Shown here: positions 1 through 64,000 of the stretch, in pieces
How positions within the stretch are numbered: the first letter of the stretch is position 1
How the letters are laid out: every line of letters starts with the position of its first letter
Assembly: GCA_965649765.1 (NCBI GenBank)
Contig: OZ287753.1
Coordinates: forward strand, 70,990,001-71,054,000
Direction of reading: 5' to 3'
Source: Bispira polyomma
Lineage: Eukaryota
DNA: 64,000 bases
Made by a program: the position numbers and the translations under genes
Notes under the pieces: generated by a model
Told to the model about the DNA's origin: nothing
Databases searched by the model: none
What the model saw: the letters and a program-made list of their open reading frames with translations, nothing else

Positions 1-1260
1 GGAATTTGATGATAGCCACTGGCCAAATCCATAGTACAAAAGAACCTAGCTCCACCAAGAGAAGATAAACATTCCTGTGTATTAGGCAATCCTACCGCCA
101 ATTTTCTAGATATATCATTAATCGCGTGATAATCCACACAAACGCGAATACTACCATCCTTTTTAGTTACAATAACTAAAGCTGAAGCCCATGGACCATC
201 ACTACGCTGTATTAACCCCTGTTCCTCCAAATTCCTTTTGTACTATTTCCCTCTGGGCAATAGGTAACCTACGTGGACGTTGCCTAATAGGTGAATGGTC
301 ACCCGTATCTATATAGTGTTTGGTTAAAGGAGTTGACCCTAGCTTCCCATCAGGCCCCACAAAAATGTCCTGATAATCAATCAACAACTTTTCAAACCTC
401 TTAACCTCTTGAATAGACAACTTGTTTGTCACTGACTCAATCAATGGCCTTAAATGTTCAGGTAAAACAGGTTCCTTAACATTAACCTCCTCAGAGTTAA
501 CCTTCATGACAGAACCTTGATCCTTTGGACTGAGAAAACTTACAACCTTATTCACTGGCTGCAACAAAGCTACAATAGAACCCTTACTAAGAGTAATCAT
601 CTTGTCTGTTAGGTTTGCCACCCTTAATGGAACAACTGACTTTTCAGTCTGAACCAAGCTTTTAGCCACTAATAAACCAGTTTGAGGAAAAATCAACCTA
701 GTAGGCTCAACAAGTCCGCATTTCCTGTGGGAAACCCAATGATTACTATCAAACCTACCAGAAATAATCATCTCATGATTTGATGGAATACAACAGGTTT
801 CAGACACTTGAATGCGTGCACAACGTGTATCACCTTTGCGGTGTAAAGTTATCTTATGTACACCCATTCTCATGTAACCTTTACCCATGTGAAAAATACA
901 ATCATTCTGTTCCATGAACTCAAGTCCAAGAATAGTACTCTTATCTCCTAGAGCTACTACCTTAACACAACTCTCAACACTTCTACCTCCTAACTCTAAC
1001 GACAGAGTAACCTCACCAAAAACTTTAAGAAGCTCACCACTAGCCACTAGCACTCCTTAATGCAACATTACAATCCTGCAGCCTGGACTTAACACTATCA
1101 GGTAAACTATGAAAGAATTCTATGTCAACAACTGTGTATGTTGACCCAGAATCAACCAAGAAATCTGAAACGACTCCCTCAACAACTCCTCTTACATACC
1201 AACAAGAAGCACTAATGACCTCAACAATTCCCTCAGTGGGCCGTAAAATTTAACTTGCTG
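1..1260 (-). pseudogene. pol: Gypsy pol (protease, linker, RT N-terminus), frameshifted
   Basis: Manual translation gives WYVRGVVEGVVSDFLVDSGST (protease). ORF 202-1053 contains ILGLEF (protease C-term) and HYIDTGDHSPIRQRPRRLP (typical pre-RT motif). RT motifs lie at 1-200. Confidence 0.9.
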
Positions 1261-1287
1261 TAGATTTGGCCCCAATCCCAGCACTAC

Positions 1288-2396
1288 TTAGTTTAACTGA
1301 TTAGGATTTCTGCCAAAATGCTTCCCTACATTCTGACCAGACACAACCTGTTTGGGACAATCTTTCTGAAAATGACCAAGCTCCTTACACCTGAAACACT
1401 GAATGTTATCCAACCTAAACTCCTTGGGTTTTGGCTTATCAGTATTGCCCCTGAATGTACCCTTATAGCCTGGGTTATTGTCAGCCTTTATTTGCTGCAT
1501 GTCCTTCTGAAGAGCCCCAAGCTCCCTAGAACTATTTTGTAAGGTTGACCAAATTTTCTGGAGCAAATTCTTTTCTGACTGTTGATCAACCTGATCCAAC
1601 TGATTTAGAGCACCACACTCCCTACCCTTATTCATGGGTTTTTGCAGAATTTTCTTATGACCATCCCCATACTCAAACCTCTCGCATTCCATTGCCAAAG
1701 AAATAGCCTCATTAAGAGATTTTGGATGACCAAACTGAACATGCCTTTTTAGCTCAGGCCTAGCTAACCCCATAATAAACTGATCTAAGACCCATTGTTC
1801 CTGACAATCATGTGGGATATTGGGAAAAGCCCTGACTGCTAAGCGACGTAATGTATAGCCATACTGCATGACAGATTCATCAGGCCTACGAACCCTATTA
1901 CGAAACTCCAACCTATATGTAGTTTCCATTTCTGAAGGATTGAACCGCCTAATTAACTCCCTAACCAAACTGTCAAAGTCCTCAGTTCCCCCATAGTGAG
2001 CAACATCACCCAACACCCTTTGTGCAGGACCCTTCAAGCTCATAGCTAACTGCATGCCTTTTTCCTCATATGACCACCCATTCCACTCTGCTACTGTCTC
2101 AAAGTTGAATGCCTTATTTGATCACCTAACTCATCTGACGTGTCATAAAACACCTCGTCATCAGAGTCCTGATCCCTATTTCCCATCCCATGTGAAGCAT
2201 TCACATTGAAAGAATTCTGATTAGCAGGAGTTGTCGTATTCAGTAAACCCTTAGAGTGCCTATCAGGAATCCTATTAAACTGAACCTCCTCATCTAACCC
2301 TGATACATTCCCCTGGCCCTTGAGCTGTTTTTTAGGCCACCTAGGAACCCAATCAGAAACCACCTGAATCCAACTCTTAGACTTCCTAGTAGTCAT
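1288..2396 (-). pseudogene. gag: Gypsy gag (capsid-like region plus CCHC zinc knuckle), one frameshift near 2100
   Basis: ORFs 2091-2396 and 1288-2055; RRPDESVMQYGYTLRRLAVRAFP and DQFIMGL are retrotransposon gag-like motifs; CX2CX4HX4C knuckle. Ends at GTTAAAC-TAA, compatible with a -1 gag-pol frameshift site. Confidence 0.9.
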
Positions 2397-2489
2397 TTTT
2401 ATCCCTGTATAGCCTTAGTTTACGAAGAAGTATCAACTATCGGGTAAGTTAACAGCGACAAAAACAATCAGATATATGTTGGAATATGA

Positions 2490-3290
2490 AGTACTGTTTT
2501 TCACCTCAGTGACACCTTGGGTATTAACCTTTGTGTTTTTCACTATGTGTAGCTCTTACTGTATTACTATTTATATCACCTTTATAGTATTTCACCCTTG
2601 TGTTACTATTGTGTCACAGTACTAATACAATTTTATGCACCTTGGCATACACCTCAGGTATATAACCTTCTGTGTCAAAACCTTTGTGCTGACCTTACAT
2701 ACACTCAGCCATACACATGCACACCAATCACTGTTTTATGTCACCTAGTAAGTAATCTTGGTGATTACTCTGTGAGAACAGTGATATATGTTTTTGTACT
2801 GAATATTTTGATATGGAATGATATGATACAATCAATTAATTACTGCTTTATACCACCCGGTATCCACATAAGGTAAGTACCTTTTGCGCCAATATCCTGT
2901 GTTAGCAATAATTTACATGCACTCTATTACTGTTTTATCTCACCACAGTATTCGCCTCAGGCGTGTACCATTTTTGGCTATCATAAATACCTGTGTTAAC
3001 AATAATAACATACACACAATCAATCACCCGTAATTTTGTTGTGTGAAGAGTAACTAAATCACTATTTTATATCACCATAGTAAAGTACACCAATGTGTTG
3101 CTACTTGTGAGAACAGTGTTTTAAATGAACCAAGCACACCATTTACTGTTAATTCACCTTAGTAAAATACACCACTGTGTTGCTACTTTTGTGTTAAAAA
3201 CAGTAAATTTTCATTCACAACCCTATTACTGCCTATTTCACCCTGGTAATATACCGATGTATTTACCATGTGTCAGCACAGTAATTTCAT
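2490..3290. repeat. Degenerate tandem repeat (~85-110 bp period) in the Gypsy 5' leader
   Basis: Core resembling ACTGTTTT(A)...TCACC recurs at ~2493, 2565, 2730, 2843, 2928, 3061, 3145, 3226; TGTGAGAACAGTG at ~2771 and ~3106. Confidence 0.65.
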
Positions 3291-3421
3291 GTACACAATT
3301 AAATAACTACAGATTTGGACACCTCAGTTATAAATACATATACATGTACAATTATTAACGGTATTTAAACAACATTTAAACTTAAGTTTATTTGGCAAGT
3401 ACAATAATTTAATAAATTCCA

Positions 3422-3439
3422 ATCCTGGTCACTGCACCA
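3422..3439 (-). promoter_or_regulatory. Primer-binding site complementary to the tRNA-His 3' end
   Basis: Minus strand reads TGGTGCAGTGACCAGGAT, 6 nt downstream of the LTR end (...GTCACA). It differs at one position from the complement of invertebrate tRNA-His(GUG) 3' end as I recall it (TGGTGCCGTGACCAGGAT). Confidence 0.85.
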
Positions 3440-3445
3440 AATTTC

Positions 3446-4408
3446 TGTGACAACCCTTGAGCCAAGCTAATGTCCTATTTAAATAACATCAAAGTTTGCG
3501 TTGTGTTCATGTATGGCCAGTCACCAAGATTACAGATTCAATTGGAATGAGCTATCAGTAGCTAGAGTTATTGAAGCCTGGTATCAATAAAACTACTGAG
3601 AGCCCGAGGTACTATAGGTCTACCACAAATAGAGTGAAAATTGCCAAATATAAACTTAAAGTATTTATTTAATAAAGTGGACTAAAATACGGCTTGTGTA
3701 TCTGGCCATACCGCCAATGTATAATACAATAGGATATAAAAATGTACACAAATATGGTATAATATACTAATATAAACCAATACGGCTCCTGTATATTACT
3801 ATACAGCCGAAGTATAATATAATACAGTGCACAACACAATTAATTAAATTATAAACCTACACACATTTATCTTAAAATTGTGTGCCAACCATATTACTAA
3901 CAGGCTATATTTAAGCTCACGAATTGTCCCTGTAAATTATATCAACACACCGATAATACAGCCTGCACCAAAAATACTACATTGTAGTAGTAACTGTCAA
4001 ATACATGTGTATTTGTTTACTGAAAGTATTCCTAATTAATAGTAATTCACTTTGGTTATACGGATCCGAATAATATAACATCAAATTAATAATATAAGAC
4101 AAAATGTCAGAGTAAATTACTACAAGGATGTACCTCCGATTTCTCGGCCACGGTCACACCGAGAAGGTGTTTACCTCCGCGCCTTATATAAGCAGGAGTC
4201 GTAACCCTAATTTGCATACCGAACACCGAAATATATCCCAAAATGCATCAGTACACCCCTCGGGAAACGAAGCTAACCGAACTACACCGAAACCGAGATC
4301 GGGGATGTACACGTAAAGTGATGACGTCATCGCCGAAGTTCACAAAAATGGCGATATATAAATATTATTAGTATTTGAATAGAAATGGTACGAATATTTG
4401 ACATAACA
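3446..4408 (-). repeat. 5' LTR of the Gypsy element (outer boundary approximate)
   Basis: Ends in CA next to the PBS. Contains a CpG-rich promoter-like segment with TATA-like CTTATATAAG (~4183) and the palindrome GATGACGTCATC (~4320). Candidate TG start at 4408 or 4403; no second LTR in the window to confirm. Confidence 0.7.
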
Positions 4409-6898
4409 ACCTTAACTTCATCTTTTAAACAGAAGTACATCTTATTTGCAATAAAATGAACCGTTTCTGGCTTTTATACTCCACATATTACCCCAATCAC
4501 GATCTCGTAAATCGGCGACCATATTATACAGTACTAAACTACTACGAGATGACAGGGTCATCTCATGTGTTTCCCTATAGTTTTTTATGGGTCTTCCAGG
4601 AATCTTGCTTGGAAAGTGATTCTTTCCCACTTCCAGTAGCACTAAGACAGTCTTTATTTCTTTCTTTTATCAAGATTCTTATAGTAAGGGAAGTATAAAA
4701 CTTATGTGATAACATTTGTACAGCATATTTGCACATTATCAGATGATGGGTAGATGTGTATCTCACATATTATGTGCATGCATATTTTCTCCTATTTGAA
4801 TATATTCTAATTAGAAGATATCTACAATTATATACAGAAGAGAAAATAAATATGAAGGTACATAAATATTGATGGATGGCAAATAGTATGTGTTGACTAG
4901 TTAAAATACAAACACGGGCTCTATACAAACGCTGGCTGTGTCCAATCAAAGTATCATATTGTGAGAGTCTAGACAACTGATTATAATTTAATGTGTGGCT
5001 TTTAATTTTTACAGGTAATTCCATTGTTATCCTCTATAGACACTGTCCTTGTTACAGTACCCAACCTAAAGGTTGCAAGGAGTCGTATTGAAACCATTTG
5101 CTCATAAATGGTACATTATGCAGACAGAACAACGGACAGCTGAAACAACCATTTCTGCAATATGTGGTCTATAAAAACTTGCTAAACCCTAATATAAGTA
5201 TAGAGTAACCTTAATATACTACAGTGTATCTTATGTTTGTCATAACCAATAGACTATAACCATATAGACCATCTGTGGCCCATACATGTCTGTGTGCTAT
5301 TCAATTATATCACAACTTGCTGTGATAAACTGGTAAATAAGCCACCCTCCTGGACCATATAAAGAGGATATGTAATTTCAAAGACAATGCTCAAATAATG
5401 ACCACTGCTTACATCAGTGCCTTAATAATTATGACTAAAAGGTTATCAAAAGGAAAGGCTAGGTTGTCATTTGTTAGTAGTATAACAAGTTGGCTGGGGA
5501 TTGTCAGAGAAAAAGGCCAAAAGACATCAGATAGAACAAAAATTATCTAAAAACATTTACATATTTTCAACATTTTAATTTTTATATTGTACCAAAATGA
5601 CATATTGAATGAACAACAAATGCATGTTCATGACTTTTTTCTTTTAATATGTAAAACCAGATATTTACTGCAAATTGTGGAAGAAACTAAAAAATGTAAT
5701 TCATTTCTACTTTATAAAACATGTGCAACACTTCCATGGATATTCTATTAATTGTGTAGAGATTGTAGAGCTTTATCATCTTGTAAAGTCGGATAAGTAG
5801 TTAATCCAAGGGATTAATTAATTCAATGAATGTTGCCTTTTCGAAATAATCTTTTCATTACCTATTAAGACCTAGTTCCGTACAGTAAAGAATCTGTATC
5901 CATTTATTCTAAAGTAAAGTAAATGCTTTTATTTCTGTTATTCTATTGTCTATATTAATTTTCCCACTTATCTACATTGGCACGTAACACTAAAATTGAA
6001 AGTTTTAATGTTTATTTTAACATGATCATAGTCATTTTACACACATAAGGAACAGTTGGAAGTTAACTTAAACTAGAAGGGCTACTAGTTAGAGCCTACA
6101 ACTGCTCCAAAATTTATTTCTATTTTTGGCCACTTTGCCCTTAAGTAAGACATTGACAGTGTGTCAGGGGAATGGGGATTAATCTCCACTTGAACAGGTA
6201 ACTAATTATATGATTTAATACTAGTACACTCAGTAGAGAGAACACCTCTATTAATGTACCACAGAAAAAGTAAAAAAGATCAATAACATCCTGTATATGT
6301 CCTTCTGTCTGGCACTTCTGCAAAATTCAATGGATTCCTGGGCTATTCCCATCTCTCAACAAAATTTTTTGGTAAATTAGGTCACTAGATTTAATGTAAA
6401 ACTGAAAAATCAAACTAACAAACAAGCTGGATAAACCTCCCTTGCCAAGGTAATGGATCATCAATATCCATAGAGGAAACACTGTCCTAGCTGTACCCTT
6501 TATCTGTATTAATAATGTTCTTCAGGCATATATAATAGCTGACAAGTTGATTGAGGATCTTTACATGTCAGTGAAGCTTACCTGGACTTAACTTGGTCTA
6601 TACACTTTTAATCATTATTGTCAACTCAAACCAGAATTTCAAAATCCCTGTTCCTTACAAAAAACAAGTGCTCCCTATGAAATACAATTGGTATGTATTT
6701 TTCAAATCGCAGTGTAACTTCAAATATATATTGGTGGAGGTTTTTTAGTTTGAATAAAGGTAATAACATTGGTCAATCAAGGACAGAGGAAGAGTTAATG
6801 GAGTAAGGAATATTGAAAAAAATAGGTTTGCAACTTGCTACAAAACGATAGTGTAGTGTAGTAGAAACTCGGAAATGAGAAAGGAAAAACTATTCCAG

Positions 6899-7391
6899 AG
6901 TGCCCTACCCTAGTGAAGCTGGTATGGTGAAGAACACGGGGCAAGTAAAAAGGCAGAGTTGGGGAAGTTAGTTTAATGCTTCTATGTTATCTCTAACACT
7001 ATATTTACATACTAGTTGTTTTAAGGTCACCTTACCACCAGAGAGATTTTAAAACATTTTCAATTTAAGGTGATCTTAGCCTGAACTTACAGGTTAAGGT
7101 GTGAGAAAAGATTTTGAGTTAAGGGTAGCCCTAGCTTGAAGTTAGGGTTACCTAAAATTGAGTTTACGAAAGAGTTTGCGGTTACCTAAACTTAAGACTT
7201 AAGGTTAGGTTAAAAATATTTGAATTTTGAAGATGAGGTAACCTCAATTTGAGTTAAGGTTGCCAAATGAGATTGTTACATGTATATGAAATGATTTGAA
7301 ATGAAATTAGGTGGTAAGGTGACCCAAAATTTTAATCTTTAACATTAAAGTATATATGAATATTGTAAAAGTATGTAAATAAAGCCCCAAA
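6899..7391 (-). repeat. Split direct repeat B2 (3' terminus of YR element)
   Basis: Near-identical to 8563-9055 (AGTGCCCTA.CCTAGTGAAGCTGG...GCCCCAAA). Confidence 0.95.
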
Positions 7392-8352
7392 AACAGGGTA
7401 AAATCGAATTTAAGACTATGGTGACTAGCTAAAATGTTAAAACAGCTACTCAGAATAAAGTCCACGATTAGCAGAGAAGTTTAAACCGTAAGCCCTTAGC
7501 ATATACAATGACCATAGCCATGGGAAACATGCATACTGACAATAAATAAAATAAATCGAGTTGATCTTTTTGTTGCAGGGAGGAGGCCATGCTGTGTAGA
7601 GGACATCCTGGACCCATAGCTGAGCCATGCATGCCATACCCCTGAAACTACATGCCTATGGTTTAATACATGTTTAACTTGTTGCATATCATGCACCTGC
7701 ATGATGAAATGCAATGTATACTCAGAAAACTACATTAGCAGCAACCTAAAAGTTGCGGAATTACATTTATTTAAGACATAACATCTGCATATATGTACAG
7801 GGTTAACTAAAACACGCACAGCAACCAATTGGTCACGCACAAACACCTGTTTGAATTACATATAGATAATTGTAAACTAAAACTTCTTTGATAACTACAC
7901 GCACAGTAACCACTAATGGGTACTAACATTAACACAATTCTATAACACCTCATGCCCTGCATGAGAGGGGAGACAACAGTTTATGAAATACACAAGAAAA
8001 TGACAACGGGTATTTACCCTGAAAACAAGATAATTAAAACACAATTGATGAAGACAAAAGGGAAGCCGTCTCAGCAGCCATCAGTTACCTAAAAGAAAGA
8101 AATGGCCCTAAGGCACTGGTGTTACCCAGTAAAGTGGGAGACAGGTCGCCTAGGAGACCAAGAGTCGCCCAAGGGGCCGAGACTGTGAAAGCCAGCAGTA
8201 ATGCATAACTCAGGGCCCACAGCCCCGGTCCCCCACCCCCCTGCGCTATGGTGTGAAGGGAGACAAATGGAACCCCAGGGACAGCCGCAGCGCTCCAACG
8301 AACGTACACATAGCTGAAAGCTGCAGAGGCAGTAGTAGGGGAAGAGGGAGGG

Positions 8353-8561
8353 AAAATAGAATAAAAATTTAAGATGGCGTTGTTGACTTATTGACTTCAA
8401 TGTAAAAAGTGATGGTGCTGTAGAAAAAGCGGGAAAGCTGGGGTCAGTTAGTACAAATTGGCGAATTAGAAGAAGGGTTGAGAGGTCGTGACCCCAAGAG
8501 GTGAGTTAAGGAAAATACCAGTAAGCACTGAACTAACTAACCCCTGTGGGTCTACCCTGCA
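8353..8561 (-). repeat. Split direct repeat A2 (internal copy of the 5' terminus)
   Basis: Near-identical to 13690-13898; contains AAGATGGCG (YY1-like motif). Confidence 0.95.
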
Positions 8562-8562
8562 C

Positions 8563-9055
8563 AGTGCCCTATCCTAGTGAAGCTGGTATGGTGAAGAACA
8601 CGGGGCAAGTAAAAAAGCAGAGTTGGGGAAGTTAGTTTAATGCTTCTATGGTATCTCTAACAATATATTTACATACTAGTTGTTTTAAGGTCACCTTACC
8701 ACCAGCGAGATTTTAAAACATTTTCAATTTAAGGTGACCTTAGCCTGAACTTGCAGGTTAAGGTGTGAGAAAAGATTTTGAGTTAAGTGTAGCCCTAGCT
8801 TGAAGTTAGGGTTACCTAAAATTGAGTTTACGAAAGAGTTTGCGGTTACCTAAACTTAAGACTTAAGGTTAGGTTAAAAAGATTCGAATTTTGAAGATGA
8901 GGTAACCTTAATTTGAGTTAAGGTTGCCAAAGGAGATTGTTACATGTATATGAAATGATTTGAGATGAAATTAGGTGGCAAGGTGACCCAAAATTTTAAT
9001 CTTTAACATTAAAGTATATATGAATATTGTAAAAGTATGTAAATATAGCCCCAAA
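8563..9055 (-). repeat. Split direct repeat B1, abutting A2
   Basis: Near-identical to 6899-7391; the B1/A2 junction reads CCCTGCACAGTGCCCT on the plus strand. Confidence 0.95.
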
Positions 9056-10040
9056 GCCCAATTAGGAAGTAGTAGTGTTTTGAAGGAGAGGGCCACTTGC
9101 TCAGAGGCATTGTGGTCCTGGACTATATACTTCCACACACAATCCGAAGTCCAGGTTCCATGGCTTTGGATATCTTGAATTGGCACATTATTGTTAAAGG
9201 CTAAGGTGGCACCTGAACGACGGAAGGTGTGGAAAGATATAGAAGAATGCTGGAGGCCCAATCGGGTAAGTATTGAGGAGAGATTTCTCCTAACTTGAGA
9301 ATCTATCATAGGGCCCCAATTTTGAGCTTTTTAAAATTGAAACAAAGGGGTGTTTTTATTGCCCGGAGTGATTGCTAGCAGGATCCTAGTGGCAGCCACT
9401 GGGCACAAGGGTGACCCAGGCAAGTTTGGAATTTTTAACACCTTAACTACATTTTGGGACTGGAGGGTCTTTGACCACTTTATTATAATGTGTAAGCCCG
9501 GAGGAGCAAATAAAACATCGCCCCGGGCCAACTGAACTAAAGGAGAAAATTGGGCAGCCGCATGGGATACCAGATTCGATATCCTTAGAAAGGAAAAAAA
9601 TGCTATCAAGTACACTGCTTTAAACACTAAACCCATATACATGCTATCACAGGTCTGAATTATCTGATGACGAAGGGGTATATCTATTATGGCTTTGATC
9701 TTTGCCCTAAAGGGGCTGTTTAGCACTAGAGCTTTCTGGTAATATTGGATTCTGGGGTCTGCAAAGGCCCCTATATCCAAGCCATACAGGGCCATTTTAG
9801 CTTTAATCGCAGATAGGTAGTTACTTATAGAGGGAGAAGATACATTATTGGCGACTAAAACTTCCAAAAAGGCCAGGATGATTAAAGGGGATATAAGGTG
9901 TGGTCTGACCTGAGCAAAAGTGCAAAAGGCCAAGAAAATCCGAAACATGTTTGTGTAAGCCTTCTCAGTGGCTGGTTTAAATGCTTGGTGAGATCTGTGG
10001 GAGGCTTGGAGGGCTATCTTTCTTAGGTTGGAGGGTACAT
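9056..10040 (-). pseudogene. Tyrosine recombinase of YR element 1 (one in-frame premature stop at 9331-9333)
   Basis: Catalytic set visible: FFSFLRISNL (R), IKWSKT (K), SFHTFRRSGA (HxxR), HGTWTS, VWKYI (Y). ORFs 9331-9948 and 8971-9309 are in the same frame. Confidence 0.93.
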
Positions 10041-10049
10041 CTGTAAATA

Positions 10050-12546
10050 TTAAATAGACCAGTCAATATCTAACATATTGGGGTGAACTTTGAGCCATTG
10101 CTGGTTTGGAAGCAGTTGTAATAATTTCTTTTTTCTATCAGTAGTGAGATGCCAACGAGATTGCAGGTCAGCCACAGTGTTTAATCTACCCAGGATATGG
10201 ATGGTTTTAAGGCTGATATCAGCAGATGCTGTCTCCATGAATATATTCCTAGCAATAGCGGCTAAAGTAAGGTCTTTGGTCTTACCAGATTTTAGAATTA
10301 TGACCACATCAGCATTATCACATTGGAATATAAGTCTTTTACCCGCCCAGGTGGATTTCCACAATCTAATAGCCACTAAAATGTTTAACATTTCAAGATG
10401 TACTATTGTCATGTCAAGGTAACCTAGAGGAATTGGAAACTCATATATCTCATTGTTACAGCGCCCCCACATCCCTTGGAGGCACGCGTCTAGCTGGATA
10501 CAGTCTGTAGTTGGTTCATGCTGAAAGAAAGCCTTACCATTGAATCTAGGTAGAAATTTGGTAAATCAGTTTACATCCTAGTGGAATTCTTGTGTAAGTT
10601 GGATTTTTTGACTAGCTCCTACTGACTTTAGGACGTCTATCATCTGGTTTAAGAAAACTCTTGCTACACGTACACATTTTGAAATGTAGAGCAATTTGCC
10701 CAGAAGGGACTGTAGCTCTCGTTTAGTACATGCCTTTCTATTTTGCCATTCCCGAATTAAGGCATTAATTTCATCCAGTTTTTCCTCAGGAAGGGAGACT
10801 GTGAGATCCACAGTATTTACTAGTACTCTCGGCAGACCACGGTAGTACTAGGATAGACAAGCTTTTTGTGACTGAGAGCGAAACCTAGTTCTTGTAAAAG
10901 ATTGTACAGCAGGTCAAAGGAGCGTTTACTCTCAGTGACATCACCATAACCGATTACGTTGTCGATGTAGTTGATGATGTCACAGCCGTGATTTTTCATA
11001 ATGTACCTAACAGCGTCGCTTAAATGTTGAAAAATGGCGCTACCATGCCTAAAACCGAAGGGTAGGCATGAATCTACAAAGTACTTTTCTAGTTTTAAGC
11101 CTAATAATCTTTACGTGACGGAACACCTGTCAATTTTGTACAATAGAGTACCTTTACCCAGACGAGCGATTTTACTAGTAATAGTATCAATAGTTGGGAG
11201 AGTGAGAGCGAAAGAGGTATTCAGGTATTTATCTTTGGCTACAGCTGAATTTACCGACTCTCCATGTGGAAAGCTTAAATCTATTATGACTCGACGATGA
11301 GCCCCACCCGGTTTTTCTCTTGTCATAAAGGGTGAAATGTGTAGGTCCTTAATGGGAATATTATCAAAGGGACCCAACATAGGGCCAAACTTGGTCTCTT
11401 CAGTCAAGTACGCCTTGATGTCATCCGGATACTGAGTCGCTGACTGGTGGTTCTTTTCTATATGAGAAAGCTTTCTACCTTTTTGAAAACCCGTATCGTA
11501 TTAGAAAAGGGAGTTGTTTGTCCCAATAATCCACAAGGTATTTTTCCCAAACGTCTGGATTTAATTCTGATTCAATCTCTATTTGTGAGCCCACAAAGTT
11601 GGGACAATTTTGGTTTTTAATGACACTGTGCAATTTGAGAAGTGTGTCATTTGATTGAATTCGCTTATCAGTATTAAGAAGTCAGAGATTTCCAAGTGGT
11701 ATAAAACCATACTTATCTATGTTTTGGTTATCCCACTGCTGAAATTGGGGTTCGTCACTTGCCTGTTTAATTAAGTCCCAAGTTTTGGGTTTGGCTTGCA
11801 ATTCTAAGTCATATTTGTCCAGATTGTGTAGCTTTTTATTTTGGCCACCTTCTGTACTTGCTTTCAGTTTTGTACCCTGTATACAAGTACCCTGCATAGT
11901 ACTGAGGTGGTCACTAATATCATTTGCCAGACCACAGTCAACAGGACTACTGTCCTGTAAGGGTGTGAATTTGTTTTGTATGGGTAACACCCATTCCAAA
12001 GGCCCTTCTGTCTCAAGGTGTTTTTGCATTTTACTGGGTTGACATTTAAATGGGGTATTTGTTGGTTCCTGGCAAGTGATACCTATGAGGTCTTGGGAAC
12101 CTCTTTGACTTTATAAACTCAGGGTTTTAGACCTCTGTTTTTTGTACACACATGATAGCTTTAGGGGGGGAATTTCCCCAAAAACCACCATTTGCTGTAC
12201 CTGAAACATTATGCATAGCTACTCTTGTTAGTCTATCTAACACGTGATCACTCCTGTACAATTTGTTTACACTCTTGTTAGTAACACGTGTTTTAGTGAC
12301 ACCAATATTTACAACATTACATGTTTTGACAATATCTGCATAGGACTTATTTTGACACTTAGCCCAATAAGTTTTCCAGCAAGTGCTGTCATACTGTCTA
12401 TTACTATTATATATAGTTCTACTACGAAATTTAAGACCACTAGTGAAATTGCTGTTAGTTTTATTTTTGGCTGCAGCTTTAGAAGAAAACTGAGCAGGCA
12501 CTGCAACATTGCAGGATGAGAGTAAGAACGGCCTGTTTTGTGACAT
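10050..12546 (-). pseudogene. RT/RNase H ORF of YR element 1, multiple frameshifts and stops
   Basis: Fragments ISPFMTREK..RRVIIDLSFP, LPFGFRHGSAIFQ, INYIDN (expected YIDD), LQSLLGKL, and RNase H motifs LDAC, IVHLEMLN, FQCDN. Confidence 0.9.
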
Positions 12547-12559
12547 TCGCTGCAGACGT

Positions 12560-13390
12560 GAGTGTAAGTCACTCCCCTGGTTTCTTGCTCGCCCTTATGA
12601 GGACAGGTGCCTTTTTGGTAATATCTGCAAGGGATGGACTTCTCATGATTTTTCTTGGGGCTGCTTTCTTATACGGTCTAACTTATGAGAATCTCCCCAG
12701 GATACTTTCCCTTCTTCCATTTTACATAAAAGCACAGCATGTGCACCCTTAGCAGAAGCCCAAGAAAAATCATGAGATCAGCTAAGTACTCCAACATATG
12801 ATTTTTAGTGTCAATATCAGCTTCCTCTCTAGCAATACTGGCGAAACCCACCACCCATTGAGACATGGACAAGGAGTCGTAAGAGACTCTAGTTTTATTT
12901 TGCCCCCAAGAATATAACTTTGTGGCCAGGATATTTTGTTCTTCACCCACACTGTCTCTGTGCCCCCTCGCTGAGACTTGCACGTACCTGATTCATTAAT
13001 CTGGACGAGCTCTTTCAGGCACAAATCAACAGCAGTCTGCAGGGATTGGGATGATCTCAGGGTCTGCAGTGTGGGCACTAACAACTCCTCCAGCTGGGCA
13101 GCCTGTGACTTCTGTACAGGAATCTCAAGACTCGGAGTTGCCTCCGAGATATGGGCTCTACGCTCCCCGTGATCGACCTTTTCTTCGACTTTTGTCATAC
13201 AATTGCTTAAAGCTTTCAGTTCATTGAGTATTTGCAGAATGATATCCGCAGAGGTCACACCTTCACTGGGGGCAGAGTTCTGCATTTCTGAATCAGTTTC
13301 CACTACATTATCACCGGTACAGTTCTCATCAATTGGCTTAGCGTGGCTACTACCACATTTTGAACAGTCATACAGTTTTCTTGGCGCCAT
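12560..13390 (-). pseudogene. ORF1/gag-like protein of YR element 1 (N-terminal CX2CX3HX7C), frameshifted; 3' end approximate
   Basis: ATG at 13390 in strong context (GCCATGG); MAPRKLYDCSKCGSSHAKPIDENC, then a coiled-coil-like segment; continues in another frame as YDSLSMSQWVVGF...MLEYLADLM. Confidence 0.75.
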
Positions 13391-13689
13391 GGCCTCTGAT
13401 AAGTACACAAAGAAAGATCGTGCCTTAGATACCTGCGAATATACGTTATAGAGGAAACGAAATGTGAATTAAAACCCACAAAGAGGCCAAAAAGCCAGAA
13501 TTTGAATGGTAACATCCCTGTGTAAATATTCTCAAGACTCTAAAGTGTGAGTCGACACGTAAGTCAGCAAGAAGTTTGTGGTTCCGTCAGTGTAGTATCA
13601 CATAACAGTTATAACACCTTGCACAGTATATTAGAGTCTATTTGAGATTAAAAACACTTGTAAACAGGTAAGTAAAAACAAACAAAATA

Positions 13690-13898
13690 AAAATAGAATA
13701 AAAATTTAAGATGGCATTGTTGCCTTATTGACTTCAATGTAAAAAGTGATGGTGCTGTAGAAAAAGCGGGAAAGCTGGGGTCAGTCAGTACAAACTGGCG
13801 AATTAGAAGAAGGGTTGAGAGGTCGTGACCCCAAGAGGTGAGTTAAGGAAAATACCGGTAAGCACTGAACTAACTAGCCCCTGTGGGTCTACCCCGCA
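13690..13898 (-). repeat. Split direct repeat A1 (5' terminus of YR element)
   Basis: Near-identical to 8353-8561. Confidence 0.95.
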
Positions 13899-14980
13899 TA
13901 ATTTTAACCACCAAAAGCAAAACTGTTTTAAATTCTGGATAAGTTCATGGTTAAAATACATGGTTACATAAAGGAATTGTTTACTTGGGTAACTGTTGGA
14001 CTTTATTGTGGCAGATTACTAATAAACAAGACCTTTTTAAGTGAACCTGTAAATGCCTAAAAGTTATAGGGTCATTAAAGTGGTAAAACGGTTTGTGTAG
14101 AAGAGACACTTTTTTTCTGGCTACAATATCTCAGTTGTGATTTCAAGTAAATGTCAGGTATTCAGTTGACATTTTTGTCAGTTTTATTAAACCATGAGCA
14201 TCAAACATGCAAACAAAATCATCATCAGAGTATGTAGTTAGATATACAAACTGATGTTTTATCTGATAAAGTTTAAAGTTGAGTACTCCCTGGCTATTGT
14301 TTTGTCACCTATAATTGCTATTGGAAATAAGTCACCTTTGATGCTTGTCGCATAACTTTGCAAACTTTTTTTTTCATTATGTTTCTTCTCAGCAATAACT
14401 GTTTTGTGTAGTCATTAAGAAATAAACATATTTTCCACAGTTACAGGCTACAGCAACTTTATTCTCAATTACATAAATAAATGATCGTTGTATACGGTTT
14501 ATACTTGTAATATAATTTTTCAAGAGCCCCTAAAATATTTAAAATTCTGTATGATTCAAACTTTTTTTCAAATTTATGAATTTTAGCTAATAAGGATTCC
14601 TTAATTTTGTAAAGGGTATCGATTATTTATTCTAAGTCTATAGCAATCATTGTTTGGTATGGGAATTTATTTTATAATATACAATTCTGTAGCATGTTTG
14701 TATTGCTGAATATATTTGTATGCGAATTCTCATACATAACTTGAAGCATATAGCCTGGAGTGATAATTAAAGCTCCATGCATTTGCTTGTAATAGTGATT
14801 TTAAAAGTATAGGTACACAAACTAGTACACACAAAGCAAAAACATGTTCATAAAGAATTTTATATAATATTTATGTACAGGTTAATAGTGTTAGACCATG
14901 GACAAAATAAAGGATAAAATGTTTATTTGTTAATCTTAAAAGAAGCTAGAAAAGTTTCCTTGCTGTAAAACATTGTTGAC

Positions 14981-16195
14981 ATGACGGATAGAATGGAGGA
15001 AATATATGACACATTAAGTGGTGTAGAAATTAAAGGCAAGAGTCACAACTGGCGAAAGACCGTGATATTTGTTATAGCTGTAGTATGTGGAAGTCTATTT
15101 GTCATACTTAGTAGATATAGAGGCACAATTCTCCTTTCCCAAAGTATTATGAAAACAAGACATCATTTGCATATTCACAATAGTACCAGAAAAATGTACA
15201 AAATATTTTACTACACTTGGTTCTATACTCGAAGAGAATGGTTTGGTTTAGGGAGCAGACCATTTACAGAATGCCATTATAAAAACTGTGTGGGCTCATC
15301 CAATCAGTCTGAGTTCAAATCCAGTGATGCAGTGCTAGTATCCATGAGACATTTTCCAGAGAAACAGCCACCTAAGCATAGAAACAAAAACCAACTGTGG
15401 ATCATGGTCATGCTTGAGTCACCAGTGCACAAGTTTCGAACCTACAGTCCTTTTAATGGATTCTTTAATGCCACTTTGACTTATAAAAGGTCATCCGATA
15501 TCTATTTGCCGCATGGACAAATTCAATCACATGGTAAACTCTTACCAAAGGATAAATCAGTGTTGTCAGTGCATACGAAATCTAAACTGGTGGCTTGGTT
15601 TGTGAGTAACTGTTACACACAGAGTCGGAGAGAGAGCTATGTTAAAGAACTGCAGAAGTACATCAAGGTAGATATATATGGAGGATGTGGCAAGCTGAAG
15701 TGTCCAAGGAATTTACATCTCGGAGGCTCCATAGACCCTTGCATGATGTTATTGAACAAGACATACAAGTTCTATCTGTCATTTGAGAACAGTCTGTGCA
15801 AAGAATATATGACAGAAAAATTATGGAATATCCTAAAGCTAGATGTGGTACCTGTGGTTTTAGGGACAGCTAACTACTCAAAGGTATTACCTTCCTATTC
15901 ATACATTGATGTTAGGGATTTTCCTTCACCTAAACACCTGGCTGACTATATTCAGTATTTGCACCTTCATGACCAAGAATATGAGAAGTATTTTACCTGG
16001 AAAAGACAGTATACTGTAATAAGCAGAGAATCAATGGCATGTAAGATATGTGCATATTTAAACCAAGCTTTTCCCTCAGGAAGCTCGACCAAGGAAAAGG
16101 TGGTTCAAAGACTGGATTTATTTTGGAATAAAAACAAAGACTGTCAGAGGCCTAAGGTGTTTTATCAAAATATAGCTGATGTAATGCATGCATAG
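14981..16195 (+). CDS. Alpha-1,3/4-fucosyltransferase (glycosyltransferase family 10), type II Golgi membrane protein, 404 aa, single coding exon
   Basis: N-terminal TM segment (TVIFVIAVVCGSLFVIL); MLESP, FNATLTYKRSSDI, VAWFVSNC, VDIYGGCG, YKFYLSFENSLCKEYMTEKLW (alpha-3-FucT motif), VVPVVLG, YIDVRDF. Likely splice acceptor TGTACAG| at 14880. Confidence 0.96.
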   Translation: MTDRMEEIYDTLSGVEIKGKSHNWRKTVIFVIAVVCGSLFVILSRYRGTILLSQSIMKTRHHLHIHNSTRKMYKIFYYTWFYTRREWFGLGSRPFTECHYKNCVGSSNQSEFKSSDAVLVSMRHFPEKQPPKHRNKNQLWIMVMLESPVHKFRTYSPFNGFFNATLTYKRSSDIYLPHGQIQSHGKLLPKDKSVLSVHTKSKLVAWFVSNCYTQSRRESYVKELQKYIKVDIYGGCGKLKCPRNLHLGGSIDPCMMLLNKTYKFYLSFENSLCKEYMTEKLWNILKLDVVPVVLGTANYSKVLPSYSYIDVRDFPSPKHLADYIQYLHLHDQEYEKYFTWKRQYTVISRESMACKICAYLNQAFPSGSSTKEKVVQRLDLFWNKNKDCQRPKVFYQNIADVMHA

Positions 16196-16214
16196 AGTGG
16201 ATGTATGAATATAT

Positions 16215-16410
16215 TGGTAAACTCGCCTTCCATCTCTCCCATCAAGGGTTTGAATCTCGGTGCTGGAAATCTTGTGAGAAAGTTGGCGGAAAACTTGCCA
16301 AAGGTTCAGAAATCAACTAAATTGTACTAGTTTCTGCCATCAGAAACTGCTTTTCATGCGATATAATACAATTATGTTGAATTTAACATTAAACCTAACC
16401 AAACAAATAA
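16215..16410 (+). mobile_element. Degenerate tRNA-derived SINE in the FucT 3' flank
   Basis: B-box-like GGTTTGAATCT followed by TGTGAGAAAGTT..ACTTGCC core and an A-rich tail; similar core at ~57245. Confidence 0.5.
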
Positions 16411-17150
16411 AACAATTGCTCAAGTGTTGCATGTACTGATCTCATTTTAATTATTCTGTTTGTATATTTGGAGTAATTGTGGTTTAGTTAAAGGTTCTAC
16501 TGTTTAATGTTACAAATGTGTAATAAATCCTTTTACTTGGTTATTTTTGTCACCCAGAAAATAGTAAATCTATAAGTAGACCGATTACTCGCCGATGCTT
16601 TGATTTACTGACCGGGTGCATGGCAAGGGACTCTAACTGCGATTCAGCTGACCTCATATCAGCAATGAATCGCACAAAGAGACACAAAATTTGGTCTTAA
16701 ACAAAGTACTACTACTAAAAACTACATATATATCATGTCAGCCTTTAAACCCGAATAATAAAAACCTTAAGTGTCACGTGATCAGATAATACTATCAAGT
16801 TAGATACTACATAACACTTGGCATTGAATATATAGATTACAAATTCAAACTTATAGAAAAATGACATACAAACACTATAGAGTAATGTAAAACGTCTTTG
16901 AAAAAGTAACCAGATAAAAAATAAAATGTACTTTACTGAGTTTGAAGTAGTTTTGTAGTAAGTTTTGAAGGCTTACGTAATATATATGTAGTAGTTCTTA
17001 CATATTTTTCATTTCTGAGAAGAGAATATATATGACATTATTAATTCAGTACATATGTTGTTAGGAATAATTGATGCATATATCTCACGCTATATATATA
17101 TATCCCACATCTAAATGTTAAAGAGTTTATGGACTTAATTTCTTAATTTT

Positions 17151-17593
17151 GCGGAGTGGAATACTTTTTCTACTGCCTTACTGATTTTGAAAACTTGATG
17201 TCCTTAACTCATAAATGGGACTAGTCTCTTATCAGGCCTAATATTTTATAAGTTCTACAGCTGCCTGCTATAATTTTTCTGCACAAACCTCTTTTTTTAA
17301 CTTTAATAACCCTATTACTCTCAGTTATTAATACTCTTACTTGAAATGGTTTCCTGTAATGTCTTGTTAAAGAGTATACGTGCTTTATTTTAACTGCGAA
17401 GTGGAAATACTTTTTCTACTGCCTTACTTATTTTAAAAGCTTGATGTCCTTAACTCCTGAATCAAACTAGTCTCTCATCAGGCCTAATTTATATCAAGTT
17501 GTACAGCTGCCTGCAATAACTTTTCTGCACACTTTAATAACCCTATAACTCTTAGGCATTAATAGTCTCACTTGAAAGGGGTTATGGTTTCCT
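17151..17593. repeat. Two diverged direct copies of a ~245-bp unit
   Basis: GTGGA(A)ATACTTTTTCTACTGCCTTACT...CAGCTGCCTGC...ACTTGAAA at ~17156 and ~17401. Confidence 0.85.
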
Positions 17594-17782
17594 GCAAATT
17601 ATGTCTCGTTCTAATTGTACTTTGGGAAAGGAGAATTGTGCCTTTATATCTACTAAGTATGACAAATAGACTTCCACTTACTACAGCTATAATAATTATC
17701 ATGGTCTTTCGCCAGTCACAACTCTTGCCTAAATTTCTATACCACTTATTGTGTCATACATTTCCTCAGTTCTATCCCTCAT
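17594..17782 (-). pseudogene. Truncated inverted paralog of the fucosyltransferase 5' end (tail, TM, start of stem)
   Basis: Reverse complement translates MRDRTEEMYDTISGIEI* (1-bp deletion creates TAG), then ...WRKTMIIIIAVVSGSLFVILSRYKGTILLSQS, matching 14981-~15170. Confidence 0.9.
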
Positions 17783-18300
17783 GTCAACATAGTTTTACAG
17801 CAAGATAACTTTTTCTTTTAAGATTAACAAATACACATTTTATCCTTTCAGCTGTGTCCATGGTCTAGCAATGTTAACCTGCAGATTAATATGTATATGA
17901 AATTCTTCATCAACATGTTTTTGCCCTGTGTGTACTAGAGTGTGTTCTTATTGTTTTAAAAACACTATTACAGGCCAGTGTATGGTGTTTTAATTATCAC
18001 TCCAGGCCATATGCTTCAAGATATGGATGAGAACTTGTATACAAATATATTCAGCGATAAAAAACATGCTACAGAATTGTATATTATAAAATAAATGGCC
18101 ATACCAAACAATAAATTCTATAGATTTAGAATAAAGAATCGATACCCTTTACAGAATTAAGGAATCCTTATTAGTTAAAATTTATATATTTGAAAAAAGT
18201 TTGAATTTTAAATATTCCAGGGGCTCTTGAAATTTGTGAATGGCAAATGTATATATTACAAGTATAAACATATGCAACCATTATTTATACATGTAATTTA

Positions 18301-18979
18301 TGCCGTGGTCACACTGAGTACAGTCGAGTTACGTTGTTTATTTTCCTAGATGTGTGAAAACGAAGTTAAAAACAGTCAGAAAATGGGGAAACGTAGCAAA
18401 AATCAAATGTATGGGCCGTTTTGTACACGTTTAGTACGCATCTGTACACGTTTGTACACACATTTAATACGTTTTAATAGCTTTTTCAATTATGTTTACC
18501 TCGTTAGCCACATTTTAATAATATGTGAGCCTTGTTGGCCACATTTTAGACTTGTTAGCCACGTTTTAGAACTACGTTAGTCATGCTTCTTGACCCGTTC
18601 TAGTCTCGTTCTTGTTTTTAACGTTTGTAAACCCATTTCGTTCTTGTTCTTCTCGTCCCTAATATTATTTGTAGGTATAGTTCATTTTTCTCCCACTCTT
18701 CATGTCAAATACGCACTGAATACGTTTCATACGTTTGCCGCAAGCACTCCACCTGTTTCCAGAAATTTTTGCAGCAAACGTCTAAAAACGTAAAAAAATT
18801 TGAGCAGTCCAAAAATTAAGATGTTTTTTTAAAAGCAGGAGATAACAAAACTTGAGGTACCACCTTTTCCTTCCGTTTACTTCCGTTTACTATGTTTTAC
18901 TTCCGTTAACTACGTTTTACCTTACGTGTTAGCCATTTTTCGTGTGTAAGCGAAGCGTAAGCTTAGTGGGACCACGGTA
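18301..18979. mobile_element. Non-autonomous DNA transposon, PIF/Harbinger-like
   Basis: TIRs TGCCGTGGTCACACT and AGTGGGACCACGGTA; flanked by TTA and TAA; absent from the paralogous site at ~14465; CpG-rich internal ACGTT micro-repeats. Confidence 0.8.
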
Positions 18980-19899
18980 TAAGAATAAAGTTGCTGTAGC
19001 CTGTAACTGTGGAAAATATGTTTATTTCTTAATGACTTCACATAACAGTTATTTCTTAGAAGATACATAATGAAGACAAAGATTGCAAAGTTATGTGACA
19101 AGCATCAAAGGTGATTTATTTCCATTAGTAATTATAGGTGACAAAAAATCTAGCTGGGGGAGTATTCAACTTCAAACTTCATCAGATAAAACATCAGTTT
19201 GTATATCTAACTACATACTCTGATGATGATTTTGTTTAAATGTGTGATGCTCATTGTACCCAAATAAAACTGTCAAAAATGTCACCTAAATAACTTACAT
19301 TTACTTGAAATTACAACTAAGATATGGTAGCCAGAAAAAAATCCCTTCTACACAAACCGTTTTACCTCTTTAATGACTTTTAGGCATTAACAGTCTCACT
19401 TGAAAATAAGTTATGGTTTTCTGTCAGCAGTTTTGGTCTTTTTTTTAGTTAACTGCCACAATAAAGTCTGACAAGCAAACCATAACTTCATGTCACCATG
19501 TACTTATCTAGAATTCATAACTCATAGGTTCGATTTGTAGAACAGTTTTGCTCTTTGTGGTTCAAAATTCTGGAATGGTTCCCCTTTTCATTGCTCAATC
19601 TCTATTACACACTCCCATCTTTTTGCAGCAAGTTGCAAACTTATCTATTCAATATTTTATAGTCCATTAGCTCCTCCTCAGTTCTTTTTGGACCGATGTT
19701 ATTGTTGTGTAGCTCCGTCTGTCTCTGAACCTTCATATTATTGTATTATGCTGTGATAAGAAAAGTGCCCTTAAATTATTTTTCACCAAAAAAAACAACC
19801 ATCGCTTTGATGCCTGTACATAGAGATCGAGTGATAGTAGATAACATTGGCGATACTGTGTCCCTGAACCCACTTCAAAGTGAATGTTAGCAAATAGCG

Positions 19900-20815
19900 G
19901 CTTTGGGAGTTGAGTTGAGATATGCCCATCACTTCTCCAATTGCCATGTACTTGGAGCTTATCTAAAGGCAGGTTGTTGTTAAAGGCAAGAGCAGCACCG
20001 CTCCTTCTAAAAGTGTGAAATACAGACTCGGCAGGTTTTAAACCCATAGCCACAACAAGTGATTTAAAGACATTTCTGACCTTAGAGGCTAATAGTATCA
20101 TTAGTTTTCCCTTTAACAGAATTTGAAACAGTGGCTGATCATCAGCAATTCTTAGGAACTTAAGCATATTTCTAACCGCTCTAACAGGACACAAGTTTGA
20201 ACCTCTAAGCTCAGGAAGCTGAACCACATGATAAGAACCAGAACGCTGCATGTTTTTAGCATGCTTACTAATTATATGCATACCTGGCTTACCAAACACT
20301 ATGTCTGCTACCACAGGTAGTCTAGTTTTATCGTATACTGATACAACTGAGGACACTAAAAATTCTAAACGGTAAAACCCAAAAAAAGGCTACTAAAAAC
20401 AAGGCCTGGAATACTGGAGCATTTGGAAGTTCCTGTATTCTATGAATCAAATCTGTTAACATATCTAATGTGATTATACCCTTAATGTTGAGCAATAGGG
20501 GGGCATTACTTCTCACAGATCTTATCATTAACTGCGCTTGTTTACACTTAAGTGCTGAATTGGGCCACTTATATATGCCAAAAAAGTGGTTTAAAACGAC
20601 ATTTTGCAATGAATTAGCTCTAAGTCCATTTTGAGCCAAAAATTCTACATAAGCTATCACAGTTAGTTCATCTTGAGGAGAGACCAGGTGAACAGCCACC
20701 ATGAAGGCAATGAACTGACGAAACCTGGCAGCATAAGCCGAAGCAGTCCTGGGTCGAAGTGCAGAATCAGATCTGGCCTCAGCTGAAGTCAATAACCACT
20801 GGACAGGTTTATTAT
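19900..20815 (-). pseudogene. Tyrosine recombinase of YR element 2, frameshifted and lacking the catalytic Tyr region
   Basis: ORFs 20328-20894 and 19733-20356 align with element 1 YR (ALRPRTASAY, LCPVRA, PLFQ, HTFRRSGA). Confidence 0.85.
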
Positions 20816-22590
20816 CTGAAAATACAACATACGGCCAGCAGTATGATTGCAATTTGTGCCACCTGTTGTCTTCTTCTCTCATGAGTTCAGACACAGGGCA
20901 GGCAGCTACATGTAAACACTAGTTTATGCAGAATAGTTTTGTTTTCCTTGTTAAATTTTTATTAAATTTATTGATAGACTTGAAGTAAAGTTTTTTCAAA
21001 CTAAACCAAATTAAAAGTAAAAGAAATTCCCTAAAGAGTTACCATAGTAAACTAAATATTTTTTTTTTCTTCAAGTCCCTGATGGGTTTCCATACTAAAT
21101 GAGCCAATTCGGCTCCAATAATTTACTATGGGGTTTAAGCCAATTGTAATTCTAAAGAGCATTGACATAACTATTATCAACATTCAAGCGGTAGTTACAC
21201 CATCTGGATAGAATATCTGCATAAATATTGAGTTCACCTTTAATATGACTGAAAGTTATACTGATATCATAAGAGGCCATAATAAGCCATATTGTCCTGG
21301 CACAAGCCATTAAAAAGGGATCTTTAATTTTATGATTATTCAGCACATTCACGACTGCTAGGTTATCACACCAAATGATTACTTTCTTTTTACTGAGAGC
21401 ATTAGCCCATACTCTTAAAGCCAACATTACATTAGCCATTTCAAAGTTTACAATGGTTAACCAATTACACAAGTGCTGAGGAATATCGAGAGTATATACT
21501 TGTTTTCCGTATTTAGCCCCCACTGCAAACAGTGAGGCATCCACGAATATATGATCCACCACATTAATGTGTTCAACATGTATTTCAACAGAACCGTTGA
21601 ATTTTTCCAAAAACGTGTTAAACCAATTAATGTCACGGTGAAATTCTTGGGAAAGGGCAATGTACCCAACCTTGGGAACAGCCCTTAAAGTTTGTAACAC
21701 ACGATTAACGAACAATCTGGCAGGCTTAATACATCTATGCAGATAGAGAAGTTTTCCCGTCAATTTCTGCAGTTGATTTTTGGTAGCAGTAGTTTTATAT
21801 GCCCATTTACTACAAATGTCTTTAACTTGAAGAATTTTTTCCTGTGGAATGGTCAATTTACCCTCTTTGACATTAATACAGATTCCTATACAAATTACTT
21901 CATTTTTAGGGCTCTCAAGCTTGGACGCACTTGTTGGGAGACCAAGTTTTTCAAGTAACACCAACAGAGCATTATATGCCTTCTGTGCATGCGCAGATTC
22001 CTCTACACCAATGAAATCGTCGATGTAGTTGATCAACCAATAACTTGCATTAAATGTCGTACACTGTCCATTACCAACTGGCATAATCCGGATCCCGTCC
22101 GAAACCCGAACGGCAGTGATATGTCTATGAATTTTTCACTATTCCAATTTAAGCCTAGTATGGGATAATCGAGTGGATCAATTTTTAAACGCGTTTTAAA
22201 TCAATTTTCCATATAAGGGCATTATCACCTATCTGTATAATACGTTGCACAATATTGTCTATCGTGGGATATGTCAATTTGTATTCTCCACCCATATAAG
22301 TATTCTTGCTAACATAGTCGTTAACAGATGTTCAGTGCGGCCAGGATAGGTCAATAATTGCACGAGTGGAGCCATCTGGCTTAGGTCTAGCCATAATAGG
22401 GGAGACATGTGTTGCTTCAAAGGGAAATTCTGTAAACGGGCCCACAATAGCCTCATATTTGAGTTCTGTTTTAAAGTAATTTTTATTAACTCCCACTACA
22501 TCCCGAGTTGCAGACTTATGGTTTTCATCTTTACCATTATGTTCAAATGTATCAGTTTTCCCCACAAAGGGACAGTAAATGCGGTAATTG
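19900..22590 (-). mobile_element. Second, decayed and truncated YR retrotransposon (RT/RNase H + YR), related to but distinct from element 1
   Basis: RT motifs HVSPIMARPKPDG..RAIIDLSWP, INYIDDFIG, LQKLTGKL; RNase H FVDAS, IVNFEMAN, WCDN, NIYADILSR; YR SVFHTFRRSGA, HGNWRS. Confidence 0.9.
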
Positions 22591-22599
22591 AATATTTGT

Positions 22600-22865
22600 A
22601 ATTAAAGTACACTAAGGTGGTCTTTAAGTCTAGGTAAGAGCCCCCGTAAGCAAGCCTAAGATACCATTCCACCTTAGTCTAGTTGGGGATATTTAGCTTG
22701 GGTTCAGCTGCCGCTGTTAAGATCAGGGTGAAGCTAAGGCTCACCTTAAGGTTAGGTCAACATAGCTAACTCTAAGTTCAGGTTAAGTCAGACTAAAACT
22801 GGCTAAACGTAAGGTAACCTTAAAGTTCCCTCAGCTGGTGTAAATAAAGTGTGTAGCTAACAATT
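22600..22865 (+). repeat. Diverged B-repeat-like block, opposite orientation to the adjacent YR element
   Basis: TAAGTTCAGGTTAAG...GTAAGGTAACCTTAAA...TGTAAATAAAGTGT resembles the reverse complement of B1/B2 (TAAGTTCAGGCTAAG...GTAAGGTGACCTTAAA...TGTAAATATAGTGT). Confidence 0.55.
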
Positions 22866-25800
22866 AACATGTTATGGTAGTGCTAACCTTGATGTCTTTT
22901 AACATGTCAGTGTTTTACCCAAATCAGTGTTTTTAAATGAAGTTGTTGTGTGATAAACTGTAGTTGTTCATATGTCTTCGCACTCCAAACTATCATTACC
23001 TGATACTATGGACTGGGGTTATCACTAGGGAGATATAAGTGTGACATATTGTTTGACCTACTAAAGCACAGTGAAGGCACAAAATGCTGATAATGCCTTA
23101 ATCCCACCGGTCGTCACATTAGACGTTGTTTTAAAAAATCAATTTGTGTAGGGTTTGCATGGAGTTTGCAGGGTTTAACGTAATAGACGGGCTACATAAC
23201 TTGATCTGGGAACACACAAATGGTGTGGTGTGGTTCATTTGTGCATTATACACAGTCATGGACAGCCATGTAAACAAAACATAATGTCAGCTTTTGTGTG
23301 GACTTTTGCATCAAATACCTTACAGGGCCAAGCATGACTTACATATCCTAACGTAAATCCAGTGGGACCGGCGCATTATGGTCTAAGTCCTAACAGCCCT
23401 CCAGTTAGTGGAAGCACTTCACTGTGTCCGGCAGTAGACTTATATCCTCTTGCCTACAATATAGCAACAAGGATCAAGAATACGCAATATACTGAAGATT
23501 TGCTGCCTGCAAAGACATATAAAATAGAATATGCCATGTGTAATAAAAAGTGTTTTTACATTCATAATATTACTGGCATATAAACATTCAATTCTATTGG
23601 CTTGGCCTTAGTTGTCTCAATTTCAGACAGAACTACTCTAAGTAAGTGCAAATAGATTAATTAATGATTTTACCTAGAACTATAGATATTTCGGTCAAAC
23701 TGTTCATAGACATAAAACCTATTTTAAAAACAGTTTTCACCATTATGGTTTCCAAACCTTGAACCCACTTACAATACAATGTATATTTCCCCCATACTGC
23801 CTCGGAGGTTGTGGGTTCGAATCTCTGCTGCAGCTTTACCAACCAGTATATGTCCTATATGGCCTATACAATGTTTTGAAAGCAATGTTTAAACCTCAAT
23901 GAATGAATACCCCGCCCCCAACTGCCTTCCCTTACAAAAAGGCTTTCTTGTCCCATAAAACCTTCCCTCCTTTGCTTATCTCATCATACTAGTTCCTCTG
24001 TTTTGTTATCACATTGGACAAGTTCCTGACAACACAACAATGCATTTCCATCTTTCAAAAAAAACAGTTGGTTTGGCCTTTTTGGCAGGAAGATTAAGCC
24101 GACTTAAAGTCTAATCCAGCCACATGCGAATGTAATGACATGAGCAAGGGACCAGATTAAATTGTAAACAATTCTACTGCTGATCTCAATTAATAACAAA
24201 TCAACATTCCGAGCACAAACTCAAGTACACTGGGAGATATGCAAGTTCATCTCTTACAAGTACTATTCAAGCCACAACTAATCATCCCCAATTCCAATAT
24301 GGATGCACAGTTTTTGATTGATCAAATGACGTCACTGCCTACTGTGTGGGCTGACTTAACTGGCTTGTTTTTCTTTTTCCTTTATCTCTTTTCAATTATT
24401 TTTGATTCATTGTCTTTTTGCATTAAAAAACATTAGCATGGGTTTATTTCAAAGAATCTTGATTTTAGGTTGTTTGGGACAGATAATTTCTATTGTTGTT
24501 ATTGTTGTTTCGTTGTAGTTTGTTATAAACATAGTATTTGTCTATTGTGCTTATAATGGTGACTTTAGATGGTCTTTGTAATAAACATTGTGTGATAATT
24601 TTTTTTCTCGGATAATCTTCACAGTTTGGTCTTTGCAACATTTTTTCTTCTTCTTTTATCCAATCAATATAGTTCATTATATTTATGTATAATTTTTTTT
24701 TTCAAATTTTGACTTTATGTGGCCTTTGTAATATACAATAAGTTAATATTTATCTACACTGAAATACATATTATATACCCAACAAAGTAGTGATGAGTTT
24801 TTTTATGTAGCAGCATGCCTAATGCTGCAAGTCAAGTGAAGCAGGAACAAATGTGGTTTTTTATGATGTTATGCAAGCACAAAACACCCGAGGCCACAGT
24901 TTTGTCATTCTGATAAAACTCCATTCAGAATTTGCCCTAAAGCAAAGTCTGATGGTAATGAATTTGTGTCAACAGCTAACTTCAATAATATACCAGCAAC
25001 TTACTTAATTTTTAAACTCTATGTTTTTAGCTTATGTCAAATGATGCAAAAACTTTAGCATTTCAGTCTTGAAAAAATACATACAGCAGGAAATGATGTA
25101 GCATTTTGGGGGGTGAATTTTAGTCTGAACCCTTTTTGTCAGAACTCCAGTGGTCTAAAATTACAGTAGCAGTAGAATGGCATTGGCTATATAGGAAGTA
25201 TTGATTGGATCAGCAAGAGAGAGTGAGAGAGAGAATGGGGGATGTGGGGTGAGGTGGGGGTGGATACACACATATAGGGGGAGTTCTATCTCAGTCTCCT
25301 TTTCTCTCCTGGCTCTCTCTCTGTCTGTAATGGCACTTACTGAAATGTGTTGGGTGTAAAGGGATTGGAGTTTTCTGGTACAGCATTGTCCATATATGTG
25401 TAGTTTGATGTGTGTATATCTGTAGTTGTGTCAGACCAGTAGCTTTTAATCTCAGAGTTCCATCGTATATCACACCTTGTTTAGAGGCTTGGTTATTGTT
25501 TGTATTGGAGAGAAATTCTATAAAGGAAATAAAGGGAAAGTTGTACAAAAGGGTCACTTAAAAAACAAAAGCTAGTATCACTGTATTAAAGTTTGTATAT
25601 GAGCATGGGAATAATTATCCATTCTGATATGACTGGAGTAGAGCTTTTGTTTCACCATTAATGGATATATGTATACGTATCAGATCATCTACTACATTAT
25701 GTGTGGTGCAAATGGGGGTAGTAAACAAGTTGTGTGAAATTGTCAATGGAAAGAATCCACTATGTTTGTGATTATTTAGGAGCCCCTCAAATAACTTGTG

Positions 25801-26591
25801 GATTATTGTTGTACTTAAATACATAACTATCATCATCAGTGCAGTTGCAGTTGCCTTGGGATACAATATATTCCAGCAGCAATTTAAACCATCATCACTG
25901 TCAGTGCAGTAGCAAAACAGGAGACATTTGTCTTCCTGGTCCAATCTTTCTGTCTATCTCCCGGAGACTGAGACAAAATATAAAGATTAGTTACTGTGTC
26001 ATCAGCAAAAAGTGGAATTCTTTCACTTCAGTAATCTAAGAAAACAAGTGGGCGGCGTTTGAGTAGGTCATTTACTGAAGGTTGTTTCTATTATTGGCAA
26101 CAAGTCTTTATCATAGCCAGGCGCTACTTGTGACACATTTGAATTAATTTTGGTTAAAACTTATCTGCACTTATTTGTTCATTCTTCCTGGAATTGTGTT
26201 TGTCGACACATCTTGGACAAATTGGATAATATGACACGTGATTCAATTGGACAGTGAATTTTAATATATTATATTCAAATATAAGCAATTGTGACAAAAA
26301 TCAGTTAAAATATATGGATCTATGGAATTAAAGCTCAGTTGCATAGCAATGTTTTGGAATCTGTATAGTAAGCATCTTCTGTTGTAATAAAGAGGATATA
26401 AAGTATCATTTTGTTTGGATATCATTATTGCCACAGTGCCATGTTGTGTCTGAACCAATTGGATAAAGTAGCAGATAAAATCTGAAGTCATACATAATTT
26501 TAAAGCCAAATTATTTTCACTCTGAAATTTATTGTGTTGGCTTTATTTGATTTATCATTCTTAGGTTGGATCATATAAACAAAAAGGGTGC

Positions 26592-26687
26592 ATGGATGGC
26601 TACGCCTGTGACTTGCGGGTCGCCAATGGACGGGCTGATCACATGATTGATGGGGTGGAACCATACGAAGAAAATATTCACCACAAG
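26592..26687 (+). CDS. Rab26/Rab37-like GTPase, first coding exon of isoform a (MDGYACDLRVANGRADHMIDGVEPYEENIHHK)
   Basis: 96-nt frame ending CACAAG|GTAAGT (consensus donor, phase 0). Joining to 61452 gives ...HK-TILVGDSGVGKT, the junction I recall from the RAB37 alternative isoform and Drosophila Rab26. Acceptor TTCTTAG| at 26564 suggests an upstream exon. Not in the ORF track. Confidence 0.75.
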
Positions 26688-29600
26688 GTAAGTGTCTCTG
26701 GTTAACCTCAAAATGCTTAAGTCAAGTCTTGTGAGGTGTTTATGTGGTGTTTGAGTTGATAGAATATCAACCAAAATTAACCTTTTTAAAATCTTCTAAC
26801 ATTAGCCATCATACAATAATTATAGTGGATGTAGAAAGTCTCCTATTATTAATGTTTACTATATTTAGGTAAACTTTAATGTACCTTTATATCAGTCAGT
26901 TATAAAAGACAGTATATGTACTATCATACAGTAAAATATGCATAGTCATTTTATGATAATAACAGTGAAGTGGCTTGTATATATTGTGCAAGTGGAAATT
27001 TTAGATGGAAGAAAAAATCACTGTGAGACATATGTCACTATGTATTACTTATTCATAGTTGTATATTGTCTGCAGTAGCTACTACATTCCAGTTAGATAG
27101 GGGGACAGAGCACATAAATACCATTGAAAGTGAGGTTTAATGAATGGGAGGCTATGTCTCTCTAAAGCAGTCTGTGTAATCAGGTTAGATTGTGATATGA
27201 ATAAATAATAAGATCCTGATGTGAGTAAAACTGGATATACGACTGACAGAAAAACTGGGCATTTAATGTCAGTAACTTCTCTGTAATATAAACTACACCT
27301 TTTCAAAGGCATGGAGCTACGACAATGCCTATTAGGTTGTAATATTTCGAGCTCAAAATAAAGAAGTAATAATGATGATTCTAAAAATACTGCGACAATA
27401 ATAATCTTGTTTCTGCCAAAGTAATGTATGTATTTTGTAGTTATTTTGGAAAGAAATAGGGAAGGCTTTCTCTGAAGTTACTCTAGACAGACCATCAAAC
27501 AATATGGGAAATGTTAAAAGGGTAGAAAAAATGCCTTCTAAGGGCATTATTGAAATTTTGTTTGCTTAATTATCTATTTATTATATCTATATGTATGGAT
27601 ATTGAAATCTAAACATTTGATACCAAACTTAATGTCCAGTTTTTTAAATGGACCACTTTAGAAAATCACACAATCCAGAACTTAATACTGGATGTGTGTT
27701 ATCCACTGTCTGTGGTTTCTTATCTATCATGACTGCTCCCTAATGATCTACTTGTCCACTGACAGGGAGGATCCATCACTTTAAGTCTCTTGAGGATTTC
27801 TATCGGGATCTTTGTATCAAAGGTTGACTCTGTAAGCGGTCTGTATCAACTAAGCCATTGGCAAATCACAGTCATTAAATTACACACAGCTTTAAATGTA
27901 GAGAATTAGCAGAGGTACAAATAGACCATTTAATTACTGTACTCTGACCAATTTGCAGTAATCAAGGTTCACTACATTACAATTTTATGGCAATCTTTTT
28001 ATTTGACATATATTATATTATAAAGGAATGCACAGGGCAAGTTTCACTGGCCAATTAATATTCACAACACACATTACATTAAAAATACATTAAAAAATAC
28101 CAGCAGTTTAAGCTAATTTTAAGATATAATTATTTTGTACACTATTTTTATGTATTGTTGCAATTCATTTTTTGAGTGATGCATTTATGCAGAAAGACCT
28201 GACACAAACAGGTGTATTTGTATAAGGTACTGGTTTGAACACTTCCTTCTTAATATAATTTTGTATGATGTATTATTCATTATATTGCACCTTGGAGTTG
28301 TATGCTGCATTATTGATGCTAAGCATCTTCTAAAGCTCAAGATATAAATTGATTAAGCAAGGAATAGTCTAAAAACATGGCTGAGCCATAAGCAAAAAAT
28401 ATACCTTGTTACTAAATAATGACTTTGTGTGCATATGCAAGTTTAAATTGATCAGATTAAAGTTTTCTCGTGAAGCAAAAAAAGTGGGGTTTTTTGTAGT
28501 CTAAGCTCCACTGGGAGGTTTGTTTCACAACATGGGTGTGGTCAGTGAGAAAGCCCAACATGTGGTCCCTCTGGTCGGCTGAAAGGAAAAAGAGCAGCTA
28601 GCGTAAGAATGCTGGTGTGGAACCACATTCTTGAAGAAGAAAGCATAGATTTTGAAGAATATCCTATAGTAAATGGGGAGCAACTGTTATTTTTGGTAAG
28701 AAGTAGCATCAATCTCTGATGTTAAGATGAAGGATGACCCATACACAGAAGATGAACATGCACAGGGAGTTCTGAATGGACATATTAAAACATGGGAAAT
28801 ATTTCCCTTGAAAATAGTGTACTGTGTCTCTGTTTTTAAAGGGTGTGCCCCTATTTGTGTAATTAAAGAGAACCAGGAATGGAATGGCATATTAGACTAG
28901 ATAAATAGATAACTGTTGTAATTAAAGTATATTAGGGTTCTTCTCGGTGTTTAAACTGTATCAAAATTTTCAAAGCGAGAACGCCATTGGACCTAAAATG
29001 AAGCAGCCACTGTTTAATGCATGTTGTGAATATTGGGTTAGATTGGTATGCAAACACTCACAGATGCATTAAACAAAGCTTTCACTTAAAGCTCTTGTTC
29101 TTGTCAGTTTGCCTTTAAGAGTGAGATGTAGACAATGAAGTCCCCCACTAATTACTGTGTGTGTATCAGTTAATGAGAGTGTTGTCAACCAAATGACCTC
29201 TGCTGTTGAACCATTTCCCCTCCGGAGAAAATCCTTGTTAACAAAATCATGTGCACAGATATTGAAAACCAGTAGTTGGTGTGGCAAGACATCCTTAACA
29301 AGAACAAATAGGGAGTCATTTGGGTGGTGTTTAGATCAAACTTTCCACTTCAAATCCTTTCACCTTACACTTCATTACTGATGGGTTTGATTCCCGTCCC
29401 TAGCATGCTTGTGGGGAATGTGGCAGTAGACAGTGGATCACAGACAGCTAAACCAACTGAACTGTACTTTCTTCCACCAATAATATAATACAGAATACAC
29501 ATTAAACCCAGACTAAATTCAAGGGAAAACAGCAATATATTTAGACTATATTTGATATTTTTGCTATATTTTTCATAATCTTAGCTAATTGTCAAACAGT

Positions 29601-30554
29601 TGCACATTTTGGAGTTTCACTTCAGTAAAAATGTTAAAAACCTATAATTTTATGGAGCAGTTTTAAGTAAATCTTGCCTACATGATGGACTGGCAATTAG
29701 TGTGGCATGTTTATGACGCCAGGAAAGTTTTAGAAAAACAAACAAGAAAACTTACCCAAATATTTTATGATACCACGTTGTAAGTGATGTATAGTTGGCT
29801 ATTGATTCACAAAATGTAGTAAAACACTGATGCATGTCAATTACTGCTTCACCTACAAGCTATAATGCGCATTTAAAACAAGCACATAAATAAGTAAGTC
29901 ATCTATTTATGACAAACCACTTTGTGAACAGAATTGTGTCTGCACCTAAGGCTATATATACTTCTCTGTTATTGATATTTGTTAATGCAATTACAATAAC
30001 AACCTAAACAGCTTTATCTCAAATTAATTCGAGTATTACCATAATCCATACATTTAATACACTTTCACAGATAAGTAGAAGAACAAATTTAAAGATATAC
30101 TATAATAATAATAACACAGTTGCACAGATCATTTTAGCTAGGAAGTGAATTAGCTTATGTCACCGTAAAATTAATCTCCAGAAAACTGGCTATTCTTTTG
30201 TTTTCTAAAGGATAACACATAAATTACTGAACTGATTTACATGACATTAGGTGAAGGGATTGAGCATGGACCAAGGGCGAATCCATAAAATTTTGGAGCC
30301 AATACAGCTAGAAAGGCAATTTGGAATTGTTTTCACTTCTGGCTCTGTGGTACCTTAGGGGAGGTATGTCCTCTACTGAGTGCCATGCAAGCTGCCGATT
30401 TAATAACCATAACAACTTGAATGGCTTTAACTAAAATACATGGACCATTAACATCATCCATAATTTTTTTAAATTCATTTCCACAAAAAAATTATAGCTG
30501 CCAATTACATTACGTAATGTTAAGCCTTAGAATTTGTTGTACGAAGATTAAGAG

Positions 30555-30815
30555 GGGAGCCTCAGTGGCCTAGTAGTTAGCAAGCAGTGTGCTTCACAAT
30601 CACTGGTCTCTCACCTCTGGGATCGGCTGGCGTGGGTTCGACTCCCGTCGATGCCCATGTGGGAAAGGTGGTAGTTTCTTACTGTGGGCCGCTGGTTTCA
30701 GTGTAGAACCTTAGCCAACTGTATACAGTGTTTCCTCCAGCATTCCAACTACCCGTCCCAATATAACCTACTAAAAGGTACTAGAGTGGACGTTAAACAT
30801 CCAAATTCAAATTCA
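30555..30815 (+). mobile_element. tRNA-derived SINE with 14-bp target-site duplication
   Basis: A-box-like GTGGCCTAGTAG, B-box GGTTCGACTCC, AAATTC tail; TSD ACGAAGATTAAGAG at 30541-30554 and 30816-30829; absent from paralogous blocks at ~34180 and ~39345. Confidence 0.9.
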
Positions 30816-31744
30816 ACGAAGATTAAGAGTGTTGTCACTATAATAACACAAAAACTACTGAGCCAGTTAATATGTAAATAAATAGACACCTGGGGCATGA
30901 GAAATCATTTATGAAATGTTTGGGAAGATGCAGGTAGAGTCATCCTGGTTTTATTTTTTGACACTAGGTGCCCCGACAGATGTATGTGGTCCAATAAGTA
31001 ACTTCATCAATAACAAATTATATAAAACTCATTGATGATGCAGTCCCTATTTTTCTGTCATGTATAACACCTATTTACCTGTAAATAATACAGATTCAAA
31101 TGGCCTGTGGTTACTGACACTACCCATGATTCTGGTACTGCCATAGCAACTATATAAGCAATAACTGGGCAAAATTTGGCTAATCTAAAGGGGTCTTGCT
31201 AAAAACTAAGAAGCAGATAACATTGTTATTTTTTGTAATCAAGGTTGACCATATAAAACCCATTCCACATCTAAGACTAACTTAATTCACTTTCATTAAA
31301 ACACTAATAACCCTGTTATATACATGGTTTATAGCCATAAAAATGGGATATCCTCTGATCAATAACTTTTCCATCACACCTAAAGATCACTTAGCTTATA
31401 AATCCTACCTTATAAGCCTCACCAAGAACATCAGTAAAAAATCCATACTGGATAAGGCCACCCAATATAAATGGAGTTTCTGCATGTCTTCCTCCCACCT
31501 CTCTAACCCATTTAGCTCACATTATTGTGGCAGATAAGATCCCATAAAGCAAGTAGAAAGAGGATTCAGGGTATAACAGCCGTTTTCGCAGAAAGTGTTG
31601 AGCTAGAATGTTATACACAAACTATTAAGGGATTTAGTAGAGTAGATACCTCTGTCAATGCACAATGTGCCAAAAATATGATTTTTTTTTATCATTGAAG
31701 AATTTACATAGCACCGAATTGATATAATATACTATAAGGCTTTG

Positions 31745-32220
31745 GGTGTCCAAATGGTTAGTTGGAGGACAGAAATGGTTCATGACCAGAAAGGCATCTG
31801 TAGGGGAGATTGGCTAAAGCAGTCGGAACAGATGTGTCTTGAGTTTACAGCTCAGTTGAAGGACCGCTCGACAGAGTGCATTTTGGACTTTCTGCAGCTT
31901 AGCCAGATTGGCCCAGTTAACACCATAGAGGAAAGAGTTGCAATAATCAAGATGACTGGTGAAACAGCATTAGCAATCAAGATGACATTTCCTTGCTTGA
32001 GAAACCTACAGATTCTATTCAATTCTCTGAGATGATAGTAGCAAGCATGGCAAACTTTAGAAATGTGGCTGTTTAATAAATGATCAGATTGACAGTAGAC
32101 AACTAGGTTTCTAACTTCATCAGCAGATACAACATCACTGCCAAGAATTAGGTAATGTGAGAAAGTGGAAGTCGAGTTGTTTCCTTATATGGTTGTTACC
32201 AATGAGAGCAAATTCAGTTT
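31745..32220 (-). mobile_element. Ancient CR1/L2-group LINE ORF2 fragment
   Basis: Minus strand encodes DYCNSFLYG (~31920-31948), the typical LDYCNSLL motif, and a KTEF-like motif near 32210. Confidence 0.6.
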
Positions 32221-35200
32221 TCCAAACTTTGTACTAAACAAACACATACAAACAAGTAACAACATAACCTACTTGTCTTAGGTAAGAACAAATTGTTTTG
32301 CTCATTATAGTCAGAATAATCATTTTAGAAATATCTTGCTGAAACCTTCAATGTGATTTATATGTTCAACCATGCAAAATATATCTCATTTTTTCTTCAC
32401 AGAATGATTTTACTTTAACTCTTTGATCCAGAATTTATGTCAAAAATAAAGCAATTTTATTGCTGGTAAAAAATACGTTTATTGCAAGTGTTTCGGTAGA
32501 CAACACTGTGTGGGTTCTCTCTGCACAAAGGGCATCATCTATTAATGTCAGTAATCATAAGAACAACCAGACTTTTCTCTTAGACAAAATCCTATTGGAA
32601 ACTGAAAGGTTTTTCCTTTTTGTAGGAGAGTGAAGTCATATTTATAGTGGTTGTCTGAGCCTGTACTGATTAAATCTCTTAAACTGGCAAAAAATCTCAA
32701 AGTGTGTCCTGCTGTATCTCTTGTGTACATTAAAGATGTGTAAAATATTGTTAAATATTTAGGTTTCACGTGACTGAAAGCTCTGTTAAAATGAATGGTG
32801 ACATGTGTAGGTGATGTCCATTAAAAAGAAAATGACTTTATGTGGTACTGCTTTTTAGTTGAAGCATGAGCTTAAGACTTTTGATAAATCTAAGCTCTGG
32901 TGTATATATGTGTTGGGATTTAATTATATTATCTAATATTTTCATTGGCTTAAAAGGTTAATGCTCTGAAAACAATGAGGAACATTAAAAGCTTTTAATG
33001 CAGGAAAATTAAAAGTTCCTAAATGCAGGAAAAGTTAAAGCTTCTAAAATTCTGGCTATTGTATGGCTGCAACAGTTTTCCATTTAACAGCCTGTAGAAC
33101 AACCTTTATTAAAAATGATAAACAACAACTTCATTTACTTAAATTGTAACATGAAATAACATTAATAACGTCAAGCCCCCCCCCCCCCCACCACAACATA
33201 AAATGTTATTAGTCCTATTTAGGTGCAAAGAGTGTCACTCTGCATTGCTGCTCATAGTTATGTAATGTCCCCAGTAGCTATTACATTCCAGTTAGGTAAA
33301 TAATAGATAATAGAAGCATTTATATAGTACAAAATTGATAAAAATCATCTGATGCGCTGTAGAGGACAGAGCGCAAAGTCCCATTGAAAGTGAGGTTTAA
33401 TGAATGGCAGGCTATACCTCTAAAGCAGCATGTGTAATCAGGTTATATTGTGATATGAATAAATAATAAGATCCTGATGTGAGTAAAACTGGATACAGGA
33501 CTGACAGAAAACTGGCCATTTGATGTCATTAACTCCTCTGTAATATAAACTACACCTTTTCGAAGGCATAAAGATAGGCCAATGGCTATTCATGTTTCGA
33601 GTATAAAACTATAATGACTATAATGCTCAATGTATAAAACGGTACTTTAAACTTATAAGTAAGAAAGATTCCATAATAAGTATACCATAAAATATAAAAT
33701 TTGCATGTTGACAATTAAAGGGTGGTTTTCCAGTATAATGGATTCACACCTAAACGGCACTCGTCCATTACTCCACAGTAAATTGATTGGCATTCAATTA
33801 ACTCAAAACCATAATAATTATACAGTTGCACAGAAAATTTTAGCCAGGAAGTGAATTACTTGATGTCACCGTCAAATTAATTTCCGGAAAACTGGCTATT
33901 TGTTTGTTTCTTAAGGATTACACATACATTATTGAACTGATTTACGTGACATTAAGTGAAGGGATGGGCATGGACCGAAGCTGAATCCATTAAATTTTGG
34001 AGCCGATCCAGTTAGAATGGTGATTTAGAATTGTTTTCACTTCTTGCTCTGTGGTACCTTGGGGGAGCTATGTGATCTACTAAGTGCCATTCTAGTTGCC
34101 AATTTAATTACTATAACTACTTAAATGACATTATCTGAAAGAACTGGAGCATTAACATAATCCATATTTCAAAAGTTGGTATGTCTGACTGTTGTCACCA
34201 GAACAACACAAAAACTACTGAACCAATTTGGATGAAAGAATGTTTTAAATGTTTTAGAAGATGCAGGCACATTGATCCATGTTTGCTTTTGTTTTACTTT
34301 TTGACACTATGGTGCTTTGGCAGATGTATGTGTTCCAATAGGTGGCCTTCAAGTGTTTTCATGAATAATAAATGATATAAACCTCATTGATAATGCAGTA
34401 CCTCTTTTGTACCATGTATAACACCTATATTAAGGCATTATATATCCAAATAAAGTCTGAATCACCACTATTCTATTGTTTTGGCACTCTATAATCCCAT
34501 GAAATTACAACAAATGCTAAATATAGTAAATATTAATTGCAGCAAATTGATTGGTGAATACTGTAATTAAATACTGCAATTAAATACTGTTTTGTGTATC
34601 TTTATTTTTCTATTTTGTAATGACAGTCAACTACTATGACATTTAATGGCTATATATGACTTGGAATGACATTTAGAATACTGCCAATGGGTTAGTTGAT
34701 ACAGACTGCTTACAGAGTCAACCCCTCATGCAGGGAACCCGATAGAAATTCCCAAGAGACTTAAAGTGATGGATTTCCCCTGTCAAGAGACAAGTAGATC
34801 ATTATGGATCAGGATGGATAAGAACCTAGAGATTATAGATGGCATATCCAGTAGTAAGCTTTACATATTCATTGTTTTGAACAGATGAATCTTAAATCAA
34901 GTTTGTTTAATGAAAAACTATGTATGGATAAAAAGTTAACCTAATATTAAAGTCTGGTATGTGGATTGCCCTACATTTCAATATCCATTTTTATGGATCT
35001 GTTTGACAATTAGACAAAGTTAATTATTTTAGCATTACCCTTAAGGGTAGATGTTTTATACACTTGCAAAAGTTTCCTTATTGATGGATTATTTAAGCAG
35101 AGTAACTGCAGAGAAAGTCATCTTTCCCCATCTTTCCAGTAATAATAAGTAGAAAATGTATACAATACTTTGGCAGAAATAATAATAATTGGATAACATG

Positions 35201-38200
35201 ATTACATCCTTATTATTTTGACATTATTTTAGAATACTTTTCTCTCATTCATATCATTATTATTAGTAGAATTTTGACTGTATTTACTATTCTTTTCATT
35301 TTGACAGTGACACAACCATATTGTTAAGTCATGTGGTTGATACTAAACCCCAATACCAGTGGATTTTCAATAAAAAAGGAAACTCCTTTTCTGATCTAAT
35401 TTTCTCAGGCCCAAGGCCATTTCATCAAGTGATTTCCAGTATTTGTATCATTAATGGCTAGTGATGGCAATATAAACCAGTAAACAAATATTAGTGGAAG
35501 ATTTTTTTTTTTAGGTTTTGCCTCAAATACGTGCCTGACTTAGTTTTATAAGTAACAAAAATAAGATAAACATACTTTCTTTGAGAGATTATAATACAAT
35601 AATTCTACTGTTGAGACTATTGCAATCAATAGCTTATTTAAATGTTGTGCCACAAGCATCTGTACAAGGGGTCACTAGTGTAGAAAAATGGATCCTCTTC
35701 TTTGCATTTTACTGTAGAAATAAAGTTTGAGTGTGTGTACTTTATTTGGCAATTAACAATTTACTGTGGAGTAATGGACGAGTGTCGTTTAAGTGTGAAT
35801 CCATTATACTGGAAAACCATCATTTAATCGTCAAGATGCAAATGTTATATTTTATGGTATACTTGATATAGAATCTTTGTTACTTATAAGGTTAAAGTAC
35901 TGTTTTATACATTGGGCATTATAGTCATTATTGTTTTATGGTTGAAACATTAATAGCTACTGGCCTATCTCTATGCCTTCGAAAAGGTGTAGTTTATATT
36001 ACAGAGGCATTACTGACATTAAATGGCTGGCTTTCTGTCAGTCCTGTATCCAGTTTTACTGACATCAGGATCTTGTTATCTATTCATATCACAATCTAAC
36101 CTGATTACACAGGCTGCTTTACAAAGACATAGCCTCCCATTCTCCAAACCTCGCTTTCAATAGGACGTATGTGCTCTGTCCCCCTACCTAACTGGAATGT
36201 AATAGCTACTGTAAACATTACACACTAATGAGTAGCAATACAAAGGGACACACTTTGACGTCAGGAATGTATTTCATGTTACAGTTTAAGTAACTATAGT
36301 TGTAAATCATTACTAATGTGGCAATAAAATACCCAGAAATGACCACATTAATTTTACTTTATGACTGTACAACATTCAATATTAGTGAAGTTAGACATTT
36401 GTGAGAGTAATACAGATCGAGATCTGCCAGTAAAAGTGTCACTTTGCACTAAACCATAGGCCTTCAGCAAGATATAGGAGGTAAGAGTGTTATCTAAAGA
36501 CTACCGAGGCGCTTACTGCACATTGTCTAAGCCCGGACTTCCTATCAGCAGCCTGTCCAATTTTTGAACAAAAGTTAAGAAAAAAAATAAAGAAAATATG
36601 GGATGAAAGGAAGCCCTAAATCAGCTGATGTTGGCTCGGCTCGGATTTCAATAAATCGGCCAACGCCGATGACTGCTGAAAGTAGTCCAAGCTAAGAGAA
36701 AAAATATGCCTTTTAAACTTTTATAATCATTGCAATATATCCCTATGTTATACTCAGGTCAATATTAGCTCAACATAAATACAGGCAAATGCAAAGCGGA
36801 TATTTGTAAATATTATTTAGGTTGTATGACAACCGACATATTAGGCTAAGATGAACGTAGGGAAGATCAATAAAACAGATCCAAGTTTTAAATACCTAGC
36901 CACACAGTCACTTTGCAGAATTTAGGCATTCTATAATGTCACAGAGTTAGAAGTTAAGTCATAAATATAAGGTTTCTTTGAATTAGTCAATCAATCAGTC
37001 AATTAATATATGACTCACTCAGTTTCAATGACTTACTGTAAACCTTTTCTATTTTAGTAAGATTTTTGGAAGTTTCAAATTTTCCTGCATTTATAAAAAC
37101 TTTTAATTTTCCTGCATTTACAAACTTTTAATTTTCCTGCATTGGAAACTTTTAATTTCCTTATTGTTTTTAGAGCACAGACTTTTTAAAAAGTCTAGAA
37201 ATTATGATGATATCCCGACACATATAAACACCGGGGTCCAGATTTATCAAAAGTCTTAAACTCATGTTTAAGCTCAAATACAGTACCACATCAAAACATT
37301 CACTTTTTAAAGGAAATCACCTAGACATGTCACCATTCATATTAACAGAGCGTTCAGTGACGTTGAACCTAAATATGTCATAAGAATGTTACATATCTTT
37401 AATGTACACAAAGATAAAGCAGGACAGAGTTTGGACGATTTTTTGTCAGTTTAAGAGATTTGATTATTATGGGCTCAGACAGCCACTGTAAATGTGACAT
37501 CACTTTCCTACAAAGGAAAAAGCTTTTAATTTTAAATAGGATTTTGTCTGAGAGAAGAGTCTGGTTGGTCTTATAAATACTGACATCAATAGGTGATGCC
37601 CTTTATGCAGAAAACCCACGCAGTATTGGCGACTGAGACACTTGCAAACCCCTTCTTTTTACACTGGTAATTATAAGATTGTTTTATTTTTGACATATAG
37701 TCCAGCTTTGTGTATTTTCTATGAAAAAATAATATCGATTAAAGCTGTTGTTAATTTCGTCCTTTGAAGACCAAATTATACATATATTGTATTTTTGAAT
37801 ACAATACTGCGTCCTCTTTTTTAAAGAGTGTACATTATAAAATGGACCATAAAATAAATGAAATAAATGACATATTTCTATATAAGTTACTTCTTTTAAT
37901 GTGCAATTTACATCCATGCATGTAGCAATGGGTTGGTATTACTCGCTGTGGTTGGTAGCAGCTTCTTTGAAGTGGTATCTTCTTTGTAGCTTCCTCGTAC
38001 AGACATTTGCCTCTATGTCGCCATTTCTTGTCTATCTTCTCCCTCTTTGCCTTGGTCACACAGTCTGCCTACAGACATACATGAATTAAACCAAGCTTTC
38101 ACGTAAAGTTCTTTTTCTTGTCACTTTGCCATCAAGAGTGAGATGTAGACGATGAGGTCCCCCCACCAATTACTGTTTGTGTATCAGTCAATGAGAGTGT

Positions 38201-41200
38201 TGTGAACTTAATGACCTGTCCTGTTGATCCATTTCCTCCGAGACAGTCCTTATTAAGAGAAAAATCACATGCACAGATTTGTTGTAGTTCAAACCAGCAG
38301 TTGCTGTGCCAAAACATCCCTTCAAGAAGAAGAGGTAACACTTTTGCATTCCACATATTTAATACTGGGTTTGAATCTCATTCCCAGCAAGCCAGTTGAT
38401 AAGTAGACTTGTTAAAGGCCGGTGAATCAGAGTGCAGAAAACTTTGACCAACTGAACGGTACCTTGTTACAACAATAAACTTCCTCGTGATATACACAAA
38501 TATGTTGAAAATGTACATAAAAACCCAAGCTAAATTTAGGAAACAATATACTCAGGCTACAATTAGCAATTACAATAACACTTTTTGGAGCCTGATCAAT
38601 TTCAACGAATACAAATATTTTAAAACCTTTAAAAATTTTGATTAAACATGCTTTGATGTCTCGCATTTAAGTTTGTTTCATTTGATTCTTACTTATTGGA
38701 AAAGTTGCACCAATATTCCATCATACCAGTTTACAGATGATGTGTAGTTGATTATTGATTCACAACATATAGTAAACCCCAGTTTTACTACAAGCATATT
38801 AATGACTGCATCACTACAAGCTATTGCACATTTGAAAAAAAAACAGCAAAAAATATGTAATTCGCCTATTTATGAAAAATCCCTTTTTCAGACAGAAGTG
38901 TATCTGAACCCAAGGCTACCTATATGTTATTGGTATTTGTTAATAGAATTACCATAACAACTTGAATCGCTTTTACCTCAAAGTAATTGGAGCATTACCG
39001 TAATGCATATATTTAATACACTTCCACAGATAAGTACAGTCAGCAATTAAATTACCTTGTCACAGTTATCTCTGACAAAGAGATATGTTTTTTTCACAAA
39101 TTACTGAACTGATTCAGTGAAGGGATGGGACATTGGGCCAAAAGAGAATTTGTTAAAATTTGGAGCAGATCCACGTAGAATGGGAAAGCCAGGATTTTTG
39201 GGGGGCTTCTAGTGGCTAATTGAATTATTATAACAACATGAATAGTTTTATCTGTAAGAACTAGAGCATTAACATATTCCATATATGTCATACATTTCCA
39301 GATAAGATTATAGCCGACAATTACATAACCTAATGTTCAGGCTGTGACTGTGTCCGCCAATGAGGTGATATTTTTGTATGTGTTCCTTAGTTTCTTTGAT
39401 TATCTGTCAGCAGAACACAAACACAAATCAACTAGTTTCCATGAAAATTAGTGGTGAGATCGGGCTAAGAAAGAATCTGTTAAATGTTTGAACAGATGCA
39501 GGCAAATGGACACAGCTGGATTAGTTTTTTCCCCCTTTTTGACATCATGGTGCCTTGGCATATTTATGTGCCAGTCGCCTGCCTTTGGGTTCCTGAGTGA
39601 TCAAGTTATGGACCAATTTATAATTAAAGGCCATATTTACACAACTTAGTCATAAGCTGAACATTTATGTATAAAATAGTTAAGACTGCCTACTATTAGT
39701 CTTAGTGTTAAGTGCAAAGTTAGCACTAGCCAAAGATTGTTTCTTATTACTGAAACTGGGACCAAAATCTTAACCTTTTTGATGATAATCAAAGACCCAA
39801 ATGTTAAGCTTGAGACTAAGTTAAAACTAAGACTTATTGTGAATACAGCACCTGGTATCTTTTTCTGTCATATTTATGTATTCAAGAATTTTGATATCCA
39901 GATAAAATTTGAGCTCCACCCCTCTAGCTGTTTAGATAATTATAAGTTGTATTGTTCCTTTTAAACAAAATTCCCATACTTACAGTTCATGGATCATCAA
40001 TGGAATGGCAACAATTTGCAGGTTCATTTATGAATAACACAAATGTAACTAGATCTACTCATCACTATGTACATTCCCCCCCCAATAGTTAATGACACGA
40101 ACATACAGCTCTGTGAGTATAAATTCTGCTCAGGTATTCTCAGCAAACATGTTTTCATCAAATGAGGTTGAATTTTTTTTATTAATATTTGTCAAACTAT
40201 GCTGGATTGAGTTTCTTTGGTTGATTAACAACCCCCCCCCCCCCCAACCCCCCAAAGTAATACAATGACATTGTTGTACTAAGAAGAGTAAAACCTAGAC
40301 ATTTAACTTAAACACTCAATTGCATTAAGCCGCTGAAATCTGTACAGTGTTAGAGTATTGAAATATAGGAAACCGTACTGTATATATAAATTACTTTAAT
40401 TTGACATTTTGTGCAGTCAAATATATGGTGTTGTACATTCATCCGTAAGTAAAGTAATATCCCATTCCAAACTAGAGATATACCACAATTGTTAGTCTTT
40501 TTACCACTAGTCTCTCACCTGTGAACCAATTCCTACTGCTTCCACAGATAAGTCTGCCAGAGTTTACAAAAAATAACCAAATAGCCCTGTCACACCCAAA
40601 TATCACTTACCTTATAAATCCTACCTTATAAGCTTCACTAAGAACATAGAGAGGCAGGGCTAATACTAGTCAGACACTGGATAAGGCCACTCATTATTAA
40701 TGGAGTCTCTGAATGCCTTCCTCTCACCTCTCTAACCTATTAAGCTCACAATATTGTGGCAGATAAGATCCTATAAAGCACGTAGAAAAGAGAATCAGAG
40801 AATTGGCAGCCAGTTTACAGAAGGTGTTAAGTACAAAGTACAGGAGCAATCGGTAGTGTACATACCTCCACCAATGATCAAAAGTGAGACCAAAATTCAA
40901 TTCATGGATTTGTCCTTCTACTGGTATCTGCTACAGTGGTTACTAGATTCTTAGTCTACACCCTAAGCCTCAACCAAGTGTCATGCCAATTTATGGTTAA
41001 ATCATTTTGTACCATCCTGGTGGCATATAAACAAAGCACACCAACAGAATTGGTCAAAAAAATAACCTGATTATTGGAGAATTATAGATCTATGATATTA
41101 AGGCAAAGCCTTGCACCAAATCGTCAACATGGCTCATATTTTCAGACATATAATATAATTTTGTCCAGATTAAAGTGACTTTCACATCCCCTTGACTCTA

Positions 41201-41657
41201 CATTGTTAAACAAATTAATAAACAATGCTGAACTTTATGTCATCAAGAATATAGCAATCTTATAAATTTGCTAGTAAAAAAAAGTATTCCTACTGTAAAG
41301 TGTGTCTGTTGACACCACTGCGTGGGTTCTCTCTGCATAAAGGTCATCATCTATTGATGTCAGTATTCATGAGAACAACCAGACTCTCTTCTCCCAGACA
41401 AAATCCTATTAAAAACTGAAAGGTTATTTGTAGGCGGTGATGTCACATGTACAGTAATTACCTGGGCCTGTATTTTTTTAATGTCTTAAAATTTAATCGG
41501 CAAAATGTCTTTGAGTATTTATTTTTCCTTCGGCTTGAGAAGTTCGTGTTAGATGAGTGTAGAGGTAATATTTCCACTGCTACAGTTGTAGGTTTGATTT
41601 TCATCCATGGCATTATGTATTTTGGGAAAGTTAGCAGTGGATTTGGGTAGAATCCAG

Positions 41658-41901
41658 TTTGCCGGTACCAATATGACGTCACTAGCTCCACTTCAAAATT
41701 TTAACAAGGGGTTTGGGGGCTTTGCCCCCATTTATTGCCAAACTATTATAAACTATTTTTTTCTAACTACCCTAAACTATCTATTAATGCTTTATTTTAT
41801 CCTATTTATGTAATATTTGCTTCGAAAATGGCACTTTTAAGCTACATTCTTTCCACCATTCTGAAAAACGTTTATGGACAAATGTAATTGGTACCGGCAA
41901 A
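41658..41901. mobile_element. Possible MITE bounded by a 15-bp perfect inverted repeat
   Basis: TTTGCCGGTACCAAT (41658-41672) and ATTGGTACCGGCAAA (41887-41901). Confidence 0.55.
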
Positions 41902-42525
41902 GCGCATTTGCCATCAGGCAACTTCCTTCTTCTGCTACATAGAAAAATTCCCAACACATTGTTAATTCTGACATCAAATCCAAAATTAATAAATGTAAAG
42001 CTCAGCAGTCCAGTTAGTACAAAACATGTGTTGGTTTTTATCAGGCGTAGCCTGATTTTATTTTCATTTTGAGCACGGCAATGTAATCTTAGAAACTATG
42101 TAACGCCTTTATTGATTGGTCGGAAGCAGTCGATCTGGCCCAACTGACGGGTGTCAGAGTTATCGTTATTATTAACAGTCTGGGCCTGAGTATACAGTGG
42201 CCATATCAACGTCAGTGGATTTCACACTATGCATCTGTGTCTTTTTTAAGAGACAACTCTTGTTTGAATGACAAAAAAAGGTGTAATTCAAATATTGGTA
42301 CTGGGCTCTTGATTGCAAATAATAGTATTGATCCTGAGTCGTCTGTTAGCTCCTTCTGTTCGTCCAAAGGTAAAAAGATGACACTTTATTAGGATGACAG
42401 TTTACTGGCTAATGTTTACTCTCGACCAATTATTTTCTGTGTACTCTTGATTAAAGTTGATGCTAGTCTATGCTATATACAAAGAATTTCCTGTGTAATC
42501 CTAACTAAAGTCTAAGGCTACACAA

Positions 42526-42772
42526 CAGGGCTGGTATTCTCAAACGTATACTCAGCTCAAACTTATACTCAACTTAAATCTGGATTCCCTATAACTCTGG
42601 ATACGGTAAACATATCTAAAATCTGACTTGATATTTGAATTCAGGGTTAAAAGCTTTATTAAATGAATGGTCACAAGTATAGGTTATTTCCATGTACAAT
42701 GATTTCCACATGGTCTATATTTAAGTTGAGTATGAGTTTAAGCTGAGTTTACGTTCGAGAATACGGGTCCTG
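42526..42772. mobile_element. MITE with ~55-bp imperfect TIRs, possibly Harbinger-type (CWG flanks)
   Basis: CAGGGCTGGTATTCTCAAACGTATACTCAGCTCAAACTTATACTCAACTTAAAT and its near reverse complement ending GAGAATACGGGTCCTG; partial related copy at ~43986-44110. Confidence 0.8.
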
Positions 42773-42929
42773 AGGTCTTCTCTTTGTTGAGAGGTGGTCT
42801 CACATATACAGTAACTGTTGAAAGGGTTGTATTTATATATAGACATACAATCGTAATTTCTTCAAAGGAATATACATGTACCTTTTTCTTGACTTACAAG
42901 AATTAATTAATTTTGAATTTGTTTAAGGT

Positions 42930-43110
42930 TTCATGTCACTTTTAACATTTGTTGGTCACATTGTAATAGACAGATTTATTAGTGATGAAAGAAACCAGTA
43001 CTAACTTGATTGTACTCCACCGACCTCACGGCAGCTACCTGGCTGACTAACTTGCCCACATGACGAAAGCAGTAGGATACTACCGGCATTGACCTCTTGG
43101 GTGCATTAGT
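42930..43110 (-). mobile_element. Degenerate SINE fragment
   Basis: Reverse complement shows CATGTGGGCAAGTTAGTCAG core and AGTACTGGTTTC segment shared with other SINE copies here. Confidence 0.5.
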
Positions 43111-43460
43111 AGTAGTACTGATCCCTTGTCTCCTGGCACCTGTTGTTTTTGACAAAGGTAGCAAAGGTGACATTTTTGGGGGGAAATCTGTGTGTGTGGA
43201 CAGCTACTGCTGGTGTTTGCTTTTGACAAACCAATTGCTGTGAACTGGTGGGGTGCTATTTATCCAAGGGATGTAACTTGAAGTCACAATAATCCCACAA
43301 TTTGTGCTGCTTTATCTTCATGTACAACAAGTTGTAGTTTGTTTTTTATTAATCTGACTATGTAGTTGAATTCCTTATTAAAAGCTCTATTACATGAAAT
43401 TGTAACCTGCTTAGGGTGATTCTCATTAAAAAAATAACTTTATATATGTGTAGTGTTTAG

Positions 43461-43602
43461 GGGATAACACAAGGCAAAGCATGCTGTACGGTAATTGTTA
43501 CCATGATTTGAAGGTAGTAATACAAAGGCAAAGCTTGAGTATTTCTACACCTCCAAGATTGGTAAAAATTACCATATAGCAGGCTTTGTCATGTGTTATC
43601 CC
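43461..43602. repeat. Long imperfect palindrome (~65-bp arms)
   Basis: GGGATAACACAAGGCAAAGCATGCTGTACGGTAATTGTTACCA pairs with TGGTAAAAATTACCATATAGCAGGCTTTGTCATGTGTTATCCC. Confidence 0.8.
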
Positions 43603-44489
43603 TATTCTAACATGACAAATTAAAATTATTACCTGATTCCAGCTGTTTTTACTTTAAAATTACGTTATTGAAGGAACTATATCCATTAGGCATCAGGTAC
43701 ATTGCAGACGAAATTAGTCTACATCCGTTTATGTATAGATAGTTATTTGAACAATCAGTATCGCGGACACAGCAGTGAAATGTTAGAATTCAGTTTCGAC
43801 TATGAGTTTAGGTTTTTTTGATGAATACAGCCCTTGATTAAAGTCTGAGGTGACAGCAACCCTAAACTGATTTAGGCATTAAACAAGGACCATTAATTGG
43901 AGTATTCTTTTTGCCTTAAATACCAGTGGCTGTATGCTCCAAAAATAGACTCAAGCTCTACTTAGAATTAAGCGCCACTCTAAGACCAGGGCTGTGTTCT
44001 TGAACTAAACTCATGCTTAAACTCCTACTCAACGCATAACCATAACTTGTGACCATTCATTTTAATAGAGCTTTCAACACTGAATTCAAATATGAGGTCA
44101 GATTTTAAATATGTTTTGGTAAATACATTCATTCTTTACAGATCAAAGCTGAAACTGAATGTTATTTATATAATTGCTTGATTTTTTTGTGCATGCTATA
44201 TTGGAGTTTCCTTTACTGTAAATAACTCTGTAAATAAAATCTGTGTGTGCCACTATTCATCATTAGCAGCCTGTCAGTTCTGTTTGGGTCTTGATGACAA
44301 GCTTCATCATGAATAGACAGAGGAGGTTAATTGCAAATGTAACTTCTGAACATTTTCTGATTAGATGTTTAGTCAGATGTGTCTTTAAAAGCTGTCTTGT
44401 AGGCTTAATATATACATTTTATAATAGCTCTAATCAACATGTGTACTTTCTATTAGTAATAATACAAAGCTGCAAAAAAATCAAACCAA

Positions 44490-44700
44490 CCTATCCAAAA
44501 TTGTGTGCCATGCTCACATACGACACCTCTGCTTAAACAATTACATTGGCTGCCCTTTGAGTTCTGTATTAAATTCAAGGTGAATGTCAGCATTTTAATG
44601 ACTGTTCATGTGCAGCAACCTGCCTACTTATCATCTGTGCTGTCTCTCAGCTATCTTACTAAAAGAAATTGTCTCTCCACCTCTGGCTTCTTACCATAAA
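44490..44700 (+). mobile_element. Ancient CR1/L2 LINE 3' fragment
   Basis: HTTPLLKQLHWLP..IKFKV...PAYLS, a typical CR1/L2 ORF2 C-terminal motif. Confidence 0.65.
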
Positions 44701-44730
44701 AATGTAACAAAGAGCAACAAAATCAGCTTC

Positions 44731-47030
44731 TTTTTTTCAGTCATAACCTCCGTTAATGAGTCCGTTGATTTGTTTCCCACAATATGACATGACATTTAAT
44801 GAAGAACGAGACATGGCAGAATCTATTAAATATTTAGTAAATCCTTCCTGCAATGGCTGATCTAAGAACATATTTTTAACTTCTTTTGCTCTGTAGCACC
44901 TTGGCAGATATTGAACCATATTTAACCTCATGTTGGATCATATATATATTCAGCTCACAACCAGGACATAGTGGGTGTAATGTCATTGCACAAATAACAG
45001 CCTTATTCACTGATAATGTATTTGGTAATATATAGTTTATATATAGTTTATTTATTATAGTGACATGCAACATAACATTAATACATGTGATACAAAAACA
45101 AAACAAATGTTACCCAGCCCTCTGGTGGGCTTATAAGTCACTCCAAATACCTATACAGTTGTGTTTGACTAGTTAGTGTTCCTCAATAAAACTCTTACGC
45201 TTATTCCAGATAATGTCTACATATAAGGCTAGTTCTTTGGGACAATACTGCATTATTTTATTAAGTTTAACATAAATATCAAAATCATAAAAACCCTGCA
45301 ACAGTTTACTTATTTTATCATACAAAGTTTTACGCTCCTGATCATAATAATCACATACACATAAAAAGTGAACTTCATCCTCAATCAATTCTTTATCACA
45401 TATTTTACACAATCTTTCATCAAGGGGGTTCTATAGTATCGACCAGTTTCGATTGCCAGAGGTAATATGCCAAGACGAACCTGAGCGAGAAGTGATCTTT
45501 GTGAGCGTGTTAATGCTACTTTTAAATATTTTTCAGCTTCAATATCACTTTTAAAGTGAACATAATTTCTTAATTTTGGCATACTTGGTATATTTTCTGA
45601 CCATTCAATGTGCATTAAGTTATATAATTTTTCTTTAATATTTTTAAGGTCAAATGCATCACCATTTACAAAAGATTCTTCAACATTTTGTTTCTCTGCT
45701 ATAGTGTAAATATTACCTGACCAATTATAATTACTAATGTTTCTAAGATCATTTTCAAAGATTTTTCTTGTCAACTGCTCATGGCTCATTTTCATTAAAC
45801 GATTCCAATTTCGTAAGGTACACAAATAATAGTGGTACTTAATATTCAACCACCCCATTTCTAACTGTAAACCTAGTATTGGGGCATTTTTATGGACACC
45901 AAGAAAATAACGAATTGCACGATTTTGTATTTTTTGCATATATTTATCATTACCATAACTCCAGACACTTGCTGCATAGTCTAAAATAGATCTTACACCA
46001 CTATCATACAATTTTGTAAAAGTATTGTATCGAATCAAGCTATATCACCCATACTAAATTTAAAGTTAGTTTGTGTCATTCTGCTTTTACGGAAATATAC
46101 TATTTTGGTTTTATTGGCATTTATTTTCATTTTCTACTTTGAGCACCATACATTTACAACAAACAACATTTGTTGCAGATTATCTTCATTTTCACTAATC
46201 AAAACAATATCATCTGCATATAATAAAACACACAAATCAGTATCATTGATACTGATTCCAAGTTTGCGACTATTAAGTTCAATGGCCAAGTCATTTAAGT
46301 ATAAATTAAATAGTGTAGATGACAAATTATCCCCTTGTCTTACCCCGGATTCTGTTACAAACCAGTTTGTCAAATCATTGTTTAGCTGTACAGCAGATAG
46401 GGTGTTGCAGTAAAAAGCCTTTATAGCATTATAGAGGTTACCATTGATGTTATTCAATAATAGTTTGTAGAAAAGTAGGTCTCTATTAATGGTATCAAAT
46501 GCCTTGCTCATATCTATAAATGCAGTAAAAGTGGATTTTTTCTGAAGCATTCTATTTTTAATTATCGAAGACAATGTGAATATGTGATCTTCACATGAGC
46601 GACCCTTTCTAAAACCATTTTGTTCATCGACAATAATATTGTTTGTTTCAAGAAAATTTGTCAACCTGCTATTTAAGATGCTAAAATATACTTTACCAAT
46701 ACAGGATAAGAGACTAATTCCTCTGTAATTCAAGGGAACATAAGGGTCTATGTCACCTCCTTTAGGTATAAGTTTCATGATAGTTTTCAGCCAGAGACTT
46801 GGAACCATATGATGCAAAAAACAGAAATTGAATAACTTATGAAGAACCAAATTTACTTTGTTACTTTTGAGAACCTCATTTGGAATTCTATCAATTCCTG
46901 TTGCTTTCTTATTTTTACATTTCCTTAGTGCCAGATAAACTTCAACAATGGAAATTGGTTCATTGATCAATTCATTATTTTCGCCACGTATCTCTAAATT
47001 ATCTTTTAGTTTCATTGTTTCATTGAAAAA
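44731..47030 (-). mobile_element. 5'-truncated non-LTR retrotransposon (LINE): RT, C-terminal CCHC knuckle, 3' UTR and A tail; disrupted
   Basis: KATGIDRIPNE, NYRGISLLS, EQNGFRKGRSC, FIDMSKAFD, GVRQGDNLSS, LLYADDIV; then LAIETGRY...CKIC...EDEVHFLCVC; tail TATGACTGAAAAAAA at ~44731-44745. Clade not assignable by eye. Confidence 0.93.
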
Positions 47031-47629
47031 AAGAGTAAATGTCCATGTATTTATACAAGATGAATGGCAATAGGAAGCCTTGAGAAAAGGTCAATAACAA
47101 TGACATTAAATACCCAGAATTCTAAGTCTCTCCCAACCAAGGCTGTGGCTTAGTAATAAAAATACTCCTCGGTCTTTTAAAAAAATGTATCCAGTACTTG
47201 TATCAAGGAAAGTATATGGAGATGAAAAATTACACAAAAAAAAAAAAAAAGTACAATCTTTAATAACAACTAATTGATTCTGAAATATCAGTAATCTTTC
47301 TGTAAGTTCTTCTTTAAGAATTTAAATATGCCTTATATAATTTTTAGCGTGTTTTTTCTCTCCATAGGAATAGACAAATGAGTATGATAATGGGATTATA
47401 ATGCAGAGAATTGCACACCCTTAATCATGCTTAAGCAAGATCTATAAGGAATGTTTACATTATAAAGCCATTAAACTCTCATTAAAAGGCATATGTTTAG
47501 CTACAAATATAATAGTTAAATCACTTTTCCAACATTGTATGTTGAAAACGATTTGTTGCCAATGCCACCCACTTAAATTATGTATTTTCCTAATTATTTT
47601 CCAACTTAGCCACTGATGACTATCCTCCT

Positions 47630-47790
47630 ACTAGGGATAGGACCCAGTGACAGAGGACTCTGCCATTTTATGTGGTCCCTCAGCCCCATATGTGTCTGCC
47701 TCTACCTGGTTGCCCCAGACTAGTATCGAACTTGGGTCCTCTGAGCCCCTAAAACAAGTGTTTTACCCACAGTGGTTAATATGGATAAGA
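47630..47790 (-). mobile_element. SINE fragment (family also at ~50910-51160 minus, ~54676-54895 plus, ~56050-56220 plus)
   Basis: Shared CAGTGACAGAGGA..GCCATTTTA.GTGGTC segment and tRNA-like head. Confidence 0.6.
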
Positions 47791-50700
47791 AAGATTACAA
47801 AAAGACTAAACAAACTAATATTGGCCGTTTGGTTGACAAACATAGAAAGGTGACACTTTATTGAGATATCTGATTATTTGACAACTACTGATTCTGTTTA
47901 CCAGTCAAATTATTTGACATGTACTGGTGTTTGATGTCTAAGCTTATACAAACTCAAACTGATTTAACTGTGAAACAAATGCCAGAAAAATGGTAATATT
48001 TTATCATTGCTTGTGATCTACCATGCCCTATGCAAAAGGTGAAAACTGCTGCAACTATTACAATGCCAGCAAAAACAGCCTTTTATTTACTTTAATATAG
48101 TCTATCTGAATATTTGATTTAATGAACTCATATCCCCTGTCTGAAATGTATATTTTCCTATTGTTTTATACTACAATCTACCAACTATTTTTTATGAACT
48201 TACCATAATCCAAACAGAATTTTGTTCTCTTCAAAACATGTTTAGATAATGAAGGTTCTATTGTACTTGGAGATAGAACTAACACACCTCATTGCAAGGT
48301 GATCTTCTACACAACTTGAAACCTAAATGTATTATGACAATGTATTACTACATATAAAAGTGTACTTGGGAATAAACAAAGGCATTGTTGCTATAAGATT
48401 ATCTTCTACTTAAATAAAAAAAGTTGAGAGTTACTAGGACTTCACACTAAGTAATTTATCTATCGAATTAGTGAGTATTCTGCAGCAATAGCCATTCTAC
48501 CCATTCCCATCTTTATCCAGGGTTATTACTACACACCAAACATACACAAACACCCTGATACAAGCCATATAGTGGATGAGTAGGCCGAATAGTTACAGTA
48601 GCTAAAAGGGGGTAGGAACTGGTAATTACATTATACACAACATAATATTCCTTAATAGAAACGTCCCACTCAATGAAGTAACTGTCTGTATCATAACCAG
48701 AATTTTTTTCCATAAGAAATGCTAGTACAGATGGATAAAGAAACCTAATGAAAAATGTAGTAACCCTAGTAGTTTGTATACCTAAAGGAACTGATTACTG
48801 TACAACAAGTGAGGTAATTTAAAACCAAAGCATTCTTTATGATAGAAACTCAGTTTTTGTACATATTTCATTTTTTTAGGGGGGGACATTAAAAATTTTA
48901 CATTACAGTTCCATATTATTTAGATCAAAACCAATCAAGGATTTTTCCATCTCGGCATTAGCTCTAAATAATAATAGTGTCCTTACTTATAATTAGTAGT
49001 TGCTAAATTGTTACTAGATATGCAAAACTAAACATTGGATCATGAAGCATTTGCCACCAAATAATCAAATCTGAAACTAATCAATGTCTGCCCACGGTTG
49101 AACACAATACATGGACTTACTACATTTGTTGTTGTTTATTAGTTGCAACTGGTACTAAGCTATTTGTACTTAGACATGGCACTCATGACATGGCACCTCC
49201 AGTAGTCAACCTGCCAATTTAATTCACATTAAATCGATAAAGATAGAGGCTTGAGGTTGAAACCATCTATCAACGTTCACAAGGTTCCTTATCTAGCCGT
49301 TGGGGTACGAACAAATGACTTATGATCACAAGTTTAAGTGGTCATCCCAGACACTATGTGTACCGGCATTCACCTGGCTGGGATCAAACCAAGGTACTCT
49401 GTGTTTCTAAGCAAGTGTGTTACCCACTAAAGTACAGTGACCTGTTCATATATTTCATGTGTACTATAGCTTTGTCTGATATATACGGACGATGAACCAT
49501 AGTTTATAGTGTTTCTAAGATCAAAATGAATAGATATATCTTCAAACTAATGCTTAGAAAAAATGCCTGCAGTATTGTAATAGAACATTGCTTTCACAGT
49601 GGAGGTTATGGTGTGCACAAGGGGTAATGTTTACCAAAGTTATATAAGTGATTGCCGCAGAGTTGCTTCTTCATGGCTTGCCAGAAAATCCTCCCAATTT
49701 CAGTGTCATTTAAAAGCTGACTCAGCTTATTTGGCTATTCTCAGCCAAGTTGGTGATTGCTTGTAAATTGCTTTACCTCAAGAATAACCCCCAGGTGAAT
49801 CACTGTACTAAATTAAAAGAGACTGTCAGACGATTACTTTTCTCCAAAAGCATGACTTCCTAGTAGACGTAAGTCTATCCTACTGGTACTTCTAGTTTGT
49901 CAGTTTTTGTAATACATAAACTGCTGGCACAAGTATACCATATATACAGGGTGAAAACAATTCAGAAATATCTTGGAAAATGATGTAGAAAAATATATGG
50001 GATCAATACAACAACCGTTGAAAGAGCCTTTCAATAAAAGTAATACCCAGACAGCTGGTATATGAAGTTCGTGGTATTAAGGTTAGTTTGCTCCCAGAAA
50101 TATAGGTCATTGCAGTCAACAGAATCCATTTAACTGCTGATATGATGTTCAAGCAAATTATATATGTAAGCCCTGTGTCAATGAATTATCAAAATAGGCT
50201 CTTCATTTCTATATTACCTTTTCCATAGAAGTTATGTTTGTACACATGTCCATTGGTTAGTGTGTTTGTGACCAGTAATACACAAAAACTAACAAACCGA
50301 TATATATTAAACTTAATGGAGGAATGGGGTATGGGCCAAGGATAAATTCACTTATCAACTTTGGCGGAGGTATGCGCTCTACTGAATGCCTTCTTTTCTC
50401 TATAGTTTGTTGTTTGTAGTTAAATATGAACAAAGTCTTGTATTCGATTGTGAACAGTTATTCAAAGCTGGCTATAACTAATAATTTTTTACACTACATT
50501 CGGGATTACGTCTAAAAACCAATAATCAGGTCTGTGCAATACTTCGTCTTTGTTGATTTAGCTTTAGGGTTTTCTTTTGTCTAATTTCAATATTTGTGAC
50601 GGTCTATGTGTATACTGTCAAAATATCACCTAATTATACAGCATGTGAAAATAGGTAACATTTGTGGTCATATGGGTAACAACAGCTTGCTGTGGATAAG

Positions 50701-52417
50701 GAAAAGGTCTTGAGTTCTATTCCAGCTAGAGATGGTTTGGTACAGGCAGGTCTACATATACTGGTTTAGATGACCTCGAAAGTCCGACCTAATGGTCATA
50801 AGTATACTAAGCTCATCTGGGAGACTATTCCATAACATATAGGCAACGATTGAGAAACCAGATCCAGCCTTCTTAGTGGGTTTAACAGCGGAAACATTTC
50901 ACTCTTTAAAATGAAATGAAATAGGAATTTGTAATAGCGCGCTTATACAACACAGGGTCATTTCAAATGTGCTTCTTCATGGGTAGCCAGTATGGGCGCC
51001 GAGGCTTGATTCAGGATGACCATTTATGAACGTTTCCAAGGATCTTTAATCTGCCACTAGAGATACTACTCAGTGACAGAGGACCGCCATTTTAAGTGGT
51101 CATCCAAGCCACTAGGCAAACTAGTGTTCACATCTTGCCCAAGGATGCTATCGTACCAAATGAAACTATTGGCTGGTACTGGGTACTCTTTCCCCTCTTG
51201 AGGTTACTGAAGGAAAGGCGAGTAGCAAGGACGTAGGTCCATTGAGAGGCTTTAAAAGAGATGACATGGATTTTAAACAAAATTCTATAGTGAGTGAGAA
51301 GCCAATGTACCTTTTTGAGGTAGGGAGAGACATGAGTACAGATACCATGACGAAAAATGACTCACAGACAGTTTTTTGGTTCCTCCACTAATAAACCGGC
51401 CGTCACAATATGACCAAATGTTGAAAGTGATATAAAACTCCAATATGTTCAAATTCCATTTGCTATTATCCACCGCTGTTCTATCGCAGATACCAGACAA
51501 ACTTTCTCACATAAAGGAATGGACAGGATTCAAACTCACATTGGTAAGGATAGGCCAATGATTGTGAATCAGGTGCTTTCTAACCACTTGACCACCGCTG
51601 CCCCCTTTTTTGGGTGGAGAAAAGCAATAAAAGTTAGATAGTCAAGATTCCTGCACTGTAAACCACCAACTACCTTCAGCAAGTCAATTGCCACCAAAAG
51701 TCTAACCCAGAAATGCAGAGAGATTAAATGCTAGAGTGATATCCCCTACATAAAAGATGCATCCAGTATAAATGTATATATATGAATACATGTATATGAA
51801 TACACAGCATTTGCAAAGTGCTCAAAAATATGAGCAAGTGCTCAAAAATAAAGTGTCAAGAATTTCCTCTTTATCTTGGTGGATATTTAGAGAGCAGTAG
51901 TATGGATTTTCTAGGTTATGTTTGGCTCCAATTTTTTTATCGAACATGGTGCCAACTTTATTAGTCTCTTCCCTAGACAGAATCTTGACAATTTTCTCTT
52001 GCCTCAGAAAACCGGGAATAACATATTTGAAACCAGTCTACTGTATTTTTACATAGAAATGATGAGAAAGTATATTTATTTGCTTTACGATGAATATTCA
52101 CGCATTTGCACTTTTTCAGGCATTCTACTACAGCCAATAGACAATAAGTATTTGTAAAAAAATCACAGCAAACATGACCTCCGACCATATCAAGGGATGT
52201 CTTCTCCAAGATAAGGCCATAAGTAAGGTATCATAACAATGTGGGCTATTATAGCCTGAAATAATAAGGTGACTGAATTGATTAAGGGAATTTCTTATGT
52301 AAGCACAAGTGTTTTGGTGATATTAAATTATGAACTAGACAGACACAAATATACAATAGCCATTTTACAAACATTAATATGTTTGAATTTATGCAATATC
52401 AATTATTCCAGCTTTAA

Positions 52418-52773
52418 GAGCCAAATAGACCTGGCTGATTTTGCTTCTGAATCTGTCATCTGACGTCCATTTCCGTCATCCGACTCCCAAATTTGCAGAT
52501 ACACTACATCAGAAAAACTGGCCGATTTACGAAAACATTACCTGGGAAACAATGCTGTTTAATACAGAAAAACATCACCAACCCTCACAAAACAATGAAC
52601 TACTAATTCCGATTTATGTCTGTCGTCCAAAAAAATGGGCTCCCGATTTGGATGTGCCGTCGGCCAGGTGTATTCTACTTCTCTATTTTATTATTATTTT
52701 AATATTTTCGGATGTCGGAAAAGGATGTTGGGTGACGGATTCGGAAGCAAAATCGGCCAGGTCTATTCGCCCC
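52418..52773. mobile_element. MITE with ~65-bp TIRs and TTAA/TTTA flanks (Kolobok-like)
   Basis: AATAGACCTGGCTGATTTTGCTTCTGAATCTGTCA at the left and TGACGGATTCGGAAGCAAAATCGGCCAGGTCTATT at the right; purine-purine termini. Confidence 0.8.
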
Positions 52774-53656
52774 TTTACCTTACCATTTACCCCTCGATGG
52801 TGAGCAGTATTATTGACCCTATATCTGTTGGTATAAAGGTGACACTTTATTGGGTGATGTTGACATGTCTGATTGTTAGCTGCAGTATTAACCGTGTGCC
52901 TGTTGGCATATTCTGGTTGGGCAAATGTATAAAAGTAACACTTTGTTGGGAGATGCTGATGTATTTCATTGGCAGCAGTAGTATTGACCCTGTATCTCTT
53001 GGCACATTCACTTATGCTGTGTGGAATCTACTACCTATTCTAAAATTGGTAAATGGTGTGTGAACAACAGTTCCAAGAAAATTTTACCCGTAAAGTTTGC
53101 ATAAACAATTTTTTTTCAAAGCTAAAGGAGTTCAGTCTACAGAAGACATTCCTCACTGTACTAGTCTTTCTTTTTGATTGCATTAGATTCTACATGATAT
53201 ATTTCTCATGGTATTTGGACCATACCCCTTGATCATAAGGTCCACCAAATGACTATAAAAGCAAATCCTAACTACCCAAGACAGATGTATTTGGTATTTG
53301 CCCACAGTCAACCATCCACAGAAGAAGAAATTATACGATATTTGTAAGTTGTTCCCCTCTGTCACCTGTGTGTGTGTTTCAGGCAACGCTAGCCACAATC
53401 TCACAGATGGTGGCAAATGTTACATGACAAGCTCTCTAGACCTTTGCCACCCACTTCACCATCATCAGTCAGCCGAAACTGTGCCAGTTGAGTTATAACA
53501 AAAATTGGCACTAGCCAAGCTAGTGGTAATGATGTTATCACTGTTTGTGTTCTGCCATGCATTTTGAGAGTTTTTTTTTTACAAAACAAGAAAACAAACT
53601 GCTACTAGTATTACTAGCAAAATGAATGTTTTGATGTAGTCCATAAAAGGTCTAAG

Positions 53657-53871
53657 GGGGCCGCAGTGGCCTAGTGGTTAGCAAGCATTGCGCTTCATAA
53701 TCATTGGTCTCTTACCTCTGGGATCGGCTGGGGTGGGTTCGACTCCCCTCGATGCCTATGTCGGAAAGGTGGTAGTTCCTTACCATGGGCCACTGTTTTC
53801 AGTGCAGAACCTTGATCAACTGTATGCAATGTTTCCTCCAGCGTTAAATATCCTAATTCAAAAATAAATAA
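53657..53871 (+). mobile_element. tRNA-derived SINE, same family as 30555-30815
   Basis: High similarity to 30555-30745; TSD ATAAAAGGTCTAAG (53643-53656) and ATAAAAGATCTAAG (53872-53885). Confidence 0.9.
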
Positions 53872-54675
53872 ATAAAAGATCTAAGCCTATACAACAGAAC
53901 TATTCTATTTAATTGACTTATTTCCACTTTCTAAAAGTTCTCTTTTCCTACTGTTTTATACTAAAATTGCTTTTAAATTATATTAACTTTCTATTATAAT
54001 TCAAACAGAACATTTCTCTCCCAAAGTGTAAGGTCCTACTCTACTTTGCAATAAAAAATAGATTGTGACTATATTTTCTGGGTTTAAGAAATAAATTAAA
54101 ACCTATCTCTTAAACTTACTCCCCCTGTACACCTCCACATCCTTCATTATAACCTGGTTTTGTTTTTATGGACTTCTCAATTGGTTAAATGATTCTGCAG
54201 TTGCATTTTAAAAAATTCCTTGCAATTTATAAGACACGTTAAAAATGCAAAATACAATCCTATTCTTCAAGATTGTCTTGTACCTAAATAAAAAGTTTCA
54301 GCAATGCATTTATACTTCACACTAGGCAGGCAGGTTATCTATCTTAGAATGGACTATTCCCGAGCAGTACATGTTCCGGCCATTAACACCTTCACTGAGG
54401 GTAATTACTACACTCCCGACGCATAGACTGCTCTAGTACAAGCCATATAGTGAGCTGAATATGGACACTAGCTAACAGCAGACAGGATTTGTTAATTACA
54501 TTACACACGACAGAACATTCCTTATAATGGAAACGTCCCACTCAGTGAAACAACTATCTGTATCATAATTAGGCATATTCTGACATGGGAAATTCTAGTG
54601 AATATGGAGAGAGAGATTTAATAAAGACCCCAGTGGCTTGGATACATCATGGAGTTAAGTATTTCAAAGTATAAA

Positions 54676-54895
54676 GGTCCCCCGTGGCGTAGGGGTTAGG
54701 GAGTTGGTCTGGTGATATGAAGGTCCCGGATTCGACTCCCGGTAACAGTTTCATTGGTGGGATAACATCCTTTTGCAAACACATGTTTGCCTAAAGGCTT
54801 GGATGATCACTTAAAATGGCAATCCTCTGTCACTGGGTCCTATCACCAGAAGCAGGCTAAAGATCCTTGTGGACATTGATAAATGGTCATCCTCA
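54676..54895 (+). mobile_element. tRNA-derived SINE (second family)
   Basis: A-box GTGGCGTAGGGG, B-box GATTCGACTCC, body shared with 47630-47790 and 50910-51160. Confidence 0.7.
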
Positions 54896-57159
54896 TGTCC
54901 CTCTCTTCAGTTAGAGAGAATGACAGTAACTGAAGCAGTTGACTCTTACAGTCAGGAAAGAATTATGTGCTGATTATAAATACAAATACCAAGGTGACCT
55001 AGTGGTTAGGAGTTGGTTTGGTGATCAGAAGCTCCTTGGTTCGACTCCTGGTAATGATATAAAGGTCATGGTTGGATGGCATCTTTGGGAAAAATGTCAA
55101 CATGTTCTGATATTATGCTTTAGAAGATTCCTGCCATCAATCTCTTCATGTATGAAAATCAGGTGCTACATGTTTTTAATAGGACATCTGATTTCAATAT
55201 TTCTCATAAAATGCATCAAAAGCAATCAGAGATTTATCTTTAACCCAACATTAGGTTGAAATGCTAATACTTTTCCGAACTTATAATTATTATGAAGCAA
55301 TTTCTTAATCTAAACACGCTGCTATGTGTAGAATGTTGTTGTCAAATATTTTTTAGTCTGGATTCTCATATGATTATTATTATTTAGATTCTACCCTTAG
55401 TTACAAAACTGAAGCGACTGAAGAGTTAGTGGCTTAAATAATCACCTATACTAATCAAGATATTCCTACTAATTGTGTGGTCGATGTTACAAAAGAGAAG
55501 CAGACCACTGCTTCCCCAAGGCTTCCTCTAAAATCCTATTAGACATGCAAAGCTACCATTTGCAGCAGTTCTGTGTTATATAGCAGTTCATCAAATGACC
55601 AACACATTTGATGTCTGTCCAAGGTTGAAAATAATACATGGACTTATTGCATTTCTTTTCTTTTTTTGTTCATTAGTTGCAGTTGTTACACTAGCTAGTG
55701 TACTAATGACACTACAGTAAGTGAGTCCAACTGCCAATTCTAATTTGTATTCAAAGCATATCCCTATTAAAATTTATACTCATTCATCTACATTTGTATT
55801 GTATTCAAAGTGCTGTAGAGCCGGCTTTTGATGATAACTATTTGTCAGCATCCCTGATATTCTTTAACCTGCCACTGTGGATAGAAACCAATGGCAGATG
55901 ATTGCCAAGTAATCCACTATGTGTATCTGCGATTAGTTCCAAATCCTCTGTGTTGAGAAGTCTTGATATAGCAATATCACTTGCACCTACAGTCTCGGCC
56001 GAGGAAAGTTGTTTGCAGTTCAGACCTCTTGACTAGCTACTTATCTCTAGTGGGCTAGTGGTTAGAGAGTTAGTCTGGTGATCAGAAGGTTCTCAGGTCT
56101 ACTTCCACTGGGGAAGTTGATCGGGTAATCGGAAGGTCCCCGGGTCAACATCTGCTGATACCGTAAGGTTCAGTGGTAAGATAACATCATTGGGCAAGAT
56201 GTGAACACGCCATAACCTACTGATAATGACTCAGGCCATGTTGCAGGATTATTCCTTTTGAAGAATAAGCGCCTTAGAGAATGATACATCATGACACTGA
56301 GGTTAAACTAAAAAATTAGGTACACGAAATAGCTGGGAAAATGTAATTAGTTGAAAGTATTGGCTGTCAAGGCAGATTTCAAAGTCACTTTTCAAAATGG
56401 AATTCTGACTGAGCTAATTTAGCTATACTCTGCAAAGTTCGTGATTACCTCTGAATGGCTTTCTCTAGAATAACTCCATGTAAATAACTGTACTAAATTA
56501 GAAGAGACTAAGGCACAGTTACTTTTTAAAAATATAGCTTCACAGTGATGCAAAAGGCTATGTTCTCAAAGGTATTTCTAGTTGTTAGTTTTTAATACAT
56601 GAAAAGCTGACGCAGTGTTGTAAAGATAAGTAAACTGTATATAAAAATAAATTACAAAAGGGATGTACACTAATGTAGGATGAATTCTACAACTATCAAA
56701 GAGCCTTTTAAAAGTACTGTCAAGATAGTTGGCAGCTGGATCTAATGGTTAAGAGGGGTTTATTGCCCCAGAAAGTCACTAGAGCCAGCAGTCACTAGAG
56801 CCATATATCTGGATATGATGTAATAGCAAGGTATAGGTAAGCTCTATGTCTATGAACAGGCTATTCATTTAATCACCTCTGTCAAGAAGATATGCACTTT
56901 ACTGGGTGGCATACTAGTCCTTATATTTTGTTCTTTGTCAGTGGTTATACAAATGAGTACTTTGTTGTATTGAGCACTCACAAAAAACTTGCTATTTTTA
57001 AGTTATTTTTATACTAAGTTCAGCATCACGTCTAAAACAATCGGGTTGAACAATAATGATTTACCTTGTTTTCTGAATCTTTTTACATATATTTTGTAAT
57101 AGTCTGTGTATCTGGAAAGAAAGTCCTCTGTTGTTAACTTCTATCTGTTGTGATGTGAT

Positions 57160-57375
57160 GTGGTGGCCTAGTGGTTATAATATCACTGGCGCCTCAGCTC
57201 TGAGCATATGGGGGAATCAACTCAAATCCCATTACTTCCTTCATGTGGGGAAGTTTGCCAGGTACTTGCCATAGGTTGGTAATGGTTTCCAGTAAATAAA
57301 AAGTACTGGTTTCGTCCACAAATAAATCTGTCGCCACAATAGAACCAAAGTGGCGTAAAACCCTAAATAAATTTA
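57160..57375 (+). mobile_element. Degenerate SINE
   Basis: GTGGCCTAGTGG head, CATGTGGGGAAGTTTGCCAG core, GGCGTAAAACCCTAAATAAA tail. Confidence 0.6.
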
Positions 57376-60300
57376 AATTCTATCGGTTGTAATCTAAGGA
57401 AGAAACTTTGCTAAAAAGCCTTACTAAAGTTTTAATTTTTAGTAAAGTTTAGGGAAATCGAAGTTACAAGTTGGATATGTACTACTGTAAGTCAGAGAAA
57501 GATTAATGACTACATTGAATCCCTGAACATGGGAGATGCTGCATTGAGTATAAATTGGAATAGCAATACATGTATACTCAGCATTTGCAAAGTGTTCAAG
57601 AATTGCCTGCATGTCTTGGTGGGTTATGTAGAGCTGTAGTATTGATTTTCTAGGTTATCTTTGCTCTATTTTTTTATCAAACATCTTAGCCAACTACATT
57701 AGGCTATTCCCCAGGCGGAATACCTACATTAAAAGTTAATTTCACTGTCTTTGTAAAGAACTGTCAAGCAAAGGCCTATTGTCTCGTTCTGTGAAAAGTA
57801 AAGAATAGCACCAGAAGGGAACTCAGTCGAGTGCATCTCTCAGCCAAGGTGCAACAAACAAATATATTCCTTTGTCCAGCCTTTTACGCAGACCCGCTCC
57901 AATTTTATTTTGGATTTCGCCTTGCTCTATTTCTTATGCGACATGAATTTTTATGTAATAAATCGGTTTAGTAGTATTTGTGTTGTGCAAACAAACCACT
58001 GGACACCAATTAAAACATCATCTTTTTGGCAGAGGTAACGATATATATAACCAACTGTCAAGTTATTTGCTTTAGGGGAATTTAATATACAAAAATGTAA
58101 TACAAGTACATGTATATAGAAATGTTGATGCATTTGTGCTTGCCCCCAAATTGTGGAACTCATTACCTTTCAAAAAATAGACAAAATCGATGACTTCAAA
58201 AAGAACCTAAAAACCTTCTTATTCAATCAGAGCTACTGTAAGCGCTTTAAATAGACCTCCTAATAAAGCGCTATATAAATAGTATAATGTGATGTAATGT
58301 AATATTATTAGAAATTATTAAAGCATTCATCTCTTTTAAGAATTTGAATTCATACTTTAAGGTCACAGATTAAAACATTTCATTTTTATTTGATTTTTGC
58401 CTCCAAAAGAATGTTCAAGAATCTGTTTTTATTTCAGGTTTTCTCCCAACAATATAGACAATGAGTAGATGTAAATTAACGGCAGCATAACATTTCAGTA
58501 AGCTATGCCAAAACCCCTGCTGAAAACATGACAGCAGGTGAAAGGTCAACAGAAAGCTCAAAAGGTCATGAACAAAAGAAAATACTTATTTGAGGATATT
58601 TATAATTTCAAGTCGATTTCCGTACTGTCTTCAAATGTATTATCACCATGATACCCGTGCATTAGCACCACCCCAAAAACACTAAACAACTGATTGTGTG
58701 TTTCTTACAAATAAATGTTTGACACTAAACTGAGCTTCCTGAAATTACAGAAAAGTATAAAAGGCATCATCCATGGTGATAATACTGCACCGGTCAATAA
58801 TAGCTTGACCAGCAGAATAATGTTTATAATACTAATTCTAAACTGTTTCATTTCACATATCAATTTGGCACCACAATGTGACCTTAAATATGTTTTTAAC
58901 TTAAGGTAAATAGATTAAGGTAGCTATAACTTACTAATATGTAATATCATGAATACTTTCATTTCATATTATATCAATTCTGCACCACAATGTGATCATA
59001 AATATATTTTACTTGAATAGATGCAGGTAGCCATAACTTAGGTAAAATATTGCAGTGCTCTTTTTGTCGTGAAGAATGTACAAGAATATGTAAAATTCTA
59101 CTAGTTTTAGTCATATTCTCCCAAAGGCAAATCTGCAATGAGTGTGACATGAAAACTAAAAGGCAGGATGACATTTGTTTTTAACCTCTAGCCATAACGA
59201 TAGCTATCAAGGATGTCTACTCCAATATAAAGCCATTGAGCTGTCATGACAATCTGGACTATTATAGCCGGAAATAAGATCACTGGAGAAAAGGAATTTC
59301 TTATAGTGGCACAAGGGTTTGGTGTGTCTACGTTATCGCCATCATATTTAAAAAAACTTGTTTAAATGGCAAAATTGTTGTGCAGAATTTTTTAATGGTG
59401 TAATAATATTTTCCAAAGAATATACAATGTTATGGTTACTAAACAGTTACTTCATCTCATTCAATGACAATTATAAAGTACATGTATAGCATATGTCATA
59501 TAGTAAAATACTGTACATTTGTAGCATAAAATTCACTGTTATTAATTGTTACTACTGGCTAGGTCATTACAAAATTTTGTTTATTCTCTGGAATCTTGTC
59601 ATTTTTCACTACTCAGCATCATATCAAAGATCTTATTTTGTGGTAATAAAAGCTACAAATATGTCATACAATAAACTTTACAAAAAAAATCTTGGTTAGA
59701 ATTTCCTTACCTTTGCAATATCCAACCCTTCTATAAAAGAATTGAGTACATGTTATCCTTGCCTTATTTTAAAAGTGCAGTATTCTATGTGTTGTTTGTG
59801 TGTTTGTTTTGCCCTTTTTTCTATATGTAATTTATTTGAGTACATACCCCTTAGAGAATAACCCTGGGGAACCTTTAGTCTTATAGTCCTGGATTGAGAT
59901 AGTTGTAAATCAATCTACATCCAAATATTTAGGATGAGCCTAGAAGCATCTGTTGTTCATTTTTCACAGAAAAAAAATATTACTGCTTGTAGCATTGGGA
60001 TTAATTACATCAGAAACAGAAATGATGTGACTTGAACCTGTCTGACATTCGTTTACAAAGAAGATAGAATTACCTTGTTCTATTTGTATCAGAGTTATAA
60101 AAAGAAATTGATATTTCTAAACACACACAAAAAAAAAAAAATACATTCTTTAATATATCTTAAAGAAGCTGATGTGAAAATACCCTGAATTGTTGGGTTG
60201 ATTTGGTTTGTAGTGTTATTACCTTTTTAAACGAGAAAGATACTTTAAATTAATGAAGCTACACAACAGTCAATACTTCAATGCATGCTATCAACCACAA

Positions 60301-61451
60301 CTAATCTACCATATGTTTGTGTGTGAAAACTGTATATGTAAGATACTTTATTATATTGGTCTTTTAATGAATAAACCATCTTATATAGGGCAGAGACATA
60401 GATCTAAAGCATTTGGCTAAGTTATTACTGTTCAACTACTCTTTATTCAGTTAAATTTGACTTTAATTAATTATTTCTGTTTACTCTGTTTTAGATGATT
60501 ATATTTCTAGTTGAACAATGCACTCATGCAGGTTTTATACTGTTATAAAAAAGTTCCTTACTTCTCCTCAAACCCTGGTCTTGCTTTGAGCTCAAGTTTT
60601 GCAAAAAGCTTCATTAGATTTAGACTTTACTTTTGGTGAACCACTGTATGACTGCACTTTACACAGTTACCATTTTGTTCCAAAACTGTCAACACTAGTT
60701 TTTTTTTAAAACTGGCAGCTTCTTCATTTTATTCCAAAAGTGAAACCATTCAGGCGGGTATTTATTGTAGAAATAATAATGCCCTCATGAAAGGAATTCA
60801 ATTTGAAGAACAGTACTCTTAGAATGAGGTCATTCCTTACCAGAAGTAGATTTCTTAATTCCTGGGATTTTTTTTAAAGCAGCCTATTTATAAAAATTAA
60901 TATACGATATACATATATTGGTTATTGACAACTGGTCCAATGTATAAGTATAACAAGTATTTTAAACATAAATTGCTTAAGAAATTATGGAAGATTAATT
61001 CATTGTATTCTATGTATATAGTGAACTGTATCAACTACTGTAATAAATTATATCCAGATTTATTAGTTAGTGGAGCACATGTTGTTATTTGAACTGTTTT
61101 ACAGCAGTTAATGTCCACTGACAGCTAAGGTCTAAAGAATATAATCGTTTATATCTTTTAGGACATAAATACTGTGGTTTAGGAAACAAAATGACACACA
61201 GAATTGATCCTATATTGATTAAACTATTAAAAAGAAATCTTTATATTTAACTGTCTGTAGACCACAAGATGTGTTATTCGTGTGGGATATAGATGCATAA
61301 AATACAGATTCCTTAAAATTCTATTTTTTACTTAATTATTTTTTTTGAGGGGGGGGGGGGGGTTAGAGGGGAAAGGGTGTACATAAAATTAAAGCCCTTG
61401 GCGAGGCTACTAAATCCCTCTTACAACTTACAATTTGTGTTCTCTGTTCAG

Positions 61452-61562
61452 ACAATCCTGGTTGGAGACAGTGGGGTGGGAAAGACATCTCTACTGGTTC
61501 AGTTTGACCAAGGCAAGTTCCAAACTGGATCATTTGCAGCAACAGTCGGAATTGGATTCACC
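61452..61562 (+). CDS. RAB37: Rab26/Rab37-like GTPase, P-loop/switch I exon (TILVGDSGVGKTSLLVQFDQGKFQTGSFAATVGIGFT)
   Basis: Acceptor TTCTCTGTTCAG|, donor |GTAAGT, 111 nt, phase 0/0; G1 box GDSGVGKT and G2 Thr. Closely matches the RAB37 alternative exon as I recall it; invertebrate genes are co-orthologous to RAB26 and RAB37. Confidence 0.9.
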
Positions 61563-62330
61563 GTAAGTATAAAGTTATATTTTAAAGGCAGGACTTGTTT
61601 TCTAGCTTGTAATTATTCCAAGTATATATTACTAAAAAAGGGTGACTACTCCTTAAACTAAATTATTATACTATACTGGCTATACTTTAACACATGAATG
61701 AAAAATACCTGCCAGATACAATTTATTGTTGGCATTGTCATTTGTTTACAGAGGCTTAACTAACAAGTATAAAAAAGAACGTCTTAATGGTGACCTAAGT
61801 ACGATCAACCATATTGTATATTGACATTTCAAGAATATACAAATGAAATTTCGTTGAAAGGATGCAAATAAGGCCATTATAAAGTGATGCTTTAACTCAT
61901 GTTTTTAACCACATGGCAATTTATTTGTGAATTAGAATAACCAGGCGTGTTACCATTCAATAATTTATTAATTTATCAGACATTTCCGTGAAAAAACCCT
62001 TACACATGCAATCAATATTTGGTTATCATTTTTGTACATAGAGATACAACACGTAGATTTTAAAAGTACTAGGTAGTGAGTTTAATTATAACTTAAAGAC
62101 ATTCAGTACAGCTTATTGGGTTTAGTTGTCAACAGTATACCGCATTTAGAATACAACGCCAGGCACTAAGCTACTTTCGCGGATAAATATTTATGACAAC
62201 TCTAGTTTTGACAGATTTCAATATTTAGATTTATATTTTCACAACACCCTCGTTCAATACCGAATTTTCCAAGTTTTGGAGTTTATTCACTGGGTGGCGC
62301 TGACACCTCATAAATGGAATTCCCAACGAT

Positions 62331-62340
62331 CTGACGTCAG
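62331..62340. promoter_or_regulatory. Full palindromic CRE (CTGACGTCAG) ~115 bp upstream of exon 1b ATG
   Basis: Perfect TGACGTCA in otherwise CpG-poor DNA, directly upstream of a candidate first exon. Confidence 0.5.
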
Positions 62341-62453
62341 AGGTATTCCCTACACAGGAAAAACAAAACTTGTTGGATTATTGTGGAGGTGTGTTTGTGA
62401 CTGTTGGATACAAAATGTGTTTTGTGTGATGTGATTGAGCTGAGGATACAACA

Positions 62454-62564
62454 ATGAAGGGTGACAAAAAGGACAGAAAACAGAATGGATACTATGGATC
62501 TGAAACGAACGGTTTGACAACACGCCAATATGGAAGTAGTGACTTTTTCGACTTTGCCTGCAAG
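62454..62564 (+). CDS. Rab26/Rab37-like GTPase, alternative first coding exon b (MKGDKKDRKQNGYYGSETNGLTTRQYGSSDFFDFACK)
   Basis: ACAATG start, 111 nt, ends AAG|GTGAGT (phase 0). DFFDFACK resembles the D-F-Y-D-x-A-F-K stretch that precedes the P-loop strand in Rab26. Confidence 0.75.
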
Positions 62565-64000
62565 GTGAGTTGTGTTCAACATATGTATGTGTGGGTGTCA
62601 AATGTTGTTTACAAACACCAACATACTGTACACGAATATTGGGTATCACTAAAAATGTGTTTATACCTCAAGTATCATCACTAGTTGATGTTTTTATATA
62701 GCACAGGGAACCCAATAGATATTTTTAAGAATAAATGTTTGGACAAATTTATACTTCACATAAGTGTGAATTTCAAGTATTTTTAGATATAATTTTTTTT
62801 TTAACGCACCTGCTATTTTTTGTGTCCTCATCATTGAATCTGATCCTTGTAAGTTACAGCTAGGCCTAGCTCCCTGTCGTAGAGTACTCACCCTCAAGAC
62901 TGAGTTTTCTGTCACCAATAGACGGCTAACTTATTGCTAGATTCTGATCCCTTGAACCTGATCCTTATAAGTTACAGGCATCAATGTTGTAGGGCAATCA
63001 CTTTTCCCTCCAGACCAAGCTTTCAGAAAGGTATTTCTCCTAAATAACCTCCCACTTTTGCAGTTGTTCATACAAATTTCGACTCCGAGATGCATCTAGT
63101 AACGTTGACGATATACTTGCTGAATGCTGGTGGTTTACGGCAGAGAAATATTTACCAATTCACCTGTAGAGGTATATATTTCTCCCAATCCCATGAGGTT
63201 CACTTAATTTAAAGCCTTAATTAAAGGGTGTAACTAAACTTAGATTTCTAAGTATGTGAAAATGGTTTAACTAATTCAAATTTAGTTAATTGTTAGACAT
63301 TAAAGCATATATAGATGCTTAACTTGAAGAGTAAAAGGTTGGCAAATATATTTTGGTGTCATATTTTGATGGATTCAGAATCCGTTATATTCCACCATAT
63401 ACAGTGTTGTCCCTTTCTGTCAAACCTTAAAGGACCAGCAGGAAACCTATATTTATGCAGGAGTTCCACTTGACATGGTATCTTTAAAGGGGGAAAAAGC
63501 CCTTGTGTGAATATAAATTTTTTATACATAAAAGGGCTTATTCTGTTTTATTCTGTGTATAAGAACTGTGAATTTTACAGGTTGTAATGTATAAAAATAA
63601 TTGACCCAAGTTGGTAGGGTCATCCTCTATAATTAAGGGACTAAGTTGTCTTATGATTTATGTTATGAGGCCAGGCAGGCTATATTGTAACATCAAATAC
63701 ATATTGATCAAACTGGGCAGCTTTTGATCACTGGAGCAGGAAATGTTTGTGTCAACTAGAGCTGTCCCATCATCTGTCAATGTCCAATCAGTCCTGTCAT
63801 CTATTATATTGGTCTTCAGTCATCTCTGACATTTAATAATCTCTTGCTGAAATGCTAAAAATGAGAAAAACAACACATAATGCTCTAAAGATATTAACAA
63901 AATATAATAAGTTGATCAACTTGATCGGCTTCATCTGACATTTGTCATTGTGACTGTTTTTTTGTTGTTAGAATACTGGTATGCATTGTATTTCTTACCG

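Follow-up and report, generated by a model that had tools for sequence, protein, structure and literature searches.

In Bispira polyomma, both switches of a Rab26/37 GTPase appear to be encoded by interchangeable exons: two alternative N-terminal cassettes (1a-2a and 1b-2b) carry switch I, and three alternative exons (4R, 4X and 4H) carry switch II. The best explanation of the data as a whole is a single Rab26/37 gene in which both switches are built from such modules, with a predicted change in partner binding, and we assign it a probability of about 0.78. Of its parts, the single gene with this exon structure is almost certain as judged from the assembled exons, and the gene likely could build up to six proteins with predicted differing partner-binding faces. 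For human RAB37, PMC8373072 has already described the arrangement in two cassettes and dated it to bilaterians; the cassette finding as first framed is only another species example of that event. The new element is the switch II exon cluster, of which we found no Rab26/37 description in the literature searched (subscription journals, bioRxiv supplements and the PMC9741552 supplement on Drosophila events aside).

Exon structure of the gene

The window, i.e. the whole stretch of 64,000 nucleotides that was analysed, contains the first coding exons of the gene, and all features described here lie on the + strand. The coding part of exon 1a (26592..26687, ATG at 26592, 32 aa, MDGY...YEENIHHK) ends in phase 0 at a GTAAGT donor. 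The intron 1a-2a (26688..61451, 34,764 nt) has GT/AG ends and phase 0 on both sides, and its splicing is predicted from homologues; a LINE remnant lies inside it. Exon 2a (61452..61562, 111 nt, phase 0/0) reads cag/TILVGDSGVGKT...ATVGIGFT/GTAAGT and encodes the a-type strand 1, P-loop, helix 1, switch I and RabF1 (VGIGFT). The coding part of exon 1b (62454..62564, 37 aa, ...DFFDFACK, phase 0, GTGAGT donor) begins with an ATG 891 nt beyond the end of 2a. The first-pass annotation had placed these three exons at the same positions, with the same ends, and had joined 1a to 2a in frame over about 34.8 kb, a join which fits the phases and rests on the homologues. It had also reasoned that 1b needs its own P-loop exon past the window. 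The search for a second GDSGVGKT exon downstream of the intron 1b-2b, the first part of which (62565..64000) closes the window while the gene continues beyond it, located exon 2b (G000:C6:71055025-71055135, b-type, VGIDFR, 111 nt, phase 0/0) 1,025 nt beyond the window end, followed by the common exons of one gene; a separate gene for 1b is very improbable.

The shared part comprises, in G000:C6 positions, exon 3 (71060330-71060371), the switch II copies 4R (71061410-71061476), 4X (71078981-71079047) and 4H (71085541-71085607), exon 5 (71093868-71093920), exon 6 (71109114-71109236), exon 7 (71120042-71120118) and exon 8 (71120821-71120923), which ends in GGCCTS-stop. The exon order in the sequence is 1a-2a-1b-2b-3-(4R,4X,4H)-5-6-7-8, with matching lengths and phases. 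In the 164 kb examined, exons 3, 5, 6 and 7 were single-copy, exon 2 was present twice and exon 4 three times; genome-wide, exon 2a had only two matches and exon 6 one.

A pyrimidine tract with an AG (26564-26565) and a short open leader precede the 1a ATG (26545..26591). The tract is likely the acceptor of an upstream UTR exon, and because of it exon 1a probably opens the coding sequence without being the first exon of the transcript. A palindromic CRE, TGACGTCA (62332..62339), lies 114 nt 5ʹ of the exon 1b ATG as a possible promoter element; since it is one of five in the window (0.27 expected under a Markov-1 model), it argues weakly for a promoter.

The joined models contained complete G1-G5 motifs (GDSGVGKT, T, DTAGQ, NKCD and ETSAK) and the C-terminal di-cysteine of GGCCTS-stop. 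Rab26 2g6b was the best PDB match of exon 2a as well as of a mussel a+R isoform, and among the matches listed nearly all named ones to exons 2a and 6 were Rab-26/Rab-37 or hypothetical proteins. The gene product was 84% identical to a Tegillarca protein over 132 columns. In a tree made of Rab26/37 rows only, with other Rab subfamilies left outside it, the gene stood beside Tegillarca among the bivalves (96/75; bivalves 86/96), under the starred threshold and with unsettled bootstrap.

N-terminal cassettes

The analysis supported the proposal that 1a-2a and 1b-2b are cassettes of one Rab26/37 gene which feed shared exons. Exon 2a was identical to the macaque a-type exon at 34 of 37 residues and to the neighbouring 2b at 21 of 37. 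The same held more widely: 2a matched the a-type exons of macaque, spider, centipede, mussel and chiton at 34-35/37 residues and b-type exons at 20-24/37, 2b matched b-type exons at 30-33/37, and the a-type exon was present in all 120 of the best matches listed. Exon 1a resembled mollusc a-type N-termini (e.g. Haliotis ...PEPYDEEAIHK) and exon 1b resembled b-type ones (e.g. Owenia ...DFYDFSCK), and in the records of other species 2a was paired with an HK-ending first exon. The in-frame pattern ATG...K/GT[AG]AG occurred at three places in the stretch 1-70400, two of them being 1a and 1b; the third place was within a transposon. Because of the closeness of 2a to macaque as against 2b, and of the rarity of the 1a/1b pattern, we consider that 2a, 1a and 1b are not chance.

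Exon 2a indeed reads VGIGF in place of the usual VGIDF, and 2b has VGIDFR. The further proposal was that promoter choice, as the putative selector, would exchange both the nucleotide-binding loop and the effector surface. The exons agree with this in part: what sets 2b apart from 2a is strand 1, helix 1, switch I and RabF1. GDSGVGKT is unchanged between them, as is the switch I Thr, and the P-loop is thus not swapped.

The N-terminal swap may not be strict everywhere. Both 2a and 2b were present in 95 of the 363 collected proteins (85 of these with the two joined directly), a share inflated by a search that ranked such double records first, and named lophotrochozoan records contributed no double protein. 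In the 1a-2a intron, no counterpart of the short MCK/MSK first exons of mussels, oysters and scallops was found; other first exons may exist.

Switch II exons and the predicted products

Each of the three switch II copies between the single exons 3 and 5 is 67 nt long, with AG/GT ends and phase 0/1. The 12 models tested with a single exon 4 all ran to the GGCCTS end, whereas the 20 that had no copy, or had two or three, all stopped early. Exons 4R and 4H differ at 2 of 22 residues, and the effect of this exchange could be small. Exon 4X alters three residues common to the other two (S>A, A>V and Q>K) and has Ala at the equivalent of the Rab8 T72 phosphosite. The donors (4R GTAAAT, 4X GTAAAA, 4H GTAGCT) are weaker than most in the gene. 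Between the copies pS was 0.67-0.92 and pN 0.08-0.14 (Fisher p < 1e-4), a substitution pattern which places them, the third copy 4X included, under purifying selection. The probability that a neutral 4X would have kept its frame, its splice sites and no more than four residue changes is 0.02 at 0.2 substitutions per site and 0.001 at 0.3. Docking-type RNA pairing was looked for around the exon 4 copies by a repeat search over 13.7 kb (mostly inside the 33.5 kb exon 3-exon 5 interval), with each region taken alone, and nothing convincing emerged. A cluster of switch II-like matches on C2 (93.44-93.47 Mb) proved to consist of entire Rab genes copied in tandem and is no exon cluster.

In the records of other species 4R and 4H alternate at one place, and relatives list the R/H as well as the a/b alternatives under one gene's isoform series. 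Among 41 named lophotrochozoan species, 21 (molluscs and Lingula) had both R and H on record as isoforms, and 7 had the complete set of four a/b x R/H combinations, these combination counts being mostly from RefSeq XP_ models, which may join distant alternative exons without a spanning read. The distinction between R and H is retained in bivalves, gastropods, a chiton and a brachiopod. Among the 363 proteins no R form was found in named vertebrate or arthropod records, and 15 R-form records carry no taxon name. Logan contigs of 1-2.6 kb (P0179, P0184, P0176, P0233 and P0358) each code for an entire spliced protein that contains a single R or a single H exon, which suggests that the relatives really make such transcripts. 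A Mytilus edulis model (P0138) has R fused to part of H. For Bispira polyomma itself, alternate splicing of 4R and 4H is very probable, and that 4X is also used is the better bet, though held with much less assurance.

According to the mechanism that we propose, the start site would select 2a or 2b, as a transcript begun at 1b has 2a behind it and cannot reach it, and splicing would then select a single exon 4; transcripts with no, two or three copies would meet early stops and be subject to nonsense-mediated decay. Because all modules share their G1, G2 and G3 residues, the nucleotide chemistry is likely kept. Around the hydrophobic triad the modules vary: D/G and R/T flank the RabF1 Phe, and switch II has H/R, S/A and A/V. 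The likely outcome would be several secretory-granule Rabs that share a single membrane-targeting tail and present up to six surfaces to effectors, GEFs and GDI. According to PMC5902227, nearly every Rab partner binds the switch I-interswitch-switch II surface; this surface sets Rab specificity, which is not predictable from sequence alone. We lean moderately towards isoforms that differ in partner binding. More tentatively, the lophotrochozoan Rab26/37 could be a combinatorial GTPase, whose start site sets switch I and whose mutually exclusive splicing sets switch II, with four surfaces in molluscs and brachiopods and six here, and with a 4X form which, having no switch II phospho-acceptor, would escape kinase control.

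The number of products would be four and not six if 2a/2b and 4R/4H are used and 4X was recently silenced or is seldom spliced. The 4X form was absent from all 363 collected proteins, its three changes fall on residues common to 4R and 4H, its donor is the weakest-looking one, and it adjoins high-copy repeats. However, the protein searches gave cluster representatives and the best 120 matches, and close relatives are possibly absent from them. Although synonymous divergence is near saturation, the exact length, the AG/GT ends and every G3 and triad residue have stayed intact in 4X; we regard a silenced or seldom spliced 4X as rather unlikely. Exon 4X was present without differences in raw DNA contigs of both runs searched, which may include the assembly's own sample; this excludes an assembly slip only, and the allele may still be rare. 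For positions 60500-64000 of the window, the sequencing runs listed were three entries from one study, none of them recorded as RNA.

Near-equivalent isoforms, with exons duplicated for the control of expression (promoters, decay-coupled splicing) over partner choice, would agree with the identity of P-loop, G2 and G3 in all modules, with the closeness of 4R to 4H, with the decay-type product of every double or zero inclusion of exon 4, with the tissue differences between human RAB37 transcripts of different N-termini (reported in PMC9714508) and with the RAB6A/A' pair, both forms of which are bound by all partners save one according to PMC2174079. Control of expression by itself would not, however, preserve type-specific residues, and these have been fixed for long, as seen in the a-type exon of macaque and of this animal and in R and H across molluscs and the brachiopod, which leaves near-equivalence improbable. 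Finally, the pieces could come from at least two Rab genes in tandem, from partial gene duplicates or from an assembly error. The span from 1a to exon 8, about 104 kb, is transposon-rich, and tandem Rab copies do exist on C2 of the same genome; nevertheless, the single exons 3, 5, 6 and 7, the 17-22 differences per 67 nt between the exon 4 copies, too many for assembly duplicates, and the isoform series of the relatives largely refute such an origin, and we consider it very improbable.

Comparison with known systems

The single gene with two modular switches would provide a set of natural variants that could show how individual residues of a secretory Rab determine its recognition by effectors, GEFs, GDI and kinases, as both switches vary independently on an otherwise identical protein and the switch II changes, of 2-4 residues, are kept in molluscs and brachiopods. 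It also draws attention to the human RAB37 a-type isoform, whose exon is 34/37 identical to that of this animal. If the combinatorial reading is true, one gene does work that vertebrates split among separate Rab paralogues.

The nearest solved match belongs to the secretory Rabs Rab26 and Rab37 (PDB 2g6b; secretory role as given in PMC9813115), whose names the relatives of our gene carry. Unlike the a-, R- and X-type modules described here, the solved Rab26 2g6b has a b-type switch I and an H-type switch II, and no a-, R- or X-type chain was among the solved-structure alignments shown.

Human RAB37 is alike in its two 37-residue, 111-nt exons, with a located 5ʹ of b and an own N-terminus for each, as listed in the supplement rows of PMC8373072, and only 3 of 37 residues differ between 2a and its a exon. 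These rows, which contain one event for RAB37 and zero for RAB26, bear out the first-pass statement that human RAB37 has the same arrangement. The suggestion that it is ancestral to bilaterians had likewise been stated there, the tandem exon event being dated to Bilateria via the Drosophila orthologue, and a surface patch for different partners had already been proposed for the exon pair. In contrast, the switch II cluster is not in that event as presented, and both proteins displayed have the H form.

The RAB6A/RAB6A' pair is similar in having a tandem duplicated exon over WDTAGQERFR and switch II, with isoforms a few residues apart (PMC2174079 and PMC11529276). Three residues of the equivalent exon set the two apart, and Rabkinesin-6 was the one partner reported to discriminate between them in the PMC2174079 account. 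However, RAB6A belongs to another Rab subfamily, the exon borders enclose 35 residues vs 22, the exon exists in two copies, and the supplement of PMC8373072, where the duplication is event 172, dated to Vertebrata, lists no alternative exon for switch I of RAB6A. We infer that the switch II duplications of RAB6A/A' and of Rab26/37 had independent origins.

Two first-exon cassettes of one Rab26/37 gene

The first-pass annotation had placed three forward-strand exons in the window, which spans C6:70990001-71054000: the first coding exons 1a (26592-26687) and 1b (62454-62564) and the P-loop/switch I exon 2a (61452-61562). Their sequences, donors and phases all agreed with our check. It had also predicted a second P-loop exon past the window, followed by shared exons. 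A genome-wide search with exon 2a returned two hits, exon 2a and this predicted exon (2b; C6:71055025-71055135, + strand), which lies 1 kb past the window end, reads VMLIGDSGVGKT...VGIDFR and has AG/GT ends. In the next 100 kb after the window, we found exons 3 (C6:71060330), 5 (C6:71093868), 6 (C6:71109114; a single match in the whole genome), 7 (C6:71120042) and 8 (C6:71120821; terminating in GGCCTS), all on the + strand, as well as the switch II exon. The exon cassettes and the downstream exons are one gene, which a tree of the constitutive part placed, with weak support, beside Tegillarca within bivalves.

The proposal that the cassettes exchange both P-loop and switch I held in part: 2a and 2b are identical at 21/37 residues, including the entire P-loop and the switch I Thr, and the differences fall in strand 1, helix 1, switch I and RabF1 (VGIGFT in 2a, VGIDFR in 2b). 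Each exon is nearer to its own type in other phyla than to the adjacent exon, with 34/37 residues identical between 2a and the macaque a-type exon. In the protein search with 2a, the a-type exon was present in all of the best 120 of 711 matches, and the taxa among the matches listed were mammals, birds, amphibians, fishes, lamprey, hagfish, chelicerates, myriapods, insects, a barnacle and a bivalve. Among named lophotrochozoan records, a first exon ending in HK stands before 2a in 29 cases and before 2b in one, the latter being a different first exon, and none joins 2a directly to 2b. Outside this set, 85 records have 2a spliced straight to 2b (363 proteins from three protein searches, best 120 each, and two cluster look-ups; the search with 2a favours such double records), which counts against a strict swap.

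The human RAB37 arrangement and the bilaterian age suggested in the first-pass annotation are both already published in PMC8373072, which lists the RAB37 event with both human exons, finds an orthologue in Drosophila, places the origin of the event at Bilateria and suggests that a surface patch could serve different partners. PMC9714508 reports tissue differences between human RAB37 transcripts that have different N-termini. The two-cassette arrangement is a true mollusc example of a published event.

A splice acceptor lies 26 nt upstream of the exon 1a ATG, so a UTR exon probably precedes 1a, and the ATG is supported by the start of the 1a peptide, which resembles a-type N-termini in other molluscs. 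The CRE reported upstream of 1b is present as a perfect palindrome, TGACGTCA, at 62332 (+ strand), but it is weak promoter evidence, since the motif is common here, with five perfect copies in the window (4322, 24327, 36256, 41674, 62332) against 0.27 expected. The copy at 24327, 2.3 kb upstream of exon 1a, could mark the promoter of that exon. Further first exons are annotated in molluscs for both cassettes (P0128-P0240), MCK and MSK before 2a and several before 2b; none of these was identified in the Bispira polyomma genome, where the MCK and MSK exons were sought in the 1a-2a intron.

An intronless + strand ORF of ~404 aa (14981-16195), some 10 kb before exon 1a, matches the Pfam domains Glyco_transf_10 and Glyco_tran_10_N (alpha-1,3-fucosyltransferase type). 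On the minus strand, two ORFs resemble LTR-retrotransposon gag (zinc knuckle) and protease (202-2121), a LINE-like reverse transcriptase remnant (RVT_1) lies within the 1a-2a intron (45385-47090), and two disrupted elements whose ORFs resemble integrase-SAM and RNase H sequences (~8970-13470 and 19730-22135) are likely DIRS-type tyrosine-recombinase retrotransposons. Elsewhere, at C2:93.37-93.47 Mb (L013, L017-L020), a Rab1-like exon precedes a tandem of three diverged whole-gene Rab copies, one of which has NKWD instead of NKCD.

Three copies of the switch II exon

Exons 3 and 5, each present once, flank three copies of the switch II exon, 4R (RSITRAYYRDAQ, C6:71061410), 4X (RAVTRVYYRDAK, C6:71078981) and 4H (RSVTHAYYRDAQ, C6:71085541), each on the + strand, 67 nt long, with AG/GT ends and phase 0/1; 4R and 4X are 17.5 kb apart, 4X and 4H 6.5 kb. 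In 32 joined models, the full protein was obtained in 12/12 with one exon 4 copy, and an early stop in 20/20 with zero, two or three copies. The copies diverge chiefly at silent sites (pS 0.67-0.92, pN 0.08-0.14). Four or five silent changes and three residue changes are unique to 4X. A neutral exon would remain as intact as 4X with a probability of ~0.02 if the divergence were 0.2 substitutions per site, and of 0.001 if it were 0.3. In each of two runs, 4X is covered by raw DNA contigs with no differences.

A very high-copy short element lies 150 nt downstream of 4X (L005 ~5200-5560). Both 4R and 4H (L003:7410-7476, L006:1541-1607) terminate in Gln. Named molluscs instead have His at this position in the H form, and in the R form, the protein carrying 4R, they have Asn, or His in the case of two land snails. 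This may reflect local gene conversion or an older state that was retained.

RefSeq isoform lists show the switch II cluster; no paper describing it for Rab26/37 was found in the literature searched, and a term search of the main text of PMC9741552 gave no mention of a RAB gene. What is new here is a single Rab gene in which both switches are modular, together with a third switch II copy lacking the putative phospho-acceptor.

R and H forms in other species

Most named records among the 363 proteins are RefSeq models, and with the best-120 listings the counts show presence, not range. Among the matches listed, both R and H forms occur in 21/41 named lophotrochozoan species (bivalves, gastropods, the chiton Liolophura and the brachiopod Lingula), 7/41 have all four a/b and R/H combinations, and the remaining 20/41 have one form or few records; the annelids Owenia (R) and Capitella (H) have a single record apiece. 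Beyond this set, the matches listed include 161 H-form and 15 R-form proteins, all 15 without a taxon name, and no R form from a named vertebrate, arthropod or tardigrade; the X form was found in 0/363. A Mytilus edulis model fusing both copies has them in the order R then H, as in Bispira polyomma, and short Logan contigs code for complete spliced proteins that include a single R or a single H exon. P0305, P0307, P0310, P0352 and P0353 are b-type, R-form Rab26/37 proteins without a taxon name, and the two of them included in the tree were placed outside the mollusc group. Should these five come from outside Lophotrochozoa, the R form would have arisen earlier than the named records indicate.

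Proposed working and partner surface

From a putative upstream start, 1a would be spliced to 2a with 1b and 2b skipped, while a putative internal start at 1b would, by the exon geometry shown, leave only 2b usable. Splicing would then select one exon 4 copy, not by steric exclusion, for which the introns are too long; no RNA pairing element near the copies was found in the 13.7 kb searched, mostly between exons 3 and 5. Products with zero or several copies would be removed by decay, as the early stops in the joined models suggest.

From known Rab structure and an alignment to 2g6b, exon 2 contributes switch I and the RabF1 Phe, while G3 and switch II, along with the Trp and Tyr of the hydrophobic triad, come from exon 4. 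The switch surface contacts almost all Rab partners (PMC5902227), and T72 of Rab8A is a phosphosite whose modification reduces GDI binding (PMC5695910). At the equivalent position, after ERFR, 4R and 4H have Ser and 4X has Ala; 4X thus lacks a phospho-acceptor at what is, by analogy, a putative phosphosite in Rab26/37. The nearest precedent is RAB6A/A', where the switch II exon is duplicated too, three residues are changed between the forms and one effector distinguishes them.
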